Source of the DNA: Caulobacteraceae bacterium
GTDB taxonomy: Bacteria; Pseudomonadota; Alphaproteobacteria; Caulobacterales; Caulobacteraceae
Assembly: GCA_025450315.1 (NCBI GenBank)
Contig: JANWHQ010000159.1
Location: 8,429 to 72,428, forward strand
Direction of reading: 5' to 3'
Length of the DNA: 64,000 bases
Numbering within the stretch: the stretch's first letter is position 1; each line of letters opens with the position of its first letter. The translations under genes and the position numbers were made by a program. A model generated the notes under the pieces. The model was given only the letters and a program-made list of their open reading frames with translations. It searched no databases and was not told the origin of the DNA. This document shows positions 1 to 64,000 of the stretch, in pieces.

Positions 1-254
1 CGCCCCAGCCCCTGTCGCCGCAGCTCCGGATCGGCCGCCAGATAGTAGACCCAGCCCCGATGCCCGTCGGTCCCCACCATGGCCGAGGCGACGATCCGGC
101 CGTGGAGCCGGCCCGCCAGGACTTCGGAGGCGGGGCCCGATCGCGCCAGGGCGATGTCGTCGCGCGGATCGTTCCAGGGACGGGTGAGGCTGCAGCGCTC
201 CCAGAGGGCCACGACCTCCTCGATCTCGCCATCCTCCAGAGGACCGATCCGCAC
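1..254 (-). CDS. GNAT family N-acetyltransferase, YpeA-like (partial; C-terminus outside window)
   Basis: Open-ended minus-strand frame, absent from the ORF track. My translation from GTG at 254 (or 257) reads V(V)RIGPLEDGEIEEVVALWERCSLTRPWNDPRDDIALARSG...DGHRGWVYYLAADPELRRQGLG. It is collinear with E. coli YpeA (..[40 protein letters not shown]). Confidence 0.6.
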   Translation of the reverse strand, partial: MRIGPLEDGEIEEVVALWERCSLTRPWNDPRDDIALARSGPASEVLAGRLHGRIVASAMVGTDGHRGWVYYLAADPELRRQGLG

Positions 255-265
255 CACGGTTCCCG

Positions 266-1009
266 CTACTTCAGGACGCCGTCGAACAGCGAGACCAGTT
301 CGCGCCAGTGCCGCTCGGCGGCCGGCTCGTCGTAAACGGACAGGTCCGGCATGGTGTAGCCGTGCTTGGCGCCGGCGTAGATCTCGACCGTGCTCTCGAC
401 GCCGGCGTCGTCCAGCGCCTGTTTCAGCCGGTCCTTCTGCTCGGGCGGGAAGCCCGCGTCCTGGTCGGCGCCGCCGACATAGACCTTGGCCTTGATCCTC
501 GGCGCCAGCAGGTGAGGGCTGTTCGGGTCGTCGGTGGCGAGGTGGCCCGGATGGAAGCCCGCCGCCGCGGCGATGCGGCCCGGGAACTCGGCCGCCGCGA
601 TCATGGAGACCCGACCGCCCATGCAATAGCCAGTGACGCCGACCTTGGAGCCCTTCACGTCGGGCTGCCCGGAGAGGAAATCGAGGAAGGCGCCGGTGTC
701 GGTCCTGACCGCCTCGGCGCTGACGCACCTGCCCATCTTGGCGAAGATGGCGGCGCGGGCGGCCTCGTCGGCGAACAGCTTGGCGGGGTCCATCGGCTCG
801 TAGGGGCCGTCGCGGTAGAACAGGTCGGGCAGCAGGGTGAAATAGCCATGCCCGGCCAGCCGTTCGCCGAAGTCGAACAGGGCTGGGCGGATCGCCGGGG
901 CGTCCATGTAGATGATCGCGGCGGGCCAGGGGCCCTGGCCCGGGGGGCGGAACACCCAGGCCCGACAGTGGCCATCCCGTGTCTTGATCGAGACCTGTTC
1001 GCGGCTCAT
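266..1009 (-). CDS. dienelactone hydrolase family protein (carboxymethylenebutenolidase-like)
   Basis: 247-aa ORF with the nucleophile elbow GYCMGG (the Cys-type elbow typical of dienelactone hydrolases). The alpha/beta-fold layout carries a C-terminal His region (YAGAKHGY). Confidence 0.85.
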   Translation of the reverse strand: MSREQVSIKTRDGHCRAWVFRPPGQGPWPAAIIYMDAPAIRPALFDFGERLAGHGYFTLLPDLFYRDGPYEPMDPAKLFADEAARAAIFAKMGRCVSAEAVRTDTGAFLDFLSGQPDVKGSKVGVTGYCMGGRVSMIAAAEFPGRIAAAAGFHPGHLATDDPNSPHLLAPRIKAKVYVGGADQDAGFPPEQKDRLKQALDDAGVESTVEIYAGAKHGYTMPDLSVYDEPAAERHWRELVSLFDGVLK

Positions 1010-1037
1010 CGGACCTCTCTCCAGCGGCGAGTCTGGG

Positions 1038-2270
1038 CTATTCGGCGGCGAGCCGCTGACGGCCCGCGCGAGCGCGAGGCGGAAGCTTGGACGCCGCGGC
1101 GACGGCGTCCTTCAGCGCGGCCTCGGTCTCGATCAAAAGGTGCGGGCCGGCCTTTCGCACGTCGGTGCAGCCGGTCAGGGCCAGGGCGGTGGCCAGCTCG
1201 CCGCGCATGATGTCCAGCACATGGGTCACGCCGGCCTCTCCCCCGCCGCCGGCCAGGCCGAAAGCCCAGGCGCGTCCGAGGAAGCAGCCCTTGGCGCCCA
1301 GGGCCATGGCCTTCAGCACGTCCAGGCCCGAGCGCACCCCACCGTCCATGAACAGCGTCAGGTCGTCGCCCACCGCGTCGGCGATCGGGGGCAGGGCGGT
1401 GATCGAGGACTGGGCCCCGTCGAGCTGACGCCCGCCGTGGTTGGAGACGATCAGCCCGTCGAAGCCCGAGCGCACGGCCTGCTTGGCGTCCTCGACGTCC
1501 TGGACGCCCTTGAGGATGATCTTGCCCGGGTAGTTCTCGCGCAGCCAGTCGATGTGCGACCAGGTCAGGGCGTTGTCCATGCTGCCGCGCACCCAGGGCC
1601 AGAAGCCCTCCACGCCCTTGGCCTCGGGCACGGCGGGGGCGATGTTGCCGAAGATGTGCGGCCGGCCGTTCAGCCACACGTCCCACACCCAGGGCAGGTG
1701 GGTGATCCCGTCCCAGGCGCGGCGGAGCGGCAGATGCCAGCTGTTGTCGCCGGCCAGGCCGTTGCGGATGTCGCGATAGCGGGTTCCCGGCACAGGCAGG
1801 TCCACGGTGAAGGCCAGCACCGGGCTGCCGAGCTCGGCGGCGCGCTGCAGCAGCGCCTTCATGTAGCCGCGGTCCTTGATCATGTAGAGCTGGAACCAGG
1901 TCGCGCCGCCCGAGCCCCTGGCCACTTCCTCCAGGTCGCAGATCGACATGGTCGACAGGCACATGGGAACGCCGGCCTTGCGGGCCGCGCGGGCGGCCTG
2001 CACCTCGCCCCGGCGTGCGTACATGCCCGCCATGCCGATCGGCGAGAGCACCATGGGCATGGCCAGCTCCTGGCCCAGCAGCTCGGTCCTCATCGAGACC
2101 TGCGAGACGTCGATCAGCACCCGCTGGCGCAGGTGGATCTTCTGGAAGTCCTCGACGTTGGCCCGGAGGGTGGCCTCCGAATAGGCGCCGCCGTCGACGT
2201 AGTCGAACAGCACCTTGGGGATGCGCCGCCGGGCCAGCTCGCGATAGTCGGCGACATTTGCGGGGCGCAT
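1038..2270 (-). CDS. lldD: FMN-dependent alpha-hydroxy-acid dehydrogenase, L-lactate dehydrogenase type
   Basis: 410-aa ORF collinear with E. coli LldD: DYRELARRRIPKVLFDYVDGGAYSE, GMYARRGEVQAARAA, SNHGGRQLDG, GRAWAFGLA. Confidence 0.85.
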   Translation of the reverse strand: MRPANVADYRELARRRIPKVLFDYVDGGAYSEATLRANVEDFQKIHLRQRVLIDVSQVSMRTELLGQELAMPMVLSPIGMAGMYARRGEVQAARAARKAGVPMCLSTMSICDLEEVARGSGGATWFQLYMIKDRGYMKALLQRAAELGSPVLAFTVDLPVPGTRYRDIRNGLAGDNSWHLPLRRAWDGITHLPWVWDVWLNGRPHIFGNIAPAVPEAKGVEGFWPWVRGSMDNALTWSHIDWLRENYPGKIILKGVQDVEDAKQAVRSGFDGLIVSNHGGRQLDGAQSSITALPPIADAVGDDLTLFMDGGVRSGLDVLKAMALGAKGCFLGRAWAFGLAGGGGEAGVTHVLDIMRGELATALALTGCTDVRKAGPHLLIETEAALKDAVAAASKLPPRARAGRQRLAAE

Positions 2271-2345
2271 GCGGGCGGCCTCCTGGATCGGGTTCTTATC
2301 GGCCCTGGGCAGTCATAGCCGACGCGGGGAGGGGGCCGCTACGGC

Positions 2346-4274
2346 CTAGACGCCCGCCGCGGCCCTCACGGCCTGCAGGGTGGCGCGGGACATCACCGGC
2401 CGGCCGGCGCTGAGCACCGAGGAGACTCCCGGCTTGCGGGCGGTCACGGCCTTGGGCTCTTCCTCGAACAGGTCCGCCAGGTTCTCGGTCATGGCCCCGC
2501 CCAGCTGCTCGACGTCGACGATGGTCACCGCCCGCCGGTAGTAGCGGGTCACGTCGTGGCCGATGCCGATGGCCAGGAGCTCGACCGGCGAATGCTGCTC
2601 GATCTCGGCGATCACCGTGCGCAGGTGCCGCTCCAGATAGTGGCCGGAGTTCACCGAAAGGGTGGAATCGTCCACCGGCGCGCCGTCGGAGATCACCATC
2701 AGGATGTGGCGCTGTTCGGGACGGGCCATCAGCCGCTGGTGGGCCCAGACCAGGGCCTCGCCGTCGATGTTCTCCTTGAGCAGCCCCTCGCGCATCATCA
2801 GGCCGAGGTTCTTGCGCGCGCGCCGCCAGGGCTCGTCGGCCGCCTTGTAGACGATGTGCCTGAGGTCGTTCAGCCGCCCGGGCTGGCCCGGCTTGCCCTC
2901 TTTGATCCAGTCGTCGCGCGACATGCCGCCCTTCCAGGCGCGGGTGGTGAACCCCAGGATCTCGACCTTCACCGCGCAGCGCTCGAGCGTGCGGGCCAGG
3001 ATGTCGGCGCAGACCGCGGCCACCATGATCGGGCGTCCGCGCATGGAGCCGGAGTTGTCGAGCAGGAGGGTGACGACCGTGTCGCGGAACTCCATGTCCT
3101 TCTCTTCCATGAAAGACAGGGGCGCGGTGGGATCGACCACCACCCGGGTGAGGCGCGAGGTGTCGAGGATCCCTTCCTCCAGGTCGAAGGTCCAGGCGCG
3201 GTTCTGCTTGGCCATCAGCCGCCGCTGCAGCCGGTTGGCCAGGCGCGAGACCACGCTGGAGAGACTGGCCAGCTGCTGGTCCAGATAGGCCCTGAGACGC
3301 TCCAGCTCCTCCGGCTCGCAGAGATCGGCGGCGCCGACCACCTCGTCGTGGGCGGTGGTGAACACCTTGTAGGGGGGCTCGGGCAGGCCCGGGTCCTTGA
3401 CGTCGGGACGGGAGGTCTTGGCCGAGTCGCCGAGATCGGCGGCCTCGTCGGACTCCTCGCTCATCTCCATGTCGTCGACCTGCACCATCTCCGCGTCGGC
3501 GGAGTCGGTCTGCTGGTCGGACAGCTGCACCCTGTCGGGCGGAGCGGTCTCGCCGTCGCCCTGTTCGCCCTGCTGGCCGTCGCCTTCGCCACCCTCGGGC
3601 TCCTCCTCGCCTTCCTCGCCGTCGGACTCCTCCGCGTCGCTCGCGTCGGTCAGATCCAGATCGCGCAGGATCGAGCGGGCCACCCTGCCGAAGGCCGACT
3701 GGTCGTCGATGGCGCCCAGAAGCCGGTCCAGGTCGGCGCCGGCGCGGCCCTCGATGTCGGTGCGGAACTGGTCGACCAGGGCCTTGGCCCCGTCGGGCGG
3801 CGCCGCGCCGGTCAGCCGCTCGCGCACCAGCAGCGACAGCACGTCGGCCATGGGCGCGCGAGAACGGTCCATCACCCGGTTCAGGCCCTTGCGCTCGATC
3901 TCGCTTTCCAGCGCGGCGGCCAGGTTGGCGCGCACGCCGCCCAGCGCATTGGCGCCGATGGCGTCGGTGCGGGCCTGCTCCAGGGCCTCGAAGATGGCCG
4001 CGCTTTCCGCCGAATGGGGCCGGAGCCGGGCGTGGGCGCCCTCGTCGTGGTGGGCCAGGCGCAGGGCCATCTGGTCGGCCAGGCCGCGGATGCGGGCGGC
4101 CTCCTTCAGCGGCAGGTCGCGCGGCGGATGCGGCAGCACCGCCTTGTGGCCCTGCAGGCTCGGCCCCTCGGCCGAGAACACCACCTCCAGGTCGGGCAGT
4201 TCGGCCAGCGAACGCGCCGCGTGCGCCAGGGCGCGCTTGAAGGGTTCGGTCGGGGCTTCCGTCTTGGCGGCCAT
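2346..4274 (-). CDS. cobT: CobT-type cobaltochelatase subunit (acidic linker plus C-terminal VWA domain)
   Basis: 642-aa ORF with a CobT-like N-terminus, a long D/E-rich low-complexity linker, and a VWA/MIDAS motif ([13 protein letters not shown]). Confidence 0.85.
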
Positions 4275-4420
4275 GAGGGAGGACTTAGCGGCCTGACGGG
4301 AGGTTGCAAGGGGCGGCTGGTTTCGAATGCGGCATGCGCGCGCTATGCGGACGGCTTCTCAGGTGATAGAGGCCCGCCGTCTGGCGGCAGGTCCCGCCGC
4401 TTCCCATCTCACCTGTCGTC

Positions 4421-5014
4421 ATGCTGCTGAACATCCTTCTGGTCATCCTGGTCCTCGACTGCGTCGCGCTCACCGCCGTGATCCTGATGCAGCGCTCCGA
4501 AGGGGGCGCGCTCGGCATGGGCGGCGGCCCGCAGGGCATGTTCACCGCCAGGGGCGCGGGCGATCTGCTCACCCGCATGACCTCGATCCTCACCACGGTG
4601 TTCTTCGTGCTCAGCCTGGGCATCACCCTCATGGCCGGGCACAGCCGCCAGAACGCCTCGCTGACCCAGCGGCTGAAGGTCAATCCGATCGACATCTCGG
4701 CCCTGGCCGCCTCGTCCGCCCCCGCCCCGGCGGCGTCCTCGGCCCCGGCCGCGCCGCCGCTGCCGGGCGCCATCCCGCCGTTGCCGAGCGCCGCGCCGCT
4801 GCCGACCGTGGCCAGCCAGGCCCCGCGCCCTGGCCCCGCTGCTCCGCCGCGGCTTCGCCCGCAGCTAAGGCCCAGCGCCCCGCCGCTGGCCGCCGCGCCG
4901 GGCGCCCTGAAGACCACCCTGCCGTCGATCGCCAAGCCCACGCCCCTGATCGTTCCGCCGCCGGCCACCGCCGCGCCGGCTGGGCCGGCCGGTCAGGCGC
5001 CGTCCGGACAGTAA
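4421..5014 (+). CDS. secG: preprotein translocase subunit SecG with a long Pro/Ala-rich C-terminal extension
   Basis: The N-terminal ~100 aa is SecG-like (MLLNILLVILVLDCVALTAVILMQRSEGGALGMGGG... plus a second TM segment TSILTTVFFVLSLGITL). About 90 aa of A/P-rich tail follow. Confidence 0.8.
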   Translation: MLLNILLVILVLDCVALTAVILMQRSEGGALGMGGGPQGMFTARGAGDLLTRMTSILTTVFFVLSLGITLMAGHSRQNASLTQRLKVNPIDISALAASSAPAPAASSAPAAPPLPGAIPPLPSAAPLPTVASQAPRPGPAAPPRLRPQLRPSAPPLAAAPGALKTTLPSIAKPTPLIVPPPATAAPAGPAGQAPSGQ

Positions 5015-5070
5015 CCGATCGAACGTCGCGCTTTCGGGGAGTTCACTTGGCCGAATCGGCGCTAATCTGA

Positions 5071-6768
<1,698 letters not shown>

Positions 6769-6863
6769 CTTGTTCCGAAAACCGGTTCCCACTTTTCGGA
6801 ACGCGCTCCAGCCTGCAGGCCCGAGCGTCGCCCGGCGGGGCCGGGCGACGGGGCGAGTGTCGG

Positions 6864-7151
6864 CTACTGGGGCGGCGCGCCCTCGGACTTTTCGACCTTT
6901 TCCGCCTTCTTGGCGGCGACCTTGGCCTTGTGACGCGCGACCTTGGCCTTCTTGTGGGCCACGTGCGCCTTCTTCTTGGCGTCCTTGGCCTCGTCCTTCG
7001 CGATCGCTTCGTCGGCCTTGACCGGGTTCTTGATCTCGCCGTCCTTCTTCATCTGGGCGGGCGTGGGGCCCGCGCTGGCGGCGAACGGAATGGCGGCGAC
7101 GGACGACAGGGCGACGGCCGCGGCGGCGGCCAGCAAGATCTTGTTGCGCAT
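6864..7151 (-). CDS. hypothetical exported Lys/Ala-rich small protein
   Basis: 95-aa ORF with a signal-peptide-like N-terminus (MRNKILLAAAAAVALSSVAAIPFAASA) followed by a K/A/E-rich tail. I recognise no family. Confidence 0.5.
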   Translation of the reverse strand: MRNKILLAAAAAVALSSVAAIPFAASAGPTPAQMKKDGEIKNPVKADEAIAKDEAKDAKKKAHVAHKKAKVARHKAKVAAKKAEKVEKSEGAPPQ

Positions 7152-7401
7152 TGGATCCTCCCGGGATTCTGCGCCAGTGAAACGCCAAGGCCGAGCTATC
7201 GTTCAGCGGCCGGACGAAACCCGTTCCTCGGGCGCGAGAAAATATTGCGGTATCATATTACCATAATCGAAAAGATGTGAGATTATAATGCGTTAGATGG
7301 GGGTGCGCCGCCGAGGTTGGCTTGACCCACGCGCCCGGCTCCTGTATGTCGCCCGCTCCTCGGAGAGGGCCTTCGCCTCTCCCCGTACCGGACACCGTTT
7401 C

Positions 7402-7878
7402 ATGCAAAGCAAGATCACGGCGTCGCTGAAGCCGGCGGACGTCGAGAAGAAGTGGATCGTGATCGACGCCGAGAACGCCGTGGTCGGCCGCCTCGCGTCC
7501 TTCATCGCCAACCGCCTGCGCGGCAAGCACCTGGCGACCTACACCCCGCACGTCGACTGCGGCGACTTCGTCGTCGTGATCAACGCCGGCAAGGTGAAGC
7601 TCACCGGCCGCAAGCTCGAGCAGAAGACCTACTATTGGCACACCGGCTATCCCGGCGGCATCAAGGAAACCACCGCCGGCAAGGTGCTGGGCGGCCGCTT
7701 CCCCGACCGGGTGCTGAAGAAGGCGGTCGAGCGGATGCTGCCCAAGGAGAGCCCGCTGGCGCGCCGCCAGCTCGGCCACCTCAAGATTTACAACGGGCCC
7801 GAGCATCCCCACGCCGCCCAGACCCCCGAAGCCATCGCGTTCGCCGAGCTGAACGCCAAGAACGTGCGGAGCGCCTGA
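7402..7878 (+). CDS. rplM: 50S ribosomal protein L13
   Basis: Internal ATG at 7402 of ORF 7297..7878 gives [33 protein letters not shown]..., a typical L13 N-terminus and length (158 aa). Confidence 0.95.
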
Positions 7879-7880
7879 GC

Positions 7881-8357
7881 ATGGCCAGCGACACCCACGG
7901 CCTGGAAGCCCTCCAGTCCATCGCCACGCCTGAGCCGCAGGCGGCCCCGGTCGAGCCCAAGCGCGACCAGTTCGGCCGCGCCTACGCCACCGGCAAGCGC
8001 AAGAACGCCGTCGCCCGCGTGTGGATCAAGCCCGGCAAGGGCAAGATCACCATCAACGACCGCGACCAGGAGATCTATTTCGCCCGCCCCGTGCTGCGCA
8101 TGATGATCGCCCAGCCGCTGCAGGTGGCCGGCCGGCTCGGCGAGTTCGACGTGGTGGTCACGGTGGTCGGCTCGGGCCTTTCGGGCCAGGCCGGCGCGGT
8201 CCGTCACGGCATCGCCAAGGCCCTGACCTACTATGAGCCCGGGCTGCGGGCGGTGCTGAAGCCGCACGGCTTCCTCACCCGCGACCCGCGGGTGGTCGAG
8301 CGCAAGAAGTACGGCAAGGCCAAGGCCCGACGCAGCTTCCAGTTCTCGAAGCGCTAG
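7881..8357 (+). CDS. rpsI: 30S ribosomal protein S9
   Basis: The ATG at 7881 lies 2 nt after the rplM stop. The C-terminus [25 protein letters not shown] is the canonical S9 end. Confidence 0.95.
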
Positions 8358-8382
8358 ACGCGACCTCGCACGCGCGTCTCGG

Positions 8383-8419
8383 AAGAGCGCTTCGGGAAAC
8401 CGGAGCGCTCTTTTTCTTT
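8383..8419 (+). terminator. Rho-independent terminator after rplM-rpsI
   Basis: AAGAGCGCTTCGG-GAAA-CCGGAGCGCTCTT forms a ~13-bp stem with a GAAA tetraloop. It is followed directly by TTTTTCTTT. Confidence 0.8.
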
Positions 8420-8443
8420 GGCTGGAAGCATGGAGGCCAGGAG

Positions 8444-9391
8444 ATGGCCGCGAAGATCTTCATCGACGGCGAGGCGGGCACCACGGGTCTGCAGATCCGC
8501 GAGCGGCTGGCGAGCCGCGGGGACCTGCAGCTGCTGGCCATCGATCCGGCGCGGCGCAAGGACGAGGACGCGCGGCGCGAGCTGCTGAACAGCGCCGATC
8601 TGGTGGTGCTCTGCCTGCCCGACGAGGCCGCCCGCCAGGCGGTGGCCCTGATCGAGAACAACTCGACCCGCGTGATCGACGCCTCGACCGCCCACCGCAC
8701 GGCGCCGGGCTGGGTCTACGGCTTCGCCGAGATGGCCGAGGGGCAGCGCGAGGCGATCGCGGGGGCGGCGCGGGTGAGCAATCCCGGCTGCTATCCCACC
8801 GGCATGATCGCCCTGGTGCGCCCGCTGGTGGAGGCCGACCTGATCCCGCCGGTCTGGCCGGTCACGGTCAACGCGATCTCCGGCTATTCCGGCGGCGGCA
8901 GGTCGATGATCGCCGAGTTCGAGGACCAGGCCTCGCCCGCCTTCAGCAAGGACGCGTTCCGGCTCTACGGACTGTCGCTGCGGCACAAGCACGTGCCGGA
9001 GATGCAGCTCCATGCGGGGCTGGAGAACCCGCCGCTCTTCGCGCCGGCCGTCGGCCGCTACTACAAGGGCATGATCGTCGAGGTCCCGCTGCAGCTCTGG
9101 TCCCTGCCGGCCCAGCCGACGCTGGAGGAGGTGCACGACGCGCTGGCGGCGGCCTATCCGGGGGGCGGCTTCGTCGAGGTCGCGTCGCTGGAGGACTGCC
9201 GGGCGCTGAAGGGCCTGGATCCGGAGGGGCTGAACGGCTCCAACCGGATGAAGCTCTACGTCTTCGGCAACGAGGACGAGGGCCAGGCCCGGCTGGTGGC
9301 GCTGCTCGACAACCTGGGCAAGGGGGCCTCGGGCGCGGCCGTGCAGAACCTCAACATCATGCTGGGGCTGGACGAGGGCCTCGGCCTATAA
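8444..9391 (+). CDS. argC: N-acetyl-gamma-glutamyl-phosphate reductase (short type)
   Basis: 315-aa ORF starting [22 protein letters not shown], with the catalytic-Cys region SNPGCYPTG. Confidence 0.9.
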
Positions 9392-9416
9392 CGACTGCGA
9401 CGGAGGACAAGACCGC

Positions 9417-9857
9417 ATGCGCTATCTGCACACCATGGTCCGCGTGAAGGACCTCGACGCCGCGCTCGACTTCTACTGCGACAAGCTGGGGCTGGTGGAA
9501 GTGAACCGGATGGAGTCCGACAAGGGCCGTTTCACCCTGGTGTTCCTGGCCGCGCCGGAAGACGCCGAGGCCGCCAAGGCCAAGCAGGCCCCGTGCGTGG
9601 AGCTGACCTACAACTGGGACGCCGAGGACTACGGCGGCGGCCGCAACTTCGGGCACATGGCCTACCAGGTCGACGACATCTACGCCCTGTGCCAGCGGCT
9701 GCAGGACAAGGGCGTGACCATCAACCGCCCCCCGCGCGACGGCCACATGGCCTTCATCCGCTCGCCGGACGGCATCTCCATCGAGCTGCTGCAGAAGGGC
9801 GGCTCGCTGCCGCCGCAGGAGCCGTGGGCGTCGATGCAGAACACCGGCGCCTGGTAG
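9417..9857 (+). CDS. gloA: lactoylglutathione lyase (glyoxalase I, VOC family)
   Basis: 146-aa ORF starting [26 protein letters not shown], with ELTYNWD and [11 protein letters not shown] motifs. Confidence 0.85.
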
Positions 9858-9867
9858 CCGGGCGGCC

Positions 9868-10278
9868 TTGAACGGCCTCATCCAGCGCCTGCCGGAGCCG
9901 GCGCGAGCCCTGGCCGACATCCGGGGCGGGGAGGCGGCCTGGCGCCGGGCCGACCTTCCGCTGGTTTCCAACGCCGCCCGAGCCGTGGGGCTGGCGACCA
10001 CCGGCGGCCAGGTGCAGCTGCGCCTGCCCAGCGCCATCCACGAGCTCTACTGGCAGGACTACGACCCCGGCGAGCGCAAGCCGGACGAGAGCTGGAGCGT
10101 CTACGCCGACCGCTCCTGGAAGGAACTGCTGTTCCTGGTGGGCACGCTGCCGGACGACGCCGCGATCATCGACGGCGTCCGCCGGCTGTGGCCCTGGTTC
10201 GGCCTTCCGGACGCCGAGGCCAGGGCGGCGATGTGGTTCGTGGTCTATCTGACGGCGGGGACCGAACGCGGCCGCTAG
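9868..10278 (+). CDS. hypothetical protein (TTG start)
   Basis: 136-aa ORF beginning 10 nt after gloA. Codon usage matches its neighbours. I assign no confident family (see finding). Confidence 0.4.
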   Translation: MNGLIQRLPEPARALADIRGGEAAWRRADLPLVSNAARAVGLATTGGQVQLRLPSAIHELYWQDYDPGERKPDESWSVYADRSWKELLFLVGTLPDDAAIIDGVRRLWPWFGLPDAEARAAMWFVVYLTAGTERGR

Positions 10279-10805
10279 ACCTCCTCGCAGGAACAGACCT
10301 TCGCGCCCCCGCCGGGAGAGATGAAGTCCGCCCAGATGGCGTTGTGGTGCTCGATGATCGTGCGGGCGTCCAGATGGGCACGGTCAGATGTGGTGTGACC
10401 GTCACGCGGCGCGATGGTCGCATAGCCCCGCGCCAGGGCCGATCTGACCGTGGTGTCCACGCAGAAGTCCGTCGCACATCCGGTGACGATCAACTCGCCC
10501 ACGGAAGCCGCCGCCAGGTCATCCTGCAGGCTGGTGTCCAGGAATGCGTCGCACGACCTCTTCCGGACCCGCAGATCGCCAGGTTCGACACGCAGGTCGG
10601 GGAGGATCTCGAAGCCCGGCTGACTGGGATGGTGGGCATCGCCCGGGGGTCCTTCGTGCTGCACGAAGACAACCAATCCACCGTCCTGGCGGACGCCGTC
10701 CGCAAGCTTGTTGAGGCGGGCGACGAGCCCCTCCGCATCGAAGCGGGGCGTGGCCTCGCTGAACGAGCCGCACTGCATATCGACGATGATCAGCGCTCGT
10801 CGCAT
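10275..10805 (-). CDS. isochorismatase-family cysteine hydrolase
   Basis: Internal ATG at 10805 of ORF 10275..11852 gives MRRALIIVDMQCGSF... with IVTGCATDFCV, the isochorismatase catalytic Cys motif (176 aa). The upstream part of the tracked ORF is antisense shadow of phaC. Confidence 0.8.
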   Translation of the reverse strand: MRRALIIVDMQCGSFSEATPRFDAEGLVARLNKLADGVRQDGGLVVFVQHEGPPGDAHHPSQPGFEILPDLRVEPGDLRVRKRSCDAFLDTSLQDDLAAASVGELIVTGCATDFCVDTTVRSALARGYATIAPRDGHTTSDRAHLDARTIIEHHNAIWADFISPGGGAKVCSCEEV

Positions 10806-10834
10806 GGCCCACGACCGTCGGCGGAGGCGCTCTC

Positions 10835-12697
10835 TCAGCTCTTCACCTTCACATAGCTGCCGGGGGCGTCCTCGATCGGCTTCAGCTTGCCCTTGGCGGG
10901 GTCGCGGGCGGGGACCTTGCCGCCGGATTTCTCGCTCAGCCACTTGGCCCAGTCCGGCCACCAGGAGCCGGGGTGCTCGACGGCGCCCGACTGCCATTCG
11001 CCGAGCGTCGGCGGCAGCTCGGGGTTGGTCCAGTACTGGTACTTCTTGGCGGCCGGGTGGTTGATCACCCCGGCGATGTGGCCGGAGCCGGCCATGATGA
11101 AGGTCTTGGGGCCGCCGAACAGCTTCACGCCCTTGTAGACCGAGACCGCCGGGGCGATGTGGTCTTCCTTGGACGACTGGGCGTAGATCGGGGTCTTCAC
11201 CTTCGACAGGTCCAGCGTCTCGCCGCCCAGGACCATCTTGCCCTGGGCCAGCATGTTCTTCTGGTAGAATTCGCGCAGGTAGTAGAGGTGCAGCGCCCGC
11301 GGCATGCGGGTCTGGTCCGAGTTCCAGTAGAGCAGGTCGAAGGCCTTGGGGTCCTTGCCCATCAGGTAGTTGTTCACGAAGAACGACCAGATCAGGTCGT
11401 TGGCCCTCAGCGCGTTGAAGGTGCCGGCCATGGACGAGCCGGGCAGCACCCCGCCCGAGCGCTCCATCGACACCTCGACCACCCTGAGCCAGTCCTCCTC
11501 GGTGAACATCTTCAGGTCGCCGGATTCGGAGAAGTCCTGCTGGGCCGCGAAGAAGGTGGTCGAGGCCACCCGTTCGTCGCCCTTGGCCGCCATGTGGGCC
11601 AGGGTGCAGGACATCATGGTGCCGGCGATGCAGTAGCCGACGGCGTTCAGCCGGTCGGTCCCGGCCTGCTCCAGCGCCTTTTCGATGGCGAGGTAGGTCC
11701 CTTCGAGCATGTAGTCCTCGAAGGTCTTGTGGGCGAGCTTGGGCTCGGGATTGACCCAGGACACAAGGAAGACGGTGAAGCCCTGCTCGGTCAGCCAGCG
11801 GACCATCGAATTCTCGGCCCTGAGGTCGAGGATGTAGTACTTGTTGATCCACGGCGGGAAGATCAGCAGCGGCCGCTCGTAGACTTCCTCGGTAGTCGGG
11901 TTGAACTGCAGCAGCTGGAACAGCTCGCCCTCGAACACCACCTTGCCGGGGGTGACGGCGACGTTGCGGCCCACCTCGAACTGCGAGGAATCGGTCTGGC
12001 TGATGGCCAGCTGGCCGCCGCCGCGGCCCAGGTCGGCGGCGAAGTTCTCCATGCCCCGCACCAGGCTCTCGCCCTTGGTGCGCAGCGCCTCGTTCAGCGC
12101 AGCGGGGTTGGACATCAGGAAGTTCGATGGCGAGAAGGCGTCGGTCAGCATCTTGGTGAAGAACTCGACGCGGCGGTTCTCTTCGGCGTCGCCGCCGTCG
12201 GCCGCCGCCACCAGGCTGTTCAGCCAGTTGGCCGACAGCAGATAGGACTGCTTGATCGCATCGAAGACCGGGTTCTCGCTCCAGGCCGGATCGGAGAAGC
12301 GACGGTCGCCGCGCTCGGGCTGGATCGCCGGTTCGACCGTCTCGCCAGCCATGCGCCGGGCGGTGGACTGCCAGAGGTTCATGTAGCCCGAGAACAGCTC
12401 GGCCTGGGCCTTCAGCACCTTGTCGGGCTGGGACGCCAGGCGGGTCATCATGCCGGTCATCGAGGGGCCCACCCGGAACGGATCGTTGGGCATGGACGAG
12501 GGCTGGTCGGCCTGCCGCATCACCGCTTCGGTGAAGGCGCCCTGGGCGATCATGGCCGCGCGGGCCAGGTTGGTGGACAGCTCCTGGAACGCCTTCATGG
12601 CGTCGGCGGTCATCTGGCCGGAAGAGGCTTCGCCCGTTTCGGAGGCCGCCGCCTTGGGGTCGGCCTCGGGCTTGGAAGCGCTCTTCACGTCAGCCAT
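10835..12697 (-). CDS. phaC: class I poly(R)-hydroxyalkanoate synthase
   Basis: 620-aa ORF with the PhaC lipase-box-like GYCIAG. Conserved blocks include PLLIFPPWINKYYILDL and NSDQTRMP. Confidence 0.9.
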   Translation of the reverse strand: MADVKSASKPEADPKAAASETGEASSGQMTADAMKAFQELSTNLARAAMIAQGAFTEAVMRQADQPSSMPNDPFRVGPSMTGMMTRLASQPDKVLKAQAELFSGYMNLWQSTARRMAGETVEPAIQPERGDRRFSDPAWSENPVFDAIKQSYLLSANWLNSLVAAADGGDAEENRRVEFFTKMLTDAFSPSNFLMSNPAALNEALRTKGESLVRGMENFAADLGRGGGQLAISQTDSSQFEVGRNVAVTPGKVVFEGELFQLLQFNPTTEEVYERPLLIFPPWINKYYILDLRAENSMVRWLTEQGFTVFLVSWVNPEPKLAHKTFEDYMLEGTYLAIEKALEQAGTDRLNAVGYCIAGTMMSCTLAHMAAKGDERVASTTFFAAQQDFSESGDLKMFTEEDWLRVVEVSMERSGGVLPGSSMAGTFNALRANDLIWSFFVNNYLMGKDPKAFDLLYWNSDQTRMPRALHLYYLREFYQKNMLAQGKMVLGGETLDLSKVKTPIYAQSSKEDHIAPAVSVYKGVKLFGGPKTFIMAGSGHIAGVINHPAAKKYQYWTNPELPPTLGEWQSGAVEHPGSWWPDWAKWLSEKSGGKVPARDPAKGKLKPIEDAPGSYVKVKS

Positions 12698-12830
12698 GAC
12701 GAATCCTTTTCGCAGTGCACACTAAGACGACGCGCCTTTCTTAAGGCCCGATCATCGCATAAGACCAGTTGGGTTCTGAACCTGGGGCCGTCAATTGGCG
12801 CAGAAATCAACAGGTTTGACCGTTTGTCGC

Positions 12831-13277
12831 ATGGGGCGCGCCGCCGTGCTCTTCGGCGCTGCGGCAAGCCTGGCCGGCTGCTCGGTTCCGTCCCAGATCG
12901 CCGGCTTCAAGAGCCCGGCCATGGATCCCAGCTCGCCCGTCTATCAGGACGTCATGTCCGCGACGCGACACCCCGGGCCCTATCCGCAGTTCTCCGACAT
13001 CCCCAAGATCCCCACCGACATCCGCCCGGTCTCGGCCTGGGCCCAGGCCGTGGCCTCGATCAAGCACGACAAGGCCGGCCTCGACGCGTCCGTGGCCGCC
13101 CTGCCGGCGCCGCCGGCCGACACCCAGGCCTTCGCGGCCAACGCCCGAAGCGCGGCCCGGCCGCCGGCGGCGGCGGACGCCGCCCCGCCCAATACCCCGG
13201 ACCAGGCCCAGGCCTACGCACAGTCCCTGCGTCAGCGAGCTACCCCGCCTCCGAAGCGCAAAGCGCACAAGCGCTGA
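12831..13277 (+). CDS. hypothetical lipoprotein
   Basis: ATG at 12831 gives MGRAAVLFGAAASLAGCS (lipobox LAGC). The remainder is Pro/Ala-rich and I recognise no family. Confidence 0.5.
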   Translation: MGRAAVLFGAAASLAGCSVPSQIAGFKSPAMDPSSPVYQDVMSATRHPGPYPQFSDIPKIPTDIRPVSAWAQAVASIKHDKAGLDASVAALPAPPADTQAFAANARSAARPPAAADAAPPNTPDQAQAYAQSLRQRATPPPKRKAHKR

Positions 13278-13377
13278 GGCCTCGGGGGCGAAATCGAAGC
13301 TCGCTCATGCGCTTGGCTCCGACACGGCCGGAGTCTATCCAGGCGCCCAGGGACCGTCCGGCCAGGCACTTTTCGTC

Positions 13378-14595
13378 ATGAACAACGACTTCCACCGCAT
13401 CCAGCGGCTGCCGCCTTACATTTTCGAGGAGGTCAACCGCATCAAGGCCAAGCTGCGCGGCCAGGGCGTGGACATCATCGACTTCGGCATGGGCAACCCC
13501 GACATGCCCACGCCCCAGCACATCGTCGACAAGCTGTGCGAGACCGCGCGCAAGCCCAAGGCGCACCGCTATTCGGCCTCCAAGGGCATCCCGGGCCTGC
13601 GCAAGGCCATGGCCGGCTACTACGGCCGCCGCTTCGGGGTGAAGCTGAACCCCGACACCGAGGTGATCGCCACCCTGGGCTCCAAGGAGGGCTTCGCCAA
13701 CCTGGCCCAGGCCATCACCGGGCCCGGCGACGTGGTGATCTGTCCCAACCCCGCATATCCGATCCACGCCTACGGCTTCATCATGGCCGGCGGCGCCATC
13801 CAGCACGTGCCGGCGCTGAGCCCCGAGCAGTACCTGTCCGGCATCAGCCAGGCGGTGGCCGGCCTCACCCCGCCGCCGATCGCGGTGATCGTCAGCTACC
13901 CGTCCAACCCGACCGCCCAGTGGGTCGACCTCGATTTCTACAAGGAGGTCATCGCCCTGGCGAAGAGGCACGAGCTTCTGGTGCTGTCGGACGTCGCCTA
14001 TTCGGAGATCTACTTCGAGGACAATCCGCCGCCCTCGATCCTGCAGGTCGAGGGGGCCAAGGACATCGCCGTCGAGGTCAATTCCCTGTCCAAGACCTAC
14101 GCCATGCCCGGCTGGCGGGTTGGCATGGTGGTGGGCAACGAGCGGATGTGCGCCGCCCTGGCGCGGGTGAAGTCCTATCTCGACTACGGCGCCTTCACCC
14201 CGGTGCAGGTGGCCGCGGCCGCGGCCTTGAACGGGCCGCAGGACTGCGTCGAGGAGATCCGCCAGACCTACAAGTCCCGCCGCGACGTGCTGGTGGAATC
14301 CATGGCCCGGGCCGGCTGGGACATTCCCTCGCCGCCGGCCTCGATGTTCGCCTGGGCGCCCGTGCCCGAGCCCTTCCGCGAGGCCGGCTCGATGCTGTTC
14401 TCCAAGCTCCTGATCGAGCACGCCGAGGTGGCCGTGTCGCCGGGTGTGGGCTTCGGCGAGCATGGCGAGGGCTTCGTCCGCATCGGCCTGGTCGAGAACG
14501 AGCACCGGATCCGCCAGGCCGCGCGCAACGTGCGCAAGTTCCTGCAGAACTCGGACGAGATCCTTCGTGGCGAGCCTGCGCTCGCGGCCCAATAG
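13378..14595 (+). CDS. PLP-dependent class I/II aminotransferase (AlaC/LL-DAP-aminotransferase-like)
   Basis: 405-aa ORF with FHRIQRLPPYIFEEVN, DFGMGNPD and SLSKTYAMPGWRVG (PLP-Lys motif). Confidence 0.9.
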   Translation: MNNDFHRIQRLPPYIFEEVNRIKAKLRGQGVDIIDFGMGNPDMPTPQHIVDKLCETARKPKAHRYSASKGIPGLRKAMAGYYGRRFGVKLNPDTEVIATLGSKEGFANLAQAITGPGDVVICPNPAYPIHAYGFIMAGGAIQHVPALSPEQYLSGISQAVAGLTPPPIAVIVSYPSNPTAQWVDLDFYKEVIALAKRHELLVLSDVAYSEIYFEDNPPPSILQVEGAKDIAVEVNSLSKTYAMPGWRVGMVVGNERMCAALARVKSYLDYGAFTPVQVAAAAALNGPQDCVEEIRQTYKSRRDVLVESMARAGWDIPSPPASMFAWAPVPEPFREAGSMLFSKLLIEHAEVAVSPGVGFGEHGEGFVRIGLVENEHRIRQAARNVRKFLQNSDEILRGEPALAAQ

Positions 14596-14604
14596 GAGCA
14601 TCGC

Positions 14605-15894
14605 ATGGTGCGACGGACGTGGCGGCTGGGGGTCGCGGGGCTCGGCACCGTGGGAGCGGGGCTGCTGGACTTCCTGGCCGGAAATCCGGACTTCGCGCCG
14701 GCGGGCGACCGGGCCGAGATCGCCGGCGTCTCCGCCCGCTCGCGGTCTCGCCCGCGGCCGGTGGACATCTCCCACCTGCGCTGGTTCGACGATCCGGTGG
14801 CCATGGCCACGTCGGACGACGTCGATGTGCTGGTCGAGCTGATCGGCGGCTCGGACGGCACGGCCAAGGCCGCGGTCGAGGCGGCCCTGCGCGCCAAAAA
14901 GCCCGTGGTCACCGCCAACAAGGCGCTGATCGCCGAGCACGGCCGCGAGCTGGCCGCCATCGCCGAAGCCAGCGAGGTTCCGTTGCTGTTCGAGGCGGCG
15001 GTGATGGGCGGCACGCCGGCGGTGAAGATGCTGCGCGAGGCCATGGTGGGCGACGAGGTCTCGGCGGTGGCCGGCATCCTCAACGGCACCTGCAACTTCA
15101 TCCTGAGCGAGATGGACGCCACCGGCCGGCCGTTCGCCGAGGTGCTGGCCGAGGCCCAGCGGCGCGGCTACGCCGAGGCCGATCCGACCATGGACGTCGG
15201 CGGCTTCGACGCCGGCCACAAGGCGACCATCCTGGCGGCCCTGGCCTTCGGCTGCGCGCCCTGCTTCGAGGCCGCCGAGATCGAGGGCGTGCAGGCCGTC
15301 GACCAGCTCGACATCCGCCTGGCCCGCGAACTGGGCTACAGGATCAAGCTGGTGGCCGCCGCCCTGCGCGAGGCGGACGGAATCTCGGTGCGGGTCTATC
15401 CGGCCCTGGCCAGGCTGGACCATCCGCTGGCCCAGACCTCCGGGGCGCTGAACGCCCTGTTCATCCAGGGCAAGCGCATCGGCCGCATCTTCATCCAGGG
15501 CCCGGGCGCGGGCGCGGGCCCCACCGCCGCGGCCGTGGCCGCCGACATCTCCGACGTGATGACCGGCCAGCACCGCCCGGTGTTCCAGAAGCCCGCGGGC
15601 GAGCTCAAGCCCTTCACCCGCATCGACGCCAGCCGCCACGCCAGCCGAGCCTACATCCGCCTGCTGGTGCGCGACCAGCCGGGCGTGATCGCCGCGGTCT
15701 CCGAGACCCTGGCCGAGTGCGGCGTCTCCATCGACAGCTTCCTGCAGAAGCCCGTGGAGGACGCCGGCGGCGTGCCGATCGTGCTGACCACCCACCTGGC
15801 GCCGGAGTCGGTGCTGCGCGACGCCATGGACCGCATGGCGCGGCTTGACGCGGTGGTGGCCGAGCCGCGCATGCTGCGCATCGCCCCGATCTGA
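14605..15894 (+). CDS. hom: homoserine dehydrogenase
   Basis: 429-aa ORF with an N-terminal NAD-binding motif GVAGLGTVG. It also has TANKALIA, ILNGTCNFIL and a C-terminal ACT-like region. Confidence 0.92.
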   Translation: MVRRTWRLGVAGLGTVGAGLLDFLAGNPDFAPAGDRAEIAGVSARSRSRPRPVDISHLRWFDDPVAMATSDDVDVLVELIGGSDGTAKAAVEAALRAKKPVVTANKALIAEHGRELAAIAEASEVPLLFEAAVMGGTPAVKMLREAMVGDEVSAVAGILNGTCNFILSEMDATGRPFAEVLAEAQRRGYAEADPTMDVGGFDAGHKATILAALAFGCAPCFEAAEIEGVQAVDQLDIRLARELGYRIKLVAAALREADGISVRVYPALARLDHPLAQTSGALNALFIQGKRIGRIFIQGPGAGAGPTAAAVAADISDVMTGQHRPVFQKPAGELKPFTRIDASRHASRAYIRLLVRDQPGVIAAVSETLAECGVSIDSFLQKPVEDAGGVPIVLTTHLAPESVLRDAMDRMARLDAVVAEPRMLRIAPI

Positions 15895-15930
15895 GAATCC
15901 CGCGATAAGGGGGCTCCAGGAGACGCGCAG

Positions 15931-16884
15931 ATGAGTTCTAGGGAGTGGGACCGAACCCTGGTCCTCGACGCCGTCTGGGCGACGGAGGCCGCCGCGGTCG
16001 CGGCCTGGAAGCTGGTCGGGCGCGGCGACGAGAAGGCCGCCGACCAGGCCGCGGTCGACGCCATGCGCACCGCCCTCAACAACCTCAACATCGACGGCCG
16101 GGTGGTGATCGGAGAGGGCGAGCGCGACGAGGCGCCCATGCTCTACATCGGCGAGAAGGTGGGCCGGGGCAAGGGCATCGAGATCGACATCGCGCTGGAT
16201 CCCCTGGAGGGCACCACCCTCACCGCCAAGGCCATGGACAACGCCCTGGCGGTGATGGCCTGGGCCCCGCGCGGGACCATGCTGCACGCGCCCGACACCT
16301 ACATGGACAAGATCGCCATCGGCCCGGGGTATCCCAAGGGCGTGGTGGACCTGAACGCCTCGCCCGCCGACAACATCAAGGCCCTGGCCAAGGCCAAGGG
16401 GGTCGATCCCTCCCACATCACCGCCTGCGTGCTGGATCGGCCGCGCCACGGCGAGATCATCTCCAGCCTGCGCGAGGTCGGCGCGCGCGTGCGGCTGATC
16501 ACCGACGGCGACGTGGCGGGCGTGATCCACACCGCCGATCCCGACACCGGCATCGACATCTACCTGGGCTCGGGCGGCGCGCCCGAGGGCGTCCTGGCCT
16601 GCGCGGCGCTGAAATGCGTCGGGGGCCAGTTCCAGGGCCGGCTCGTGTTCCGCAACGCCGACGAGCGGGTCAGGGCCCAGCGCATCGGCCTCACCGACTT
16701 CGAGAAGACCTACGACCTGCACGAGCTGGTGCAGGGCCCAGCCATCTTCGCCGCCACCGGGGTCACCAAGGGCGCCCTGCTGGACGGGGTGAAGCTGGAG
16801 CGCGGCATCGTGCACACCCATTCGCTGGTGATGGATTCCGCCAACGGCTTCGTGCGCCAGATCCGCATGAAGAGGCCCCTCTGA
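15931..16884 (+). CDS. glpX: class II fructose-1,6-bisphosphatase
   Basis: 317-aa ORF with GRGDEKAADQAAVDAMR, EGERDEAPMLYIGE and DPLEGTT motifs. Confidence 0.92.
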   Translation: MSSREWDRTLVLDAVWATEAAAVAAWKLVGRGDEKAADQAAVDAMRTALNNLNIDGRVVIGEGERDEAPMLYIGEKVGRGKGIEIDIALDPLEGTTLTAKAMDNALAVMAWAPRGTMLHAPDTYMDKIAIGPGYPKGVVDLNASPADNIKALAKAKGVDPSHITACVLDRPRHGEIISSLREVGARVRLITDGDVAGVIHTADPDTGIDIYLGSGGAPEGVLACAALKCVGGQFQGRLVFRNADERVRAQRIGLTDFEKTYDLHELVQGPAIFAATGVTKGALLDGVKLERGIVHTHSLVMDSANGFVRQIRMKRPL

Positions 16885-18683
16885 TGGCCGACGGCGGACA
16901 GATGTCTGGCTTCCTGGGCGTCGCGCGTTCGCTCTCGGGCAGGCTGTGGACCCAGCGGCCGGCCGATCCGGAGGCGGTGCGCCAGCACCAGCTGCGGCTT
17001 GGCCTCTCCGAGCCCCTGGCCCGGGCGCTGGCGGCGCGGCGGATCGGCCCGGAGGGCGCCGAGGCCTATCTGAGCCCCACCCTGAAGGCGCAGTTTCCCG
17101 ACCCGTCGTCCTTCCTGGACATGGACCGGGCCGCCGAGATCCTGGTGGACGCGCTGCAAGGCGGCCGGCCTGCCGCGGTCTTCGCCGACTACGACGTCGA
17201 CGGGGCCTCCAGCGCCGCCCTGCTGGTGCGCTGGTTCCGGGCCATGGGCGCGGAGCTGCCGATCTACGTTCCCGACCGCCTGACCGAGGGCTATGGCCCC
17301 AGCGCCATCGCCTTCGAGCGGCTGAAGGCGCAGGGGACGGAGCTGGTGGTCACAGTCGACTGCGGCGCGGCGGCGCACGAAGCGATCGCGGCGGCGACCG
17401 AGCTGGGCCTGGACGTGGTGGTCATCGACCATCACCTGATGCGCGGAGAGGCGCCGGCGGCGGCCGCCTTGGTCAATCCGAACCGGCCGGGCTGCAACTC
17501 CGGCCAGGGGATGCTGGCCGCCGCGGGGGTGTCGTTCGTGCTGCTGGCGGCCCTGAACCGCGAGGCGCGGCGGCGCGGCCTGTTCGCCCAGCGCGGCGAG
17601 CCGGACCTGCGCCAATGGCTCGACCTCGCCGCCCTCGGCGCCGTCTGCGACGTGACCCAGCTGGTGGGCTTCAACCGCGCCCTGGCCGCCCAGGGCCTGA
17701 AGGTGATGTCCGGCTGGGCCAATCCAGGGCTCAAGGCGCTGCTGGAGGTTTCGGGCTCCAAGCCCTCGCCCGCCACGGTGTTCCACGCGGGCTTCATCCT
17801 GGGACCCCGGATCAACGCCGGCGGCCGCATCGGCCGGGCGGACCTGGGCGCGCGGCTGCTGTCCACCGACGACCCCGCCGAGGCCCTGGCCCTGGCCGAG
17901 GAGCTGGACGCGCTGAACGCCTCGCGCAAGGAGGTCGAGCGCCAGGTGCTGGACGAGGCCGTCGAGGCCATCGAGGCCTCCGGCCAGGCCTCGGCGCCGG
18001 TGCTGGTCGCCGCCCGCGAGGGCTGGCATCCGGGCGTGGTCGGCATCGTCGCGGGGCGCCTGCGCGAGCGCTACCGGCGGCCGGCCATCGTCATCGGCAT
18101 CGACCCCGTCGCCCGCGTCGGCAAGGGTTCGGGCCGGTCGCAGCCGGGCGTCGACCTCGGCCGGGGAATCCTCGCGGCCTTCGAGCAGGGCCTGCTGCTG
18201 GCCGGCGGCGGCCACGCCATGGCCGCGGGTCTGACCGTGCGCGCCGACAGCGTCGAGCAGCTGCGGGCCTTCCTCTGCGATCGGCTGGAGGCCGACTCCG
18301 TCCTGGCCGCGGCGGCCGATGCGGTGGAGATCGACGCCCTGATCGCGCCGGGCGGCGCGGACCGGCGCCTGTTCGAGGACTTCCAGCGCCTGGCGCCGTT
18401 CGGCCCCGGCAACCCCGAGCCGATGTTCGCCCTGGGCGAGGTGCTGGTCGAGCAGCCCATGGCCATGCGCGGCGGCCACATCCGCTGCACCCTTTCGGAC
18501 GGCCGCGGGGCGCGCCTGAGGGCGATCGCCTGGCGGGCGAGCGACACCGACCTCGGCCGCCGGCTGATGTCGGGGCAGGGGGGCCTGCACGTCGCCGGTC
18601 GTCTCAAGGCGGACGATTACAACGGCCGCCAAGGCGTCCAGCTCGAGATCGAGGACGCCGCCGACCCCAGAATGTGCGTCTAG
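16884..18683 (+). CDS. recJ: single-stranded-DNA-specific exonuclease RecJ
   Basis: The ATG at 16884 overlaps the glpX stop (TGATG). DHH motifs are present: FADYDVDGASS, TVDCG and VIDHH. Confidence 0.92.
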   Translation: MADGGQMSGFLGVARSLSGRLWTQRPADPEAVRQHQLRLGLSEPLARALAARRIGPEGAEAYLSPTLKAQFPDPSSFLDMDRAAEILVDALQGGRPAAVFADYDVDGASSAALLVRWFRAMGAELPIYVPDRLTEGYGPSAIAFERLKAQGTELVVTVDCGAAAHEAIAAATELGLDVVVIDHHLMRGEAPAAAALVNPNRPGCNSGQGMLAAAGVSFVLLAALNREARRRGLFAQRGEPDLRQWLDLAALGAVCDVTQLVGFNRALAAQGLKVMSGWANPGLKALLEVSGSKPSPATVFHAGFILGPRINAGGRIGRADLGARLLSTDDPAEALALAEELDALNASRKEVERQVLDEAVEAIEASGQASAPVLVAAREGWHPGVVGIVAGRLRERYRRPAIVIGIDPVARVGKGSGRSQPGVDLGRGILAAFEQGLLLAGGGHAMAAGLTVRADSVEQLRAFLCDRLEADSVLAAAADAVEIDALIAPGGADRRLFEDFQRLAPFGPGNPEPMFALGEVLVEQPMAMRGGHIRCTLSDGRGARLRAIAWRASDTDLGRRLMSGQGGLHVAGRLKADDYNGRQGVQLEIEDAADPRMCV

Positions 18684-18751
18684 AACGGGTTTGGCGGCCT
18701 CACCGCCTTGCGCGTCGGGGGCTCTGCGGATATATCGCCGCTTCCTCCGAG

Positions 18752-18826
18752 GGGCCCTTCGTCTATCGGTTAGGACATCAGATTTTCAATCTGGGAAGAG
18801 GGGTTCGACTCCCCTAGGGCCTGCCA
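18752..18826 (+). tRNA. tRNA-Glu (anticodon TTC)
   Basis: Hand-folded cloverleaf. Acceptor GGGCCCT/AGGGCCT, anticodon arm TCAGA-TTTTCAA-TCTGG, T arm AGGGG-TTCGACT-CCCCT, encoded CCA. Collinear with E. coli tRNA-Glu. Confidence 0.9.
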
Positions 18827-18965
18827 CTCCGTCGCGAAGCGACGCGCGTCCGCGACTCACCAGAGACGCGGCGGCAAAATCCGTAATTGACGCTCTCCTG
18901 ATACGAGAACATTGTTATAGTGGAGGCGTCCGCCATAAGGCTGTTCGGCGGACGAGAGGGGCGGG

Positions 18966-19604
18966 ATGTCAAGTTACGAACTCGAGGGGGAGGATCCGCA
19001 CGAGGAGACCGTGCGGATTTCAGGGCGTGTGAAGTGGTTCGATCCGGCCAAGGGCTACGGCTTCATTGTTCCGGACGATCCGGACCAGACCGATCTTCGC
19101 GACGTGCTGTTGCATGTCACCAGCCTGCGCCAATCCGGCCGCGAAACCGCGCTGGAAGGCTCTGTCATTGTCTGCGACGTGGTGCGCCGCCCCAAGGGCT
19201 GGCAGGTCACCGGCATCATCGAATACGACGAGTCCTCGGCCGCGCCGATGGAGCGCCCGCTCCGCCAGCACGACGGCGGCGGCTTCCGCCGCGAGCGCGA
19301 CCAGTTCGGCCACCGGGGCGACCGCGGCGGCCATTTCTCGCGTCAGGAAAGCTTCGAGCGCCGTCCGCCGCGCCGGCCGCTGTCGCCTTCCGGGCCGCTG
19401 GAGCGGGCCAAGGTCAAGTGGTTCAACCGCACCAAGGGCTATGGATTCGTGGTGCGCGACGCCGAGCCCGGCGACATCTTCATCCACATCGAGACCCTGC
19501 GTCGCAGCGGTCTGGAGGACCTGCAGCCCGGCGAGGACGTGATGGTGCGTTTCGCCGAAGGCCCCAAGGGCTTGGTGGTGGCCGAAATCGAGCCGCCGAC
19601 CTAG
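18966..19604 (+). CDS. cold-shock protein with two cold-shock domains
   Basis: 212-aa ORF with two CSD cores ([17 protein letters not shown] and [17 protein letters not shown]) joined by an R/G-rich linker. This architecture is known from Caulobacter CspC/CspD. Confidence 0.85.
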
Positions 19605-19639
19605 ACTAGGGCGTCATCTCGGTTCGGGTCGCAGTCTCC

Positions 19640-20128
19640 ATGTATATTCCCATGCGTCGCCTGATCCTCGGCCTTGTGCTCGCGCTGGCCGCGGGTTGCA
19701 GTTCGCCCGGCCGCGGCGACGACTTGGCCCCGCAATCGGGCTTGCCCGTCGAGAACCTGCAGATCGTCACCCACGACGGTCGCGTCCACAACTTCAGGGT
19801 CGAGATCGCCGACAACGACGCCTCGCGCGAGCGGGGCCTGATGTTTCGCAAGTCGCTGGCGCCGGACGCGGGGATGCTGTTCGACTTCAAGACGCCGCAG
19901 GACGTGTCGTTCTGGATGAAGAACACCCTGATCCCGCTCGACATGGTGTTCATCGACGCGCACGGGGTGGTGCTGAACGTCGCCGCCAACGCCACGCCGC
20001 TGTCGGAGGCCAACATCCCCTCGGCCGGGCCGGTGCTGGGCGTGCTCGAGATCAAGGGCGGCCGCGCCGCGGAGATCGACATCGAGCCGGGCGACAAGGT
20101 CCGCGAGCGGATCTTCGGCGACCAGTAG
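19640..20128 (+). CDS. DUF192 domain-containing lipoprotein
   Basis: 162-aa ORF with lipobox LAAGC and a DUF192-like core (RERGLMFR, MLFDF, FWMKNTLIPLDMVFID). Confidence 0.8.
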   Translation: MYIPMRRLILGLVLALAAGCSSPGRGDDLAPQSGLPVENLQIVTHDGRVHNFRVEIADNDASRERGLMFRKSLAPDAGMLFDFKTPQDVSFWMKNTLIPLDMVFIDAHGVVLNVAANATPLSEANIPSAGPVLGVLEIKGGRAAEIDIEPGDKVRERIFGDQ

Positions 20129-21157
20129 CTAGAGCCGCACCAGCCTCGGCTGGATGCTGTCCTCGTAGAGCTTGTCCCAGTCGTTCTTCAGGTCGGGATG
20201 GGTGACGCCCTTCGGCGGCTTGGGGCCGCCCGGGCCGAACGGATAGGCATAGCCCTTCAGCCCTTCGGCGGCGCCCTCGGCGCCGGCGGCCTGGGCCGCG
20301 TGCATCGCCTCCACCTTCGAGGCCAGGCTGGGGTGCCAAGGGGGCAGGGCGGCGCTGTCCAGCCGGTAGAAGCTCGAGGCCACGCGCCGGCCGTAGATCA
20401 CCTGATGCGGCACGGTGCGCCCGTCGCAGATCCACACGTCGCCCGGCTCGAACAGCACCATGTGGCGGGGGAACTGCTCGCGGCCGCGCGAGGCCCAGTT
20501 GCCGAACAGGCGCAGCGACAGCACCTGCAGCAGCGTCTCCAGCGGCTGGTCCCGCAGGGCGGCGAGCTCCAGCGTCTCGTAGTAGTGCGGGACGATCTGG
20601 CTGAGCTGGTGGGAGGTGTGCCAGATGCGCGGGATGTCATCCATGTTGAGGTAGAGCCGCACGGACTCGAAATCGGCGGAGTCCTTGTCGATGTCGAAGT
20701 GCAGGTTCTCGACCCGCGTCTCGGTGTGCCGCCAGATGATGTCGGTGGCCGAAGTCCGGTGGTGACGCAGGAGCTCGTCCAGCACCCGGCGGATACCCGA
20801 GTTCACCGCCCGCACCTCGCCTTCGAAACGGTGGAACAGCCCCGCGTCGCCGGCGAAGAGGTCGCGGCAGAGGGCCTTCTTGGCGTCGGACTTGGCCAGC
20901 GGCTTGTCGCGCTCGACCACCTTGGAGGGGAACTTCTTGAAGTACCAGGTGGGCGGGAAGCTCACCTTGGAGATGAAGTCCTGGTCGTAGTCGATCCGGA
21001 CGTTGCGCAGCAGGATGCACTTCTCGCCGACATAGTCCTGCATGACCTGCCGGCGCAGGTCCGCCGGGCCGCCGTCGCAGGGCGAGCCCGCCACCTCGGC
21101 GAAGTCGTATTCGACGAAGTAGTCGCCGATCTCGGGATGAAGATAGACCTGGGTCAT
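20129..21157 (-). CDS. hypothetical protein; candidate Fe(II)/2-oxoglutarate-type oxygenase (HxD...H)
   Basis: 342-aa ORF with good coding character. It has a candidate facial triad H153-F-D155 (ENLHFDID) and H251 (RTVPHQVIYGRR). The family call is tentative. Confidence 0.6.
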   Translation of the reverse strand: MTQVYLHPEIGDYFVEYDFAEVAGSPCDGGPADLRRQVMQDYVGEKCILLRNVRIDYDQDFISKVSFPPTWYFKKFPSKVVERDKPLAKSDAKKALCRDLFAGDAGLFHRFEGEVRAVNSGIRRVLDELLRHHRTSATDIIWRHTETRVENLHFDIDKDSADFESVRLYLNMDDIPRIWHTSHQLSQIVPHYYETLELAALRDQPLETLLQVLSLRLFGNWASRGREQFPRHMVLFEPGDVWICDGRTVPHQVIYGRRVASSFYRLDSAALPPWHPSLASKVEAMHAAQAAGAEGAAEGLKGYAYPFGPGGPKPPKGVTHPDLKNDWDKLYEDSIQPRLVRL

Positions 21158-21263
21158 GGACGGCGCGGACTCTGACGCTGGCCCACGGCCAAGGTCAACG
21201 GCGGGGCGGCATCACTTCCGTTGCGGGCCGAACGGGGCCATGTCATGAACCCCGCGCCGAAGA

Positions 21264-21340
21264 CGGGGCGTAGCGCAGCCTGGTAGCGCATCTGCTTTGG
21301 GAGCAGAGGGTCGCGTGTTCGAATCACGCCGCCCCGACCA
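21264..21340 (+). tRNA. tRNA-Pro (anticodon TGG)
   Basis: Cloverleaf with acceptor CGGGGCG/CGCCCCG, anticodon arm TCTGC-TTTGGGA-GCAGA, T arm GCGTG-TTCGAAT-CACGC and encoded CCA. Confidence 0.92.
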
Positions 21341-21372
21341 TCGGCGGCAGGAGAGCGAAGAGGGAAGGCGGC

Positions 21373-21678
21373 ATGCTCGCGCGGATCTACAAGCCGGCCA
21401 AGACGGCCATGCAGTCGGGCAAGGCCAGAACCCGCGACTGGGTGCTGGAGTTCGAGCCCGCCACCGCGCGCGTGCCCGACCCCCTGATGGGCTGGACCAG
21501 CTCGACCGACATGAACGGGCAGGTGCGCCTGGAATTCGAGACCCGGGACGAGGCGGTCGCCTACGCCCAGAGCAACGGCATCGCCTTCCAGCTGTTCGAG
21601 CCCAGGGAGCACAAACTGATCCTCAAGGCCTATGCGGATAACTTCTCGGTGGATCGCAAGGAGCCCTGGACCCACTAG
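21373..21678 (+). CDS. ETC complex I subunit conserved-region protein (NDUFS4-like)
   Basis: 101-aa ORF starting [29 protein letters not shown], with DPLMGWTSS and KAYADNF motifs. Confidence 0.85.
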
Positions 21679-21697
21679 CCCAGGCTTCCGGCGAAGG

Positions 21698-21774
21698 GCG
21701 CCCTTAGCTCAGCTGGATAGAGCATCTGCCTTCTAAGCAGAGGGTCGCAGGTTCGAGTCCTGCAGGGCGCGCCA
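21698..21774 (+). tRNA. tRNA-Arg (anticodon TCT)
   Basis: Cloverleaf with acceptor GCGCCCT/AGGGCGC, anticodon arm TCTGC-CTTCTAA-GCAGA, T arm GCAGG-TTCGAGT-CCTGC and encoded CCA. Confidence 0.92.
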
Positions 21775-21807
21775 TCCTCATCTTGTCCGCTTTCACGCCG
21801 ACCAAGA

Positions 21808-22968
21808 CTATCCCCGAGCGGCGTTGAACGCCGCGAGCCCCCGCTTCAGGTCCTCGATCAGGTCGCCCGGATCCTCCAGGCCCACGTGCAGGCGCATCAA
21901 CGGGCCGCCGTAGTCTTCCAGGTCCGCGCCCGTGCGGCGCTGGGGGTCGCAGCTGATGGCCAGGCTTTCGTGGCCGCCCCAGGAGAAGCCGAGGCCGAAG
22001 AGGTCGAGCGCATCCAGGAAGGCGTTGACCGCCGCTTCCGGCGCTGGCCGGAAGACGAAGGCGAAGAGGCCGCAGGCGCCGGTGTAGTCGCGGGCCCACA
22101 GCTCGTGGCCGCGGGCGCCGGGCAGGGCCGGGTGGATCACCTCGCGGACCTCGGGCTGCTGGCTGAGCCAGAGCGCGACCTCGAGGCCGCTGTCGCCGTG
22201 CCGCTTCAGGCGGGTGGGCAGGGTCCTGAGCCCGCGCAGCATCAGATAGGCGTCCTCGGGCGAGACCGACCAGCCGATGTCGTGCATGGCCGCGTCGAGC
22301 AGCTTCAGCATGGCGGCGTCGCGCGCCGCGGCCGAGCCCATGAACACGTCCGAGTGGCCGCCCATGTACTTGGTCAGGGCCTGGACGCTGATGTCGACGC
22401 CGTGGGCGATCGGCTTGAACAGCAGCCCCGCGCCCCAGGTGTTGTCCATCACCGTCAGCACGCCCCGCTCGCGCGCGCCCGAGGCGATGGCGGCGACGTC
22501 CTGCATCTCGAAGCTGAGCGAGCCGGGGGATTCCACCACGATCACCCGCGTCCTATCGGTGACCATGGCCATCAGCCCGGCCGCCGGCATTGTCTGGGGG
22601 TAGTAGGTCGTCTTCACGCCGAAGCGCTTCAGCACCCCGTCGCAGAACTTGCGGGTGGGGCGATAGACGTGCTGGCAGACCAGCATCTCGTCCCCCGCCT
22701 TCAGCAGCGCCAGCAGCACCCCGGTCATGGCCGCCAGGCCCGAGGGGAACAGCTTCGCCCCGACCCCGCCCTCCAGTTCGGCGATCGCGTCGCAGAGGGC
22801 GCTGCGCACCGCCAGGGAGTCGCGGCCGTAGAGCACCTGGCTGGAGTCGTAGAGCGAGGCGGCGTCGGGCAAGAGCACGGTGGAAGCGCGCTGGATCGGT
22901 GGATTGACCGTCCGCGCCAGGGGCCTCTCCTCGGCGCCGGCGCGGATGACGCGGGTGGTGTCCTTCAT
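21808..22968 (-). CDS. metC: cystathionine beta-lyase (Cys/Met-metabolism PLP enzyme)
   Basis: I prefer the internal ATG at 22968 (MKDTTRVIRAG...). The PLP-Lys region is QALTKYMGGHSD. An upstream ATG at 23013 is also possible. Confidence 0.85.
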   Translation of the reverse strand: MKDTTRVIRAGAEERPLARTVNPPIQRASTVLLPDAASLYDSSQVLYGRDSLAVRSALCDAIAELEGGVGAKLFPSGLAAMTGVLLALLKAGDEMLVCQHVYRPTRKFCDGVLKRFGVKTTYYPQTMPAAGLMAMVTDRTRVIVVESPGSLSFEMQDVAAIASGARERGVLTVMDNTWGAGLLFKPIAHGVDISVQALTKYMGGHSDVFMGSAAARDAAMLKLLDAAMHDIGWSVSPEDAYLMLRGLRTLPTRLKRHGDSGLEVALWLSQQPEVREVIHPALPGARGHELWARDYTGACGLFAFVFRPAPEAAVNAFLDALDLFGLGFSWGGHESLAISCDPQRRTGADLEDYGGPLMRLHVGLEDPGDLIEDLKRGLAAFNAARG

Positions 22969-22981
22969 CGCGCCCCGACTC

Positions 22982-23833
22982 TCATGACCCCGTGACGACA
23001 GGCGCCTCGGCATGGGCGCCCCATTCGGTCCAGGATCCGTCGTAGACCGCCGCGTTCCAGTGGTTCAGCCGCGCCAGCCCCAGCGCGGCCAGGGAGGCGG
23101 CGATGCCCGAGCCGCAGCTGGTCACCACCGCGCCGCTCAGGTCGACGCCGGCCCTGGCGAAGGTCTCGGCGAGGCCCTCGGCGGACTTCAGCCGCCCCTC
23201 GGCGTCCATCAGCTCGCCGATCGGCAGGTTGACCGCGCCGGGCATGTGGCCGGCCCGGAGGCCCGCGCGGGGCTCGGGCGCGGCGCCCCGGAAGCGTTCG
23301 GCCGAGCGCACGTCGACGATCTGCTCGGAGTGCTGCTCCAGCGCCCGCCACACCTGCATCAGGTTGCGCACCAGCTCCGGGTGGGTGGTCAGCACCGCGA
23401 AGTCGCCGGCGGCGGGCGGAGCGGCTGGGCCGTGCTCCAGCGGGCGGCCCTCGCGGGTCCAGGCCGGCAGGCCGCCGTCCAGCACGAACACCTTGCCGTG
23501 GCCGAACAGGCGGAAGGTCCACCATACCCTGGGCGCCGAGAACAGCCCGGCCTGGTCGTAGACCACAACCGTGTCCTCGCCGCCGATGCCCAGCTCCCCC
23601 ACCTCGAAGGCGAACTGTTCGGGCTCGGGCGCCATGTGGGGCAGGGGCGAGGTCTTGTCGCAGATCTCGTCGATGGAGAAGAACTGCGCGCCGGGGATGT
23701 GGGCGGCCTCGAAGCCCACGATCGGATCGCGCGGATCGCCGGGCAGAAACCAGCTGGCGTCCAGCACCTTCACGCGCGTGTCGCCGAGGTGCTCGTGCAG
23801 CCACTCGGTGGAGACCAGGGGATCGTCGGGCAT
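22982..23833 (-). CDS. sseA: 3-mercaptopyruvate sulfurtransferase (tandem rhodanese)
   Basis: Internal ATG at 23833 gives MPDDPLVSTEWLHEHL... (283 aa). The active-site loop is CGSGIAAS. Confidence 0.85.
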   Translation of the reverse strand: MPDDPLVSTEWLHEHLGDTRVKVLDASWFLPGDPRDPIVGFEAAHIPGAQFFSIDEICDKTSPLPHMAPEPEQFAFEVGELGIGGEDTVVVYDQAGLFSAPRVWWTFRLFGHGKVFVLDGGLPAWTREGRPLEHGPAAPPAAGDFAVLTTHPELVRNLMQVWRALEQHSEQIVDVRSAERFRGAAPEPRAGLRAGHMPGAVNLPIGELMDAEGRLKSAEGLAETFARAGVDLSGAVVTSCGSGIAASLAALGLARLNHWNAAVYDGSWTEWGAHAEAPVVTGS

Positions 23834-23835
23834 GA

Positions 23836-24855
23836 TCAGAGCCAATCCGGATATGGCAGGCCGCGTTCCTTGAGGAACTCGGGATTGAACAGCTTGCCCT
23901 GGTAGCGCTGGCCGAGGTCGGCCAGGATGGTGACGACGGTCTTGCCGGGGCCCAGCTCGCGCGCCAGGCGGATGGCGCCAGCGACATTCACGCCCGACGA
24001 ACCGCCCAGGCACATGCCTTCGTGCTGGACCAGGTCGTAGACGATCTCCAGCGCCTCGGGATCGGGGATCTGGCAGCTGAAGTCCAGGTCCAGGCCCTCG
24101 AGGTTGCCGGTCACCCGGCCCTGGCCGATGCCTTCGGTGATCGACGAGCCCTCGGCCTTCAGCTCGCCGGCCGAATACCAGTTGAACAGGGCCGAGCCCA
24201 GCGGGTCGGCCAGGCCGATCTTGATGTCGGGCTTGCGCTCGCGCAGCGCCATGGCCACCCCGGCCAGGGTGCCGCCCGAGCCCACCGCGCAGATGAAGCC
24301 GTCGACCTTGCCCTCGGACTGGGCCCAGATCTCGGGGCCCGTGGTCTCGTAGTGGCCCTGGCGGTTGGCGACGTTGTCGAACTGGTTGGCCCAGACCGCG
24401 CCGTTAGGCTCGGTCTTCGCCCGTTCCTCGGCCAGGGTCCCGGAATAGCGGACGTAGTTGCCGGGATTGGCGTAGGGGACCGCGTCCACCTCGATCAGCT
24501 CGGCGCCCAGAAGGCGCAGGGCGTCCTTCTTCTCCTGGCTCTGGGTGCGCGGGATGACGATGGTGGACCGGTAGCCCAGCGCCTTGCCGACCATGGTCAG
24601 GCCGATGCCGGTGTTGCCGGCGGTGCCCTCCACGATCAGGCCGCCGGGCTTCAGAAGGCCCCGCCGCTCGGCGTCGCGGATGATCGCCAGGGCCGCGCGG
24701 TCCTTGACCGACTGGCCGGGGTTCATGAACTCGGCCTTGCCCCAGATCTCGCAGCCGGTGAGCTCGGACGCGCGTCTCAGACGGATCAGGGGGGTGTCGC
24801 CGATGGCCTCGATGACGCTCGGGCGAACGGTGCGGGGGAGAACTTGGCTTGCCAT
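23836..24855 (-). CDS. cysteine synthase / cystathionine beta-synthase-like PLP enzyme (CysK family, no CBS domains)
   Basis: ATG at 24855 (339 aa). Motifs are [13 protein letters not shown] (PLP Lys), [11 protein letters not shown] and GSGGTLAG. Its stop lies 2 nt from the sseA start. Confidence 0.85.
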
Positions 24856-24960
24856 GAATGGGGCGACGCTAAGGCCTCGGCCAAGGCCGCGCAAGGCCGC
24901 CGCGCTTGCCTGGGCCGCGGGCGCAAGCTAGGCGAGGGACCCCTCTCGGGAGCGGAGCGG

Positions 24961-25818
24961 ATGCAGCCCAACGCCATCGTCGAAGTCCAGGCCCCCGGCG
25001 GCGCCGCCGTGCGCATCGGCAACGGCCTGCCGCTGACCATCATCGCCGGTCCCTGCGCCATGGAGAGCCGCGCCCATGCGCTGGAGACGGCCCAGGCGTT
25101 GAAGGAGATCGCCGGCCGGCTGGGGATCGGGCTGATCTACAAGACCTCGTTCGACAAGGCCAACCGCACCTCGGGGCGGGGCGCCAGGGGCGTCGGCCTG
25201 AACGCCGCCCTGCCGGTGTTCGCCGAAATCCGCGAGAGCCTGGGGATGCCCACCCTGACCGACGTGCACGCGGCCGATCAGTGCGCCGCCGTCGCCGAGG
25301 CGGTGGACGTGCTGCAGATCCCCGCCTTCCTGAGCCGCCAGACCGACCTGCTGGTCGCCGCCGCCCGGACCGGCCGTGCCGTCAACGTCAAGAAGGGCCA
25401 GTTCCTCGCCCCCTGGGACATGAAGAACGTCATCGCCAAGGTGACCGAGGCCGGCAATCCCAACGTCATGGCCTGCGAGCGCGGGGTCTCGTTCGGCTAC
25501 AACACCCTGGTGTCCGACATGCGGGCCTTGCCGATCATGGCCGAGATCGGCTGTCCGGTGGTGTTCGACGCCACCCATTCGGTGCAGGAGCCGGGCGGCC
25601 AGGGGCAATCCTCGGGCGGCCGGCGCGAGTTCGTGCCGGTGCTGGCCCGCGCGGCGGTGGCCGTGGGCGTGGCCTGCGTCTTCATGGAAACCCACCCCGA
25701 CCCCGACAGCGCCCCCTCGGACGGCCCCAACATGGTGCCGCTGAAGGACTTCGAGCCCCTGCTGGCCGAGCTGATGGCCTTCGACGCCCTGGCCAAGCGC
25801 CGCCGGGCCCTGGGGTGA
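24961..25818 (+). CDS. kdsA: 3-deoxy-8-phosphooctulonate synthase
   Basis: ATG at 24961 inside ORF 24022..25818 (285 aa). Motifs are [26 protein letters not shown] and DATHSVQ. Confidence 0.93.
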
Positions 25819-25909
25819 TCCGGCGCAGCCCAGGTTTATGTCGCCCCCGACGCATGTCTGCCGTAATTGTCGCGGAGGCTAAGGTTCAGTCCGGCCCAGG
25901 AGTGATCTG

Positions 25910-26440
25910 ATGAGTCTCCGCCTGCTGCTCCTGGCCGCGAGCGTCATGGCCCTGTCCGGCTCGGCCGTGGCCGCCGACTCCGGGTCCGGCTCGGACGCCG
26001 CCCCGGTGAGCACCGCCTCGCAGGACACCGACCACAAGATCGCCGCCTGGCTGGGCGACACCTCCGACACCCGCCAGCTGCCGGCCGCCAAGAGCCCGTC
26101 GGACGAACCGATTCGCTATCCCGACCAGGGCAAGCCCGACCGCAAGATCCACGGCGAGGTCGGCGCGGGCGTGGGCTCGGACGGCTACCGCAGCGCCTAT
26201 GGCGTGGCGACCATCCCCATCGGCAAGTCGAGCTCGGCGACCATCGCCGTCTCGACCATCCCCGGCCGCGTCCCCTGGGTCGCCGGCGCGCCCTGGTCGG
26301 TCGGCCCCGCCGGCGCCGGGATCAGCGCCGACTGCGTCTGCCACGAGGCGCCCGACGGCCAACAGGTGTGCCGTGTCGCCAGCGCCGCCTCGCCGCTGGA
26401 CGCCCAGCTGGCCGAAGGGGCCTGCCTGGGCGCGCCCTGA
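25910..26440 (+). CDS. hypothetical exported protein
   Basis: 176-aa ORF with a signal peptide (MSLRLLLLAASVMALSGSAVAAD) and a Cys-containing C-terminus. I recognise no family. Confidence 0.5.
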   Translation: MSLRLLLLAASVMALSGSAVAADSGSGSDAAPVSTASQDTDHKIAAWLGDTSDTRQLPAAKSPSDEPIRYPDQGKPDRKIHGEVGAGVGSDGYRSAYGVATIPIGKSSSATIAVSTIPGRVPWVAGAPWSVGPAGAGISADCVCHEAPDGQQVCRVASAASPLDAQLAEGACLGAP

Positions 26441-26475
26441 TCCCGGCGCGGCCTCCGGCATGACGGGCCGCTGCT

Positions 26476-27906
26476 TCAGGCCGCCGGGCTCCAGCCCAGC
26501 ACCGACTTCAGCTCCAGGAACTCCGAGAAGGCGTAGTCGCCGAACTCGCGGCCGTTGCCCGACTGTTTGTAGCCGCCGAAGGGCACGTTGAGGTCGAGGC
26601 CCGCGTTGTTCAGGCTGATGTAGCCGGCGCGGATCTCGCGGCCGACGGCGCGGGCCTTGTCGATGTCGGCGCTCTGCACATAGCCGGCCAGGCCGTAGTC
26701 GGTGTCGTTGCCGATCTCGATGGCCTCGTCCAGGGTGTCGTAGCCCAGGATGCAGAGCACCGGGCCGAAGATCTCTTCGCGCGCCACGGCCATGTCGTTG
26801 GTGACGCCAGCCAGGATGGTCGGCTTGACGAAATAGCCGGTCTCCAGCCCCTCGGGCTTGCCGAGGCCGCCCGTCACCACCGTCGCACCGGCGTCCATGC
26901 CCTTGCGGATCAGGCCCTGGACCTTGTTCCACTGGGCCTCGGAGACCACCGGCCCCATGCGGGCGTTGCCGGTGGGATCGCCGGGCGTCCAGGTCTCGGC
27001 CACCTGCTTGGCGATGGCGCAGACCTGGTCCATCAGCGTGTTGGGCGCCAGCATGCGCGTGGGCGCGCGGCACGACTGCCCGGAGTTCTGCATCACCGCG
27101 TTGACGCTGCCGGTGATGGCCGGGGTGAGGTCGGCGTCCTCCAGCACGATGTTGGGCGACTTGCCCCCCAGCTCCTGGTGCACGCGCTTGAGGGTGGGGG
27201 CGGCGGCCTTGGCGACCTCGATGCCCGCGCGGGTCGAGCCGGTGATCGAGACCATGTCGACGTCCGGATGGGCCGACAGGGCCGCGCCGACCACGGGGCC
27301 TTCGCCCTGGACCAGGTTGAAGACGCCGGGCGGCGTTCCCGCCGCCTCGAGGATCTCGGCGAAGATCTGGCCCGAGAAGGGGGCGATCTCGGAGGGTTTC
27401 AAGACCACGGTGCAGCCCACCGCCAGGGCCGGTGCGACCTTGGCGCAGATCTGGTGGATCGGCCAGTTCCAGGGGGTGATGAAGCCGCAGACGCCGATCG
27501 GCTCCTTCAGTATGCGGCTGGTCCCGCGGTCCTCCTCGAAGGCGTAGCGCTCGAGCACGCCGATGGCCGACTTGAAGTGGTTGACGCCGATGGGCGCCTG
27601 GGTGCCCTGGGCCAGCCAGGCAGGGGCGCCCATCTCCTGGGTGATGGCTTCGCCCATGTCGCCGACGCGGGCCTGGAAGGCCTCGACGATGCGGTTCAAG
27701 AGCGTCAGCCGGTCTTCCCGCGAGGACTTGCGCCAGGTCTTGAACGCCGTCTTGGCCGCGGCGACGGCGCGGTCCACGTCGGCGGCGGAGCCCGCGCTGA
27801 CGCGGCCGCAGACCTCCTCGGTCGCCGGATTGATGACGTCGATGGTGCGGGGCTGGGCGGGCAGGATCCACTGGCCGCCGATGTAGAACTTCAGATGCTC
27901 GCGCAT
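26476..27906 (-). CDS. NAD(P)-dependent aldehyde dehydrogenase
   Basis: 476-aa ORF with ITPWNWP, ELGGKSP and a catalytic Cys region (NSGQSCRAPTR). Confidence 0.9.
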   Translation of the reverse strand: MREHLKFYIGGQWILPAQPRTIDVINPATEEVCGRVSAGSAADVDRAVAAAKTAFKTWRKSSREDRLTLLNRIVEAFQARVGDMGEAITQEMGAPAWLAQGTQAPIGVNHFKSAIGVLERYAFEEDRGTSRILKEPIGVCGFITPWNWPIHQICAKVAPALAVGCTVVLKPSEIAPFSGQIFAEILEAAGTPPGVFNLVQGEGPVVGAALSAHPDVDMVSITGSTRAGIEVAKAAAPTLKRVHQELGGKSPNIVLEDADLTPAITGSVNAVMQNSGQSCRAPTRMLAPNTLMDQVCAIAKQVAETWTPGDPTGNARMGPVVSEAQWNKVQGLIRKGMDAGATVVTGGLGKPEGLETGYFVKPTILAGVTNDMAVAREEIFGPVLCILGYDTLDEAIEIGNDTDYGLAGYVQSADIDKARAVGREIRAGYISLNNAGLDLNVPFGGYKQSGNGREFGDYAFSEFLELKSVLGWSPAA

Positions 27907-28018
27907 GATCCCTCCTGGCGGGAGGGTCTTAGAGGGTTTTCACCGCGCCGGGGAAGCCCAAGCGAACGGAACCGAAGCTGGCGCGGCCCGCCGGGGCCAG
28001 CCGCGCCGCGGCTCCAGG

Positions 28019-28435
28019 CTAGTGGTGGTGGCCGCCGCCGCCATGGCCGCCGTGACCGCCATGGTCGCCGCCGCCACGACCGCCACGGTCCCCGCCGCCC
28101 TGACCGCCATAGTGGCCGCCCTCGTAGCGGCCGCCGCCGTAGTGGCCGTCGCGATGACCGTAGTCGCGGCCGCCGCCACCGCGGCGGCTCCAGCCGTTCC
28201 AGCCGTAGACGCCGCCCCAGCCGTAGCCGCGGCGCCAGCCATAGCCGCACCAGTACCAGCCCGGACCGTGCCAGCCGCCGTCGTACCAGCAGTAGCGATG
28301 GCCGCCGTAGTTATAGATGCCGATGCCGCCGGGGCCGATGACGATGGCCTGGGCGCTGGCGACCTGCGGAATGGCCGCCGCCCCGCCGGCCGCGGTGGCC
28401 AGCGCGAGGGATGCTGCAAGCAAGGCGCGTTTCAT
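28019..28435 (-). CDS. exported Gly/Trp/Tyr-rich protein with a His-rich C-terminus
   Basis: 138-aa ORF. It has a signal peptide (MKRALLAASLALATAAGGAAAIPQVASAQA), a G/W/Y-rich core with two Cys, and the tail GGGDHGGHGGHGGGGHHH. Confidence 0.55.
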   Translation of the reverse strand: MKRALLAASLALATAAGGAAAIPQVASAQAIVIGPGGIGIYNYGGHRYCWYDGGWHGPGWYWCGYGWRRGYGWGGVYGWNGWSRRGGGGRDYGHRDGHYGGGRYEGGHYGGQGGGDRGGRGGGDHGGHGGHGGGGHHH

Positions 28436-28523
28436 GGAGAGTCTCCCGTGTTGTCCAGTCTCAGCTAAAACGCAGAAGCGGGCCGAGGGTTGGGCCCCTG
28501 GGGCTGAACCGCGCCTGAACGGA

Positions 28524-29273
28524 TCAGATGAGTCCGAGGGCCCTGAAGCTGGCGACGCCCTGGAGGCCCACCACCAGATGGTCGTGCACCGAGAGGTTCA
28601 GGGTGCGGCAGGCCGAGATCACCTGTCGTGTCATGTCCACGTCGGCCTGGGAAGGGCTGGGATCGCCCGAGGGGTGGTTGTGCACCAGGATCACCGCCGA
28701 GGCCGCCAGCTCCAGCGCCCGACGGGCCACCTCGCGCGGATAGACCGGGGCATGGTCGACCGTGCCCTGGTTCATCACCTCGTCGGCGATCAGCTGGTTC
28801 TTCTTGTCCAGGAACAGCACGCGGAACTGCTCGCGCGGCTCGTGCGCCAGGGCCAGCTTGACGTAGGCCAGAAGCGCGCTCCACGAGCCGATGACGGTGC
28901 GTTTCTGCATGCAATCCAGACCCATGCGCTGGGCCAGTTCATGCACCAGCTTCAGGTCGAGCGCCGCCTGGGGACCGATCCCGCGCACGGTGCAGAGATC
29001 CTCGACCGAGGCCGACAACACGCCCTGCAGCGTGCCGAAGCGGGTGATCAGGGCCTTGGCCAGCGGCTTGACGTCGCCGCGCGGGAACGAGCGGAACAGG
29101 TAGAGCTCCAGCGCCTCGTAGTCGGCCAGGGCCGCGAACCCCGCGTTCAGCGCCCGCTCGCGCAGCCGCTCGCGATGGCCGAGGTGATGCGGCCTGGGCT
29201 GTGCCGGCGCGGCCGGCGGCGCGAACAGCTGCGCGCCGCTCCAGGCCTCCCGCACCTCGCCCGAATCCGCCAT
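28524..29273 (-). CDS. radC: RadC-family JAB/MPN domain protein
   Basis: 249-aa ORF with an HhH region (DLCTVRGIGPQAA) and the JAMM motif HNHPSGDPSPSQAD. Confidence 0.9.
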   Translation of the reverse strand: MADSGEVREAWSGAQLFAPPAAPAQPRPHHLGHRERLRERALNAGFAALADYEALELYLFRSFPRGDVKPLAKALITRFGTLQGVLSASVEDLCTVRGIGPQAALDLKLVHELAQRMGLDCMQKRTVIGSWSALLAYVKLALAHEPREQFRVLFLDKKNQLIADEVMNQGTVDHAPVYPREVARRALELAASAVILVHNHPSGDPSPSQADVDMTRQVISACRTLNLSVHDHLVVGLQGVASFRALGLI

Positions 29274-29321
29274 GGCCCGCTCCGAGAACGCCGCATCATG
29301 TTCGTTATTTGTTCCGCCGGC

Positions 29322-29329
29322 AAGGGGCG
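29322..29329. repeat. left copy of the 8-bp target-site duplication AAGGGGCG
   Basis: Identical octamer at 32370..32377. Each copy directly abuts the outer end of a terminal inverted repeat. Confidence 0.85.
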
Positions 29330-29354
29330 GGCGATGTTACACTTGACAAACCAG
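29330..29354 (+). repeat. left terminal inverted repeat (IRL) GGCGATGTTACACTTGACAAACCAG
   Basis: The reverse complement of 32345..32369 is GGCGATGTTACACTTCGCAAACTAG. The first 15 nt are identical and 22 of 25 match overall. Confidence 0.85.
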
Positions 29355-29391
29355 CCTCAAGATATAGGTTGGGCGTCAAGGAGTTACGCCC

Positions 29392-30357
29392 ATGGCCCGC
29401 GCCGTTCTCGATGCCCCGCACTTCCACGATGAAGCCGCCGCATTCGCCTACGTAGAAGCGCTGCTGTGGCCGCAAGGCCCGGTCTGCCCCCACTGCCAAG
29501 CGGCTGGGGAACAGGTCTATCGGCTGGGCGGCAATGCCACCCGGATCGGCCTGCACAAGTGCCGGAGCTGCAAGGGCCAGTTCACCGTCCGCCAAGGGAC
29601 CATCTTCGAAAGCTCGCACCTGCCCCTGCATCTCTGGCTGCAGGTCATCCACCTCATGTGCGCCTCGAAGAAGGGCATCAGCACCCGTCAGATCCAACGG
29701 ATGCTGCAATGCTCCATGAAGACCGCCTGGTTCCTCGGCCACCGCATCCGCGAAGCCATGGCCGAGAAGCACGGCATCTTCACCCCGCCGCTTGGCGGCG
29801 CTGGCAAGGTCATCGAGGCCGATGAGGCATTCCTGAGCCGCGATCCCTCCAAGAAGCTCAAGGGCCCCGGGCCGGCATTGCCGGTCATGTCGCTGGTCGA
29901 GCGCGAAGGAAAGGTCCGCTCGTTCCACATTCCCGACGTGACCGTGAAGACCCTCCACACCGTCCTCGCTCGGCACGCCTCCAAGGAAAGCCGCCTGATG
30001 ACCGATGGCGCATACGCCTATCGCTCCATCGGCTGGAACTTCGCCGACCACGCTTGGGTCAACCACGAGGAGCGCGAGTACGTCTCCCGCCAGGACCCCT
30101 CGATCCATTCGAACACCGTGGAAGGGGTCTTCTCGATCCTGAAGCGCGGCGTTTACGGGACCTTCCACCACGTCTCGGAAGCGCACCTGAAGCGCTACCT
30201 CGCGGAGTTCGACTTCCGGTACAACACCCGCGCCAAGCTGGGCGTTGACGACATCGAGCGCGCCGACATCGCGCTTCAGGGCGCCAAGGGCAAGCGCCTC
30301 ACCTACGAAACGACTGGTCGCAGAGGGCAAGCTTCGGCCGGGGGCGCTACCGCCTAG
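29392..30357 (+). CDS. IS1595 family transposase
   Basis: 321-aa ORF with an N-terminal zinc ribbon (CPHC...CRSC) and the ISXO2-like DDE region (..VIEADEAFL.., ..LMTDGAYAY.., ..NTVEGVFSILKRG..). Confidence 0.9.
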   Translation: MARAVLDAPHFHDEAAAFAYVEALLWPQGPVCPHCQAAGEQVYRLGGNATRIGLHKCRSCKGQFTVRQGTIFESSHLPLHLWLQVIHLMCASKKGISTRQIQRMLQCSMKTAWFLGHRIREAMAEKHGIFTPPLGGAGKVIEADEAFLSRDPSKKLKGPGPALPVMSLVEREGKVRSFHIPDVTVKTLHTVLARHASKESRLMTDGAYAYRSIGWNFADHAWVNHEEREYVSRQDPSIHSNTVEGVFSILKRGVYGTFHHVSEAHLKRYLAEFDFRYNTRAKLGVDDIERADIALQGAKGKRLTYETTGRRGQASAGGATA

Positions 30358-30411
30358 GCGCTGGCGTCGCTCGCGTGACTCTGAGCCTGATCCGGCGCAG
30401 CTGCGGCAACA

Positions 30412-30612
30412 CTAATTCAAGAGGGATTGCCTCTTCCGTGAACGCCATTGCCCACGAACTTCCGCACCTTCTGAAGAGGTGAGGATTCCGAGGCGCCGAA
30501 GTTGGTCCACTGTAAGGTTTTCCCAATCGGCCCTGGCGTCCAACGCCTCGGCCAACGGGATGCCACGAACAAAGAAATCGTTCAGGGACGGCTTCGGTCG
30601 TTGATTGCGCAT
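30412..30612 (-). CDS. hypothetical small protein (weak call)
   Basis: 66-aa ORF in the lower-GC cargo, antisense to the rest of the cargo operon. I recognise no family and it may not be expressed. Confidence 0.25.
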   Translation of the reverse strand: MRNQRPKPSLNDFFVRGIPLAEALDARADWENLTVDQLRRLGILTSSEGAEVRGQWRSRKRQSLLN

Positions 30613-30743
30613 GCCGCATCCTCTCGCGTAGATTCATCCACGCGATGGCGGCCAGCCATCTTGTCACGGCCAGGGGGATTCCGGCCCCCTGAAAACAGGG
30701 CTTTCGCCCCGCGAGTCCTATAGCGGATGCGGGGTGATTTGTC

Positions 30744-31481
30744 GTGTCAGAACACCGGAAAGGGCGTTGGCCCGATCTTTATTTGCCGTTTGATGAGGAA
30801 TTGCGCCTAGCCCATAGTCAGGCGGAAACAGTCATGGACGATGCATCGAACGTCATAGGCGCATTCAGCGAGGACCATGCCGCCGCGCTGAGCGAGATTT
30901 CCGTCCGCCAGCTTCGCAAATGGAATCGCATCGGTTTGCTCCGGCCGAGCTACGGCGCTGACGAGCGCCACGTTCCCTATGGCCGGGTCTATTCCTTCCG
31001 CGACGTCGTCTCGCTGCGCGTGCTCGGGCAGCTACGGAACAAGCTCCGGGTCCCCGAGGCGCACCTGATGGACGTGCAAAGGGAACTATCGAAGCTGTCT
31101 GATGAGCCATGGGCCTCTCGGACCTTAGAAGTGCTCAAGCGTCGTGTTGTGATCCGAGACCCGGTCACCTTGGAGAAACGGGAGCTCATCAGTGGTCAGC
31201 GGGTATTGGACATCCCGCTAAGGTTGGTAATCTCCAGCCTTCGTGGTGCGGTGGCCAAGTTGAATGAACGCGGCGCTGACGAGATTGGAAAAGTGAAGCG
31301 GTACAAGTTCGTCTCAGAGAACCAGCCCGTGATCGCCGGCACCCGCATTTCTGTGGCGGCGATCAAGTCATTTGCCGACGCTGGCTACAGCGTTGACGCC
31401 ATCATCAAGGAGTATCCCGGCCTCAAAGCCGAGGACGTTAAGGCGGCCATTGAGTACCATGGCCAGTCCGCCGCCGCTTAA
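30744..31481 (+). CDS. MerR-type HTH fused to a C-terminal DUF433 (antitoxin-like) domain
   Basis: 245-aa ORF. The N-terminal part is MerR-like (FSEDHAAALSEISVRQLRKWNRIGLLRP...YSFRDVVSLRVLGQLR). The C-terminus is DUF433-like (PVIAGTRISVAAIKSFADAGYSVDAIIKEYPGLKAEDVKAAIEY). An alternative start at the internal MDDASN is possible. Confidence 0.75.
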   Translation: MSEHRKGRWPDLYLPFDEELRLAHSQAETVMDDASNVIGAFSEDHAAALSEISVRQLRKWNRIGLLRPSYGADERHVPYGRVYSFRDVVSLRVLGQLRNKLRVPEAHLMDVQRELSKLSDEPWASRTLEVLKRRVVIRDPVTLEKRELISGQRVLDIPLRLVISSLRGAVAKLNERGADEIGKVKRYKFVSENQPVIAGTRISVAAIKSFADAGYSVDAIIKEYPGLKAEDVKAAIEYHGQSAAA

Positions 31482-31867
31482 TGGCGAAGGCAACGCCAAA
31501 GCTGCGCTTTTTCACCGATGCCAACGTGCCTGACTCCGTCGGGGATTATCTGCGCCTCCGAGGCCACAGCGTTCACCGAATGCGCCACCATATGCCGGTC
31601 AATTCGGCCGATCCCATCGTTGCGACCGCCGCTATGCGGGATAATCGAATTCTAGTCAGCCAAGACAAGGATTTCGGTCATCAGCGCTTCATGGCGCCGC
31701 GCTTCGCCAGTCTCAACCGCTTGGCGCTTGTCGGGGCTGGCCCGACGTTGTCATCGGCCGTGAAGCAGTACATGCACCTGATCGAACTTCACTGGAGCCA
31801 CAAGAGCCGGAAGGGCGCGCGGCTCACGATCCACGTCAAAGCGGACGAGGTCCGGTTCCGGGACTGA
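31481..31867 (+). CDS. DUF5615 family PIN-like nuclease (putative toxin)
   Basis: 128-aa ORF whose start overlaps the upstream stop (TAATG). The acidic residues are placed as in a PIN-like fold (RFFTDANVP..., ILVSQDKDFG). Confidence 0.8.
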   Translation: MAKATPKLRFFTDANVPDSVGDYLRLRGHSVHRMRHHMPVNSADPIVATAAMRDNRILVSQDKDFGHQRFMAPRFASLNRLALVGAGPTLSSAVKQYMHLIELHWSHKSRKGARLTIHVKADEVRFRD

Positions 31868-31876
31868 CGTGTTAAG

Positions 31877-32062
31877 ATGACGACCATGGCCAAAGCACAA
31901 CCGAAGCCCAAGCTCACCGACGCCGAACGCCACGAGCGCTTCAAGGATATGGCGAAGGAGCTAGGAGCCGAGGGCGAAGCGCCGGGATTTGACCGCGTTG
32001 TTGGACGTGTGGCGAAGCTTCCCCGCGAGAACCCAAGTTCGGATAAGGGGCAGCAGGATTGA
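31877..32062 (+). CDS. hypothetical small soluble protein
   Basis: 61-aa charged ORF starting 9 nt after the PIN-like gene, on the same strand. I recognise no family. Confidence 0.35.
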   Translation: MTTMAKAQPKPKLTDAERHERFKDMAKELGAEGEAPGFDRVVGRVAKLPRENPSSDKGQQD

Positions 32063-32307
32063 GTGTAGACCCGCGCGTGCCTGGCGACGCCATCGTCGCG
32101 GCGGTATCGGGCCTCTACGTCGCCGCTTCGATCAGCTTGGGTCGCACCATCAACCCGAACGTGTTTGCGTGGCCGCTCGGGAGGGTCATTCTGCGCCGGA
32201 GAGGCGATGCCGGCATCTTCTGGCTTTGGGTTGTCATGGCCGCGCTGTGGTTCGTTGGTTCCTTCTACGCGACGGTCAGACTCCTGTTTTTCGGTCGTTA
32301 CCCCTGA
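32059..32307 (+). CDS. hypothetical small membrane protein (two predicted TM segments)
   Basis: 82-aa ORF whose TTG start overlaps the upstream stop (TTGA). Hydrophobic stretches are AIVAAVSGLYVAASISL and IFWLWVVMAALWFVGSFYATV. Confidence 0.4.
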   Translation: MSVDPRVPGDAIVAAVSGLYVAASISLGRTINPNVFAWPLGRVILRRRGDAGIFWLWVVMAALWFVGSFYATVRLLFFGRYP

Positions 32308-32344
32308 ACGTCACCCGGACGTTTCCTAGTCCTACATCTGGCCC

Positions 32345-32369
32345 CTAGTTTGCGAAGTGTAACATCGCC
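32345..32369 (-). repeat. right terminal inverted repeat (IRR)
   Basis: Reverse complement of IRL (22/25). It is immediately followed by the right TSD copy. Confidence 0.85.
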
Positions 32370-32377
32370 AAGGGGCG
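32370..32377. repeat. right copy of the 8-bp target-site duplication AAGGGGCG
   Basis: Identical to 29322..29329. Confidence 0.85.
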
Positions 32378-32430
32378 ATGGCCAAGGTGGGCGACGCGCG
32401 CTATCGTTTCGATCCGGACACACTGACGCC

Positions 32431-33039
32431 ATGCGCATGAGACGCCTGATCTGCGCCGCCGCCATGGGCGCCGTCCTGACCGGCGGGCCCCCCGCCACCG
32501 CCCAGTCCGCCGACCCGACCGTGGTCGCGGGCGTGACCGTGCTGGCGCGCCGGCCCCACGTGGTGGCCGGTCTGACGATCACCCCCGGACGCAGATGCCT
32601 GGGGGCCCGCCATCCCGCCGATCCGGAGGTCCCGGCGCCGAAACTCGTCAGCACCTTCCCGGCGAAAGGGGGCGTGGTGCGGCCGGGGATCCTGGTCCTG
32701 CGGCTGACCTTCGATCTGCCGATGACCTGCGAAGGCCTGCTCGACGGCCATCCGGACCTGCTGAATCCCTGCCCTCAGCCGCTCCACGATCCGCTGCTCA
32801 GCTTCGACCGGCGCACCTTCCTGACGGTCTGCCAGGTCAAGAAGAGCAGCCATTACGGCCTGTGGCTCAACCACAGCATCTATCACCGCTTCACCGGTCT
32901 GGCGGGACGGTCCTCGCAAGCCTCCGAACTGGTGTTCGACACCTCGGACGGGCCCGAGACCACCACCGTCGAGCAGGCGATCGCGGAGGACAATTGGCTG
33001 CAGCGGGCGGCGCTGCCGCAGCAGCCGCCGAAGGATTAG
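32431..33039 (+). CDS. hypothetical exported protein
   Basis: ATG at 32431 gives MRMRRLICAAAMGAVLTGGPPATAQS (signal peptide), 202 aa. The tracked start at 32350 lies inside the IS inverted repeat, so I rejected it. Confidence 0.55.
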   Translation: MRMRRLICAAAMGAVLTGGPPATAQSADPTVVAGVTVLARRPHVVAGLTITPGRRCLGARHPADPEVPAPKLVSTFPAKGGVVRPGILVLRLTFDLPMTCEGLLDGHPDLLNPCPQPLHDPLLSFDRRTFLTVCQVKKSSHYGLWLNHSIYHRFTGLAGRSSQASELVFDTSDGPETTTVEQAIAEDNWLQRAALPQQPPKD

Positions 33040-33452
33040 GAGTCGCCCGGGGCGGACGATCCGGGCCTGGGCCGGTTCAGGACCGCCGCGGCGCGGACGA
33101 GCGCCTTGAAGGCCTCCTCGTCGATCGCTTCGCCCTCATGGATGTCGATGGCGCGGCGGACGTTGCCCTCGAGGCTGGAGTTGAACAGGCCCTGGGGGTC
33201 GTCCAGCGCCGCGCCCTTGGCGAAGGTGACCTTCACCACCGCCTTGTAGGTCTCGCCGGTGCAGATCATGCCGTCCCAATACCAGACCGGAACGCCGCGC
33301 CATTTCCAGTCCTCGGTCACGCCGGGAACGGCCTGCCTGATCAGGGCGCGCAGGCGGGCCAGCACCTCGCCCCGCCAGTCGCCGAGCTCCTCGATCCGCC
33401 CGTCGATCCGCTGGGACGGGGAGGGGCCTTCGGCGGCGGGGGTCTCGGCCAT
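33036..33452 (-). CDS. DUF1801 (YdhG-like) domain protein
   Basis: Internal ATG at 33452 (138 aa): ...RIDGRIEELGDWRGEVLARLRALIRQAVPGVTEDWKWRGVPVWYWDGMICTGETYKAVVKVTFAKGA. Confidence 0.75.
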   Translation of the reverse strand: MAETPAAEGPSPSQRIDGRIEELGDWRGEVLARLRALIRQAVPGVTEDWKWRGVPVWYWDGMICTGETYKAVVKVTFAKGAALDDPQGLFNSSLEGNVRRAIDIHEGEAIDEEAFKALVRAAAVLNRPRPGSSAPGDS

Positions 33453-33606
33453 GGTCACTTCACCTGGACGGCGGCGGGCTGCCCGGTCTCGGGCGGCGGC
33501 TGGTTGCGGGGCAGCATGGCGCCGATGGCCAGCAGCGCCAGCACCGCGATGGTCACCACCGCGGCGCGGATCTGCCGCGGCGAAAGGCGCGGCTTGGCGG
33601 CCAGGG

Positions 33607-34434
33607 CTATTCCCCGCCCTGGAGGGGCGGACGGTCCAGCCCCTTCGGCGACAGGGTGAAGATCTCGACCCCCGTCTCGGTGACGCCGACGGCATGCTCG
33701 AACTGGGCCGACAGGGACTTGTCGCGGGTGACGGCGGTCCAGCCGTCGCTCAGCAGCTTCACCGGGTATTTGCCGAGGTTCACCATCGGCTCGACGGTGA
33801 AGAACATGCCGGGCTTCAACACCGCGCCCGAGCCCGGCGCGCCGTAGTGCAGCACGTTCGGATTGTCGTGGAACACCTGGCCCAGCCCGTGGCCGCAGAA
33901 GTCGCGCACCACCGAGCAGCGCTGGGCCTCCACATAGCTCTGGATGGCGTGGCCGATGTCGCCGAAGGTCCGGCCCGGCCGCGCCGCCGCGATGCCGCGC
34001 ATCATGGCCTCGTAGGTCACGTCCACCAGGCGGCGGGCGCGGGGCGAGACCTCGCCGACGCCGTACATGCGGCTGGTGTCGCCGTGCCAGCTGTCCAGCA
34101 CCACGGTCACGTCGATGTTGATGATGTCGCCTTCGCGCAGCGCCCGGTCCGAGGGGATGCCGTGGCAGACCACGTGATTGGGCGAGATGCAGACCGTCTT
34201 GGCGTAGCCGCGGTAGAACAGGCAGGCGGGCAGGGCGCCGTTGTCCAGGATGAACTCGCGGGCCAGCCGGTCCAGGTCGTCGGTGACCACCCCTGGCTTC
34301 ACCTCGGGAACCAGCAGGTCCAGGCATTCGGCGGCCAGCCGGCCGGCCCGGCGCATGCCCTCGAACGCTTCGGCGTCGTGCACCTTGATCTGCGAGGTGC
34401 GGGTGGGGATGTCGAGGACGTCGCTGTCGCTCAT
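33607..34434 (-). CDS. map: type I methionine aminopeptidase
   Basis: ATG at 34434 (275 aa). Metal-ligand motifs are present: [19 protein letters not shown] and FTVEPM. Confidence 0.93.
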
Positions 34435-35162
34435 GCCGTGATCCGTGCGTTGGCCGCCATGGCGCCGCGCCAGGGAATGGGACGGACGAGGCGGACGGCT
34501 TCGGAGCTTATGTCGCAACCATAACAAAGGACTTCAACCCCCCGGCCCGCCGCCTCCACGAGGCCGGCGGCATAGGCCGGGTCGAGGTCGGGCGCGGTGT
34601 CGAACAGCTCGCAGTCGGTGCGCTGGATCACATAAAGCATGACCGCCCGGGCGCCGCCCTCGACCTCGCGGGTCAGCTCCTTCAGGTGCTTCAGCGAGCG
34701 GGCGGCGACGCAGTCGGGGAATTCCGCCAGGCCCCCGCCGCGCGACAGGTGGCAGTTCTTGATCTCCAGCCAGCAGGGCGGCCGGTCGGGGCCCGTCAGC
34801 AGGAAGTCGACCCGGCTGTTCGTCCCGTATCTCACCTCGCGCCGCACCTCGGTATAGCCGGCCAGCTCGGGGATGGCGCCGGCCTCCAGCGCCTCGGCGA
34901 CCAGGCGGTTGGGGTGCATGGTGTTGACCCCCACGAGCCCCCCGTCGGCCTCGACCAGCTCCAGGGTATGGGGCAGCTTGCGGGTGGGCGAGTCCGAGAC
35001 CGACAGCCACACCGGCAGGCCCGGGATGTTCAGCCCCAGCATGGCGCCGGGATTGGGACAGTGGGCGGTCAGCTCGCGGCCGTCCTCCATCGCCACGTCG
35101 GCGAAGAACCGCTTGTAACGCCGCACCAGCCGCCCGCGCTCGAGGGGGGAAGGGAATTGCAT
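34431..35162 (-). CDS. sfsA: sugar fermentation stimulation protein SfsA (DNA/RNA nuclease fold)
   Basis: ATG at 35162 (243 aa): [23 protein letters not shown]...CPNPG. Its stop overlaps the map start (ATGA). Confidence 0.9.
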
Positions 35163-35235
35163 GGTTCGCAAGTAGCCCCTGTGGCCGCGTCGTCCAACCG
35201 CGGATAGCTTCCGACTTGGAAGCGGGGGCGAGCGC

Positions 35236-36648
35236 ATGACCTTCCTTACGCGGCGCAAGTCGATCGACGCCATGGCGGCGGATGCTCACGGCGAACGCCG
35301 GCTGCGGCGCACCCTGTCCTGGCCGCATCTGATGGCGCTGGGCGTGGGCGCCATCGTCGGCACCGGCATCTACACCCTGATCGGCCAGGGGGCCGACCGG
35401 GCGGGGCCGGCGGTGATCCTGTCGTTCGCCATCGCGGGCGTGGTCTGCGCCTGTGCGGCCCTGGCCTACGCCGAGATGTCGACCATGATGCCGGCCGCGG
35501 GCAGCGCCTACACCTACACCTATGCGGTGCTGGGCGAGGGCCTGGCCTGGATCGTCGGCTGGAGCCTGATCCTGGAATACACCGTGGTCTGCTCCACCGT
35601 GGCGGTGGGCTGGTCGGGATATGCGACCGGGTTCCTGACCTCCCTGGGCGTGCATCTGCCCGCGGCGCTGACCACCGGGCCCGGCGGCGGCGGGCTGGTG
35701 AACCTGCCGGCCGTGCTGATCACCCTTGTGGTGGCGGCCCTGCTCGCAGCCGGCACCCGCGAGAGCGCCACGGTCAACGCCCTGCTGGTGGCCCTGAAGA
35801 TCGCGGCCCTGGCGGTGTTCGTGGCCATCGCCCTGCCGCACTTCGACGGCGCCAACTTCCACCCCTTCATGCCCTACGGCTTCACCTCGCACGAGGTGGC
35901 CGGCCTGCAGCGCGGGGTGATGGGGGCGGCGGCCCTGATCTTCTTCGCCTTCTATGGCTTCGATGCGGTCTCCACGGCGGCCGAGGAGGCCAAGAACCCC
36001 GGCCGCGACCTGATCATCGGCATCGTGGGCTCGATGGCGGTCTGCACCGTGCTCTACATGGTCATCGCCGCGGCGGCCCTGGGCGCCTTGCCCTACGGCC
36101 AGTTCGCCAAGAGCGCCGAGCCCCTGGCCCTGGTGCTGCGCAGCGTGCATGCGCCGGGCGCCGCGCGCATCATCGCCGCGGCGGCCGTCATCGCCTTGCC
36201 GACGGTGATCCTGGCCTTCATGTACGGGCAGAGCCGCATCTTCTTCGTCATGGCCCGCGACGGCCTTCTGCCCCGCGCCCTCAGCACCGTCAGCGACCGC
36301 ACCCACACGCCCGTGGCCATGACCGCATTCACCGCCATCGTGGTGGCCGTCGTGGCGGGGGTGTTCCAGCTGGGCCAGATCGCCGAGGTGGCCAATTCCG
36401 GCACCCTGGCCGCCTTCGTCGCCGTCTCGGCCTGCATGCTGGTGCTGCGCCGCACCGACCCGGACCGTCCAAGGGTGTTCAGGACCCCCCTGGCCTGGGT
36501 GCTGGGCCCCGTCGCCATCGTCGGCTGCATCTATCTGTTCTTCAGCCTGGCGCACCTGACCCAGGTCGCCTTCCTGATCTGGAACATCGTCGGCGTGGGG
36601 GTCTATCTGCTCTACGGCCGCCGCAAGAGCCTGCTCGCCCTGAACTGA
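35236..36648 (+). CDS. APC-superfamily amino acid permease
   Basis: 470-aa ORF with about 12 hydrophobic segments and the N-terminal signature [15 protein letters not shown]. Confidence 0.9.
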
Positions 36649-36714
36649 ACGGGGCGACATCCGCGCCCGCCTCGGCTAGAAGGCGCGCCTCTCCCCATTT
36701 CTGCGAGGCGCCCG

Positions 36715-37182
36715 ATGGCTTCCGATCCCGAAAACACGATCGTCATGACCCTGGAGTCCGGACCGGTCACCATTGCGCTGCGCCCCGACCTGGCGCCCAA
36801 GCACGTGGCGCGGATCAAGGAGCTGGCGCGCGAGGGTTTCTACGACGGCGTCGTGTTCCACCGGGTCATCCCGGGCTTCATGGCCCAGGGCGGCGATCCC
36901 ACCGGCACCGGCACGGGCGGCTCGGACAAGCCCAACCTGCCGGCCGAGTTCTCCAAGGAGCCGCACCAGCGCGGCGCCTGCTCGATGGCCCGCACCAACA
37001 ACCCGAACTCGGCCAACAGCCAGTTCTTCATCTGCTTCGACGACGCCACCTTCCTGGACGGCCAGTACACCGTCTGGGGCGAGGTGACCGAAGGCATGGA
37101 GCACATCGACGCCCTGCCCAAGGGCGAGCCCCCGCGCGCGCCGGGCAAGATCGTCTCCAGGAAGGTCGCCGCGGACGCGTGA
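36715..37182 (+). CDS. cyclophilin-type peptidyl-prolyl cis-trans isomerase
   Basis: 155-aa ORF with FHRVIPGFMAQGGDPTGTGTGG and NSQFFI motifs. No signal peptide. Confidence 0.92.
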   Translation: MASDPENTIVMTLESGPVTIALRPDLAPKHVARIKELAREGFYDGVVFHRVIPGFMAQGGDPTGTGTGGSDKPNLPAEFSKEPHQRGACSMARTNNPNSANSQFFICFDDATFLDGQYTVWGEVTEGMEHIDALPKGEPPRAPGKIVSRKVAADA

Positions 37183-37299
37183 GGTCCAGGCCTACCCCTT
37201 ACCGTCATGGCCGGGCTCGTCCCGGCCACCCATGAACACCTAGCTCTTCCAGCGTGCATGGGTTCGCGGGACAAGCCCGCGAATGACGGTGATCATGGA

Positions 37300-38376
37300 A
37301 TGAATGTCTCCGACTTCGACTTCGAGCTGCCGGAGGACCGCATCGCGCTTCGGCCGGCCGAGCCGCGCGATGCGGCGCGGCTGCTGCGCGCGCCGGCGGC
37401 GGGGCCGTTCGAGGATCGCATCGTGCGCGATCTCCCGGAGCTGCTGAGGCCGGGCGACGTGGTGGTGGTCAACGACACCAAGGTGATCCCCGCGCGCCTC
37501 TCGGGCGTGCGCACCCGCGAGGACTCGGTGGTGGCGGTCGAGGCCACGCTGCATCGGCGCCTGACGCCCTCGCGCTGGAGCGCCTTCATGAAGCCGGGCA
37601 AGCGGCTGAAGCCCGGCGACCGGGTGCGCTTCGGCGAGCGCACCGACCGCGCCTGCCTGCTGGGCGCGCTGGACGCCACGGTGAAGGAGAAGGGGGAGGG
37701 GGGCGAGGTCGTCCTGGCCTTCGACCTTTCCGGCCCCGACCTCGACATGGCCATCGCCGAGCGTGGCGTCATGCCCCTGCCGCCCTATATCGCCGCCCGC
37801 CGGGCCGAGGACGAGCGCGACCAGGCCGACTACCAGACCATGTTCGCCGAGCCGGAGGGCTCGGTCGCCGCGCCCACCGCCGGGCTGCATTTCACCCCCG
37901 GGCTGACCGACAGGCTGGCGGCGCGGGGGATCGGGCTGCAACGGGTCACCCTGCACGTCGGGGCGGGCACCTTCCTGCCGGTGAAGGTCGAGCAGGTGGC
38001 CGAGCACCGCATGCACGCCGAATACGGCGAGGTCGCCCGGGCCACGGCCGACGCCCTGAACGCCGCGCGGGCGGCGGGCGGACGGATTGTCTGCGTCGGC
38101 ACCACGTCCCTGCGCCTGCTGGAAAGCGCGGCCGGCGAGGACGGGGTGATCCGGCCGTTCGCGGACGAGACCTCGATCTTCATCACCCCGGGCTACCGCT
38201 TCCGCACGGCGGAGGTGCTGCTGACCAACTTCCACCTGCCGCGCTCGACCCTGTTCATGCTGGTCGCGGCCTTCGCCGGCCTGGAGCGCATGCGCGCAGC
38301 CTACGCCCACGCCATCGACGGCGGCTATCGCTTCTATTCCTACGGCGATGCTTGCCTGCTGGAGCGGGCGGCGTGA
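37300..38376 (+). CDS. queA: S-adenosylmethionine:tRNA ribosyltransferase-isomerase
   Basis: Internal ATG at 37300 gives [24 protein letters not shown] (358 aa). Motifs include PLPPYI and GTTSLR. Confidence 0.93.
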
Positions 38377-39494
38377 GCGCCTTCGCCTTCGCCATCCACG
38401 CCCGCGACGGGGCGGCGCGCACCGGCGTCCTGGCCACGCCGCGCGGCGATATCCGCACGCCGGCCTTCATGCCGGTGGCCACCGCCGGCACGGTGAAGGC
38501 CCTGACCACCGACCAGGTGCGCCAGTCCGGCGCCGACATCCTGCTGGGCAACACCTATCACCTGATGCTTCGTCCCGGGGCCGAGCGGGTGAAGCGGCTG
38601 GGCGGGCTGCACCGGCTGATGCGCTGGGACGGGCCGATCCTCACCGATTCCGGCGGCTTCCAGGTCATGTCCCTGGCCAAGATCTCCAAGGTCCGCGAGG
38701 ACGGCGTCACCTTCCAGAGCCACCTCGACGGCTCGCGCCACGAGCTCAGCCCCGAGCGCTCGATCGAGATCCAGGCCGACCTGCTGGGGTCGGACATCGT
38801 CATGCAGCTGGACGAATGCGTCGCCTGGCCGGCCGAGGAGCCCCGGGCGCGCCAGGCGATGGAGCTGTCGATCCGCTGGGCCAAACGCTGCAAGGCCGCC
38901 TTCGGCGCGCGCGAGAGCCAGGCGCTGTTCGGCATCCAGCAGGGCTCGACCTTCCGGCGCCTGCGGCAGGAGTCGGCCGAGCGGCTGATCGAGCTTGGAT
39001 TCGACGGCTACGCCATCGGCGGTCTCGCGGTCGGCGAGGGGCACGCGGGGATGACCGAGGTGCTCGACTACGCCCCCGCCATGCTGCCCGAGGACCGGCC
39101 GCGCTACCTGATGGGCGTCGGCAAGCCGATCGACCTGGTCGAGGCGGTGGCGCGGGGCATCGACATGTTCGACTGCGTCCTGCCCACCCGTTCGGGCCGG
39201 CACGGCCAGGCCTGGACCGCCGAAGGCCCGATCAACCTGAAGAACGCCGTCTTCGCCGAGGACCAGGCGCCGCTGGACGCCGGCATCGACTGCCCCGCCA
39301 GCCGGGATTACGCCAAGGCCTATCTGCATCACCTGGTGAAGTCGGACGAGATCCTGGGCCAGGTGCTGCTCTCCTGGCACAACCTGGCCTTCTACCAGGC
39401 CCTGATGGGGCGCATGCGCGCCGCCGTCGCCGAGGGCCGCTTCGAGGCTTTCCGGCGGGCGTTCGCCGCGGCCCAGCGCCGCCAGGACGGCTGA
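38373..39494 (+). CDS. tgt: tRNA-guanine transglycosylase
   Basis: The GTG at 38373 overlaps the queA stop (GTGA). Motifs are [17 protein letters not shown] and GLAVGE. A TTG at 38352 is an alternative start. Confidence 0.93.
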
Positions 39495-39548
39495 CCTGCG
39501 CAGCGGCCTTGCCCCGCCCGCGGGCTTGCGCCTATGCACACCCCCGAT

Positions 39549-39623
39549 GGGCCGGTAGCTCAGCGGTAGAGCACCCGACTTTTAATCGAGTGGTCGTGGG
39601 TTCGATCCCCACCCGGCCTACCA
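39549..39623 (+). tRNA. tRNA-Lys (anticodon TTT)
   Basis: Cloverleaf with acceptor GGGCCGG/CCGGCCT (one G:U), anticodon loop CTTTTAA (one stem mismatch), T arm GTGGG-TTCGATC-CCCAC and encoded CCA. Confidence 0.85.
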
Positions 39624-39718
39624 TCGCCTGATCCGTGATGGCCCGATTGGCCTTCGCCGGCGCCATGGACAGCCGCGCCGAGATTGGCCGATCATCCGGC
39701 GAACGAGAGGGAGAGCCG

Positions 39719-41179
39719 ATGGCTGATTTCTCCGGCCAGGCGGGGATGCGCGGCTATTTCGCGCCGTCGCGGTTCGAGGCCGACGTCTACGACTGCGAAA
39801 CGACCGGCGAGATCCCCAAGGACCTCGACGGCGCCTTCTACCGGCTGCATCCGGACTGGCTCTATCCGCCCAATCCGCCCGACGACATTCCCCTGGCCTC
39901 GGACGGCTACATGTCGATGTTCCGTTTCCGGGGCGGCGTGGTGGACTACAAGGGGCGCTACGTCCGCACCGAGCGGTTCGAGCGGCAGATGTCGGCGCGC
40001 CGCCAGCTCTACGGCTACTACCGCAACCCGTTCACCGACGATCCGGGCGTGCGCGATCCGGAGCACCCGCAACGGCGCACCACCGCCAACACCACCCCGG
40101 TCGCCCACGCCGGCGTGCTCTACGCCACCAAGGAAGACGGACTGCCGCACCGGATCGATCCGAACACGCTGGAGACGATCGGGCCCACGGATTTCGGCGG
40201 CGCCTGGAAGAGCCAGGCCTTCACCGCCCATCCCAAGATCGACCCGGTCACCGGCGAGATGGCGGCCTTCGGCTACGAGGCCTCCGGCCTGTGCTCGAAG
40301 GACGTGTTCCTGGCCATCTTCGATAGGACCGGCGCCGTCACCCGCGAGTGGCGCTTCGAGGTCCCCTACACAAGCATGCTGCACGACATGGCCTTGACCC
40401 GCGAGCACGTGATCATCCCGGGCGGCGGCTGCGTGACCAGCCTGGAGCGGCTGCACGAGGGCAAGACCCACTGGGCCTGGGATTCCTCCAAGCCGTCCTA
40501 CTACGGGGTCATCCCCCGCGACGGCGAGGCCAAGGACATCCGCTGGTTCCTGGGGCCCGAGCGCGCGGTGGTCCACACGGCCAACGCCCGCACCGAAGGC
40601 TCCAAGGTCATCCTGGAAGCGCCCGCGGCCGACGCGAACCCATGGCCTTGGTTCGAAGACCTCGCCGGCGGTCAGTTCACCGCGCCCCGCAACACCCTCA
40701 GGCGGATCACCTTCGACCTGGACTCCAAGGATGACCGCTGCACGGAGGAGGTGCTGTTCGAGCAGCCGGTGACCAGCTTCACGCGGGTCGACGACCGGCG
40801 TCTGGGTCTGCCGTACCGCTACATCTACGTCCAGTATTTCGATCTGGACCGTCCCTCGCGGGCCGGCTCGCATCCGCAGCTGCGCTACGGGGCCAACAGC
40901 TTCGGAAGGTTCGACATCCTGACCGGCGAGCTGAAGTCCTGCTTCGGCGGCGAGACCCACATGCTGCAGGAGCCGAGCTTCGTCCCCCGGCCGGGCTCGA
41001 GCGAGGAAGGCGACGGCTGGCTGATCGGCACGGCGCACAATCCCGCCGAGATGCGCGCGGAGCTGATGATCGTGGACGCGCCGACCATGCAGGAGGTCGC
41101 CCGGGTGATCCTGCCGTTCCGCAACGCGACCCAGGTGCACGGCGCCTGGTTCGGGGCGGGCGAGCTGCCGCTGGCCTGA
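39719..41179 (+). CDS. carotenoid oxygenase family dioxygenase (apocarotenoid/lignostilbene-type)
   Basis: ATG at 39719 behind GAGAGGGAGAG (486 aa). The four conserved His contexts are present: FTAHPKIDP, MLHDMALT, VVHTANA and VHGAWF. Confidence 0.88.
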   Translation: MADFSGQAGMRGYFAPSRFEADVYDCETTGEIPKDLDGAFYRLHPDWLYPPNPPDDIPLASDGYMSMFRFRGGVVDYKGRYVRTERFERQMSARRQLYGYYRNPFTDDPGVRDPEHPQRRTTANTTPVAHAGVLYATKEDGLPHRIDPNTLETIGPTDFGGAWKSQAFTAHPKIDPVTGEMAAFGYEASGLCSKDVFLAIFDRTGAVTREWRFEVPYTSMLHDMALTREHVIIPGGGCVTSLERLHEGKTHWAWDSSKPSYYGVIPRDGEAKDIRWFLGPERAVVHTANARTEGSKVILEAPAADANPWPWFEDLAGGQFTAPRNTLRRITFDLDSKDDRCTEEVLFEQPVTSFTRVDDRRLGLPYRYIYVQYFDLDRPSRAGSHPQLRYGANSFGRFDILTGELKSCFGGETHMLQEPSFVPRPGSSEEGDGWLIGTAHNPAEMRAELMIVDAPTMQEVARVILPFRNATQVHGAWFGAGELPLA

Positions 41180-41193
41180 AGGAGCCGCACGCC

Positions 41194-41799
41194 ATGACCG
41201 ACGACGACACGCCCCTTTACGCCGCGCCCCTCTGGTCGCCCGGCGCGCCGGGCGCCGCCGACTGGGTGAAGACGCCGGCCCCGGCCGCCCCCAGCCCGTT
41301 CCCGGTCGCCGTGCCCGAGGGCCGGGCGCACGACTACCTCTCGATCCTCAACCTGATGAGCGCCTACATGATCGCCCTCGACGCGGGCGACATCGACACC
41401 TACGCGGACCTGTTCGCGCCGGACGCGGTGATGTGCTGGATCGGCGGCGTCGAGCGCGGGCGCGAGGAGATCCGCCGGAACCTGGCCAGCTTCGGGACCG
41501 GCCGCCAGAAGCTGCCCAGGGACGCCGGCCATCGGCCGCGCTTCATCCATGTCTCCGTCAGCCAGCGGATCGACTTCACCGGGCCCGACACGGCCCACGA
41601 CGTCGGCATGTGGCTGGGGTTCAGCAACCGGACGGCGGACGGCAGCTTCGAAACCAACGAGTTCGGCCACTACGAGGACTGGTACGTGAAGACGGGCGCC
41701 CGCTGGTACTTCCAGGAGCGGCGCATCTTCAACGAGCGGCTGTCCAACAAGGCGCTGTTCTATCCGGAACTCGGCGAGACCGATCCGCGCGAGCTCTGA
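41194..41799 (+). CDS. SnoaL-like / NTF2-superfamily protein
   Basis: 201-aa ORF starting 15 nt after the oxygenase. It has the NTF2-like pattern DYLSILNLMSAYMIALDAGDIDTYADLFAPDAV. Confidence 0.6.
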   Translation: MTDDDTPLYAAPLWSPGAPGAADWVKTPAPAAPSPFPVAVPEGRAHDYLSILNLMSAYMIALDAGDIDTYADLFAPDAVMCWIGGVERGREEIRRNLASFGTGRQKLPRDAGHRPRFIHVSVSQRIDFTGPDTAHDVGMWLGFSNRTADGSFETNEFGHYEDWYVKTGARWYFQERRIFNERLSNKALFYPELGETDPREL

Positions 41800-41813
41800 C
41801 GCTAGGGCGCAGA

Positions 41814-41876
41814 ACGCGCGTAAATACAAAGATCTGGAGCGGCGATCTGATTCCATCAGATCGCAACCTGCTCTAG
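41814..41876 (-). repeat. Copy B (inverted orientation) of the ~64-nt intergenic element
   Basis: Its reverse complement matches 6705..6768. The core palindrome is GCGATCTGAT-TCC-ATCAGATCGC. Its CTAG end supplies the stop codon of the minus-strand gene 41873..42823. Confidence 0.75.
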
Positions 41877-42823
41877 TCGTCCAGCGGCGGATTGGTCGGG
41901 GCGGGCGGCGAGGGCGGCGCCCTGGGCGCGGGCGGGGTTAGGCCGCCGGGTCGCGTCTCCGGCGCCTTGGTCCAGGGCGAGCGCATGTAATAGGGCGTCT
42001 GGATGAACACGGCCTCGACGCCGGTGATCTCGCCACTCCTGATCTTGAACATCTCCAGCAGGCCCCAGCTCTGGGGTTCGCGGAACACCGACGTCTGCGG
42101 CGTCCCGTCGGTCAAGGCGTAGGCGTCCAGCACGCCCTTGTGGTCGATGAAGGCCCGCGCCATCACGATCCCGCGCGCCTCGTCCACCAGGAAGAAGTCG
42201 CGGTCGCGCACCCGCTCGTTGAAGCGATATCGGCCCGAGCGGAAGCCCTTCTCGATGTCGGGGAAGCTCATGCCGTTCTCCGAACGGGTGGCGCCGGGCG
42301 AGAACCGGGCCCCGCCGCGCAGCTCGCCGGTGTTGTTCTCCAGGGTCTCGAAATAGGCGTCGCCCATGGCGATCAGCGCGGCGCGGCTCATGCGCTCTGC
42401 CGGATCGACGGGGCGGGCGAGGTCGGGGTCGTGCTCGAAACCTTCGACCGGTCCGATCGGGGTGGGCGGCGCGGACAAGTAGCGCCGCGTGGACAGGATC
42501 TGCTCCACTTCGGTGATCCGGCCGTCCTCGATCTTGAGGCGGACGGCCAGGAAGCCCGGCACGTCCTTCTGCATGACGCTGGTGTAGATCCCCACCTGGC
42601 CGGTCGCGGGGTCCGAGATGGTCAGCGCCGGCCCCACCTCCCGGGTGACCGTGTCCCAGCTGCCGTCGGGAAGCCGCATCTCGACGTGGTTCTCGGTGAA
42701 GCGCAGGCCGGGCGCGAAGGGCGCGAGCGACGGCTCATGGGCCAGATAGGCGGTGCGATAGGCGGTTCCGAGGGCTTCGAGCGCGGCCTTGGCCGAGGCG
42801 GAGGCGGCAGTGGCTTGGGGCAT
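41873..42823 (-). CDS. hypothetical protein (possibly tandem NTF2-like) with a Pro-rich C-terminal tail
   Basis: 316-aa ORF with good coding character and no signal peptide. The tail is TRPGGLTPPAPRAPPSPPAPTNPPLDD. I assign no confident family. Confidence 0.55.
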   Translation of the reverse strand: MPQATAASASAKAALEALGTAYRTAYLAHEPSLAPFAPGLRFTENHVEMRLPDGSWDTVTREVGPALTISDPATGQVGIYTSVMQKDVPGFLAVRLKIEDGRITEVEQILSTRRYLSAPPTPIGPVEGFEHDPDLARPVDPAERMSRAALIAMGDAYFETLENNTGELRGGARFSPGATRSENGMSFPDIEKGFRSGRYRFNERVRDRDFFLVDEARGIVMARAFIDHKGVLDAYALTDGTPQTSVFREPQSWGLLEMFKIRSGEITGVEAVFIQTPYYMRSPWTKAPETRPGGLTPPAPRAPPSPPAPTNPPLDD

Positions 42824-42869
42824 CGGGTCGGACCTCCGGGCGGCGCGGGCATACGTCGGATCGAGGATC

Positions 42870-43361
42870 CTAGAGCACGCGGTAGAAGTCGATCTCCACC
42901 GCGTCGGGCCAGCGCTTGCCCACGCAGATGAAGGCGTTGTCCGCCAGCCATTGATGCGGGCCGGGCCCCACGTCGAAGCGGGGGGTGGTGCGGAAGTAGT
43001 AGCTGGAGGGATCCACCATCTCCCCGGCGGCGAGGCGCGCCACCACGTCCGGCGGACCTCTTCGCACCCCCGGATTGGTCACGCCCACGATCGAGCCATC
43101 CTCGTGCCGGAGGGTGTAGCGGGCGTAGATCTCGGCCACGCCGTCGGAGAGGCGGATGCTCTGCCAGTCCGCGCCGCCGGGCAGCACGACGCCCTTGAAG
43201 CGCTCCCCCTCGACCGTACCGCCCAGTATGGGGATGATCCGGCGTCGCCGCTCTTCCCAGGTCCCCTGTTCGATGGACGCCCCAAGCTGGGCCTGGATGC
43301 GGAACTCGAACTGGAGGCCGGGCCGCAGTTCTGCATAGCCGTCCCTATCGAGCTTTTTCAT
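42870..43361 (-). CDS. DUF3237 (UPF0311) family protein
   Basis: 163-aa ORF with IPILGGTVEGERFKGVVLPGGADWQ and YYFRTTPRFD motifs. Confidence 0.8.
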   Translation of the reverse strand: MKKLDRDGYAELRPGLQFEFRIQAQLGASIEQGTWEERRRRIIPILGGTVEGERFKGVVLPGGADWQSIRLSDGVAEIYARYTLRHEDGSIVGVTNPGVRRGPPDVVARLAAGEMVDPSSYYFRTTPRFDVGPGPHQWLADNAFICVGKRWPDAVEIDFYRVL

Positions 43362-43554
43362 CAGCGGTCCCTCGATCTGTCATGCGTGGCGCGCCGTATT
43401 TCCCCCGTATTTAGCGGTGGATCGCCGGATCAGCCGAGCCTCCGCAGATTGAATCAATCTCCATCGCCCGCGCGCGGTCCTTTGCTCCAGTCAAACGGTG
43501 CATGTTGGGCGTGCGGGAGGGGCTGGTTAGCGTGGCGCTAAGCCGGGCGATCCG

Positions 43555-44547
43555 CTAGCTCCCAAGCGTTCGCCTCAGCCAGAGATCGAACAGCGGGATC
43601 CATTCCTGGGTCGGCGTGCCCGGGAATCCGGTCCCGAAGGCGTGGCCGCCTTCCTGGAAGAAGTGGGCTTCCACCGGCCGGTGCGTGGCGCGCATGGCGG
43701 CCATCATCATCAGGCTGTTCTCGACAGGGACGGCGGGATCGTCGCAGGCATGGGCCAAAAAGACGGGGGGCGTCGCCGCGGTCACGTGCTGTTCGGGTGA
43801 CCGCGCGGCGACGAGCTGGTCCGAAGGCGAGCGTCCGAGCAGGTGATCGCGCGACCCTTCGTGGGTGTAGGGCCGGGTCATGGTGATCACCGGATAGATC
43901 AGGCCGGCCGCCGCAGGCCGGGCGTCGAGCCGATCGGCGCTGTCGGAGGGCGGGTAGAGGTCCTCGGCGAAGCCAGTGGCGAGCGATGCGGCCAGGTGGC
44001 CGCCCGCGGAGAAGCCCAACACCGAGAGGCGCGCCGGATCGATCCGGTGGCGCGCCGCCGAGGCGCGGATCACCCGCATGGCGCGCTGCGCGTCCTGCAG
44101 CGGCGCGTCAGGGCCGTGGGTCCAGCCCTCGGCGGGCAGCCGGTAGTTCAGCACGAAGACAGTGTAGCCGCGCGGGTTCATGCGCGCGGCGATGTCCACA
44201 CCCTCGTTCGCGACGGACACGAATTCATAGCCTCCGCCGGGAATGACCAACAGCCCCGAGCCGTTCGGCTTCCTCGCAGGGAAGATGTGCAGGGTCGGGT
44301 CGCGGGTATTGCGCAGGAAGACGGGCGGGAAGTCGGCAGGGAGCGGAGCCGGGCGGAATTCGCCGGCGCCGGGTGCGCCCTCTGGCCACAGACGCGCCAC
44401 CCGTGCTTTCGGCCAGGCGGCGGGCATGGCCTTCGCCGGGCGCGGAGGCTCGAGTTGCACGGGCGCAGCGGCGGCCGCCCCGGCCGCTGCGAGCGCTCCC
44501 CCTCCGATCAGTCCGAACAGGGACCTGCGATCGACGCCTGAGTTCAT
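43555..44547 (-). CDS. exported alpha/beta hydrolase (esterase, PGGG-type)
   Basis: Internal ATG at 44547 (330 aa). It has a Tat-like signal (MNSGVDRRSLFGLIGGGALAAAGAAAAA), the oxyanion region VIPGGGY and the nucleophile elbow GFSAGG. Confidence 0.8.
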   Translation of the reverse strand: MNSGVDRRSLFGLIGGGALAAAGAAAAAPVQLEPPRPAKAMPAAWPKARVARLWPEGAPGAGEFRPAPLPADFPPVFLRNTRDPTLHIFPARKPNGSGLLVIPGGGYEFVSVANEGVDIAARMNPRGYTVFVLNYRLPAEGWTHGPDAPLQDAQRAMRVIRASAARHRIDPARLSVLGFSAGGHLAASLATGFAEDLYPPSDSADRLDARPAAAGLIYPVITMTRPYTHEGSRDHLLGRSPSDQLVAARSPEQHVTAATPPVFLAHACDDPAVPVENSLMMMAAMRATHRPVEAHFFQEGGHAFGTGFPGTPTQEWIPLFDLWLRRTLGS

Positions 44548-44571
44548 GACTTTCCCCGGTAGCTTCGGCCT

Positions 44572-44583
44572 GAAAACGATTGC
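44572..44583. promoter_or_regulatory. degenerate LacI-type operator-like site GAAAACGATTGC
   Basis: Lies in the divergent gap between the esterase (ATG 44547) and the SGNH gene (44656). It shares the 14-mer AAACGATTGCATGA with the site at 58410. Confidence 0.4.
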
Positions 44584-44655
44584 ATGATGGCTTTGCCGCG
44601 TCCATAGCCGCGATCGAGTTCCGCATGGGCGTGGGCCCGAGGAAAGGGGAACGAG

Positions 44656-45492
44656 GTGTCTGGGGGGAACACGAGGATCTGGGCGTCGGTCGCGGCCGCC
44701 GCCCTCTGTCTTCTGGCGAAGACTGGGCTGGCGGACGCCTCTGGCGGCCCGACCGCGATCGTCGCCGATCCCTGCTCGGGTCTCGTGGACAAGCCCATGG
44801 ACTCCAGTCTGAGACCGATACTGGCTCCGGGGGCGAAGCTCACGCCGCCCCCGCCCGATCCGGCGCAGGCCAAGGCCATGGCTGAACAGAGGGCCAAGGA
44901 CTGGCCGAACCTCTGCCGTTACCGGGCGGCCAATGCGGCGATGAAGCACGCGCCAAGGGTCGTCTTCATGGGCGACTCGATCACCGAGCTCTGGAAGATC
45001 GCCGATCCGGGGTTCTTCTCGGACGATCGGGTGGATCGGGGCATCAGCGGTCAGACCAGTCCGCAGATGCTGCTCCGCTTCAGAGCAGACGTCGTCGACA
45101 TCAGGCCCCGGACCGTGCACATCCTGGCCGGCACCAACGACATCGCCGGCAACACCGGGCCGACGAGCGAGAAGGCGTTCCAGGACAATATCGAGTCGAT
45201 GGTCGAGCTCGCCAAGGCGCACCACATCCGGGTCGTGCTGGCCTCGATCCTGCCAATGGGCTCGATCGGCTGGCAGCCCCAATACCGGCCGGCCGAAGAA
45301 GTCCGTCGGTTGAACCGGTGGCTGCGCGAATACGCGGCTCGGAGCGGCGAGACCTACCTGGACTACTACAGCCGCCTGGCCACGGCGGATGGGTCGTTCA
45401 GGTCCGATCTTTCCAATGACGGGGTGCACCCGAACCTGGCGGGATACGCGATCATGCGCGAGATGGCCGACAGGGCCCTTGGCTTGAATTAG
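44656..45492 (+). CDS. exported SGNH/GDSL hydrolase
   Basis: 278-aa ORF (GTG start) with a signal peptide. All SGNH blocks are present: FMGDSITE, GISGQT, AGTNDI and DGVHPN. Confidence 0.85.
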   Translation: MSGGNTRIWASVAAAALCLLAKTGLADASGGPTAIVADPCSGLVDKPMDSSLRPILAPGAKLTPPPPDPAQAKAMAEQRAKDWPNLCRYRAANAAMKHAPRVVFMGDSITELWKIADPGFFSDDRVDRGISGQTSPQMLLRFRADVVDIRPRTVHILAGTNDIAGNTGPTSEKAFQDNIESMVELAKAHHIRVVLASILPMGSIGWQPQYRPAEEVRRLNRWLREYAARSGETYLDYYSRLATADGSFRSDLSNDGVHPNLAGYAIMREMADRALGLN

Positions 45493-45507
45493 CCGGGCGC
45501 GTCCCCG

Positions 45508-46770
45508 TCAGGAGATGGCGCCTGCAGCGGCCGCGGGTTCGTCGAGATAATCTTCGTCGTCGCGCTGGGCGAGACGGCCGCGGGTGGGGTTGGCGACAAC
45601 GTTCCAGACGCCAAGGGCGGCAAGCAGCCCGGCGAAGACGCTGGCCAGATAGAGGCTGTATTTCGCATCGCCCAGCGCGTCGCTCAGGGCGGCCATGGCC
45701 AGGGGGGCGAGGACCGCGCTCAGGCACGTGAAGAACAGCAGGAGGCCCGCGATTTCGCCGTGCTTGGGCTTTGCGAAGCTGCTGATGCCCTTGGAGTTGA
45801 TGGTCGGGTAGAGCACCGACATGAAGAGGCCGGATGCCGGGAGGGTCACCGCGGCCACTCCCCGGCCGCCCAGGCACCCGGCCAGGAAGCACAGGAAGAC
45901 CCCGGAGCTGCAGATGACCACCACCTGCGCCCAGGGAAGGCGCGCCAGCAGCCAGGCGCCGACAAATCGCCCGGCGGCGCGCAGCACGAAGAAGATCGAG
46001 ACGACATAAAGGGCGAACCAGGCGACGGGACCGCGGTAGCCCTGCAGGTAGGTGGGCGCCCAGACATAGACGGCCGCCTCCGTGGCTACGTAGAGCATGA
46101 GCGCCAGTGAAAACACCAAGGCGTAAGGATCGCGGAGCAGCGACAAGGTCTCGCTCAGACTCCGGGACCTGACCGCCTCTCGCCGAGCAGATTGCGGAAA
46201 ACGAGTGAAGACCGCGACGGCGATCAGGATCGCGCACAGCCCGCTGGCGATCACATAGAGCCACTTCCAATCGGCCCCCGACACGAGCAGGCGGGCCACG
46301 ATCGCGGGTCCGACGATCGCGCCGACGCCGAAGAAACCCTCCAGCATGTTCATGGTGGCCGAATGCTCGCGGGTGGAGCGGGAGATGTCGCCGATCATCG
46401 CCAGGGCGCCGGCCTTGAAGACGCCGATGCCCACGCCGGAAAGGAACAGAAGGAAGATGAAGACCACGAAGTCGCGGCCGACGGCGAAGAGGGCGCACGA
46501 GGCGGCGAACACCAGGAGTCCCGCGACGATGCTCCTTTTGCGGCCCCACCGGTCGGCGAGGAAGCCGAGGCCGAACGCGGCGATCGCGATGCCCGACATG
46601 GTCGCGTACTGGAACGCGCCGCCCGCCGTCATTCCGAGCGAGTACCGCTTGATGACCTGCGGAATGATCACGCCCACGGAGTCCGTGGTCATTGCGAACA
46701 TCGCGAACATGAAGAAGGCCAGCGCCTTCAGAAGGCCGATGCGGGGTGTTCCGTGGCCGGTCATGTGCAC
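45508..46770 (-). CDS. MFS transporter
   Basis: 420-aa ORF with about 12 TM segments and the MFS loop motif DRWGRKRS. Confidence 0.88.
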   Translation of the reverse strand: MHMTGHGTPRIGLLKALAFFMFAMFAMTTDSVGVIIPQVIKRYSLGMTAGGAFQYATMSGIAIAAFGLGFLADRWGRKRSIVAGLLVFAASCALFAVGRDFVVFIFLLFLSGVGIGVFKAGALAMIGDISRSTREHSATMNMLEGFFGVGAIVGPAIVARLLVSGADWKWLYVIASGLCAILIAVAVFTRFPQSARREAVRSRSLSETLSLLRDPYALVFSLALMLYVATEAAVYVWAPTYLQGYRGPVAWFALYVVSIFFVLRAAGRFVGAWLLARLPWAQVVVICSSGVFLCFLAGCLGGRGVAAVTLPASGLFMSVLYPTINSKGISSFAKPKHGEIAGLLLFFTCLSAVLAPLAMAALSDALGDAKYSLYLASVFAGLLAALGVWNVVANPTRGRLAQRDDEDYLDEPAAAAGAIS

Positions 46771-46863
46771 CGTTGCCGGCGCGCCGCCCGCATTCCTTTG
46801 GTCAAGCCGTCCTCCCGGGCTGTTTGCAGCCGCCGGGAAAGAGTATCCCGATCAGGCCGCTAC

Positions 46864-46875
46864 GCAACCGTTTGC
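46864..46875. promoter_or_regulatory. LacI-type operator-like site GCAACCGTTTGC (10/12 palindromic)
   Basis: Lies in the 122-bp gap upstream of the MFS gene (ATG 46770). Confidence 0.4.
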
Positions 46876-46892
46876 GGAGCGGTAGGCGCGCG

Positions 46893-47957
46893 TCAGACCT
46901 GTGCAGAGCGCAGCATCCGCCCCAGGGCGGCGTCGATGGCCCGGCTGAACCGGCGCGACACCGCCGCTGTCGGCACGAGGAACTGGAACGCGTGATAGGC
47001 GCCCGGAACCACCAGCAACTCGGTTGGGACGCCCGCGTCGAGCAGGCGTTGGGCGTAGGCGATGTCCTCCTGGACGAACAGGTCGAGGCCCCCGACGCCG
47101 ATGAAGGTCGGCGGCAGTCCGGCGAGTGTTGCGGCCCGGGCCGGGACGGCGCCCTTGGGGACCGCGGCGGAGCCGGCGGGCAAGCCGAGAAGCGCCGACC
47201 AGCCGAGCACGTTCAGCTCGGGCGTCCAGATGTAGGCGCCTTGATAGGGCGATGGCCGCCGAACGCTGCCGGTGCGGTCGTCGAGCATGGCGTAGACCAG
47301 CACCTGACCCGCCAGCGTGACCTCGCCCCGATCGCGGGCCGCCAGCGCGAGCGCCGCCGCGTGTCCCCCACCGGCGCTTTCGCCCATGACCGCGATGCGG
47401 CTGCGGTCCACGCCCAACCGTTCGGCGTGGTCGTGCAGCCAGAGGAGGCCCGCGTAATTGTCTTCCAGGGATCCTGGGAACCGGGTTTCGGGCGCGAGGC
47501 GGTAGTCGACGCTGACGATTAGGCAGCCCTGTTCGGCGGCGATCCGTTGCAGGTTCCGCATGTCGCTCTGGGGCGAACCGAGGATGTAGCCGCCGCCGTG
47601 CGTGTGGAGGATGGCCGGCCGGAGCTGGTCCGAAGGTCCCCCGCCGACGAGGAAGAGCCGCACCGGCGGCGCGTCCCCGCGACCCGGAATGAGCTCCTGC
47701 CGCACCGGAGGGGTCGCCAGGGGAGGGGGCGGCGCCTGGGTCGACGCTCGGCGGAAGGCCGGAATGTCCTGTTCCCGCAGCATGGGGATCCTGACCTTGT
47801 CAGGCTGTCGGACGGCGGACCGGAGTTCCGGATCGACGAGGTCCAGCGGGGTCTTTGGCGGCGAGCCGGGCGTGGCGCCCGCGCCGATCGCAGGAACGGC
47901 GGCGCCTAACGCAGTCAGCGCCAGCGTCAGTCCGCGCCGCGTAAGATCATGCGCCAT
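46893..47957 (-). CDS. exported alpha/beta hydrolase fold-3 esterase (HGGG type)
   Basis: Internal ATG at 47957 (354 aa). It has a Tat-like signal (MAHDLTRRGLTLALTALGAAVPA), HTHGGGY and GESAGG. Confidence 0.85.
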   Translation of the reverse strand: MAHDLTRRGLTLALTALGAAVPAIGAGATPGSPPKTPLDLVDPELRSAVRQPDKVRIPMLREQDIPAFRRASTQAPPPPLATPPVRQELIPGRGDAPPVRLFLVGGGPSDQLRPAILHTHGGGYILGSPQSDMRNLQRIAAEQGCLIVSVDYRLAPETRFPGSLEDNYAGLLWLHDHAERLGVDRSRIAVMGESAGGGHAAALALAARDRGEVTLAGQVLVYAMLDDRTGSVRRPSPYQGAYIWTPELNVLGWSALLGLPAGSAAVPKGAVPARAATLAGLPPTFIGVGGLDLFVQEDIAYAQRLLDAGVPTELLVVPGAYHAFQFLVPTAAVSRRFSRAIDAALGRMLRSAQV

Positions 47958-48006
47958 GATTGTCCTCCCGCGCCGGACCGCGTTCACGGCCGAGCCAGAA
48001 GCGTGC

Positions 48007-48018
48007 GCAAACGTTTGC
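48007..48018. promoter_or_regulatory. LacI-type operator, perfect palindrome GCAAACGTTTGC
   Basis: 12-bp perfect palindrome with a central CG. It sits 50 bp upstream of the esterase ATG (47957) and 28 bp after the LacI gene stop. Confidence 0.6.
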
Positions 48019-48045
48019 AAACGTCAAGGCGCAATGGCGCCGGAC

Positions 48046-49122
48046 CTAGCCGCCGCTGGGCGCGTGGCCGGGGACCGGCGGAGTGGAGTCCCGCTCGATC
48101 AGGGCGATGGGCAGCGTGGCCGACGGCGTCTCCTCGCCCGCCATGCGGCGGAACAGGAACTCCACGACGGTGGCGGCGCCGCGCTTGAGGTCCTGGCGTA
48201 TGGTGGTGAGCCGCGGGTGGGAGTGCTGCGCCAGCTCCAGATCGTCGAAACCCACCACCGCGACCTGGTCCGGCACGGACACGCCGCTGGCCTCGAGCGC
48301 CCTCAGCGCCGAGAGCGCGATCACGTCGGAGGCGGCGAAGATGGCGTCGAACTCGATCCCGCGCGAGATCAGGTCCTGCACCGCGGCCAGGGCCGTGTCG
48401 CCGGTGAAGTGGGCAGGCAGGATCAGGTCGGGATCGACCGACAGCCCCGCGCGCTCGAGGCCGCTGCGGTACCCCTGAAGCCGCATCTGGATTTCGGGCA
48501 AGGGCGCCGCGCCGAGGAATACGATTCGTCTGCGCCCTGTTTCGATCAGCCGATCCACCGCCGCCCGGCCGCCGCCGACATTGTCCGAACCGACCGAGCA
48601 GTACACCTGCTCGGGCAGGTGGGCGCCCCAGACGACGAGCGGCAGGAATGCGCGGGCCGCCGCATTGAGCTCCTCATGCTGGTCGCTCTGGCCGACGATG
48701 ATATAGCCGTCGGCTTTCTGGGACTGGACGTGGCGGACCAGCCAACCGGGCTTTGGCGACGGGACCCGGGAAAGCAGGACGTCGTGATTCCGGAGCGAGA
48801 CCTCGTCGGCGATGTGGCCGAACAGCTGCAGGAAGAACGGATCGGAGATCAGCTGGTCCGCCTCGTGTCCGAGCGGGATCGCCACCCCGATGGTCCGGGT
48901 CCGATTGGACCGGAGCCGTTGCGCCGCCTGGTTGATCACATAGCCGCTCTCCGCGGCGATCCGCTGGATCTGCTGGCGCGTCTTGATCGGGATCGCCGGG
49001 CTTTCGGCCAGGGCGCGGGACACGGTCGAGGTGGAGACGCCGGCCAGACGGGCGATATCGGCCATCTTCAACGGGGCCTGGCCGGGCCTCTTCAACGCCC
49101 TCAATTGGTTCGCGCGCGCCAT
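48046..49122 (-). CDS. LacI family transcriptional regulator
   Basis: It has an N-terminal HTH (KMADIARLAGVSTSTVSRAL) and a periplasmic-binding-protein-like sugar-binding core. The start is taken at ATG 49122 (49140 is also possible). Confidence 0.9.
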   Translation of the reverse strand: MARANQLRALKRPGQAPLKMADIARLAGVSTSTVSRALAESPAIPIKTRQQIQRIAAESGYVINQAAQRLRSNRTRTIGVAIPLGHEADQLISDPFFLQLFGHIADEVSLRNHDVLLSRVPSPKPGWLVRHVQSQKADGYIIVGQSDQHEELNAAARAFLPLVVWGAHLPEQVYCSVGSDNVGGGRAAVDRLIETGRRRIVFLGAAPLPEIQMRLQGYRSGLERAGLSVDPDLILPAHFTGDTALAAVQDLISRGIEFDAIFAASDVIALSALRALEASGVSVPDQVAVVGFDDLELAQHSHPRLTTIRQDLKRGAATVVEFLFRRMAGEETPSATLPIALIERDSTPPVPGHAPSGG

Positions 49123-49207
49123 GCGGCCTAGATAACCCAATGTGGCGGCCTGCGCGACGGTTCGGCTCCGGGCTCGCGCTCGCAGGAGATCAGCCGCTCC
49201 CGGCCAG

Positions 49208-50923
49208 CTATGCGGGCGCGAGGCTGGCCCGTTCGGGCCCGTCCGGGTCGAATTCGAGCCGCACTTCGTCGTCGAAGATCATGGTGGGGACCTTCTCCCG
49301 GGAACAGGGCGCCCAGGCCGGCATCGCCGCATGGTTCGGGTCGCCGGTGCGGGCGAACTGGATCCAGGCGTCGGAGACGATCGAACTCAGAGCGCGAGCC
49401 CGCGACCCGCCGCCTGTCATGTGATCGCAGACATCTGTGTTGGCGAAGACGAAGGGGATCTCGGCGCAGTGAAACGCGCGTGGCCGGCCGTCGAAGATGG
49501 GCGTCTGCCAGGCGAACCAGTAAAGATAGGCCGGCGCCCGGTTCAGGGCCGCCTTCGCCGCGGCCTGGCGGATGGCTGCCTGCCGCACCGGCGCGCTGGC
49601 GATGCGGGACCAGACGTCGAAGGGCTTGGCGCCGGGCATGCGCGCGCGGAACGCTGCGACGACGGCGGCCCCGCGGCCGGGATATGTCGCCTCGGTCCTG
49701 GCGAGGAGCTCCGGCTCGGTCATGAGCTCGTAGTCCGGATGGTTCATGGCCGTTGTGAACTCGTTCATGGTCGTGCCGATGATCATCGGCACGTCGGCGG
49801 AGAGTTCGGGCGCGCGCGGGTTGAACGGCGCTTCTGGCAGGACGTGTCCATCGGCCACCGGCGCAAAGCTCGCGCGAGAGGCCATGCTCCGGACATCTGG
49901 GACGCCCCCCGCCGGGCCGTTGGCCTTCAACAGCGCCGCCACGCTCGCTCGTTGGAGGTCGGCGTACGGCAGGTCGTGAAGCCGATCGAGGCTCGCGGAG
50001 TTGAGACCCAGCTCGGTCAGAACCAGGTCCGCCAGCCTTTGCGACTTGTCAGGCGTGTTGGTGAAGGCGAACGACCCGCTCTCCACCACCGCCCTGTGGA
50101 AGAGGCCCTTGGCCGACGGCATGCCCATCAGCGTGCCGACCTTGGCCCCGCCGCCCGACTGGCCGAAGATCAGGACCCTTCCAGGGTCGCCGCCAAACCC
50201 GGCGATGTTGTCGCGGACCCATTCCAGCGCGGCGACGATGTCGAGCATCCCGACGTTGCCCGAGGGGGCGTAGGCCGCGCCGTATTTCGACAGGTCGAGG
50301 AAGCCCAGGACGTTGAGCCGGTGGTTCAGGGTCACCACCACCACGTCGCCGCGCCGGGCGAGATTATCTCCATCGAAAGCCGGAATGTCGTTGCCGGAGC
50401 CCGCCTCGAAGCCGCCGCCGTGCAGCCAGACCATGACCGGGCGGCGCCCTGCGTCATTGATCCCCGGCGTCCAGACGTTCACCCGCAGGCAGTCTTCGCC
50501 TTCGACGCTGTCGTTCCACTGGAAGATGAAGGCTTCCTCGTCGTTCAGCCGTCCCGTGCCCTTGTCCTGGGGCGCGACGTAGCCGTACTGGCGCGAGCTT
50601 CGGATCCCCGTCCAAGGCCTCGGCGTCTTCGGCGGCAGAAAGCGGTTGGGACCGGCGGTGGTGTCGCCATAGGGGATTCCCTTGAAGGCGAAGACCCCTT
50701 TGCGGACATAGCCGGCGACCTTGCCGGACTGGGTGTCCACGATCGCGACGTCCGACCGGGCGACGACAGCGTCCTCACCCGTGCGATCCCGGTCTAGATG
50801 CGGTGCGGGCTGGGCCGCCAGATCCGAGGCGGCCCCGGCGGCGACCATGAGGCTTGCGCCCTTCAGCACGGTCCGGCGGGCCAGCCGCCTGGCCGAGGTC
50901 TTGTCATCTGCCTGATGCGTCAT
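49208..50923 (-). CDS. exported type-B carboxylesterase/lipase family protein
   Basis: 571-aa ORF with a Tat-like signal (SARRLARRTVLKGASLMVAAGAA), HGGGF and the nucleophile elbow GQSGGG. Confidence 0.9.
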   Translation of the reverse strand: MTHQADDKTSARRLARRTVLKGASLMVAAGAASDLAAQPAPHLDRDRTGEDAVVARSDVAIVDTQSGKVAGYVRKGVFAFKGIPYGDTTAGPNRFLPPKTPRPWTGIRSSRQYGYVAPQDKGTGRLNDEEAFIFQWNDSVEGEDCLRVNVWTPGINDAGRRPVMVWLHGGGFEAGSGNDIPAFDGDNLARRGDVVVVTLNHRLNVLGFLDLSKYGAAYAPSGNVGMLDIVAALEWVRDNIAGFGGDPGRVLIFGQSGGGAKVGTLMGMPSAKGLFHRAVVESGSFAFTNTPDKSQRLADLVLTELGLNSASLDRLHDLPYADLQRASVAALLKANGPAGGVPDVRSMASRASFAPVADGHVLPEAPFNPRAPELSADVPMIIGTTMNEFTTAMNHPDYELMTEPELLARTEATYPGRGAAVVAAFRARMPGAKPFDVWSRIASAPVRQAAIRQAAAKAALNRAPAYLYWFAWQTPIFDGRPRAFHCAEIPFVFANTDVCDHMTGGGSRARALSSIVSDAWIQFARTGDPNHAAMPAWAPCSREKVPTMIFDDEVRLEFDPDGPERASLAPA

Positions 50924-50929
50924 CTGTGC

Positions 50930-52063
50930 CTAGCGTCCCAGATGACGATCGAAGAACCTGACCATGACGTCATAGGCGTCCCGCGATTCCGGCACGTCCG
51001 GGTCGTAGAAGAAGCCGTGGAACATGCCGTCCCAGACGTGCAGCTCGGCGTCCACGCCGAGCCTCGACAGCCGGCTGTGGGTGTAGACGGCCGAGCTCAT
51101 CTCGAAACCCCTCGTCGCGGTGATGACCAGGGTCGGCGGGAACCGGCGGAGGACATCATCCGATGCGGCCGGGGCGACCTCAGGATCGTTCGGATCCGTC
51201 CCCGCGAAATAGCCAAGCGGCGGAACGCCGCCCGCTTTCGCCGGCGACGGGGCGGGCGGCGGCGGCGCTGGCCGCGCTTCACCGAGCGGAGCGGCCGTGT
51301 AGCTCGCATCGCCTCCGAACCCGAGGTCCGCCAGGGTCGCGCCGGCGCAGAAGATTCCGACCGCGCCGGGCCTCGGCAGGCCGTGCTTCTGGAACCACGC
51401 AACCGACATGCCGGTAAGCATGCCGCCGGCGGAACAGCCGTAGATACCGATGTTCGCTGCGGGATAGTGTTTCAGAAGATGGCGATAGACCGCCGCAACG
51501 TCCTCGCTGGCGGCCGGAAACCGGTATTTCGGGCCTTCCCGATAGTCGAGGCTGATCACCTCGATACGGGCGAGCGACGCGACCGGCATGGACTCCAGCT
51601 CGGCGCACCCGGGGAAGCATCCCGAGAACCCACCGCCATGCAGGTTGATCAGGACGCGCCGCCGGTTGCGCGGGGCGACGCCCGACCGCGGCGTAAAGAC
51701 ATAGGCATGCACGCCCGCAATCGTCGTGTCCTGCTTCGCGACCGGGAACAGCGTCTTCTGCCGGGCCAGATAGCCCTGCATGAAGACGGGGACGCCGTCC
51801 TTCTGAGCCACGAGATCAGGGCGCTGCATGTCTTTCAGGTGCTGGGCGAGATAGGCCTTGCCCTCGGGGCTGAGGAAGCTCGAGGGCGGCACCGTCATGG
51901 CCGGGACGTGCACCGTGCCGTCGTCGTCGACCTGGACGGCGGGGCTCCGCTCCGCCGGCTGGGCATGGACCATTCCCGGCGCTGCGCAGGCCAACGTCAC
52001 GGCGATCGCCGTGACCGCTCGGGCGAACCCCGCCAGGAAGGCAGATCTGGAATTCCACAACAT
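50930..52063 (-). CDS. exported alpha/beta hydrolase fold-3 esterase
   Basis: 377-aa ORF with a signal peptide ending in MVHAQ, plus NLHGGGF and GCSAGG. It starts 6 nt upstream of the next gene in the same orientation. Confidence 0.85.
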   Translation of the reverse strand: MLWNSRSAFLAGFARAVTAIAVTLACAAPGMVHAQPAERSPAVQVDDDGTVHVPAMTVPPSSFLSPEGKAYLAQHLKDMQRPDLVAQKDGVPVFMQGYLARQKTLFPVAKQDTTIAGVHAYVFTPRSGVAPRNRRRVLINLHGGGFSGCFPGCAELESMPVASLARIEVISLDYREGPKYRFPAASEDVAAVYRHLLKHYPAANIGIYGCSAGGMLTGMSVAWFQKHGLPRPGAVGIFCAGATLADLGFGGDASYTAAPLGEARPAPPPPAPSPAKAGGVPPLGYFAGTDPNDPEVAPAASDDVLRRFPPTLVITATRGFEMSSAVYTHSRLSRLGVDAELHVWDGMFHGFFYDPDVPESRDAYDVMVRFFDRHLGR

Positions 52064-52153
52064 CGCCGGGACCTTCCTGGAAACGCCGCGCCGGGGCGCG
52101 AGGGGGGAAAAGAGGAGGGGCGGCCGAATGACGGCCGCTTCAGGTAGGAGAGC

Positions 52154-54367
52154 CTAGAAATTGTAGGACGCGCGCACGCCGAACTGCCGCGGCGGCCCCA
52201 GGAACTCGTCGTTGATGAACTGGCCGCTGACGTAGGTCTTGTTGGCGAGGTTGGTGACGTAGCCCGTCAAACTGTAACGGCCCTGGGCGTAGGTCAGATG
52301 GGCGTTCCAGAGCCCGTGGCTGGCGAGGAAGTCGGTGGAGTTCTCCAGGAGCGTGGTCCACTGGGAGCCCTGGTACGAGTAATCGATCCGCGGCGTCAGG
52401 GTGGCGCCATGTCCGAGGTCGAAGTTGTATTCAGCGCCGATATTGTAGGTCCAGCGTGGCGCATAGGTATTCGAGCGGCCGGCGACCGAGACGAAATAGG
52501 GCCCATAGTTGAAACAGACCGGCGGGTTTGATGGGACGCCCGCCGCGCATTGGGGCCCGAGGTTGTTCCCTCCGTTCGGGAGCAGGCGGTTGTTGGTCAG
52601 CGTGACCGCCCCGATGCTCGAGTCCACCCACGCGGCGCCGAAGTCCACGGACAGCCCCCCGAGCCGGCCCTGGCCCTGCAGTTCCACCCCCTTGATGATC
52701 GCGCCCTTGGTGTTGCCGGTGCCGGACGTGCCCGTGGCCGGATCGATGATGCCGTCGACCTGGTAGTTGCTGTAATTGTTGTAGAAGCCGTCGAGCTGAA
52801 GTCTCAGCCTGCGGTCGAAGAGCTGGGTCTTCCACCCCGCCTCGTAATCCCAGACCGTCTCCGCGAGGAAGTTTGTGGCGCCATTCGAGCCGCCAGCCTT
52901 GGCTCCCTTCGACGCGAAGACGTACAGGAAGTTCTCGTCGTTGAGCGTGTAGTTGAGGGCGGCCTTGCCGGTCCAGTTGTCGCCGGCATAGTGGCCCGCG
53001 TTGGGGATCGTCACGAACGGCGGCAGGCCGGGGAAACCGATCTTGATCTGGCCCCCATTGTCCACGACGTCATGGGTGTAGCGCCCACCCACTTCGAGCT
53101 GGAGGGCCTTGGTCAGGTCGTACTGCACGCGGCCGAACAGGGCCTCGGAAGACTTCTCGGTGAAGATGGTGACGAAGGTGTGCGGCTGGCCTGCCGTGTC
53201 GAGGTCGATGCCGACCTTGATGCTGTCGTGCCAGTAGAAGCCGCCGGCGATCCACTTCAGCGGTCCATCGTCCGGCGAGAGGATGTTGAATTCCTGAGTG
53301 ATCGGCCGCTCCGAAACGTCTTGCGCTTCGTACTGGGCCGGCGGCCCGTTCGAGGCGTCGGAATCGTAGAGGTCGACTACCTTGTTGTACTGGAACCCCG
53401 TAACAGAACGTAAGGTGACGCCGTTCTTCAGCTGGTACTTGAGCTCCAAGCTGTTACGGATCGCATGTTCGTTGTTCTTCTCGGCCTGGTCGAAGTTCAG
53501 GGTCCGCAGGTCGATCGGCGCGAACTGCGCGTAGGGGGTGCCGGGGATGGGGCGGTAGTCGTACCCTCCGGTGTCCTTCTGGCCGAGACCCACCTTCAGC
53601 AGCACGCTGAGATTATCGATCGGCTCCCAGAGCATGCTCAGCCGAAGGTCCTGCTCGTTCAGCTTCCCCGGCGTCTCGAAGGAGCCCCCGGTCGGGGTCG
53701 TCTGTCCCCCGATGTCGTGGAAGAAGCTGTCGCGGCGCTCGACGTTGTAGGCGACCCTGAACGCGAGCTTGTCATTGACGGGGAGATTGACCGCGCCTCG
53801 CGAGCCGATGTCCGAATAGTTGCCGCCCCAGACCTCGACATTGCCGTCGACCCCCGTGAACGTTGGGCTCCTGGAGGTGATGAACACCGCACCGCCCGTC
53901 GAACTGGCTCCGGCGAAGGTCCCCTGTGGTCCGCGGTAGACCTCCACTTCGCCGATATCGAAGAAGCTGTTGGTGGTGACGATCGGAGGCTGCAGCAGCC
54001 AGTCCAGGTAGATCGGCACCCCCGGAACTACCGCCGGATTGCCGCTGGACAGGCCGATGCCGCGGATGTTGACGTTCTGGGTCAGGGCCGCGCTGGTGAT
54101 GGAAAGCGACGGCGTCGCCTGCTGCAGGTCCGAGACTTGCTGGATCTCCTTCTTCTCGAGATCCGCGCCGCTGAGGGCGGAGACGGCGGCCGGCACGGTC
54201 TGGATGTTTTCCGTGGTCCGGGAGGCGGTGACGACCACCTCGCCGACCGTCGCTGTCCTTTTGGCGTCGTCGGCGCTTTGCGCATGCGCCACTGACCCTA
54301 CAGCCGAGAGCGTGATGGCGAGGGCAAGCCCCGACGGGGCGCCCAAATGGTGCAGTTTGCGAGTCAC
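52154..54367 (-). CDS. TonB-dependent receptor
   Basis: 737-aa ORF with a signal peptide, a TonB-box/plug region (EVVVTASRTTENIQTVPAAVSAL) and a C-terminal beta-barrel ending in the aromatic YNF. Confidence 0.92.
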   Translation of the reverse strand: MTRKLHHLGAPSGLALAITLSAVGSVAHAQSADDAKRTATVGEVVVTASRTTENIQTVPAAVSALSGADLEKKEIQQVSDLQQATPSLSITSAALTQNVNIRGIGLSSGNPAVVPGVPIYLDWLLQPPIVTTNSFFDIGEVEVYRGPQGTFAGASSTGGAVFITSRSPTFTGVDGNVEVWGGNYSDIGSRGAVNLPVNDKLAFRVAYNVERRDSFFHDIGGQTTPTGGSFETPGKLNEQDLRLSMLWEPIDNLSVLLKVGLGQKDTGGYDYRPIPGTPYAQFAPIDLRTLNFDQAEKNNEHAIRNSLELKYQLKNGVTLRSVTGFQYNKVVDLYDSDASNGPPAQYEAQDVSERPITQEFNILSPDDGPLKWIAGGFYWHDSIKVGIDLDTAGQPHTFVTIFTEKSSEALFGRVQYDLTKALQLEVGGRYTHDVVDNGGQIKIGFPGLPPFVTIPNAGHYAGDNWTGKAALNYTLNDENFLYVFASKGAKAGGSNGATNFLAETVWDYEAGWKTQLFDRRLRLQLDGFYNNYSNYQVDGIIDPATGTSGTGNTKGAIIKGVELQGQGRLGGLSVDFGAAWVDSSIGAVTLTNNRLLPNGGNNLGPQCAAGVPSNPPVCFNYGPYFVSVAGRSNTYAPRWTYNIGAEYNFDLGHGATLTPRIDYSYQGSQWTTLLENSTDFLASHGLWNAHLTYAQGRYSLTGYVTNLANKTYVSGQFINDEFLGPPRQFGVRASYNF

Positions 54368-54466
54368 TCGTCCCTCCCGCGTTTCCGGACGCAGTGGGGG
54401 CTCTGCCTTCGCGCGAGCCGTCCCCCCTTGGCTGCGGCCTCCCTGAGGGGCCGTGTACCGTGGTAC

Positions 54467-54478
54467 GCAATCGATTGC
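54467..54478. promoter_or_regulatory. LacI-type operator, perfect palindrome GCAATCGATTGC
   Basis: 12-bp perfect palindrome located 100 bp upstream of the TonB-dependent receptor ATG, in the divergent gap. Confidence 0.6.
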
Positions 54479-54577
54479 AAAAGATTTCTGCTTGGATATG
54501 CCTTAGGTGAAGCGGCCCGCGATGTTGAACTGGATCTACCGTCGGCGTATCCGCCGAGCCGGCCGGCGTCTTGTTCT

Positions 54578-54589
54578 GCAATCAATTGC
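54578..54589. promoter_or_regulatory. LacI-type operator-like site GCAATCAATTGC
   Basis: Same half-sites as 54467 but with a central CA instead of CG. It lies 30 bp upstream of the amylosucrase ATG. Confidence 0.5.
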
Positions 54590-54618
54590 GCAGCTCACCT
54601 TAGGGAGATAGACGGTCG

Positions 54619-56472
54619 ATGAGCGGTGCAGTGAAATTGGGCCAAGGACAAATGCACGCCGCCCCGGACCTGGCGCAGCTCGAGCTCCCCGACCGGATGG
54701 ATCGCTTATGGCCCGTCGCCGAGGCGTGCCTGCGGCGGGTCTACGGATCGCGACCCGACTGCGAGTTCTGGCTGCAGGGCATCGCACGGGTGGTCAAGGC
54801 GCTCGGGGAGGCCCGGCCGCGGGAACTGGCCCTGCGGGATCAGTCCCGTCCCGAATGGTGGCGGACGGGGAGCGTGGTCGGCTATTCGGCCTATGTCGAT
54901 CGCTTCGCGGGCGATCTGCGTGGCCTGCGGAGCCGCCTCCCGTACCTCAAGGAACTGGGCGTCCGCTATCTTCACCTCCTGCCGCTGCTCAAGTCGCGCG
55001 AGGGCGACAACGACGGGGGGTTCGCGGTCTCGGACTTCGGCTCGGTCGAGCCCCGACTGGGGACCAACGCAGACCTGCAGGACCTGGCGAGAGCGGCGCA
55101 CGAGATGGACCTCAGCCTCGTCCTTGACCTCGTCTGCAACCACACCGCCGACGATCACGCCTGGGCGAAGGCCGCGCGATCGGGCGACGAGGAATACAGG
55201 GACTACTACATCGTCCTGCCGGATCAGGGCGTGGTGGCGGACTACGAGAAGCGGCTGATCGACGTCTTTCCGGACGTCGCTCCCGGCAACTTCACCTATT
55301 CCAAGGAGATGGGCGGCTGGGTCTGGACCACCTTCTACCCATTCCAGTGGGACCTGAACTACGCCAATCCGGCCGTGTTCTGCGAGATGACGGCGGCCAT
55401 GCTGCGGTTGGCCAACATGGGGGTGGACGGCCTGCGCCTGGATTCCGCGCCTTTCATCTGGAAGCGGCGAGGGACAGCCTGCCGCAACCTGCCCGAGGCG
55501 CACTGGCTCCTGGCGACCTGGCGCGCACTGCTGACCATCGCCGCGCCCGGGGTGGTGCTCAAGGCCGAGGCGATCGAGCGCCTCGAGGATGTGAAGTCCT
55601 ATTTTGGGGAGACCGTCACCGAGCCGGAGTGTCACCTCGCCTACAACAACGGCGCCATGACCGCGCTCTGGGCGTCCCTGGCGCTCGGCCGTGCGGAGCC
55701 CATGCGGCGACTCGTCGATGCGGCCAGCCGGAAGCCTGCCTGGGGGACGTGGGTGAACTATGTGCGCTGCCACGACGACATCATCTGGTCTGCGCTGAGC
55801 CCGTGCCTGAGCCCTGAAGACCAGGCCCGCTGCTCCTCGTTCTTCGCCGGCCAGGTGAGCGGCTCGTTCGCCGCCGGCTCCGCCTTCCAGTCGGTCGCCG
55901 GCGCCGCCGCCAGCACCAACGGGATGGCCGCCGCGCTGGTCGGCATCGGTGACGATGATCCGGGCTCGGACGCCGCCAGGAGACTGGCGTTGTTGTACGC
56001 CGTGAGCTTCGCCTTGGATGGGATCCCGATCATCTGGATGGGCGACGAGATCGCCTTGGGAGACGCCGCGGCGAACCAGGACGCAGGCGCCGCCGGGTCC
56101 GACGGCCGATGGCTGCAACGGCCCCGCATGGATTGGCGGCGCGCAGACCTGCGAGGCGACGGCGGCGCGTTGCCCGGCCATGTGTTCCAGCAGTTTGCGC
56201 TCTATGCCCGGATTCGCGCGGCCGAGGCGGCCTTCGACGCCCAGCACGTGGCCAGGACAACGAAGGCGGACCATGTCGCCGTCCTGTGTTTCGTGCGAGG
56301 CGAGGGGGCCAGCTCGATCCAGTGCGCGGCGAACTTCTCGAACGCGAGATGCTCCACCAGATTGACGCTCGATGGCGGCAGCTGGCTGGACCTCCTGTCG
56401 CAGGACGCGGGAAGGGCGCGGGAGGTTGAGCTCGGCCCGTACCAGGTCCGTTGGCTCGTCAGCCGCCCGTGA
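54619..56472 (+). CDS. amylosucrase / sucrose hydrolase (GH13)
   Basis: 617-aa ORF without a signal peptide. GH13 blocks are DLVCNHTA and GLRLDSAPFIWKRRGTACRNLPEAH (amylosucrase-type), plus VRCHDD. Confidence 0.88.
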   Translation: MSGAVKLGQGQMHAAPDLAQLELPDRMDRLWPVAEACLRRVYGSRPDCEFWLQGIARVVKALGEARPRELALRDQSRPEWWRTGSVVGYSAYVDRFAGDLRGLRSRLPYLKELGVRYLHLLPLLKSREGDNDGGFAVSDFGSVEPRLGTNADLQDLARAAHEMDLSLVLDLVCNHTADDHAWAKAARSGDEEYRDYYIVLPDQGVVADYEKRLIDVFPDVAPGNFTYSKEMGGWVWTTFYPFQWDLNYANPAVFCEMTAAMLRLANMGVDGLRLDSAPFIWKRRGTACRNLPEAHWLLATWRALLTIAAPGVVLKAEAIERLEDVKSYFGETVTEPECHLAYNNGAMTALWASLALGRAEPMRRLVDAASRKPAWGTWVNYVRCHDDIIWSALSPCLSPEDQARCSSFFAGQVSGSFAAGSAFQSVAGAAASTNGMAAALVGIGDDDPGSDAARRLALLYAVSFALDGIPIIWMGDEIALGDAAANQDAGAAGSDGRWLQRPRMDWRRADLRGDGGALPGHVFQQFALYARIRAAEAAFDAQHVARTTKADHVAVLCFVRGEGASSIQCAANFSNARCSTRLTLDGGSWLDLLSQDAGRAREVELGPYQVRWLVSRP

Positions 56473-56483
56473 GCGGCCGATGC

Positions 56484-56832
56484 GCAGCCGTCGAGCTCGA
56501 CGGCGCCCGGGTCGCCGTCGATGCGGTATGGGAGCTCGCCGGCGCCTATCCGGGCCCAGCTCTGCGCGGTGCTCGCCCTGATCGTGTCGCCCCGCAGGAT
56601 CGTGCTGGGCGGCGGCGTCGGCCGCCGGCCCGGGGTTCTCCGGGCGGCTCGGCGCGGGCTGGCGACCCAACTTTCAGGCTATCTGACCCGCCCTCAGCCC
56701 GATGAACTCGACAGCTACCTGGTCGAACCCGGCTTCGGATCGGACTCGGGGCTCTTCGGCGCGCTCGCGTTGGCCCAAGGTCAAGGCGAACAGGAGAAGC
56801 TTTCGGCGCGCGCCTTGTCGCCGCCCTCGTAG
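56484..56832 (+). pseudogene. remnant of a ROK-family sugar kinase (fructokinase-like): C-terminal part only, frameshifted
   Basis: One frame reads ...VELDGARVAVDAVWELAGAY. A second frame continues ...IRAQLCAVLALIVSPRRIVLGGGV...LSGYL...YLVEPGFGSDSGLFGALALA. No N-terminal ATP-binding half is present, and the 3' end overlaps the converging tannase gene. Confidence 0.5.
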
Positions 56833-58376
56833 CGGGCGACCTGGGGGTAGGGGCAAAGCGGCCGGCTCTGTCCGGGGAACGATGCGCCGGTGGCCACGAG
56901 CCGCTCGGGGGCGTGGTCGTCCTCGACCCATGACATCAGCGCGCTCAGGGCGTCGAAGCGATCGGTGGCCGGACCGCCCTGGCAGTGGTTCATGCCCGGC
57001 ACGAGGAACAGGCGCGCCCAGTCCTGGGGCGGGCCCGCGTCCTTGGCCAGCTCATCGTACCAGCCGATGATGTCGTTGGCCGAAAACACGGGATCGCTCA
57101 GGCCCTGGTAGATCAGAAGGCGCCCGCCGTGCTGGACGAAGCTGCTCAGGAAGGTCGACGTAGGGTCGTTGATCGCGCCGGTCTGGGCAGTCAGATCCGC
57201 GGCCTTGTCGAAGTCGAAGGTCAGGGGATCGATGGCGGCGTCCTTGGGGGTCGCGAAGTACCGGCGCAGAGCGTCCAGCCCCATGGTCTGGTTGATGCCA
57301 TTGGCGGCGCCGGAGGGGGCCGAGCCCATCTTCCAGATCCGCCAGCCCATGTCGCCCACGCCGGCGTCGTAGGGCCAGCTCGCATAGATCGGGCGGCCTT
57401 TCGAGTCGCGCGCGCCAGCGAAGATCCGCTCGATCGCCCCGACCTTGGCCGCGCTCAGGCACCCGGTGGTCGAGCGGGCCTTGCAGGTCAGGACCCGGGG
57501 GTTGAAGCGGCAGGCGCGGAAATCGTTGATCATGCCGTCCTTCAAGCCATCGAGGCCGTCGCAAGCCTCGAGCGTCGCCTTGGCCAGGAGCTTCAGGTCG
57601 TCCGGGGTCAGGGCCTGGCTCACGATGGGCCGTCCCTGGGCATCGCGAGGCGCGATCTTGGCGAGCTGGGTGGTGTCCCAGAGCTCGCCGACCGCGGCGC
57701 GGCTGAGTCGGAATCCCGGGTCGCCGGCGATGATCCCGTCGAAGTCGAGGGGATATCGTTCGGCGGCCATCATCCCTTGGCGGCCGCCATTGGAACAGCC
57801 CATGAAATAGGAACGCTTGGGACCCTGGCCATAGAAGCGGGCGATGATCGCCTTGGCTTCGGCGGTCACCTTGCCCAACGCCTGATAGGCATAGTCCAGC
57901 CGCGCCTGCTGGTCGTCGGCGAAGCTCGCGTCGCCCCCTTGGTGCCCGGCGTCGGTGGTGACCACGGCGAAGCCCCTGGCCAGGGCGGGCTCGCCCCCGC
58001 TCCCAGCGCCCACGGCCGGGGTCACGACGCCGTCCAGGCCGCCCCCGCCCTGAAACAGGAAGCGGCCGTTCCACTTGGTCGGCAGGCGCAGCTCGAAGCC
58101 GATGCCATAGCTCTTGCCGCCGACGCCGGTTCGGGGGTCGAGCATGCCGCGGACGACGCAATGCTCGGGAAGCTGCACTGCCGGGGCGCCCGGCGGACCG
58201 AAAGCCGCCTTCATCGGGCCCGCCGGTGTCAACTCCGCCTTCTCGACGCGAAGGGCAGGGGACGCCAGGTCGGTCAGCGCGCGGCAGGCCTCTGCCGTAC
58301 CGTCCTGGGCATGGGCCAGCGACGCGCCGGCGAGCGATGCGGTCGCCGCGATGACCGCGGCCAGAAGCGATTTCAA
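56781..58376 (-). CDS. exported tannase/feruloyl esterase family hydrolase (paralog 1)
   Basis: 531-aa ORF with a signal peptide (MKSLLAAVIAATASLAGASLAHAQ). It has GCSNGGRQ (Cys-Ser) and PGMNHCQGG (His-Cys), the signature of this family. Confidence 0.9.
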   Translation of the reverse strand: MKSLLAAVIAATASLAGASLAHAQDGTAEACRALTDLASPALRVEKAELTPAGPMKAAFGPPGAPAVQLPEHCVVRGMLDPRTGVGGKSYGIGFELRLPTKWNGRFLFQGGGGLDGVVTPAVGAGSGGEPALARGFAVVTTDAGHQGGDASFADDQQARLDYAYQALGKVTAEAKAIIARFYGQGPKRSYFMGCSNGGRQGMMAAERYPLDFDGIIAGDPGFRLSRAAVGELWDTTQLAKIAPRDAQGRPIVSQALTPDDLKLLAKATLEACDGLDGLKDGMINDFRACRFNPRVLTCKARSTTGCLSAAKVGAIERIFAGARDSKGRPIYASWPYDAGVGDMGWRIWKMGSAPSGAANGINQTMGLDALRRYFATPKDAAIDPLTFDFDKAADLTAQTGAINDPTSTFLSSFVQHGGRLLIYQGLSDPVFSANDIIGWYDELAKDAGPPQDWARLFLVPGMNHCQGGPATDRFDALSALMSWVEDDHAPERLVATGASFPGQSRPLCPYPQVARYEGGDKARAESFSCSP

Positions 58377-58409
58377 AGCAGCTTCCCCCGAAGACTCTGG
58401 TTTTCAGGG

Positions 58410-58421
58410 ACAAACGATTGC
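58410..58421. promoter_or_regulatory. degenerate LacI-type operator-like site ACAAACGATTGC
   Basis: Lies in the divergent gap between tannase paralog 1 (ATG 58376) and the hydrolase gene (58483). It shares AAACGATTGCATGA with the site at 44572. Confidence 0.4.
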
Positions 58422-58482
58422 ATGAAGATTTAGCGGAGGTCCATGGGCGTGTACCCTGGGCCAGGAGCCTGGGGAGGCGAAC

Positions 58483-59478
58483 ATGATCGGACGTGTGATC
58501 CTTGGGGCCGCCGCGGGCGGCTGCCTGCTGGCCACGGCCTTGACCTGCGGGACGAGTCGGGCCCAGCCGGCGCCGCCGTCGGCGGACTTCCGGGCGGCCA
58601 TGGCGGCCTACGACAAGCTGCCCGACACGCCGGGCACGGGGCCGTTTCCGGCGATGAAGGCGGAGGATCCCGCGTTCCCGGGCCATGTGGTCTACCGCCC
58701 CGCGGACCTGGACCGGCTCGGCGGCCGCAAGCTGCCCATCGTGCTCTGGGGCAACGGCGGCTGCACCGACGATGCGGCGGCCGAACGGCTGTTCCTGGAG
58801 GAGATCGCCTCGCACGGCTACCTGCTGATCGCGCCGGGCGCCATCCTCTCCGGCCCGGGCGCGCCGCCCGCCCGTCCGGCCGCACCCCCGCCACCGCCGC
58901 CGCCCGCGGGGGCGCCGCGGCAGCCGCCGAAGCTCAGCGTCCGCACCACGACCGCCCAGATGGGGCAGGGGCTCGAACAGGCGCTCGCCGCCAACCGGGC
59001 GCCGGGCCCCTGGCACGACCGGCTGGACGAGAGCCGCGTCGCCGTCTCGGGCTATAGCTGCGGCGGCTTGCAGGCGCTGGCGCTGGCGGGCGATCCGCGG
59101 GTCAAGGCGGTGCTGATCCTCCACTCGGGCGTGTTCAATTCGGGAAGCCCGATCCAGGGCCTCCAGGTCGACAAGTCGGTGCTGAACACCCTGCACACGC
59201 CGGTGATCTACCTGCTGGGCGGGAAGACCGACATCGCCTGGCCGAACGGGACGGACGACTTCGCCCGCATCGACAAGGTCCCGGCGCTGCTGGCCAGCCA
59301 TGACGTCGGCCATGGCGGCACCTTCATGCAGCCCAACGGCGGGGCGGAGGCGCAGGTCGCGCGCGAATGGCTGGACTGGCAGCTGATGGGCGACGCCAAC
59401 GCCGGCAAGGCGTTCGTGGGCCCCGACTGCGGGCTCTGCCGCGATCCGCAGTGGACCGTGCAGCGCAAGGGCTTCTAG
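58483..59478 (+). CDS. exported alpha/beta hydrolase with an internal poly-Pro insertion
   Basis: 331-aa ORF with a signal peptide, the nucleophile elbow GYSCGG and a C-terminal His region (SHDVGHGG). It carries an unusual insert, PGAPPARPAAPPPPPPPAGAPRQPP. Confidence 0.75.
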   Translation: MIGRVILGAAAGGCLLATALTCGTSRAQPAPPSADFRAAMAAYDKLPDTPGTGPFPAMKAEDPAFPGHVVYRPADLDRLGGRKLPIVLWGNGGCTDDAAAERLFLEEIASHGYLLIAPGAILSGPGAPPARPAAPPPPPPPAGAPRQPPKLSVRTTTAQMGQGLEQALAANRAPGPWHDRLDESRVAVSGYSCGGLQALALAGDPRVKAVLILHSGVFNSGSPIQGLQVDKSVLNTLHTPVIYLLGGKTDIAWPNGTDDFARIDKVPALLASHDVGHGGTFMQPNGGAEAQVAREWLDWQLMGDANAGKAFVGPDCGLCRDPQWTVQRKGF

Positions 59479-59482
59479 GCCG

Positions 59483-61102
59483 ATGGGAGCAATCGCCGTG
59501 AGACTGCCGATCGTCCTCGCCCTGGCCTGGCTGGCCTGCGCCACGGCCGGCGCCGCCCAGGCGAGCGAAGCGGGCGACCGCTGCGCCGCCCTGAGGTCCT
59601 TCCCCTGGCCCAAGCTGCAGGTGGAGGCCGACCGCCTGGTCGCCGCGGGCCCGGCCGAGACGCCCCCCGGCGCGCCTGCGACGGCGCCCGTCGTGCTTCC
59701 CGAGCACTGCCTGTTCCGGGCGGTCATCTCGCCGCGGGTCTCCGCGGCGGGCCAACGGCTGGGCGTCGGCTTCGAACTGCGGCTTCCCACCGACTGGAAC
59801 GGCAGGTTCGTGTTCGAGGGCGGCGGCGGGCTGGACGGCGTGCTGAACCCGGCCCTGGGCGGGCTGGGCGGGCGCTCGCATCCGCCGGCGCTGGCGCAGG
59901 GATTCGCCGTCGTCACCACCGACGGAGGGCACCGGGGCGCCTCGCTGATGGACGCCCGCTTCGCCTTCGATCAGCAGGCGCGCATCGACTACGCCTACGG
60001 CGCGCTCGAGAAGACCACCTGGGCGGCCAAGGCGCTGATCCAGGCCTATTACGGCCGCGAGCCCGCCCATTCCTACTTCATCGGCTGCAGCAACGGCGGC
60101 CGCCAGGCCCTGATCGCCGCCGAACGGCTGCCGCTGGAGTTCGACGGCATCGTCGCGGGCGATCCGACTTTCCGTCTCGCCTGGACCAACGTCGACCAGG
60201 TCTGGAACGAGATCGTCCTGGCGCGCGGCGCACCCAGGGGGCCGGACGGCAGGCCAATCGTCAGCCGGACGCTTTCCGAGGGTGACCTGAAGCTCGTGGC
60301 GGATGCGGTGCTGCGCCAGTGCGATGGCTTGGACGGGCTGAAGGACGGGATGATCAACGACTTCCGCGCCTGCCGCTTCGACCCGGCGGTGCTGACCTGC
60401 AAGGGGGCCAAGACCGACCAGTGCCTCACCGTCCTTCAGGTGCGCACCCTGAAGGCTTTGATGGGCGGGCCGCACGACAGCCGGGGCCACGCGCTCTATG
60501 CCGCCTTCCCCTACGACACCGGCATCGGCGGAAGGGCCTTCCGCCAGATGCACTTCGGAAGTTCGGCCACGGGCGCGCTCGACGCGGCGGACGCAACCCT
60601 CGGCTTCGATTCCCTGCGCTATTACGCCTTCACCCCGCCCGATCCGTCGTTCGATCCCATGACCTTCGACTTCGACCGCGACACCGCGCGCGTGCTCCAG
60701 ACGTCCAAGCAGAACGACGCCGACGCAACTTTTCTCACCACCTTCGCAAAACGCGGCAAGCTGTTGCTTTACCATGGCCTTTCCGACCAGGGCCTGTCCC
60801 CGCTCGACACCGTCGCCTGGTACGGTCGCCTGGCCGCCACGACCGGCAGCGACACCTCGGCTTGGGCGAGGCTCTACCTTGTCCCCGGCATGACCCATTG
60901 CGCAGGCGGCCAGGCGACCGACGAGTTCGATGTGCTGAAGGCCATCCAGGCCTGGGTCGAGGACGGCGCGGCGCCCGACCGCATCGTCGCGCGCGGCAAG
61001 GCCTTCCCTGGAGTCACCCGCCCGCTCTGCCCATATCCCAAGGTGGCGCGCTATCAAGGGGGCGATCCGGCGAGCGAGAAGAGCTTCGCCTGCCGGGCGT
61101 AG
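59483..61102 (+). CDS. exported tannase/feruloyl esterase family hydrolase (paralog 2)
   Basis: 539-aa ORF starting 4 nt after the preceding gene. It has a signal peptide, GCSNGGRQ and PGMTHCAGG. It is collinear with 56781..58376 (about half of residues identical by eye). Confidence 0.9.
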   Translation: MGAIAVRLPIVLALAWLACATAGAAQASEAGDRCAALRSFPWPKLQVEADRLVAAGPAETPPGAPATAPVVLPEHCLFRAVISPRVSAAGQRLGVGFELRLPTDWNGRFVFEGGGGLDGVLNPALGGLGGRSHPPALAQGFAVVTTDGGHRGASLMDARFAFDQQARIDYAYGALEKTTWAAKALIQAYYGREPAHSYFIGCSNGGRQALIAAERLPLEFDGIVAGDPTFRLAWTNVDQVWNEIVLARGAPRGPDGRPIVSRTLSEGDLKLVADAVLRQCDGLDGLKDGMINDFRACRFDPAVLTCKGAKTDQCLTVLQVRTLKALMGGPHDSRGHALYAAFPYDTGIGGRAFRQMHFGSSATGALDAADATLGFDSLRYYAFTPPDPSFDPMTFDFDRDTARVLQTSKQNDADATFLTTFAKRGKLLLYHGLSDQGLSPLDTVAWYGRLAATTGSDTSAWARLYLVPGMTHCAGGQATDEFDVLKAIQAWVEDGAAPDRIVARGKAFPGVTRPLCPYPKVARYQGGDPASEKSFACRA

Positions 61103-61133
61103 GGCGCGCCCGGGCGAATTGAAGGAGAGCCCC

Positions 61134-62054
61134 ATGTCGGAAGCATTGCAGACCCTCGAACCGGCCCGGGGCGTGATCGTCGCGGGCCGGCCGATGCCGG
61201 AATTCCGCCATATCGGCGTGGAGCCGATCACCGGCGCTTGCGGCTGCGAGATCTCGGGCGTCGACATCTCCAGGCCGCTGACGCCCGAGGTGCTGGACGA
61301 GGTGATGAAGGCCTTCGAGTACTTCCTGGTCATCATGTTCCGCGACCAGACGCTGACGCCCGAACAGCACAAGGCCTTCTCGCGCTACTTCGGCGAGCTG
61401 ACCGAGCTGCCCCAGGCGCCGATCTTCCCCGGCCATCCCGACATGCAGGAGGTCCGCCGCGAGGCGCACGAGCCGGTCTCGGTGGTGCCCTTCACCCGCT
61501 TCCACACCGACAGTCCCTTCCTGCCGCGCCCGCCGCTGTGCATCTGCATGCACGCCCACGACGTGCCGAAGTACGGCGGCGACACCGCCTTCTCCAACAT
61601 GTTCCTGGCCTACGAGACCCTGTCGGAGGGCCTGCGCGAGACGCTGGACCGGCTGCAGGTGGTCTATTCCGGCAAGAGCATCTGGAAGGACAACGCCAAG
61701 AAGGACAAGGACCAGCAGCTGCGCCTGCGCGACGGCCACAGCTTCACCGAGGATCAGCTCGAGAGCATCCATCCGGCGGTGCGTCGCCACCCGGTCACCG
61801 GGCGCAAGGCGCTCTACGTCACCTCCGCCTATTTCAGGCGCTTCGCCGGCTGGAGCGAGGAGGACAGCCGCGGACTGCTGGACTATCTGCAGACCATTCC
61901 CCACCGCCTCCAGCTGCAATGCCGCATCCGCTGGAAGCCGGGGACCTTCATCGTCTGGGACAACCGCTTCCTCCAGCACTGCGGCGTCCACGACTACGAG
62001 AACGAACGGCGCCACCTGGTGCGCACGACCGTGATCGGGGAGAAGCCGATCTAG
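61134..62054 (+). CDS. TauD/TfdA family Fe(II)/2-oxoglutarate dioxygenase
   Basis: ATG at 61134 behind GAAGGAGAG (306 aa). It has RFHTDSPF (HxD) and a distal His/Arg region (..VWDNRFLQHCGVHDY..RRHLVRT). Confidence 0.88.
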   Translation: MSEALQTLEPARGVIVAGRPMPEFRHIGVEPITGACGCEISGVDISRPLTPEVLDEVMKAFEYFLVIMFRDQTLTPEQHKAFSRYFGELTELPQAPIFPGHPDMQEVRREAHEPVSVVPFTRFHTDSPFLPRPPLCICMHAHDVPKYGGDTAFSNMFLAYETLSEGLRETLDRLQVVYSGKSIWKDNAKKDKDQQLRLRDGHSFTEDQLESIHPAVRRHPVTGRKALYVTSAYFRRFAGWSEEDSRGLLDYLQTIPHRLQLQCRIRWKPGTFIVWDNRFLQHCGVHDYENERRHLVRTTVIGEKPI

Positions 62055-62180
62055 GATCCTTGGGCTGGCTTCAGCCAGGGGGCAATCGCTCGGCTTCCCC
62101 GCCGCGCGGGCCGGTCGCGCCGGACCGGATCGATCCGGCCTCCAGGACGAAGCGGCCTGCGGTCGCGCCCCTGGAGGCAC

Positions 62181-62199
62181 AATTCGCTGCACTATTTTC
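62181..62199 (+). promoter_or_regulatory. 19-bp motif AATTCGCTGCACTATTTTC, copy 1
   Basis: Identical 19-mer at 63627..63645. It lies 52 bp upstream of the MFS ORF start. Confidence 0.45.
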
Positions 62200-62250
62200 G
62201 CCCACGCGAACCGGCACGCTCCCCCCTTCGGCTCAGGGAAAAGGGGCGAC

Positions 62251-63603
62251 ATGCCGGAGCGGGAGCGGGAGCGTGGCGTGGCGGAGCGGGACGAATCCGA
62301 CTTCTCGCCGCGCAAGATGAGCATCGCGCTGGCGTGCCTGCTCGGCTCGACCTTCGTGCCCTTCGTCCAGGCGACCACCAGTCCATTCATGATGCTGCCG
62401 ATGATCAGGGACTTCGGATGGACGCGGACCGACTACGCCTTCGCGAGCACCTTCATGTTCGTGTTCGGGTCGATCACCGCCCTGGTGTTCGGGCGGGTGG
62501 CCGACCGGATTGGCGTGCGTCCGATCCTGCTGACGGGGGCGATCTTCGGCGGCGCGACCATGATCCTGTTGTCGTTCCAGAACGCCGAGCTCTGGCGGCT
62601 GTACGGGACCTACGCCCTGCTCGGGACCTTCGGATCCAGCGGCGTCGGCTACACCAAGGTGATCGGGTCGCTGTTCACGCGGCACCGCGGCAAGGCGCTC
62701 GCCCTGTTTGGCGCGGAATCTACGGTGGCGCTGGCGATCCTTCCCATTCTCACCAACACCCTGATCGCCGACTTCGGCTGGCGCGGGGCCTATGTGGCCT
62801 TTGGGCTGATCATGTTCTGCGTGGTTCCGGTCATCTATTTCGCAATCCCCGAACCGGGCGAGACGTCTCCTGCCTGGGCCAAGCGGCCTCTCTTACCGGC
62901 CGCCGCCAGACCGCCGATGCAGCCTCCGGTGCTGGAAGGGATGACGGCGGCCGAAGTCCGCGGAAGCCGCACGTTCTGGCTGATCGTATTGACCGCCGTC
63001 CTGATCGGAGGGCTCTACCAGGGCCTGATCACCCACATCGTCGCGGCCATCGTGGACAAGGGCTTCTCCTCGGCCGCCGCCGCGGGAGCCATGTCCGCAT
63101 CCACGCTCGTCGGCCTCGTCGGAGCCTTTGCAGGCGGATTCGCCCTCGACCATTTCCGGGGCCCAAAGGTCTTGTCGATCTTCGCGGGGCTCCTTGCCGT
63201 AGGTGTCTTTCTCCTGGGGATCCTCAGCGCATCGGCGGGCGGTCTGCCGCTGCTGATCGTGGCCACGGCCTTGCAGGGGGCTGCGATCTCGGCCATGCGG
63301 CCCGGGTTAACCTATCTCTTGACCAGGTTCTTCGGTCTGCGCGCTTTTGGCGAGGCCAACGCCATCCAGGTTGTCTTCTCGGGCCTGGCTATGGCGGCTT
63401 CACCGCCACTGTTCGGCGTCATCTACGACAGAGTGGGGTCCTACGCGCCGATGTATTGGATTCTGGCCGGTGGAGCGGCCGCGGCCGCGGTCGTCTTCTT
63501 GCTCCTGGGCCCCTATCGTTACGGATCCGGCGCAGGCGATCCATCGGATATGGCGGGCGATGCCGAGACGGGGGCTCTGACCGCCGCGTCCGCTCAATCC
63601 TGA
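62251..63603 (+). CDS. MFS transporter
   Basis: 450-aa ORF with about 12 TM segments and the loop motif GRVADRIGVRP. The true start may be the internal MSIALA. Confidence 0.85.
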   Translation: MPERERERGVAERDESDFSPRKMSIALACLLGSTFVPFVQATTSPFMMLPMIRDFGWTRTDYAFASTFMFVFGSITALVFGRVADRIGVRPILLTGAIFGGATMILLSFQNAELWRLYGTYALLGTFGSSGVGYTKVIGSLFTRHRGKALALFGAESTVALAILPILTNTLIADFGWRGAYVAFGLIMFCVVPVIYFAIPEPGETSPAWAKRPLLPAAARPPMQPPVLEGMTAAEVRGSRTFWLIVLTAVLIGGLYQGLITHIVAAIVDKGFSSAAAAGAMSASTLVGLVGAFAGGFALDHFRGPKVLSIFAGLLAVGVFLLGILSASAGGLPLLIVATALQGAAISAMRPGLTYLLTRFFGLRAFGEANAIQVVFSGLAMAASPPLFGVIYDRVGSYAPMYWILAGGAAAAAVVFLLLGPYRYGSGAGDPSDMAGDAETGALTAASAQS

Positions 63604-63626
63604 ACGTGGAGTTTCGGAAGCGACCG

Positions 63627-63645
63627 AATTCGCTGCACTATTTTC
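63627..63645 (+). promoter_or_regulatory. 19-bp motif AATTCGCTGCACTATTTTC, copy 2
   Basis: Identical to 62181..62199. It lies 123 bp upstream of the second TauD/TfdA-like gene. Confidence 0.45.
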
Positions 63646-63767
63646 TCGATCGTGATGCCGTCAGCCTGAGTTCGCCATGATCGTCGCCTGGCGTGGGCTG
63701 GTTGACGAGAGCGGAGGGGAGCGGCGCGTCGCGCGTGTGCTGGCGCGGAAGCAAGGCAGAGATCGTA

Positions 63768-64000
63768 ATGCAGATCAATCCACTCCACCCGCTGTTCGCC
63801 GCGGAAATCATTGGCTTGGACACCTCGGCTCCGGTCACGCCGGAGATCGTCGCCGCCGTAGAAGCGGCCATGGCCGAATACGCCGTCTGCGTCGTCCGCG
63901 ACGCCAACCTGGACGATCAGGATCAGATCCGCTTCAGCCGCGCCTTTGGTGAAATCGAGATGCCGCCAGGGGCCGAAGCGAGCCGTCGTCCCGGCGTCGC
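63768..64000 (+). CDS. TauD/TfdA family dioxygenase (partial, runs off the window)
   Basis: Open-ended frame, absent from the ORF track. My translation is MQINPLHPLFAAEIIGLDTSAPVTPEIVAAVEAAMAEYAVCVVRDANLDDQDQIRFSRAFGEIEMPPG, a typical TfdA/TauD N-terminal layout. Confidence 0.7.
   Translation, partial: MQINPLHPLFAAEIIGLDTSAPVTPEIVAAVEAAMAEYAVCVVRDANLDDQDQIRFSRAFGEIEMPPGAEASRRPGV

Follow-up and report, generated by a model that had tools for sequence, protein, structure and literature searches.

The DNA between positions 29330 and 32369 of the window, by which we mean the entire 64,000-nucleotide stretch analysed here, is very probably (about 0.9) a complete IS1595-family "transporter IS" with passenger genes, 3,040 bp long, that went in as a single unit. 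Transporter IS (tIS), of which the IS1595 family is the founding example (PMC3129680, PMC11891212), were described by Siguier, Gagnevin & Chandler (2009, as cited in the same two papers) and are defined as elements that are otherwise like an IS but enclose genes unrelated to transposition (PMC3129680). In the present element a MerR/DUF433 and DUF5615 gene pair, predicted to encode an antitoxin and a toxin, lies inside the terminal repeats with no internal end.

Termini and insertion site

The left inverted repeat (IRL, GGCGATGTTACACTTGACAAACCAG, plus strand, 29330–29354) and the right inverted repeat (IRR, minus strand, 32345–32369, reverse complement GGCGATGTTACACTTCGCAAACTAG) are identical over the first 15 nt and match at 22 of 25 positions, differing at 3. 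They form the longest inverted repeat of the region in a repeat search, and weaker likeness between the two ends extends inward to 29368 on the left and from 32331 on the right (39 nt at 79%). Both termini start GGCGATGTTACAC..., giving GG-terminal inverted repeats, and the 8-bp target-site duplication (TSD) AAGGGGCG is flush with IRL at 29322–29329 and with IRR at 32370–32377. The coordinates of the repeats, their degree of identity and the perfect duplication agree in full with the preliminary description. Both junctions are also contained in two contigs of another assembly (JGI metagenome 3300035174), one corresponding to window positions 23938–30757 with 2 mismatches (L001) and the other to 31556–32929 with 0 mismatches, including the right TSD junction (L175).

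The 64-kb window contains just two copies of the terminal 15-mer, oppositely oriented, and the only other match with up to 3 mismatches is a single unrelated site at 55627; therefore the element has no internal right end downstream of the transposase gene, as had been proposed from the apparent lack of a second repeat copy there. Chance repeats around an orphan transposase gene might be entertained given that the TSD octamer by itself is common in a window this rich in GC (7 copies versus 4.3 expected), but this reading is refuted and its probability is negligible: the full configuration, in which repeats matching at 22 or more of 25 positions lie within 5 kb of each other and are directly abutted by an 8/8 duplication, is expected about 1.4e-5 times in the window, and more than 40 related elements have matching termini. 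The base C precedes both octamer copies, and this copy taken alone would also accommodate a duplication of 9 bp, in which case the right end would lose one base; the GG termini and the 8-bp duplications of delimited relatives favour the 8-bp reading. An 8-bp TSD and terminal GG are features of the IS1595 family (PMC8101967).

The element differs in composition from its surroundings. Its cargo has a GC content of 0.57–0.63 and the transposase gene 0.64, compared with approximately 0.70 in the flanks, which bears out the lower GC first noticed for the cargo, while the GC content at third codon positions (GC3) is 0.68–0.85 in the element (cargo 0.68–0.77, transposase 0.85) versus 0.89–0.91 in the host.

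The insertion point is a region of approximately 110 bp between divergent radC and exported-protein genes. In a relative in which radC is 88% and the downstream protein 58% identical (L088), the two genes are adjacent, with neither an IS nor toxin-antitoxin genes between them, and a single, unduplicated GCAAGAGGGT is found at the aligned position. The empty site predicted earlier thus has a counterpart in the uninterrupted region of this diverged relative, from which, rather than from a sister strain, it is known by alignment; a search of the metagenome collection for the predicted 26-mer gave no exact match. On this comparison all 3,040 bp behave as one insertion into the radC/exported-protein interval, an event that duplicated the 8-bp target AAGGGGCG.

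Transposase and its predicted promoter

The transposase gene (29392–30357, plus strand) encodes an intact protein of 321 aa that matches Pfam PF12760 (Zn_ribbon_IS1595, 44.7 bits against a cut-off of 25.4, profile positions 2–46 of 46), PF12762 (DDE_Tnp_IS1595, 106.9 bits against 27, positions 5–153 of 153) and NCBIfam NF033547 (177.2 bits against 75). The transposase is thus of IS1595 type, as the earlier description had it. The zinc ribbon is general in IS1595 subgroups, IS1016 excepted. C32, C35, C57 and C60, together with D144, D205, E244, K251 and E272–R276, are kept in at least 97% of 145 transposase homologues, and the place of D144, D205, E244 and K251 within the Pfam domain suggests that they are the catalytic residues. 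By analogy with the family, the zinc-ribbon and DDE transposase would recognise both GGCGATGTTACAC... termini and move all of the DNA between them.

A transposase promoter is predicted at 29343–29370 on the plus strand, partly within IRL, from comparison with the ends of relatives. It is composed of a −35 box (TTGACA, 29343–29348), a 16-nt spacer and a −10-like TAGGTT (29365–29370), and it is followed by AAGGAG at 29378–29383, the likely ribosome-binding site of the transposase gene. Of 42 left ends, 36 have TTGACA at the equivalent position, versus 6 of 42 right ends, and TAGnnT is conserved 16–17 nt past TTGACA in the left ends of the clade. A stricter promoter consensus scan reported no promoter; the conservation among relatives indicates that the transposase is probably transcribed from a promoter with its −35 box inside the left repeat.

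Passenger genes and the conserved gene c3

The cargo proper is, by its domain content, a VapBC-type pair on the plus strand. The upstream gene (30834–31481) encodes a predicted antitoxin of 215 aa with an N-terminal MerR-type helix-turn-helix (HTH; Pfam MerR_1) and a C-terminal DUF433 (COG2442) domain (53.1 bits against a cut-off of 23.6). Its start is assigned to the ATG at 30834, and the GTG at 30744 is judged wrong: NCBI protein P0121 is identical to the 215-aa product, more than 380 homologous clusters are approximately 213 aa long, and the ATG aligns with the start of the homologue in the related element L082. The downstream gene (31481–31867) encodes a predicted toxin of 128 aa, a PIN-like nuclease of the DUF5615/PIN_10 type (38.2 bits against 23.8, with the match covering only profile positions 2–65 of 110), and it starts with an ATG that shares bases with the stop codon of the antitoxin gene (TAATG).

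The two-gene, antitoxin-first layout of DUF433/COG2442 and PIN-like genes is that of type II PIN-COG2442 pairs, which have been predicted as toxin-antitoxin systems (PMC2701414). The VapBC10 PIN-COG2442 system is functional in Synechocystis, the only case in which growth arrest by the toxin and neutralisation by the antitoxin have been shown (PMC3834315). The present pair has in common with VapBC10-type systems a DUF433 antitoxin gene positioned upstream of, and overlapping, a PIN-like toxin gene. Its antitoxin differs in carrying an N-terminal MerR-type HTH and in its length of 215 aa compared with approximately 75 aa, although HTH domains fused to COG2442 antitoxins have already been noted (PMC2701414); the predicted toxin, unlike that of the VapBC10 type, belongs to the DUF5615/PIN_10 branch. 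If the pair acts as PIN-COG2442 systems do, the operon would make it costly to lose the element or the replicon bearing it.

Beyond the pair lies a 61-aa gene, c3 (31877–32062, plus strand), which comparison with relatives shows to be a backbone gene of the IS clade and not cargo. Of 85 related loci, 74 gave matches to a c3 HMM, in every case downstream of the transposase gene and on its strand, and 36 of 39 delimited elements contain such a match. Among 1.84 billion proteins, c3 has 82 cluster representatives at E ≤ 1e-3; it has no match in Pfam, NCBIfam or PADLOC. The protein has a basic N-terminal tail, two predicted helices and the core motif KPKLTDAERHxRFxxMAxEVGA...FDRAF, and an AlphaFold2 model places the helices at residues 15–28 and 38–46 (pLDDT 74). 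Its role is presumably accessory or regulatory.

The remaining open reading frames (ORFs) are less readily assigned. A hydrophobic ORF of 82 aa (32059–32307, plus strand; 76 aa from the alternative start GTG 32077) has a coding-like GC3 of 0.77 and is predicted as a gene by NCBI, JGI and Logan alike; neither a family match nor a homologue in related loci was found for it, and it may represent a second passenger. Between the transposase and antitoxin genes is a spacer (30358–30833) without an Rfam match, in which likeness to related elements stops at approximately 30366, the blastn likeness to L082 and L084 breaking 9–10 nt past the transposase stop codon. A reverse ORF of 66 aa in this spacer (30412–30612, GC3 0.60) is without a family match or a homologue in related loci and is probably not a gene. 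The 4–5 extra ORFs initially counted as cargo are therefore enclosed by the element only in part as cargo: the toxin-antitoxin pair stands, 31877–32062 is the clade gene, and 30412–30612 is probably no gene.

Related elements and alternative explanations

Delimited relatives (n = 44, transposase 50–87% identical) are 1.5–6.2 kb in length, nearly all with perfect 8-bp duplications, and most have the terminus GGCGAYGTTACACTTGACA in common. In species-representative genomes, 38 relatives with GG-terminal inverted repeats were found, 37 of them with a perfect 8/8 TSD, at 1,519–6,232 bp (median 2,912). All delimited relatives carry 0.5–5.2 kb of DNA beyond the transposase gene. Judged from these copies, passenger DNA is the rule in the clade and 3 kb a typical size, so the 3,040 bp first thought exceptional are not. 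Most clade members bear other passengers, such as DUF3800 proteins, without a toxin-antitoxin pair. The pair is present in L082 (transposase 87% identical, 2,333 bp, TSD CCCGCGAA) and in L169 (76%, 3,342 bp, TSD GTTCCGTT), which lie at unrelated sites, each within its own repeats and duplications. A MerR/DUF433 antitoxin gene is present in L166–168 (74%), which are not delimited and whose contigs end before any toxin gene. These occurrences lend support to the original suggestion that such elements offer a route for moving toxin-antitoxin modules. L084 (78%, 3,932 bp, TSD CTCCGGCC) has no pair and carries other cargo with the same c3 and right end, a 23-nt stretch of IRR being identical to its own.

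The gene order here is transposase, pair, c3, as opposed to transposase, c3, pair in L082 and L169 and transposase, c3, antitoxin gene alone in L166–168, and the toxin-antitoxin proteins are 34–61% identical to the relatives' versions, a divergence incongruent with that of the transposase. The differing order and low protein identity therefore do not establish common descent of the cargo; together with the incongruence they point to shuffling of toxin-antitoxin modules among relatives. The transposase block and the c3/right-end block are common to related elements, which differ in the DNA between these blocks, so that the cargo region has apparently been exchanged by recombination among relatives.

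That a plain IS, consisting of the transposase gene and perhaps c3, lay beside unrelated, resident toxin-antitoxin genes, with the outer right repeat solo or fortuitous, would suit the lower GC3 of the cargo relative to the transposase gene and the break in likeness directly past the transposase stop codon. It is nevertheless largely refuted and highly improbable: no internal right end exists anywhere in the element, only the outer ends are abutted by the duplication, the radC site of L088 lacks the toxin-antitoxin genes as well as the IS, c3 and the L084-like right end lie past the pair, and L082 and L169 enclose the same pair type within their own ends and duplications. A less remote alternative, possible but with the odds against it, is that a genuine past insertion can no longer transpose in its host, for example through a diverged right end or lost expression. 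The element has one copy in the 64-kb window, a near-identical copy is absent from approximately 15 billion public proteins (the nearest transposase being that at 87% identity), its ends differ at 3/25 positions, and no promoter passes the consensus scan. Against such a fossil, the transposase is complete and retains all of the conserved residues, the TSD is undecayed (8/8), and the element's GC3 still lies under that of the host, which argues against long residence; moreover, the left/right asymmetry at repeat positions 16–18 recurs across the clade, including in relatives with perfect duplications. Indirect evidence of transposition comes from the empty site in L088 and from the related elements at unrelated sites, and it is plausible that the transporter IS is recent and still mobile.

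Instead of being a passive passenger, the pair might be integral to the transposition module and under selection there, coupling stabilisation or regulation to transposition, which we consider unlikely. A MerR/DUF433 gene adjoins the transposase gene in four lineages at 74–100% transposase identity, a DUF5615 toxin gene follows wherever the contig reaches (the window, L082 and L169), and toxin-antitoxin divergence that does not track the transposase's suggests repeated acquisition or retention; yet most clade members do without the pair, and its place relative to c3 varies. A precedent exists in Tn3-family transposons, which carry toxin-antitoxin pairs (Lima-Mendez et al. 2020, PMC7157771). 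In both cases type II pairs, PIN-type among others, sit beside transposition genes, and modules are exchanged between related elements. Tn3 elements differ in having a large DDE TnpA and a resolvase, 5-bp duplications and 38-bp repeats; the transposase here is of another superfamily, and the element is far smaller, with no res site or resolvase.

A broader and tentative proposal, to which we give about as much weight as to an immobile fossil, is that the clade constitutes a modular "cassette platform" and not an IS with randomly acquired DNA. Its fixed left block would then consist of the left repeat with a built-in promoter, followed by the transposase gene; the cargo region would start immediately past the transposase stop codon, with defence or addiction modules such as PIN/DUF433 toxin-antitoxin pairs and DUF3800 proteins swapped by recombination; and the near-universal two-helix c3, possibly undescribed, would take part in or regulate transposition.

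The transporter IS type is already described, and cargo carriage is normal for the lineage of this element. Plain IS1595 members (approximately 0.7–1.1 kb, one ORF) have the same transposase domains, 8-bp duplication and terminal GG, whereas the present element is 3 times longer and has a second small conserved gene and approximately 1.5 kb of passenger DNA. The ISNwi1 subgroup has ends of the form ggnnatTAT and a DDEK + ER4 signature in the ISfinder family table, where its passenger-bearing members span 1.75–4.75 kb. E244...K251 and E272-x3-R276 fit this signature; the terminus here, GGCGATGTTAC..., fits ggnnat but not TAT. Relatives at 50–53% identity have the termini GGCGATTAT or GGCAATTAT, and GGCRATTAT is found among distant members. 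Common to ISNwi1-/ISNha5-type tIS and the present element are a single zinc-ribbon and DDE(K) transposase, GG-terminal inverted repeats, an 8-bp duplication, passengers downstream of the transposase gene, alphaproteobacterial hosts and a size of approximately 3 kb. The passenger here is a predicted toxin-antitoxin pair, whereas those of ISNha5 are transcription regulators (PMC11891212).

Ends of the element and its insertion site

An IS1595-family element of 3,040 bp lies at 29330–32369 of the window, bounded by a left inverted repeat, GGCGATGTTACACTTGACAAACCAG (29330–29354), and a right inverted repeat (32345–32369) whose reverse complement is GGCGATGTTACACTTCGCAAACTAG. The two ends match at 22 of 25 positions, with the initial 15 nt identical, and the octamer AAGGGGCG is found flush with both outer ends (29322–29329 and 32370–32377) as a target-site duplication; our reading of 29200–32500 bears out all coordinates of the preliminary description. 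In a repeat search, no inverted repeat of the region was longer than this pair, which extends more weakly to 39 nt (79%). The octamer alone is not rare in this GC-rich window (7 copies observed versus 4.3 expected); the combination of an inverted repeat matching at ≥22/25 positions within 5 kb and an 8/8 direct repeat abutting both ends is expected ~1.4e-5 times in the window. Exactly two copies of the terminal 15-mer are present in the 64-kb window, in opposite orientations, and allowing up to 3 mismatches adds a single, unrelated match at 55627. A second right end immediately following the transposase gene is thus absent; the preliminary description had likewise seen no further inverted repeat there, and had named an internal right end among the findings that would speak against a cargo-carrying element. 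Its report of lower-GC cargo also holds, with GC of ~0.70 in the flanks, 0.64 in the transposase gene, and 0.57–0.63 in the cargo, and the same trend is seen in GC3 (host genes, 0.89–0.91; transposase, 0.85; cargo, 0.68–0.77).

The structure of the element is not an assembly artefact. Both junctions recur in an independent assembly of the same population, JGI metagenome 3300035174, on two contigs: L001, which corresponds to window 23938–30757 with 2 mismatches, and L175, which corresponds to 31556–32929 with none. The end of L001 at 30757 was considered as a sign of a shorter variant of the element, a reading that was rejected because L175, from the same metagenome, matches the right-hand portion of the element without a difference, junction included. 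The JGI assembly is thus broken on either side of the antitoxin gene, where L001 stops and L175 begins at 31556; this gap is probably ordinary assembly fragmentation, and several divergent MerR/DUF433 genes in the community could also lie behind it.

The element sits between radC (28524–29273, − strand; Pfam RadC) and the divergently oriented exported-protein gene. The related locus L088, found by a protein-anchored RadC search, carries radC (88% identical) and an exported-protein homologue (58%) in the same adjacent and divergent arrangement, with neither an IS nor toxin–antitoxin genes at this site, and its intergenic region aligns with that of the window, showing a single GCAAGAGGGT versus the GCAAGGGGCG found on either side of the element. 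The comparison points to insertion of the element as a single unit between the two genes, and the ‘hypothetical’ genes located there are imported. The exact empty-site 26-mer that had been predicted (...CCGCCGGCAAGGGGCGATGGCC...) gave no match in a scan of the metagenome collection, so that the uninterrupted site is represented only by a diverged relative. Just beyond radC, an ORF at 28019–28435 (−), also called as a gene in JGI L001, encodes 138 aa with a signal-peptide-like N-terminus, no Pfam match, and a C-terminal half that is extremely Gly/His/Arg/Tyr/Trp-rich and repetitive (GGHYGGQGGGDRGGRGGGDHGGHGGHGGGGHHH).

Genes within the element

The transposase gene (29392–30357, + strand) is intact. 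Its 321-aa product contains complete Zn_ribbon_IS1595 and DDE_Tnp_IS1595 domains and scores 177 bits against the NCBI IS1595 transposase model (cut-off 75), and the four zinc-ribbon cysteines, D144, D205, E244, K251, and E272-x3-R276 fall in columns that are ≥97% conserved in an alignment of 145 homologues. Downstream lies a predicted toxin–antitoxin pair, composed of a 215-aa antitoxin (30834–31481, + strand) with a MerR-type HTH followed by DUF433, and a 128-aa DUF5615/PIN_10 toxin (31481–31867, + strand) whose start overlaps the antitoxin stop codon (TAATG). We assign the antitoxin start to the ATG at 30834 because the NCBI protein P0121 is identical over 215 aa and homologues are ~213 aa long. 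No solved structure is related in sequence to the toxin, and exact look-ups of the toxin product and of P0121 returned no record in the contig index. The pair is of a known kind: PIN–COG2442(DUF433) pairs have been predicted as VapBC-type toxin–antitoxin systems, with HTH fusions to the antitoxin noted (PMC2701414), and one such pair was shown to be functional in Synechocystis (PMC3834315).

The pair is followed by c3, a 61-aa gene (31877–32062, + strand) annotated as ‘hypothetical protein’ in the sources and without a Pfam, NCBIfam, or PADLOC family. Homologues were found by tblastn in 20 loci, and an HMM built from these detected c3 in 74 of 85 transposase loci, always on the same strand as, and downstream of, the transposase, and within 36 of 39 delimited elements (homologues in L002–L085, e.g., L082:4801–4968 and L084:9628–9807). 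Searched as a single sequence against 1.84 billion cluster representatives, c3 gave 82 matches at E≤1e-3, mostly proteins of 50–90 aa that share the core KPKLTDAERHxRFxxMAxEVGA...FDRAF. The protein is ~55 aa in relatives, with this core; the structural model built from that alignment, small and uncertain (pLDDT 74, pTM 0.33), has a basic tail and two short helices at 15–28 and 38–46. From this distribution c3 is best read as a conserved second or accessory gene of the IS clade; that it regulates or binds DNA is no more than a guess.

Two further ORFs lack family matches, one of 82 aa (32059–32307, + strand) and one of 66 aa on the reverse strand (30412–30612); the latter is probably not a gene, as its GC3 is just 0.60 and it has no homologues. 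The 4–5 extra ORFs originally counted within the element are thereby reduced: the toxin–antitoxin pair stands, c3 belongs to the backbone of the clade, and the reverse ORF probably drops out. PADLOC and NCBIfam returned nothing for c3 or for either of these ORFs, and an Rfam scan of 28500–33000 gave no match. The 600 bp at the right-hand side showed no significant match to DUF3800 or any other passenger gene, nor did the spacer that follows the transposase gene to a degraded c3. No strong terminator was found in the element; a single terminator-like site lies within the 82-aa ORF, and shuffled sequence is expected to give more.

Passenger DNA and its apparent exchange among relatives

A scan of species-representative genomes identified 80 loci with transposases 49–66% identical to that of the window, nearly all in alphaproteobacterial MAGs. 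Elements were delimited by a GG-starting left end ≤150 bp upstream of the transposase gene, the same end inverted downstream of it, and an 8-bp repeat on either side, which succeeded at 38 loci, 37 of them with a perfect 8/8 duplication. Their termini read GGCGAYGTTACACTTGACA..., except that the more distant relatives have GGCRATTAT.... The delimited relatives span 1,519–6,232 bp (median 2,912 bp), and all 38 contain 0.5–5.2 kb of DNA beyond the transposase gene. Passenger DNA is therefore the rule in this alphaproteobacterial IS1595 clade, for which ~3 kb is typical; the size contrast drawn in the preliminary description (3,040 bp versus ~1 kb) is true of the IS1595 family and fails for the clade. 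The commonest passenger is a DUF3800 gene, present in at least 18 of these 38 elements; where it occurs in the clade (e.g., L016, L009, L005, L033, L044, L045, L065, L054, and L172), it is always on the strand opposite to the transposase, abutting the right end and converging on c3. An unannotated ~280-aa family is a second recurrent passenger. A large protein collection contains ~7,800 homologous transposases, the closer ones 74–87% identical; DUF3800 or other genes also make up the cargo of additional relatives.

Among the closest relatives, L082 (transposase 87% identical; 2,333 bp, CCCGCGAA) lies in another genomic context and encodes the transposase, c3, MerR/DUF433 (46% identical to the antitoxin of the window), and DUF5615 (34% identical to its toxin). 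L169 (76%; 3,342 bp, GTTCCGTT) has the same four genes followed by three more ORFs, with an antitoxin identity of 59%, and L166–L168 (74%), contigs that stop before the right end, have the transposase, c3, and MerR/DUF433 (61%). L084/L085 (78%; 3,932 bp, CTCCGGCC) lacks the pair and has three unrelated ORFs between the transposase and c3 (73%). At the nucleotide level, the resemblance of the window to L082 and to L084 halts 9–10 nt past the transposase stop codon and resumes in L084 only at c3 and the right end, which is identical to that of the window over 23 nt. These breakpoints argue that the elements are mosaics in which a left block and a c3/right-end block enclose a variable middle. The gene order is transposase, pair, c3 in the window versus transposase, c3, pair in L082, L169, and L166–L168 (antitoxin gene only in the last), and toxin–antitoxin divergence does not track transposase divergence; both observations argue that cargo has been exchanged or acquired more than once, and not merely inherited. 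Toxin–antitoxin pairs of a single type are found repeatedly in close relatives inserted at unrelated sites, which supports the proposal that such elements offer a route for moving these modules: a pair of this type demonstrably travels inside them.

Transposition, target sites, and relation to known systems

By family membership, the zinc-ribbon/DDE transposase would bind both termini and insert the whole segment at an 8-bp staggered cut; to our knowledge, it is not established whether IS1595-family elements follow a cut-and-paste or a copying route. TTGACA occupies positions 14–19 in 36 of 42 left ends versus only 6 of 42 right ends, and a conserved TAGnnT follows 16–17 nt downstream. In the window, TTGACA (29343–29348) and TAGGTT (29365–29370) are separated by 16 nt, with AAGGAG (29378–29383) upstream of the ATG. 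This pattern suggests, though only tentatively since a stricter consensus promoter scan called no promoter, that the left end contains part of the transposase promoter. By analogy, the toxin–antitoxin operon would stabilise the element or its replicon. The element is well formed and probably active; it is single copy in the window, and no near-identical copy was found elsewhere. The plasmid collection gave no megablast match to the whole element and only ≤48% identical tblastn matches to the transposase, annotated ‘IS1595 family transposase’; known plasmids therefore carry no close copy.

In the ISfinder table, the ISNwi1-type, passenger-bearing subgroup is characterised by DDEK + ER4, a size of 1.75–4.75 kb, and ends ggnnatTAT. 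The element may belong to this subgroup: it agrees in DDEK + ER4 and size, and its terminus, GGCGATGTTAC, differs from ggnnatTAT. It also displays the terminal GG, 8-bp duplication, and zinc ribbon + DDE domain that mark the IS1595 family (PMC8101967). Transporter IS, that is, passenger-carrying IS, were defined on this family in 2009, as cited in PMC3129680 and PMC11891212; current understanding is not overturned, and the element is a transporter IS of a type already described and not surprising. It is useful for annotation as a cleanly delimited, apparently intact example with exact ends, and the clade supports the view that addiction and defence modules are carried by very small IS-like elements. 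For the cargo of the element, the closest parallel in concept is offered by Tn3-family transposons, which carry toxin–antitoxin pairs as near-integral passengers (PMC7157771). Less ordinary by-products appear to be the clade-wide small gene, the apparently cassette-like cargo region, and the recurring toxin–antitoxin and DUF3800 passengers.

Several observations concern target sites in the relatives. A 2,362-bp element with a transposase 74% identical (L170:1101–3462 and L171:1009–3370, Caulobacteraceae MAG; duplication GTCAAGGA) splits a short-chain dehydrogenase gene into 78-aa and 196-aa fragments, a clear gene disruption by an IS of this type. In ~9–10 of 45 related elements the 8-bp duplication is centred in a GC-rich perfect palindrome (e.g., ccctcgcccCCCGAGAGgggggagaggg; sites reconstructed in L015, L024, L054, L082, L084, L016, L045, and L072), which suggests that hairpins of the REP or terminator type are preferred; the target in the window is not obviously a palindrome or hairpin of this kind. 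A common flank, tcccataatatacattatgc or its reverse complement, occurs beside AT-rich duplications in different MAGs, to the right in L025, L031, L034, L039, L044, L055, and L078 and to the left in L022, L043, and L073, and in L039, L034, and L044 the left flank resembles a right end of the same IS type abutting the duplication. Either a conserved target or a nested repeat could account for these flanks, as could a tandem or circle-junction-like arrangement. A region of L174 (ENA contig_63322, 62 kb) looks prophage-like: besides many small ORFs, NinB, and an N6_N4 methyltransferase, it contains an IS605-type OrfB/TnpB gene and two genes for IS1595-type transposases.

Follow-up and report, generated by a model that had tools for sequence, protein, structure and literature searches.

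Organisation of the locus

The window (the whole stretch of DNA analysed here, 64,000 nucleotides from a Caulobacteraceae bacterium) contains, between radC and DUF1801/map genes, a complete insertion sequence (IS) of 3,040 bp at 29330-32369, which encloses a transposase and the cargo of a predicted toxin-antitoxin (TA) pair. The features of this region are, in the coordinates of the window:

29322-29329 (no strand): left copy of the 8 bp target-site duplication AAGGGGCG; the identical 8-mer abuts both ends of the IS
29330-29368 (+): IRL, left terminal inverted repeat, 39 nt, with a TTGACA box inside
29392-30357 (+): IS1595-family transposase (tnp), 321 aa (Pfam, NCBIfam)
30412-30612 (-): ORF of 66 aa that is unlikely to be a gene, without match in Pfam, NCBIfam or PHROG
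30704-30737 (no strand): imperfect palindrome CCCCGC-N16-GCGGGG around CTATAG, which may be an operator or a hairpin at the end of tnp
30744-30755 (no strand): short palindrome GTGTCAGAACAC, speculative candidate for operator half-sites, 79 nt upstream of the likely antitoxin start
30834-31481 (+): antitoxin gene, 215 aa (Pfam, family alignment, model, Foldseek, hhalign)
about 30861-31094 (+): MerR/CvkR-type winged HTH of the antitoxin
about 31101-31268 (+): conserved β-rich putative dimerisation domain plus helix of the antitoxin
about 31293-31457 (+): three-helix DUF433 domain of the antitoxin
31479-31483 (+): TAATG stop/start overlap (translational coupling)
31481-31867 (+): toxin gene; the 128-aa product has a PIN-like domain of the Mut7-C group (DUF5615/COG4634), sister to PIN_10 (Pfam)
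31877-32062 (+): 61-aa conserved accessory ORF of the IS lineage (KLTDAERHERF..AKELG motif)
32059-32307 (+): 82-aa hydrophobic ORF, unsupported; no family match
32331-32369 (-): IRR, right terminal inverted repeat
32370-32377 (no strand): right copy of the 8 bp target-site duplication AAGGGGCG

Over its 39 nt the IRL is 79% complementary to 32331-32369, with full identity across the first 15 nt (GGCGATGTTACACTT), and the element is flanked by a perfect duplication of 8 bp, the length typical of IS1595. Its transposase matches DDE_Tnp_IS1595 (106.9 bits) and Zn_ribbon_IS1595 (44.7 bits) in Pfam and transpos_IS1595 (177 bits) in NCBIfam. These features bear out the sequence-only reading in its placement of the gene pair on a mobile element. 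The GC content falls to 58-65% inside the IS, whereas the flanks have about 70%. With an IS1595 transposase, terminal inverted repeats and passenger genes between the repeats, the element resembles the 'transporter IS' reportedly described for this family by Siguier, Gagnevin and Chandler in 2009.

The same IS terminus is found in two betaproteobacterial relatives (L018 and L020), where the tnp-antitoxin-toxin unit has 8 bp duplications of its own, and in at least 120 metagenome stretches. A metagenomic relative of this IS lineage (L102) carries an Rv2018-type antitoxin with a PIN_10 toxin, and the other cargos include PIN pairs, an Xre-HTH/ImmA-type protein and DUF3800-like proteins. An empty IS site was not found, as the only other contigs with an identical RadC also break inside the IS.

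Among the remaining ORFs of the element, the one of 61 aa is matched at IS-bearing loci by phmmer (37 matches, best E 6.6e-12) and jackhmmer (65), usually adjoining the IRR or just after tnp. The 66-aa ORF has no homologue in 200 loci, and its segment is missing from the related IS copies L018 and L020; the 82-aa ORF has no homologue in the other IS copies. Since these two lack homologues or family matches, we do not count them as genes.

Upstream of the antitoxin gene, no promoter passed the consensus scan, only weak candidates being picked out by eye, and no conserved palindrome is common to the upstream regions of 14 loci. When the three IS copies (window, L018 and L020) are aligned, the only positionally conserved elements are, where the window has the imperfect palindrome at 30704-30737, an inverted repeat with a (T)CATAG core and arms that differ in sequence, and, where it has the short palindrome at 30744-30755, a TGTC(A/G)G motif. 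A conserved operator was found neither in the 14 upstream regions nor in this alignment.

The antitoxin

The first ORF is open from GTG 30744 (30744-31481, forward strand) and had been read as a protein of about 245 aa. In a family alignment of 36 members, most homologues begin 2-5 residues ahead of a conserved NVIGAFSEE motif. We therefore place the start at M31, i.e. ATG 30834, which gives 215 aa, as in the database copy of this protein; the longer reading is almost certainly too long.

The proposed fusion of a MerR-type HTH to DUF433 stands, both domains being above the Pfam cut-offs: MerR_1 with 29.2 bits (cut-off 21.6) and, at the C-terminus, DUF433 (PF04255) with 53.1 bits (cut-off 23.6). 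Among PDB sequences, the family profile of the antitoxin supports DUF433 by a match to 2ga1 (E 6.6e-6) and MerR by matches to BmrR and others. The winged HTH (wHTH) of canonical MerR regulators (α1-α2-W1-α3-W2-α4) is present, and every family-invariant residue is kept. What had been called a linker between the two domains is instead a conserved β-rich domain, with invariant W93, V100, V105, V106, Q122 and D126 (215-aa numbering) and predicted β-strands. In the structural model, α4 is followed by three strands (97-101, 104-108, 125-128) and then by a 16-residue helix, the pLDDT being 51-56 in residues 91-130. This domain is probably the one through which the antitoxin dimerises. An N-terminal DNA-binding module joined to a C-terminal module for toxin binding, the putative role of DUF433 here, is the canonical layout of antitoxins and no departure from it, contrary to the suggestion of a different regulatory logic.

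The toxin and its pairing with the antitoxin

The second protein scores 38.2 bits against DUF5615 (cut-off 23.8), 25.4 bits against PIN_10, just under the cut-off of 26.2, and weakly against Mut7-C (Pfam), in agreement with its description as a PIN-like DUF5615 partner. The family-invariant residues D13, N15, D18, D44, D62 and D64 are all kept, and D13/N15/D44/D62 align with D6/N8/D40/D59 of PIN_10 toxins. Comparing the DUF5615 and PIN_10 profiles, hhalign finds a modest similarity (51%, E 1.5e-4, 57 N-terminal columns), which is weaker beyond these columns. No PDB structure is significantly similar to the model of the toxin (pLDDT 82), the best match being at E 0.14, so that the PIN-like fold is assigned from profile matches only; a search of PDB sequences gave nothing significant either. 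The Mut7-C group is without a solved structure (Matelska 2017).

The stop codon TAA of the antitoxin (31479-31481) and the ATG of the toxin (31481-31483) have one base in common, which confirms the TAATG overlap, and the overlap is likewise 1 or 4 nt in most homologous loci. The association of MerR-DUF433 proteins with DUF5615 genes extends well beyond the window: a DUF5615/PIN_10-type gene lies directly downstream in 62 of the 69 loci with a full-length antitoxin homologue (37/38 close and 25/31 distant ones). The paired loci span five phyla (Alpha- and Betaproteobacteria, Chloroflexota, Actinomycetota, Myxococcota and Acidobacteriota). At this frequency, the pairing is not due to chance.

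Relation to VapBC45, VapBC10 and CvkR

The antitoxin is homologous to Rv2018 of Mycobacterium tuberculosis, the crystal structure of which is PDB 5af3. We reached this link by way of an actinobacterial intermediate, a fold search and a profile-profile comparison, as 5af3 was found neither by direct phmmer nor by the antitoxin family profile among PDB sequences. An actinobacterial member of the family matches 5af3 in phmmer (E 0.0034). The Foldseek match of the antitoxin model to 5af3_A is full-length (E 7.7e-4, prob 1.0, 234 columns), with about 14% sequence identity in the structural alignment. Between the families of the window antitoxin and of Rv2018, hhalign gives 85% and E 5.9e-6 over 151 columns, matching window residues 55-207 to Rv2018 residues 70-235, a region that takes in the last part of the HTH, all of the β domain, and DUF433. 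Rv2018 itself scores 108 bits against HTH_66 (PF21321) and just E 0.13 against MerR_1, whereas the window antitoxin has no HTH_66 match at E<=1 in Pfam. Hence the window antitoxin belongs to a sister family and not to the Rv2018 family proper. NCBIfam gave no useful family for the two proteins of the pair, nor for Rv2018.

The likeness to VapBC45 (Rv2018/Rv2019) covers a long antitoxin (215-240 aa) with N-terminal HTH, β-rich middle domain and C-terminal DUF433, a small Mut7-C-group PIN-like toxin gene downstream, and gene order and coupling, which are alike in the actinobacterial relatives. The two systems differ in the antitoxin N-terminus (HTH_66 in Rv2018, MerR_1 in the window), in the toxins (those of Rv2019 type score as PIN_10, that of the window as DUF5615) and in the position of the window pair inside an IS. 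VapBC10 of Synechocystis (ssr2962/slr1767) also has a DUF433 antitoxin upstream of a PIN-superfamily toxin, but VapB10 is a stand-alone DUF433 of about 75 aa without the MerR/β module. VapC10 is called a PIN-domain protein in its own paper (PMC3834315).

For the first ~150 residues of the antitoxin the best fold match is CvkR (Alr3614, PDB 7xn2), a MerR-type repressor of type V-K CAST (Foldseek E 1.3e-4, target-normalised TM 0.64, 154 columns, the β region being of low confidence). In the antitoxin model the wHTH would be followed by a three-stranded β domain and a helix, without the α5 coiled coil, in agreement with the published topology of CvkR (wHTH, three-stranded β dimerisation domain, helix; PMC9938897). 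Sequence similarity between them is confined to the wHTH; a YS..DL.AL.V motif is common to the two, and a short relative of the antitoxin has CvkR as its top match (E 7.6e-8). CvkR differs in having neither DUF433 nor a toxin partner and in regulating cas12k and tnsB. Rv2018-type antitoxins are not mentioned in the CvkR paper (PMC9938897). These observations suggest that the DNA-binding half of the antitoxin belongs to the CvkR type and not to the classical MerR sensors.

Discussion

The two-gene operon at 30834-31867 is, in our view, quite probably a type II toxin-antitoxin system that belongs to the VapBC45-like superfamily of Rv2018/Rv2019 and is the cargo of a complete 3,040 bp IS1595-family 'transporter' IS. 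The class itself, a long DUF433 antitoxin with a small PIN-like RNase, is already described in M. tuberculosis. Fusions of a wHTH to COG2442 adjoining PIN genes, Rv2018/Rv2019 among them, were reported by Makarova 2009 (PMC2701414), and the MerR_1+DUF433 architecture comprises at least 283 clusters at 50% identity; the fusion is thus not what sets this locus apart, as had been supposed. The databases label MerR_1+DUF433 proteins just as 'DUF433 domain-containing' or 'MerR regulator'. Nor is the class essentially uncharacterised experimentally. VapBC10, the minimal COG2442-PIN pair, was characterised in 2013: VapB10 neutralises VapC10, binds its own promoter and activates, rather than represses, its own operon (PMC3834315). 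Rv2019 is toxic, is rescued by Rv2018 and is a metal-dependent RNase (Kim 2016, PMC5175181), although the purified antitoxin failed to inhibit it in vitro (PMC5175181). Its functional residues are E41 and D98, and for the antitoxin there is the structure 5af3. Our literature search returned no paper with the term DUF5615, and we know of no experiment there on a toxin of this type. As architecture, gene pairing and toxin/antidote behaviour are known for the Rv2018/Rv2019 class, the finding itself adds little; the less ordinary feature of the pair is its carriage as cargo of a complete IS1595-family IS.

The antitoxin dimer would bind an operator upstream of 30834 through its wHTH and autoregulate the operon, by activation or repression. 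Its DUF433 end would bind and block the toxin, since DUF433 proteins that stand alone are enough to neutralise toxins of the PIN type. The toxin would be a reduced PIN-like (Mut7-C group, DUF5615) metal-dependent RNase, which would arrest growth once proteolysis, or loss of the locus, has removed the antitoxin. As a passenger of the IS, the pair would most likely be a selfish, stabilising hitch-hiker. Plasmid addiction was rejected as its main role, the antitoxin family being present in 1 of 72,556 plasmid records.

Other roles can be envisaged for the antitoxin or for the pair. The sequence-only reading saw in the MerR part an effector- or distortion-sensing module, in which case it would be an effector- or stress-sensing activator working by promoter distortion and the TA logic would differ from autorepression. 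MerR_1 is indeed above the cut-off, VapB10, the minimal DUF433 antitoxin, is an activator of its own promoter (PMC3834315), the CvkR site in Pcas12k lies within a 21-nt spacer and distortion is still conceivable for CvkR (PMC9938897), and several homologous loci show a TTGAC(G) box and then short locus-specific inverted repeats. Yet the likeness to MerR is limited to the winged HTH, with BmrR, CueR and HiNmlR aligning over about 83 columns (Foldseek), and the model, with its pLDDT of 51-56 in residues 91-130, lacks the long α5 coiled-coil helix. There is neither an effector-binding domain nor a conserved Cys cluster, the C-terminus being DUF433 with no further domain detected; the closest fold, CvkR, is a repressor without recognisable effector site (PMC9938897); and no promoter with a spacer of 19-20 bp emerged from the consensus scan. 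Because the MerR part lacks the coiled coil and the effector domain and resembles the atypical repressor CvkR, distortion sensing is unsupported, and we hold such a role to be quite unlikely.

The pair might also serve primarily as an anti-phage (abortive-infection) defence module spread by the IS. A DUF433-PIN_10 pair has been seen in a defence island (Matelska 2017), cargos of the IS lineage include PIN pairs and Xre-HTH/ImmA-type and DUF3800-like proteins, and there is a full-length match to an unannotated PHROG. We nevertheless find this unlikely: PADLOC assigns no system and gives just a weak HTH match (mad1, E 0.004), no homologue occurs among 50,697 phage records, and no defence gene was recognised among the scanned neighbours (radC, DUF1801/map flanks). 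Alternatively, the antitoxin could double as a regulator of the IS, its CvkR-type HTH repressing the transposase promoter in the IRL, so that the TA pair would be part of the transposition module. CvkR represses transposon genes, in three independent copies the TA genes follow tnp immediately and in its orientation, and such a role has been proposed for the TA pairs of Tn3 transposons (PMC7157771). But no IS1595 transposase is near the TA genes in 36 of the 39 closer genome loci (L001-L039), and none of 128 sampled ends of the IS lineage carries a TA pair of the window type; TA and IS are thus each autonomous of the other. No operator common to the IRL and the TA upstream region was found either, and we consider this role very unlikely.

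The reading as a VapBC45-like TA pair carried by an IS provides a clean example of such cargo, with exact ends and target duplications. TA pairs are established as transposon cargo in Tn3-family transposons (Lima-Mendez 2020, PMC7157771), but no DUF433 or PIN_10/DUF5615 pair is listed in that catalogue (PMC7157771). One may speculate further that a single IS1595 lineage (terminus GGCGATRTTAYACTTGACA) acts as a modular carrier and has captured TA pairs of the VapBC45 superfamily on more than one occasion (the window, L018 and L020 with MerR_1-DUF433/DUF5615, L102 with Rv2018-type/PIN_10), that these are addiction modules which protect the IS from being lost, and that the CvkR-like antitoxin might also repress the transposase promoter, in parallel to CvkR and CAST. 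We regard this combination as quite improbable. If it were true, one MerR structural subfamily tied to transposon biology would comprise CvkR together with the N-terminal module of VapB45-like antitoxins.

Pairs of MerR_1+DUF433 and DUF5615 genes belong with VapBC45 and can be annotated so. The IS lineage comes with many cargo variants, and could serve the study of what passenger genes do for the insertion sequences that carry them.

A coupled pair of a known toxin-antitoxin class

The window encodes a predicted MerR-DUF433 antitoxin and PIN-like toxin, a pair that our verdict makes a new sister-family member of the known VapBC45-like toxin-antitoxin (TA) class. Both open reading frames picked out by an earlier sequence-only reading are present:

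30744..31481, forward strand: ORF 1 (antitoxin), open from the first possible GTG
31481..31867, forward strand: ORF 2 (toxin), its ATG overlapping the stop of ORF 1

Their coupling is also as described, with one base of TAATG (31479-31483) common to the antitoxin stop and the toxin ATG. The antitoxin matches the Pfam models MerR_1 (29.2 bits, cut-off 21.6) and DUF433 (53.1 bits, cut-off 23.6). The toxin matches DUF5615 (38.2 bits, cut-off 23.8), PIN_10 below its cut-off (25.4 bits against 26.2) and, weakly, Mut7-C. The proposed domains, a MerR HTH and DUF433 followed by a DUF5615 PIN-like partner, were therefore read correctly. Two details of this reading had to be revised, and its interpretation is only partly supported. 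The 245 aa given for the antitoxin are almost certainly too many, since they count from the first possible GTG. In the family alignment most homologues begin a few residues ahead of an invariant GAF.E motif, which places the start at M31, the ATG at 30834, and yields 215 aa, the length of the database copy. The supposed linker between HTH and DUF433 is in fact a domain: these ~60 residues include positions invariant in the family alignment (W93, V100, V105, V106, Q122 and D126) and β-strands predicted by the structure model. Because every family-invariant residue is retained in both antitoxin and toxin, the pair is probably functional.

The sequence-only reading took the class to be essentially uncharacterised by experiment. 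Published work shows that it is neither new nor uncharacterised, even if the name DUF5615 is absent from the literature searched. A TA role for PIN-COG2442 was predicted by Makarova et al. 2009, who also pointed out that COG2442 can be fused to a winged HTH domain, as in Rv2018, the neighbour of the PIN gene Rv2019 in Mycobacterium tuberculosis (PMC2701414). Matelska et al. 2017 grouped COG4634, PIN_10 and PIN_16 with Mut7-C as a reduced PIN-like group lacking a solved structure, regarded DUF433-PIN_10 as toxin and antitoxin, and referred to 5af3, the structure of Rv2018. Both E. coli and M. smegmatis are poisoned by Rv2019 and rescued by Rv2018; the toxin breaks down rRNA and mRNA, an activity that depends on metal, and neither the E41K nor the D98K mutant is toxic (Kim et al. 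2016, PMC5175181). The antitoxin of the minimal pair VapBC10 is a DUF433 protein with no further domain; it counteracts the PIN toxin, binds its own promoter at an inverted repeat, acts as a transcriptional activator and is a target of ClpXP degradation (Ning et al. 2013, PMC3834315).

The family is large and its pairing conserved. A word-index search returned 380 antitoxin homologues, nearly all of ~213 aa with PF13411 and PF04255. When 1.84 billion cluster representatives were searched exhaustively by HMM, 283 clusters matched at E<=1e-30 and 839 matched at E<=1e-10. Scanning one genome per species confirmed at least 539 loci. We surveyed the neighbourhoods of the best 80 of these, as the sequence-only reading had proposed. 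Among the closer relatives (L001-L039, from Alpha- and Betaproteobacteria, Chloroflexota, Myxococcota, Acidobacteriota and Thermoleophilia), a homologue of the toxin lies directly downstream in 37 of the 38 loci with a full-length gene, mostly with a 1- or 4-nt overlap. The distant actinobacterial relatives are also MerR_1+DUF433 proteins, and at 25 of their 31 loci the downstream gene, overlapping by 4 nt, is PIN_10 by Pfam, often with a DUF5615 cross-hit. Pairing thus holds at 62/69 full-length loci among the best 80, which also include ~10 short MerR-only relatives (163-184 aa) with no toxin gene. The family occurs in one of 72,556 plasmid records and was not found in the phage collection searched; one unannotated PHROG matches the antitoxin over its full length.

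Relation to Rv2018/Rv2019

Sequence searches of the PDB with the window antitoxin did not reach 5af3. Three other comparisons connect the two. An actinobacterial MerR_1+DUF433 member matches 5af3 collinearly (E 0.0034). An AlphaFold model built for the window antitoxin (pLDDT 75) matches 5af3_A over 234 columns (E 7.7e-4, probability 1.0), with a TM-score of 0.32, low as expected if domain orientations differ. Aligned to the Rv2018-family profile, the antitoxin profile reaches a probability of 85% (E 5.9e-6) across 151 columns spanning the last HTH helices, the β domain and DUF433. The N-terminus of Rv2018 is Pfam HTH_66 (108 bits) and reaches MerR_1 at E 0.13 only; HTH_66 is not among the matches of the window antitoxin. 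We therefore place the window pair as a sister family of Rv2018/Rv2019 within one superfamily.

By their profiles, the toxins appear to be related in the same way, as sister families of one superfamily. DUF5615 and PIN_10 models cross-hit each other's toxins, and hhalign aligns the N-terminal 57 columns (51%, E 1.5e-4), pairing D13/N15/D44/D62 of the window toxin with D6/N8/D40/D59 of PIN_10 toxins. The toxin model (pLDDT 82, pTM 0.79) has no significant PDB neighbour (best E 0.14), in agreement with the statement of Matelska et al. on solved structures. Support for the predicted PIN-like fold thus comes from profiles, not from structure.

A possible CvkR-like DNA-binding module

The sequence-only reading proposed an effector or distortion-sensing module. 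This idea loses its structural basis because the likeness to MerR is confined to the winged HTH (the ~83 columns over which classical MerR proteins align to the antitoxin model), the model has no long α5 (after α4 come strands 97-101, 104-108 and 125-128, then a 16-residue helix), and the best fold match is the repressor CvkR (7xn2; E 1.3e-4, 154 columns, TM 0.64 normalised to CvkR). CvkR consists of a wHTH, a β domain of three strands that serves dimerisation, and a helix at the C-terminus, and has neither a coiled coil nor a recognisable effector site (PMC9938897). That paper makes no mention of Rv2018-type antitoxins. Judged from a model whose β region has pLDDT 51-56, the N-terminal two-thirds of the antitoxin resemble a unit of the CvkR type for binding DNA and dimerising.

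The short actinobacterial relatives of this N-terminal half (L062:3992-4489 and similar genes at L063, L065, L070-L072, L074, L077, L079 and L080) are MerR_1-only and also lack DUF433. The top PDB match of the L062 protein is CvkR (E 7.6e-8, wHTH only), and these genes may encode independent regulators of the CvkR type in bacteria other than cyanobacteria.

The layout of the antitoxin is the standard modular one, with DNA binding and dimerisation N-terminal and toxin binding C-terminal. DUF433 would be the toxin-binding end, since stand-alone DUF433 proteins neutralise PIN toxins, and a wHTH dimer would bind an operator upstream of 30834. Candidates are:

30704-30737: imperfect palindrome
30744-30755: GTGTCAGAACAC, read from the sequence

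In related IS copies the aligned positions also show an inverted repeat and a TGTC(A/G)G motif, but their sequences differ. No promoter passed a consensus scan. Several alphaproteobacterial loci (L004-L008, L012, L016, L022) have an (A/G)TTGAC(G/C/T) box ~60-75 nt ahead of the antitoxin start codon, followed within ~20 nt by short, locus-specific inverted repeats (GACGCG-N6-CGCGTC at L008, GGAATG-N12-CATTCC at L005), by eye a possible promoter-plus-operator arrangement.

Cargo of an IS1595-family element

The mobile-element location of the pair is borne out. GC content dips to 58-65% over the pair from ~70% in the flanks, and the pair lies directly downstream of an IS1595-family transposase gene, within a 3,040-bp element:

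29330-29368 and 32331-32369: terminal inverted repeats of 39 nt, first 15 nt identical, enclosing transposase, TA pair and small ORFs
29322-32377: element with its flanking perfect 8-bp direct repeat AAGGGGCG
31877-32062, forward strand: 61-aa ORF with motif KLTDAERHERF..AKELG
32350-33039, forward strand: 229-aa ORF adjoining the element, first codon within the right inverted repeat

The insertion lies between radC (28524-29273) and a block with DUF1801 and methionine aminopeptidase (map) genes. No empty site was found, the only other contigs with an identical RadC protein (metagenome contigs L201 and L202; JGI 3300035174 and 3300035175) both ending within the IS, the usual sign that the population has multiple copies of the element. 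The 61-aa ORF recurs in this IS lineage as a small, conserved accessory gene, with 37 phmmer (best E 6.6e-12) and 65 jackhmmer matches among IS-bearing loci, usually adjoining the right repeat or just after the transposase gene; it matches no Pfam, NCBIfam or PHROG family. A likelier start of the 229-aa ORF, signal-peptide-like (MRMRRLICAAAMGAVL...), lies at about 32431, ~54 nt past the duplication, so the IS may have displaced or replaced the promoter of this gene.

The same transposase-antitoxin-toxin unit stands between homologous repeats (GGCGATATTATACTT...) in two betaproteobacterial MAG loci, L020:2724-4990 (2,267 bp, duplication TATTCGAA) and L018:2899-5058 (2,160 bp, duplication TTGAATTT), each 8-bp duplication its own and both transposases ~49% identical to that of the window. 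At L018 the transposase frame is split in two and the ends are intact. In a metagenome scan, at least 120 stretches have the left terminus of the IS, and none of 128 anchored ends carries the MerR_1-DUF433/DUF5615 pair. Complete copies of the lineage measure 2.0-4.0 kb and differ in cargo; in most of them the 8-bp duplication is perfect. The copy at L102 (element positions 242-3054, reverse strand) carries a 240-aa protein matching the Rv2018-family HMM end to end (E 1.8e-9) and a PIN_10 toxin (47.8 bits). L145 is another locus with other cargo; L151 and L186 have PIN (PF01850) second genes, that of L186 below the Pfam cut-off, behind 250-283 aa proteins of unrecognised family; L187 has an HTH_3+Peptidase_M78 protein, and further copies weak DUF3800-like proteins. 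The window element is a transporter IS of the IS1595 family, in the term of Siguier et al. 2009 as cited in PMC3129680. Tn3-family transposons are known to carry TA pairs as cargo (PMC7157771); among the papers searched, none describes such cargo in IS1595 elements.

This case is noteworthy mainly for its well-defined IS-cargo context and a possible link to CvkR, both resting on computation only. A solved structure of the reduced PIN-like group, that of a DUF5615 toxin, would be new.

Follow-up and report, generated by a model that had tools for sequence, protein, structure and literature searches.

The 17.5-kb locus at positions 43555–61102 of the 64-kb window, by which we mean the whole stretch of DNA analysed, is probably a sux-type locus for sucrose utilisation that has been remodelled to use esterified sucrose. 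Eight intact, signal-bearing serine hydrolases (E1–E8) are encoded there, and interspersed with their genes are those for a TonB-dependent receptor (TBDR), a transporter of the MFS type, a LacI-family repressor and a sucrose hydrolase of the GH13 amylosucrase type, besides a fructokinase gene that has suffered a deletion. The exported hydrolases make up 8 of the 13 intact genes; outside the locus, the other 46 kb of the window carries ordinary housekeeping genes. If this reading is right, the host, a soil alphaproteobacterium, strips acyl groups from plant sucrose esters and then consumes the sugar. No paper describing such a sucrose-ester utilisation pathway was found in the literature. The original prediction of a sugar-ester utilisation locus was supported, and both in-silico refutation tests, on co-regulation and linkage, came out in its favour.

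Reading frames were selected by third-position GC (0.84–0.94), and the 13 intact genes and the fructokinase remnant all lie where the original prediction had placed them. The predicted transcription units are E1, E2, the MFS gene, E3, TBDR–E5–E4–LacI, the amylosucrase gene, E6 and E7–E8. The eight serine hydrolases proposed to be exported all have intact catalytic motifs and all carry a hydrophobic, signal-like N-terminal segment. They had been assigned to about five families; several families are indeed present, but their number is six when subfamilies are counted. Export signals were judged by eye and with a hydropathy heuristic, the Kyte–Doolittle mean over 12 residues, which was 1.5–2.4 for E1–E8, 1.03 for LacI and 0.59 for the amylosucrase, the latter agreeing with its earlier description as signal-less. 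Twin-arginine motifs are present in E1 (RRSLF), E3 (TRRGLTL) and E4 (ARRTVLKG). The predicted signals imply export across the inner membrane only, and onward type II secretion may follow.

E1 (43555–44547, minus strand) resembles BD-FAE and PaeX-like acetylesterase-type alpha/beta hydrolases, with the oxyanion motif PGGG and the nucleophile motif GFSAG. It matches Pfam BD-FAE (74 bits) and Abhydrolase_3, and the NCBIfam PaeX model with 283 bits, under the cut-off of 550; the closest PDB entries are the esterase 6a6o and 7dwc. E2 (44656–45492, plus strand) is an SGNH/GDSL hydrolase (Pfam Lipase_GDSL_2, 107 bits) with GDS, GTND and DGVH blocks, closest to the Bacteroidales GDSL protein 3p94 (2e-54). 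Two enzymes belong to the hormone-sensitive-lipase (HSL) family. The first, E3 (46893–47957, minus strand; Pfam Abhydrolase_3, 193 bits), has the motifs HGGG and GESAG, and its start was set at the ATG at 47957 because a longer frame, to 48020, would engulf operator 3 (see below). The second, E5 (50930–52063, minus strand; Pfam Abhydrolase_3), lies directly 3' of the receptor gene and is of the GCSAG type (NCBIfam GCSAG_HSLs, 365 bits, under the cut-off of 410; closest PDB entry PMGL2, 2e-72). E4 (49208–50923, minus strand) is a type-B carboxylesterase (Pfam COesterase, 308 bits; HGGG, GQSGG), closest to the bacterial carboxylesterases 7x8l, Est50 and pNB esterase (3e-99).

The three remaining hydrolases lie at the other end of the locus. 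E6 (56781–58376, minus strand; Pfam Tannase, 412 bits) and E8 (59483–61102, plus strand; 385 bits) belong to the tannase/feruloyl-esterase family, both with GCSNG and the HC pair; with 54.5% identity they are the sole close paralogues among E1–E8. E7 (58483–59478, plus strand; GYSCG) is a cutinase/PETase-like alpha/beta hydrolase with weak Pfam matches to DLH and PETase-like models, under or at threshold, and PDB matches of about 1e-15 to 9hl5, 9k0h, 9w68 ('PETase') and the lipase 2fx5. E8 starts 4 bp past E7, and the two are predicted to form one operon. A TauD/TfdA-family dioxygenase gene (61119–62054, plus strand; Pfam TauD, 194 bits) begins 16 nt 3' of E8 and may be co-transcribed with it; the PWM scan of the 64 kb (see below) gave it no operator of its own. 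It is not a conserved member, the equivalent position being taken by HpaB in locus L056 and by a third tannase in L002.

MHETase is the closest solved structure for both E6 (about 1e-114 to 3e-114) and E8 (1.5e-106). Together with the PETase-like and cutinase-like lipase matches of E7, its adjacency to E8, and the type-B carboxylesterase E4, this could indicate a module for xenobiotic or aromatic esters, such as phthalate or terephthalate esters, polyester oligomers or pyrethroids, inserted by chance in a sucrose locus. We consider this very unlikely. The MHET-binding residues are altered in E6 (R411 to Q, F415 to L, S416 to D), the carboxylate-binding arginine thus being lost, and MHETase is the only bacterial family member among the top solved-structure matches. 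Pfam searches found no terephthalate or phthalate catabolic genes in the locus. Furthermore, L064 and the P0006 contig have the core E1, E2, E4 and E5 but lack the tannase module, and every esterase unit carries a sucrose-type operator that is conserved in several soil genomes.

The sucrose genes are interspersed among the hydrolase genes. The SuxC-type MFS inner-membrane sugar transporter (45508–46770, minus strand; Pfam MFS_1) is 50–61% identical to its canonical sux counterpart in Asticcacaulis and Caulobacter. The SuxR/SucR-type LacI-family repressor (48046–49140, minus strand; Pfam LacI and Peripla_BP_3), the terminal gene of the TBDR–E5–E4–LacI unit, is 48–61% identical to the LacI proteins of canonical sux loci. 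The SuxB-type GH13 amylosucrase/sucrose hydrolase (54619–56472, plus strand) is without a signal peptide and presumably cytoplasmic. Its closest PDB entries are 2wpg from Xanthomonas campestris (4.5e-151; deposited as 'amylosucrase or alpha amylase') and the sucrose hydrolase 3cze (4e-148), and the GH13 regions DLVCNH, GLRLDSAPF, KAEAIE and RCHDD are intact. The decayed ROK remnant noted earlier (56473–56832, plus strand) retains only a C-terminal piece of the Pfam ROK domain; DNA alignment against the intact gene of L001 and L003 identified it as a fructokinase with an internal, frame-breaking deletion of about 583 bp. The gene is also missing in several relatives. Such a loss would hardly be expected in a pathway dedicated to sucrose and counts against the sucrose-ester reading.

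The receptor (52154–54367, minus strand; 737 aa; Pfam Plug and beta-barrel) had been predicted to be of the sucrose type, a claim that did not hold. It is not a SuxA orthologue: its likeness to the SuxA-type receptors of canonical loci is limited to the plug domain (E 2e-5), and no SuxA-like sequence was found in the window or in the loci of this clade. The ancestral SuxA has been replaced by a receptor from a non-SuxA clade that usually adjoins esterase genes. Among six receptor paralogues sampled (45–54% identity), one, P0023, lies within a sux-plus-esterase locus, and in three others, which lack sux genes nearby, the neighbours are tannase, carboxylesterase, GDSL or PF00756 esterase genes. 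A fifth is beside a beta-lactamase-fold protein only and the sixth is without a nearby esterase. L001, L004/L064, L056 and the P0006 contig all retain the order TBDR–E5–E4. If anything, the replacement of SuxA strengthens the sucrose-ester idea.

The operator-like sites proposed earlier were recovered as six copies of the palindrome GCAAnCGnTTGC in the promoter regions of the locus, with no site of comparable score elsewhere in the 64 kb. They fall within five such regions, three of which (E1/E2, E3 and E6/E7–E8) drive esterases only, and the co-regulation check thus placed SuxR-type operators at all five. Operator 1, GAAAACGATTGC (44572–44583; PWM 21.1), was found by pattern match in the divergent E1/E2 region. 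Operator 2, GCAACCGTTTGC (46864–46875; 11.9), lies 5' of the MFS gene and is conserved in L001, L002 and L056. Operator 3, GCAAACGTTTGC (48007–48018; 22.0), a perfect palindrome 5' of E3, is conserved in L001 and L002. The divergent TBDR/amylosucrase region includes operator 4, GCAATCGATTGC (54467–54478), also a perfect palindrome, with the window maximum of 29.3 and conserved across all related loci with DNA, and, about 110 bp from it, operator 5, GCAATCAATTGC (54578–54589; 15.9). Operator 6, ACAAACGATTGC (58410–58421; 11.4), lies in the divergent E6/E7 region and is conserved in L001, L003 and L056. In alignment A1 (four genomes; mean column identity 37%) a AAACGATTGCA block is invariant at the esterase promoters including operator 1, and operator 6 is also an invariant block.

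The PWM was trained on 43 sites from canonical sux loci of other genera, these sites being chosen by the pattern first seen in the window, and it ranked exactly the six operators on top (29.3 to 11.4 bits), the next independent match in the 64 kb scoring -1.0. With at most one mismatch, GCAAnCGnTTGC was observed 8 times in the window against 2.96 expected, six of the eight inside promoter regions of the locus, and the core CAAnCGnTTG 5 times against 0.51 expected. Short palindromes of the LacI type, about three loose matches of which are expected per 64 kb, and the richness of soil alphaproteobacteria in esterase genes would fit two unrelated gene sets interleaved by chance, with fortuitous palindromes. 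This explanation is scarcely credible, as the six sites crowd into about 1 kb of promoter sequence while none of similar score lies in the other 63 kb, and both sites and linkage survive rearrangements: the operators are kept at orthologous promoters of the six related loci with DNA (L001–L004, L056 and L058) despite rearranged gene order. The association also recurs with two other sucrose enzymes (see below). The locus has one LacI repressor of the SuxR/SucR group, and its putative operator precedes every transcription unit. Since many LacI-family factors share the operator core AAnCGnTT, it is by extrapolation from Xanthomonas and Caulobacter (PMC1790865, PMC11897816) that this LacI would bind the sites and sucrose would act as inducer.

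The linkage check in relatives showed that esterases and sucrose genes remain together in nine related loci, some of which were reached from the amylosucrase and others, independently, from the receptor; these loci are not phylogenetically independent, and the full-size ones all stem from soil genomes of uncultured organisms, frameshifts occurring in some. E1 orthologues are present in L002, L004, L056 and L058, and in L002 and L056 E7 still adjoins E8. When the search started from the esterases, it detected the same esterase set beside other sucrose enzymes. Locus L084 combines E5 (68%), E4 (55%), E1 (50%) and two E3-like genes with LacI, an operator and a GH68 levansucrase/invertase in which the motifs WDMW, RDP and ELERP are present; this GH68 has no signal, and the locus includes no inner-membrane sugar transporter, two points that weigh against the sucrose-ester reading. 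L067 has the order E1, operator, E2, sucrose phosphorylase (TIGR03852, 417 bits against a cut-off of 334) and fructokinase, the E2 orthologue being directly 5' of the phosphorylase on the same strand. The sucrose enzyme thus appears to have been exchanged non-orthologously, three sucrose-cleaving families being tied to esterase orthologues.

The operators 5' of the esterase genes would fit equally well with a regulon in which the SuxR-type co-regulation is real and sucrose merely signals nearby plant material. The enzymes, possibly secreted, would then attack unrelated plant esters, such as chlorogenate, oligomers of cutin or suberin, or the acetyl or feruloyl groups carried by fragments of hemicellulose and pectin, and the receptor would import the products. 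The families are indeed generic plant-ester types (PaeX-like, SGNH, tannase/feruloyl esterase, cutinase-like), and receptor paralogues occur beside esterases without sucrose genes. In addition, the esterase genes are followed by variable oxygenase genes, namely TauD in the window, HpaB in L056, and FAD monooxygenase and gentisate-type genes in L058, which suggests that the acyl part itself is a nutrient. This alternative is nevertheless rather doubtful. The free-sucrose receptor SuxA is lost in every locus of the clade while SuxC and SuxB are retained, and esterases and sucrose enzymes form tight same-strand arrays, suxA–esterase–suxB in Sphingomonas and E2–sucrose phosphorylase–fructokinase in L067. 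The sole glycoside hydrolase of each design is always sucrose-cleaving, in three different families; the locus includes none of another type, and genes dealing with other sugars or with polymer products are absent.

Under the preferred reading, utilisation of esterified sucrose, the TBDR would take up acylated sucrose, whose acyl groups would be stripped in the periplasm by the serine hydrolases, which span six families and are exported by Sec or Tat. Aromatic groups would be removed by the tannase-type and cutinase-like enzymes, acetyl groups by the PaeX-like and SGNH enzymes, and short- to medium-chain aliphatic groups by the HSL-family enzymes and type-B carboxylesterase. The freed sucrose would enter the cytoplasm via the SuxC-type MFS transporter, be cleaved there by the SuxB-type GH13 enzyme, and free the repressor, the whole set then being induced only while sucrose is being liberated. 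The natural substrates are likely plant acylsucroses and phenylpropanoid (feruloyl, coumaroyl, sinapoyl, acetyl) sucrose esters. Here the placement of the enzymes in the periplasm, their action on sugar esters and the nature of these esters, whether acylsugars or hydroxycinnamoyl sucrose, are inferences.

Several of these features are also found in known sux systems. The same operator motif lies 5' of suxA/suxB in loci of Caulobacter, Asticcacaulis, Niveispirillum, Nitrospirillum and Sphingomonas, and paired sites with a spacing similar to that of operators 4 and 5 are found there in canonical loci. Sphingomonas/Novosphingobium and Niveispirillum have sux operons that are canonical except for exported esterases encoded inside them, and seven of the eight esterase matches in canonical loci lie at most 1.5 kb from sux genes (binomial p = 0.002). 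Of 47 canonical loci, 41 have a SuxA-type TBDR next to the amylosucrase gene, and three more have a partial one. No locus of the clade described here has one, while SuxC and SuxB are kept.

The reading frames of the window were picked by third-position G+C, as its G+C content is 69%, and the locus at 43555-61102 contained thirteen intact genes and one remnant, in agreement with the gene coordinates of the original prediction. Eight serine hydrolases, numbered E1 to E8 from left to right, are interleaved with sucrose-type genes. Pfam placed E1 (43555-44547) in BD-FAE/Abhydrolase_3, E2 (44656-45492) in SGNH, E3 (46893-47957) and E5 (50930-52063) in Abhydrolase_3, E4 (49208-50923) among the type-B carboxylesterases, and E6 (56781-58376) and E8 (59483-61102) in the tannase family; E7 (58483-59478) gave weak DLH/PETase-like matches only. 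The other genes were an MFS transporter (45508-46770) between E2 and E3, a LacI-family regulator (48046-49140) between E3 and E4, a TonB-dependent receptor (TBDR) of 737 residues (52154-54367), a GH13 amylosucrase-type enzyme (54619-56472) and a ROK C-terminal fragment (56473-56832). No SusD-family match was found among the locus proteins with Pfam, and the GH13 sucrose enzyme was the only glycoside hydrolase among them, which upholds the predicted absence of any other.

The closest solved structures of the GH13 protein were 2wpg (4.5e-151; deposited as 'amylosucrase or alpha amylase') and the sucrose hydrolase 3cze (4e-148), which we take to originate from Xanthomonas campestris and Xanthomonas, respectively. 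All four catalytic regions of the enzyme are intact and, having no signal peptide, it is predicted to be cytoplasmic; exact-protein look-up found no record identical to it. The MFS transporter was 50-61% identical to those of canonical sux loci, i.e., Xanthomonas-type sucrose loci with the standard genes for a repressor (suxR), an MFS transporter (suxC), a TBDR (suxA) and a hydrolase (suxB). For the LacI regulator, identity to its counterparts in more than 30 canonical sux loci of Alphaproteobacteria was 48-61%, with more than 90% of its length aligned.

The palindrome GCAAnCGnTTGC was found in promoter-side intergenic regions of the locus. Allowing one mismatch at most, eight occurrences were counted in the 64 kb (2.96 expected), of which six fall within the five promoter regions of the locus, and a stricter core of the palindrome was seen five times with 0.51 expected. 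Canonical sux loci of Caulobacter, Asticcacaulis, Niveispirillum, Nitrospirillum and Sphingomonas have the same motif, mostly paired, in front of their receptor and amylosucrase genes. The operator-like sites that had originally been described as shared are real: in a scan with a weight matrix trained on 43 sites from canonical sux loci of other genera, the six sites in the five promoter regions were the six best of the window, scoring from 29.3 to 11.4 bits with the next independent match at -1.0, although only the flanks and locations are independent here, and not the matrix core, because the training sites were chosen by a pattern that had come from the window itself. Esterases are the only genes served by three of the five regulated regions (E1/E2, E3 and E6/E7-E8). 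A SuxR-type operator common to all transcription units thus predicts that the esterases are co-regulated with the sucrose genes.

When the E1/E2 and E6/E7 intergenic regions of four genomes were aligned, the only invariant blocks were AAACGATTGCA and a GTCCA box approximately 17 nt downstream, the mean column identity being 37%, so that the -35 region of the rightward promoters may lie partly within the operator. In the window the GTCCA box is common to both divergent esterase promoters (44548-44655 and 58377-58482), beside the operator. Scans for sigma-70 promoters and intrinsic terminators performed no better than on shuffled sequences in this 69% G+C DNA, and the operon boundaries are therefore based on spacing and operators only.

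A search with the amylosucrase, using one genome per species, returned 51 alphaproteobacterial loci. The four nearest (L001-L004; 64-78% identity) are from uncultured soil Caulobacteraceae or Alphaproteobacteria, and all have esterases beside the sucrose genes in differing gene order, with operators at matching promoters. By a second route, searching with the receptor and reading the contigs encoding its relatives, sux-plus-esterase loci were found in L056 and L057 (receptor identity 89%), contig P0006 (84%), L064 (78%; the same genome as L004), L058 (63%) and contig P0023 (54%); in L056 and L058 operators were present at every divergent promoter. The linkage of esterases and sucrose genes has thus been kept through gene reshuffling and was found from both the amylosucrase and the receptor side. 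The conserved core is made up of the amylosucrase, TBDR-E5-E4-LacI (with the MFS gene in some loci), E2 and E1, in this order, and the tannase/cutinase-like module of E6 and then E7-E8 is accessory. In L064 a sodium:solute symporter replaces the SuxC-type MFS under the same operator (L064 8161-9744, corresponding to L004 8279-9928).

The ROK fragment proved to be the decayed fructokinase-like remnant of the original prediction: compared with the intact fructokinase of two relatives, it shows a frame-breaking internal loss of approximately 583 bp. The fructokinase gene is intact in L001, L003, L058 and contig P0006 and wholly missing from L002, L004 and L056. As it is intact, partly deleted or absent depending on the genome, repeated loss within the clade seems to have occurred.

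The locus is chromosomal and lies beside housekeeping genes. Elsewhere in the window the DNA is ordinary chromosome, including CobT, CTP synthase, ribosomal protein L13, homoserine dehydrogenase, GlpX, PhaC and queuosine genes among others, and megablast of the whole locus against plasmids gave no match. Rfam and tRNA scans of the window detected four tRNAs only, none inside the locus. A genomic island at the tRNA-Lys (39549) was rejected because the composition is unbroken and the flanking genes vary between relatives. Between 39549 and 43361 the genes after the tRNA-Lys encode a lignostilbene-dioxygenase-like protein (454 bits with NCBIfam, under the cut-off of 800), a SnoaL_4 protein, a protein of 316 residues without a family match and a DUF3237 protein; none of these has an operator or adjoins the locus in relatives. 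A low-G+C patch (0.61 vs 0.70) at 29392-31867 contains an IS1595-family transposase and two neighbouring small ORFs (245 and 128 residues) resembling a toxin-antitoxin pair.

Directly 3' of the esterase operon, the genomes differ in the oxygenase gene they carry: a TauD/TfdA-family oxygenase followed by a monocarboxylate-type MFS in the window (61119-63603), an HpaB-family hydroxylase in L056 (1201-2781) and an FAD monooxygenase in L058 (19047-20417), which is also flanked by gentisate-pathway-like genes. These variable oxygenases may reflect breakdown of released aromatic acids. TauD, the second MFS, DUF3237, SnoaL and the stilbene-dioxygenase-like gene were rejected as locus members, since they have no operator and are not kept beside the locus in relatives.

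The receptor is the sucrose component that differs. A SuxA-type TBDR (approximately 800-930 residues) adjoins the amylosucrase in 41 of the 47 canonical loci, with three further cases truncated, and neither the window nor L001-L004 and L056-L058, the loci of the esterase-rich clade, contained a SuxA-like sequence. The window TBDR shared only plug-domain similarity with SuxA-type receptors (E 2e-5), so its original description as sucrose-type was not borne out; its nearest NCBIfam model was a siderophore-receptor subfamily (112 bits, under the cut-off). Judged by sequence, the repressor, MFS transporter and sucrose hydrolase are sux orthologues, and SuxA has been replaced by another TBDR.

Six paralogues of the receptor were sampled (45-54% identity). 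One was that of P0023, within a sux-plus-esterase locus, and three adjoined esterases without sucrose genes: the first forms a two-gene unit with a tannase in the genome that also contains L004, the second is accompanied by two carboxylesterases and a GDSL hydrolase, and the third by a PF00756 esterase and a tannase. Of the remaining two, one neighboured only a beta-lactamase-fold protein and the other had no esterase nearby. This small sample (n=6) suggests that the receptor clade handles ester substrates. The two-gene unit (L059 10001-13922) consists of a 54%-identical receptor and a tannase 59% identical to E6, with GntR- and MarR-type regulators alongside and neither sucrose genes nor a SuxR-type operator; the unit is probably a separate system for taking up aromatic esters.

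Nucleophile and oxyanion motifs are kept in all eight hydrolases. All eight also start with a signal-like hydrophobic segment, as judged by eye and a hydropathy heuristic, consistent with the N-terminal signals originally predicted for them; twin-arginine motifs are present in E1, E3 and E4, and the LacI protein, like the GH13 enzyme, has no signal. The original count of about five families held in that the set is multi-family but not in the number, as six families or subfamilies were counted, with E6 and E8 as the only close paralogue pair (54.5% identity). E1 matched the NCBIfam PaeX model at 283 bits, under the equivalog cut-off of 550, and by this score is a relative of PaeX within the family, not an equivalog.

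NCBIfam assigned no family to E6, E7 or E8. E6 and E8 matched Pfam PF07519 at 412 and 385 bits (cut-off 29.8), both with the GCSNG and HC motifs, and their best solved-structure relative was MHETase. In the alignment of E6 to 6qz1, the terephthalate-binding residues R411, F415 and S416 of MHETase are changed to Q, L and D, respectively, and W397 is kept; MHETase identity was rejected for E6 and E8 because the substrate-binding residues are changed. E7 scored 16.6 bits with the Pfam PETase model (cut-off 28), has the GYSCG motif and matched PETase-like and 2fx5 structures in PDB at approximately 1e-15 across two stretches, as distant kin. The putatively cutinase/PETase-like E7 is followed after 4 bp by E8 of the MHETase-like tannase family (58483-61102) under the sucrose-type operator, and the adjacency is kept in L002 (17543-20149) and L056 (2821-5435). 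E7 and E8 apparently form one operon and would be a natural pairing of both enzyme types known from PET degradation. With MHETase and PETase-like proteins as best structure matches, the locus could be taken for a xenobiotic-ester island, but the MHET-binding residues are changed, terephthalate and phthalate genes are absent from the locus and the operators are of the sucrose type, and we consider such an origin very improbable.

From the esterase side, metagenome contigs were scanned with an alignment of E1 orthologues. Homologues above approximately 54% identity mostly accompany other members of the set, and those below approximately 52% mostly do not. Locus L084 has E5 (68%), E4 (55%), E1 (50%), two E3-like genes, a different TBDR and LacI (43%), and lacks both amylosucrase and MFS; a signal-less GH68 levansucrase/invertase (8522-9697) with the WDMW, RDP and ELERP motifs is divergent from E1 over a perfect operator. 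In L067, E1 is followed by a perfect operator and then, on the other strand, by E2, a sucrose phosphorylase (926-2419; 417 bits, over the NCBIfam equivalog cut-off of 334) and a fructokinase. The esterases of both loci have signal peptides and the L067 phosphorylase has none. A further locus, L074, includes a SuxC-like MFS (60%), a fructokinase, LacI, two receptors, five esterases of related types and four perfect operators. Orthologous esterases are thus wired to three sucrose-cleaving enzymes: GH13, GH68 and sucrose phosphorylase. Chance adjacency of esterase and sucrose genes is hardly credible given this recurrence, the shared operators and the linkage kept in relatives.

Exported esterases, one per operon, were detected also inside sux operons that are otherwise canonical. 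The order suxA-esterase-suxB occurs in Sphingomonas echinoides, S. vulcanisoli, Sphingomonas sp. Ant H11 and Novosphingobium sp. Rr 2-17, Sphingomonas sp. CD22 has a BD-FAE enzyme 3' of suxB, and two Niveispirillum species have a tannase inside the sux operon. The exported Abhydrolase_3 esterase between suxA and suxB (approximately 34% identical to E5) is at L035 8901-9953, L048 8922-9974, L050 8793-9848 and L037 approximately 9012-9845. Seven of the eight esterase matches in canonical loci were at most 1.5 kb from a sux gene (p = 0.002), representing only about three independent arrangements.

The original interpretation, that the locus serves sucrose-ester utilisation, was supported by every computational test run, the substrate activity being predicted. 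The TBDR would bring in acylated sucrose, the exported esterases would strip aromatic, acetyl and aliphatic acyl groups from it in the periplasm, and the MFS transporter would take up the freed sucrose for cleavage by the GH13 enzyme. By analogy with Xanthomonas SuxR and Caulobacter SucR, for which relief of repression by sucrose has been shown (PMC1790865, PMC11897816), sucrose would lift the repression by the locus LacI. As a whole, this model of a remodelled sux-type locus feeding on esterified sucrose is held with moderate confidence. The combination of tannase-type, cutinase-like, PaeX-like, SGNH, HSL and type-B enzymes fits mixed-acyl substrates; candidates are acylsucroses and those phenylpropanoid sucrose esters that bear acetyl together with feruloyl or coumaroyl groups. 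The operators are equally compatible with sucrose as a cue, the co-regulated esterases acting on other plant esters. We regard this as unlikely, since SuxA has been lost, the esterases and sucrose enzymes are in tight same-strand arrays and the sole glycosidase of each design is a sucrose enzyme.

Beyond the model of sucrose-ester use by the locus itself, we tentatively propose, as one joint reading, a dedicated and undescribed plant sucrose-ester pathway in soil alphaproteobacteria, in which a specialised TBDR would import Solanaceae-type acylsucroses and phenylpropanoid sucrose esters intact, up to eight periplasmic esterases would strip them and the freed sucrose would both feed the cell and induce the system. 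The same reading would have the pathway assembled at least three times, round GH13_4, GH68 and sucrose phosphorylase, and the adjacent cutinase-like and MHETase-like genes pointing to aromatic sugar esters as native substrates of the ancestral lineage of MHETase. In the full-text literature searched, no bacterial uptake or catabolic system for sucrose esters was found, nor any paper in which hydrolysis of sucrose esters is linked to sux/suc loci or to a TBDR system of any kind, which does not prove that none exists.

Among the metabolites that plants use for defence and storage, acylsugars and hydroxycinnamoyl sucrose esters are abundant. If the model is true, the receptor, the six esterase families and the regulator with its defined operator are candidates for bacterial use or detoxification of sucrose esters in soil and rhizosphere, and exchange of the outer-membrane receptor is a way to retarget a simple sugar locus to a decorated substrate. 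The locus also provides a natural setting for MHETase-like and PETase-like enzymes, and the esterase set could be of use in regioselective sucrose-ester chemistry. A one-esterase version is present in the cultured strains Sphingomonas echinoides ATCC 14820, Novosphingobium sp. Rr 2-17 and Niveispirillum irakense DSM 11586, and Sphingomonas and Novosphingobium with suxA-esterase-suxB are tractable organisms for the sucrose-ester idea.

The nearest known systems are the sux locus of Xanthomonas campestris, suxR-suxC-suxA-suxB (Blanvillain et al. 2007, PMC1790865), and the sucrose locus of Caulobacter crescentus, sucR/sucABCD (Modrak et al. 2018; PMC11897816). The gene lists in these descriptions include no esterases, and the word is not used in a survey of LacI regulons (PMC4052901). 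Common to them and the window locus are the LacI-family repressor, the same type of palindromic operator, the MFS sucrose transporter of the inner membrane and the cytoplasmic GH13 amylosucrase-like hydrolase, as well as a receptor gene that adjoins or diverges from the hydrolase gene and, in many relatives, a downstream fructokinase. The window locus differs in its unrelated 737-residue TBDR instead of the SuxA/SucA type, in the 4-8 exported esterases added to the regulon and in the deleted fructokinase. As four of the five sequence-level features are present (repressor, operator, MFS and GH13) and the SuxA/SucA-type receptor is missing, the locus is a variant of sux and not a member.

The pectin acetylesterase PaeX of Dickeya dadantii reportedly de-esterifies imported oligosaccharides in the periplasm, and xylan and pectin PULs of Bacteroidota include carbohydrate esterases. 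Import of a decorated sugar, periplasmic removal of acetyl or feruloyl groups and uptake and cleavage of the bare sugar are predicted also here, and E1 was the closest match to the PaeX model (283 bits, under the cut-off). The sugar here is, however, a disaccharide and not a polysaccharide fragment, SusD and polysaccharide-active glycoside hydrolases or lyases are lacking, and the ratio of esterases to glycosidases is inverted (8:1). A SusC/SusD-type PUL was rejected, as there is no SusD and no polysaccharide-degrading glycoside hydrolase.

The Ideonella sakaiensis PETase/MHETase system is similar in that E6 and E8 are, like MHETase, tannase-family members, E7 is a putative PETase/cutinase-like hydrolase and E7 and E8 are adjacent, but E6 has Q, L and D at MHETase R411, F415 and S416, E7 is distant (approximately 1e-15) and the window genes are under a sucrose-type operator without terephthalate genes. 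Tomato ASH carboxylesterases are trichome acylsugar acylhydrolases that remove acyl chains from acylsucroses, remodelling the plant's own metabolites; they share the carboxylesterase fold and acyl removal from acylsucroses, but their genomic organisation is unrelated and there is no coupling to transport or catabolism. In PfeA/PfeE and IroN/IroE, a TBDR imports an ester-containing siderophore that a periplasmic esterase hydrolyses. The window locus likewise combines a receptor of siderophore-receptor size with predicted periplasmic esterases, but it has no iron genes or regulators, its esterases are of other families and its repressor is a sugar repressor; a siderophore-esterase system was rejected because iron-related genes are absent from the locus. 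By analogy, the window locus would resemble both pectin/xylan de-esterification and the receptor-esterase logic of siderophore systems while belonging to neither.
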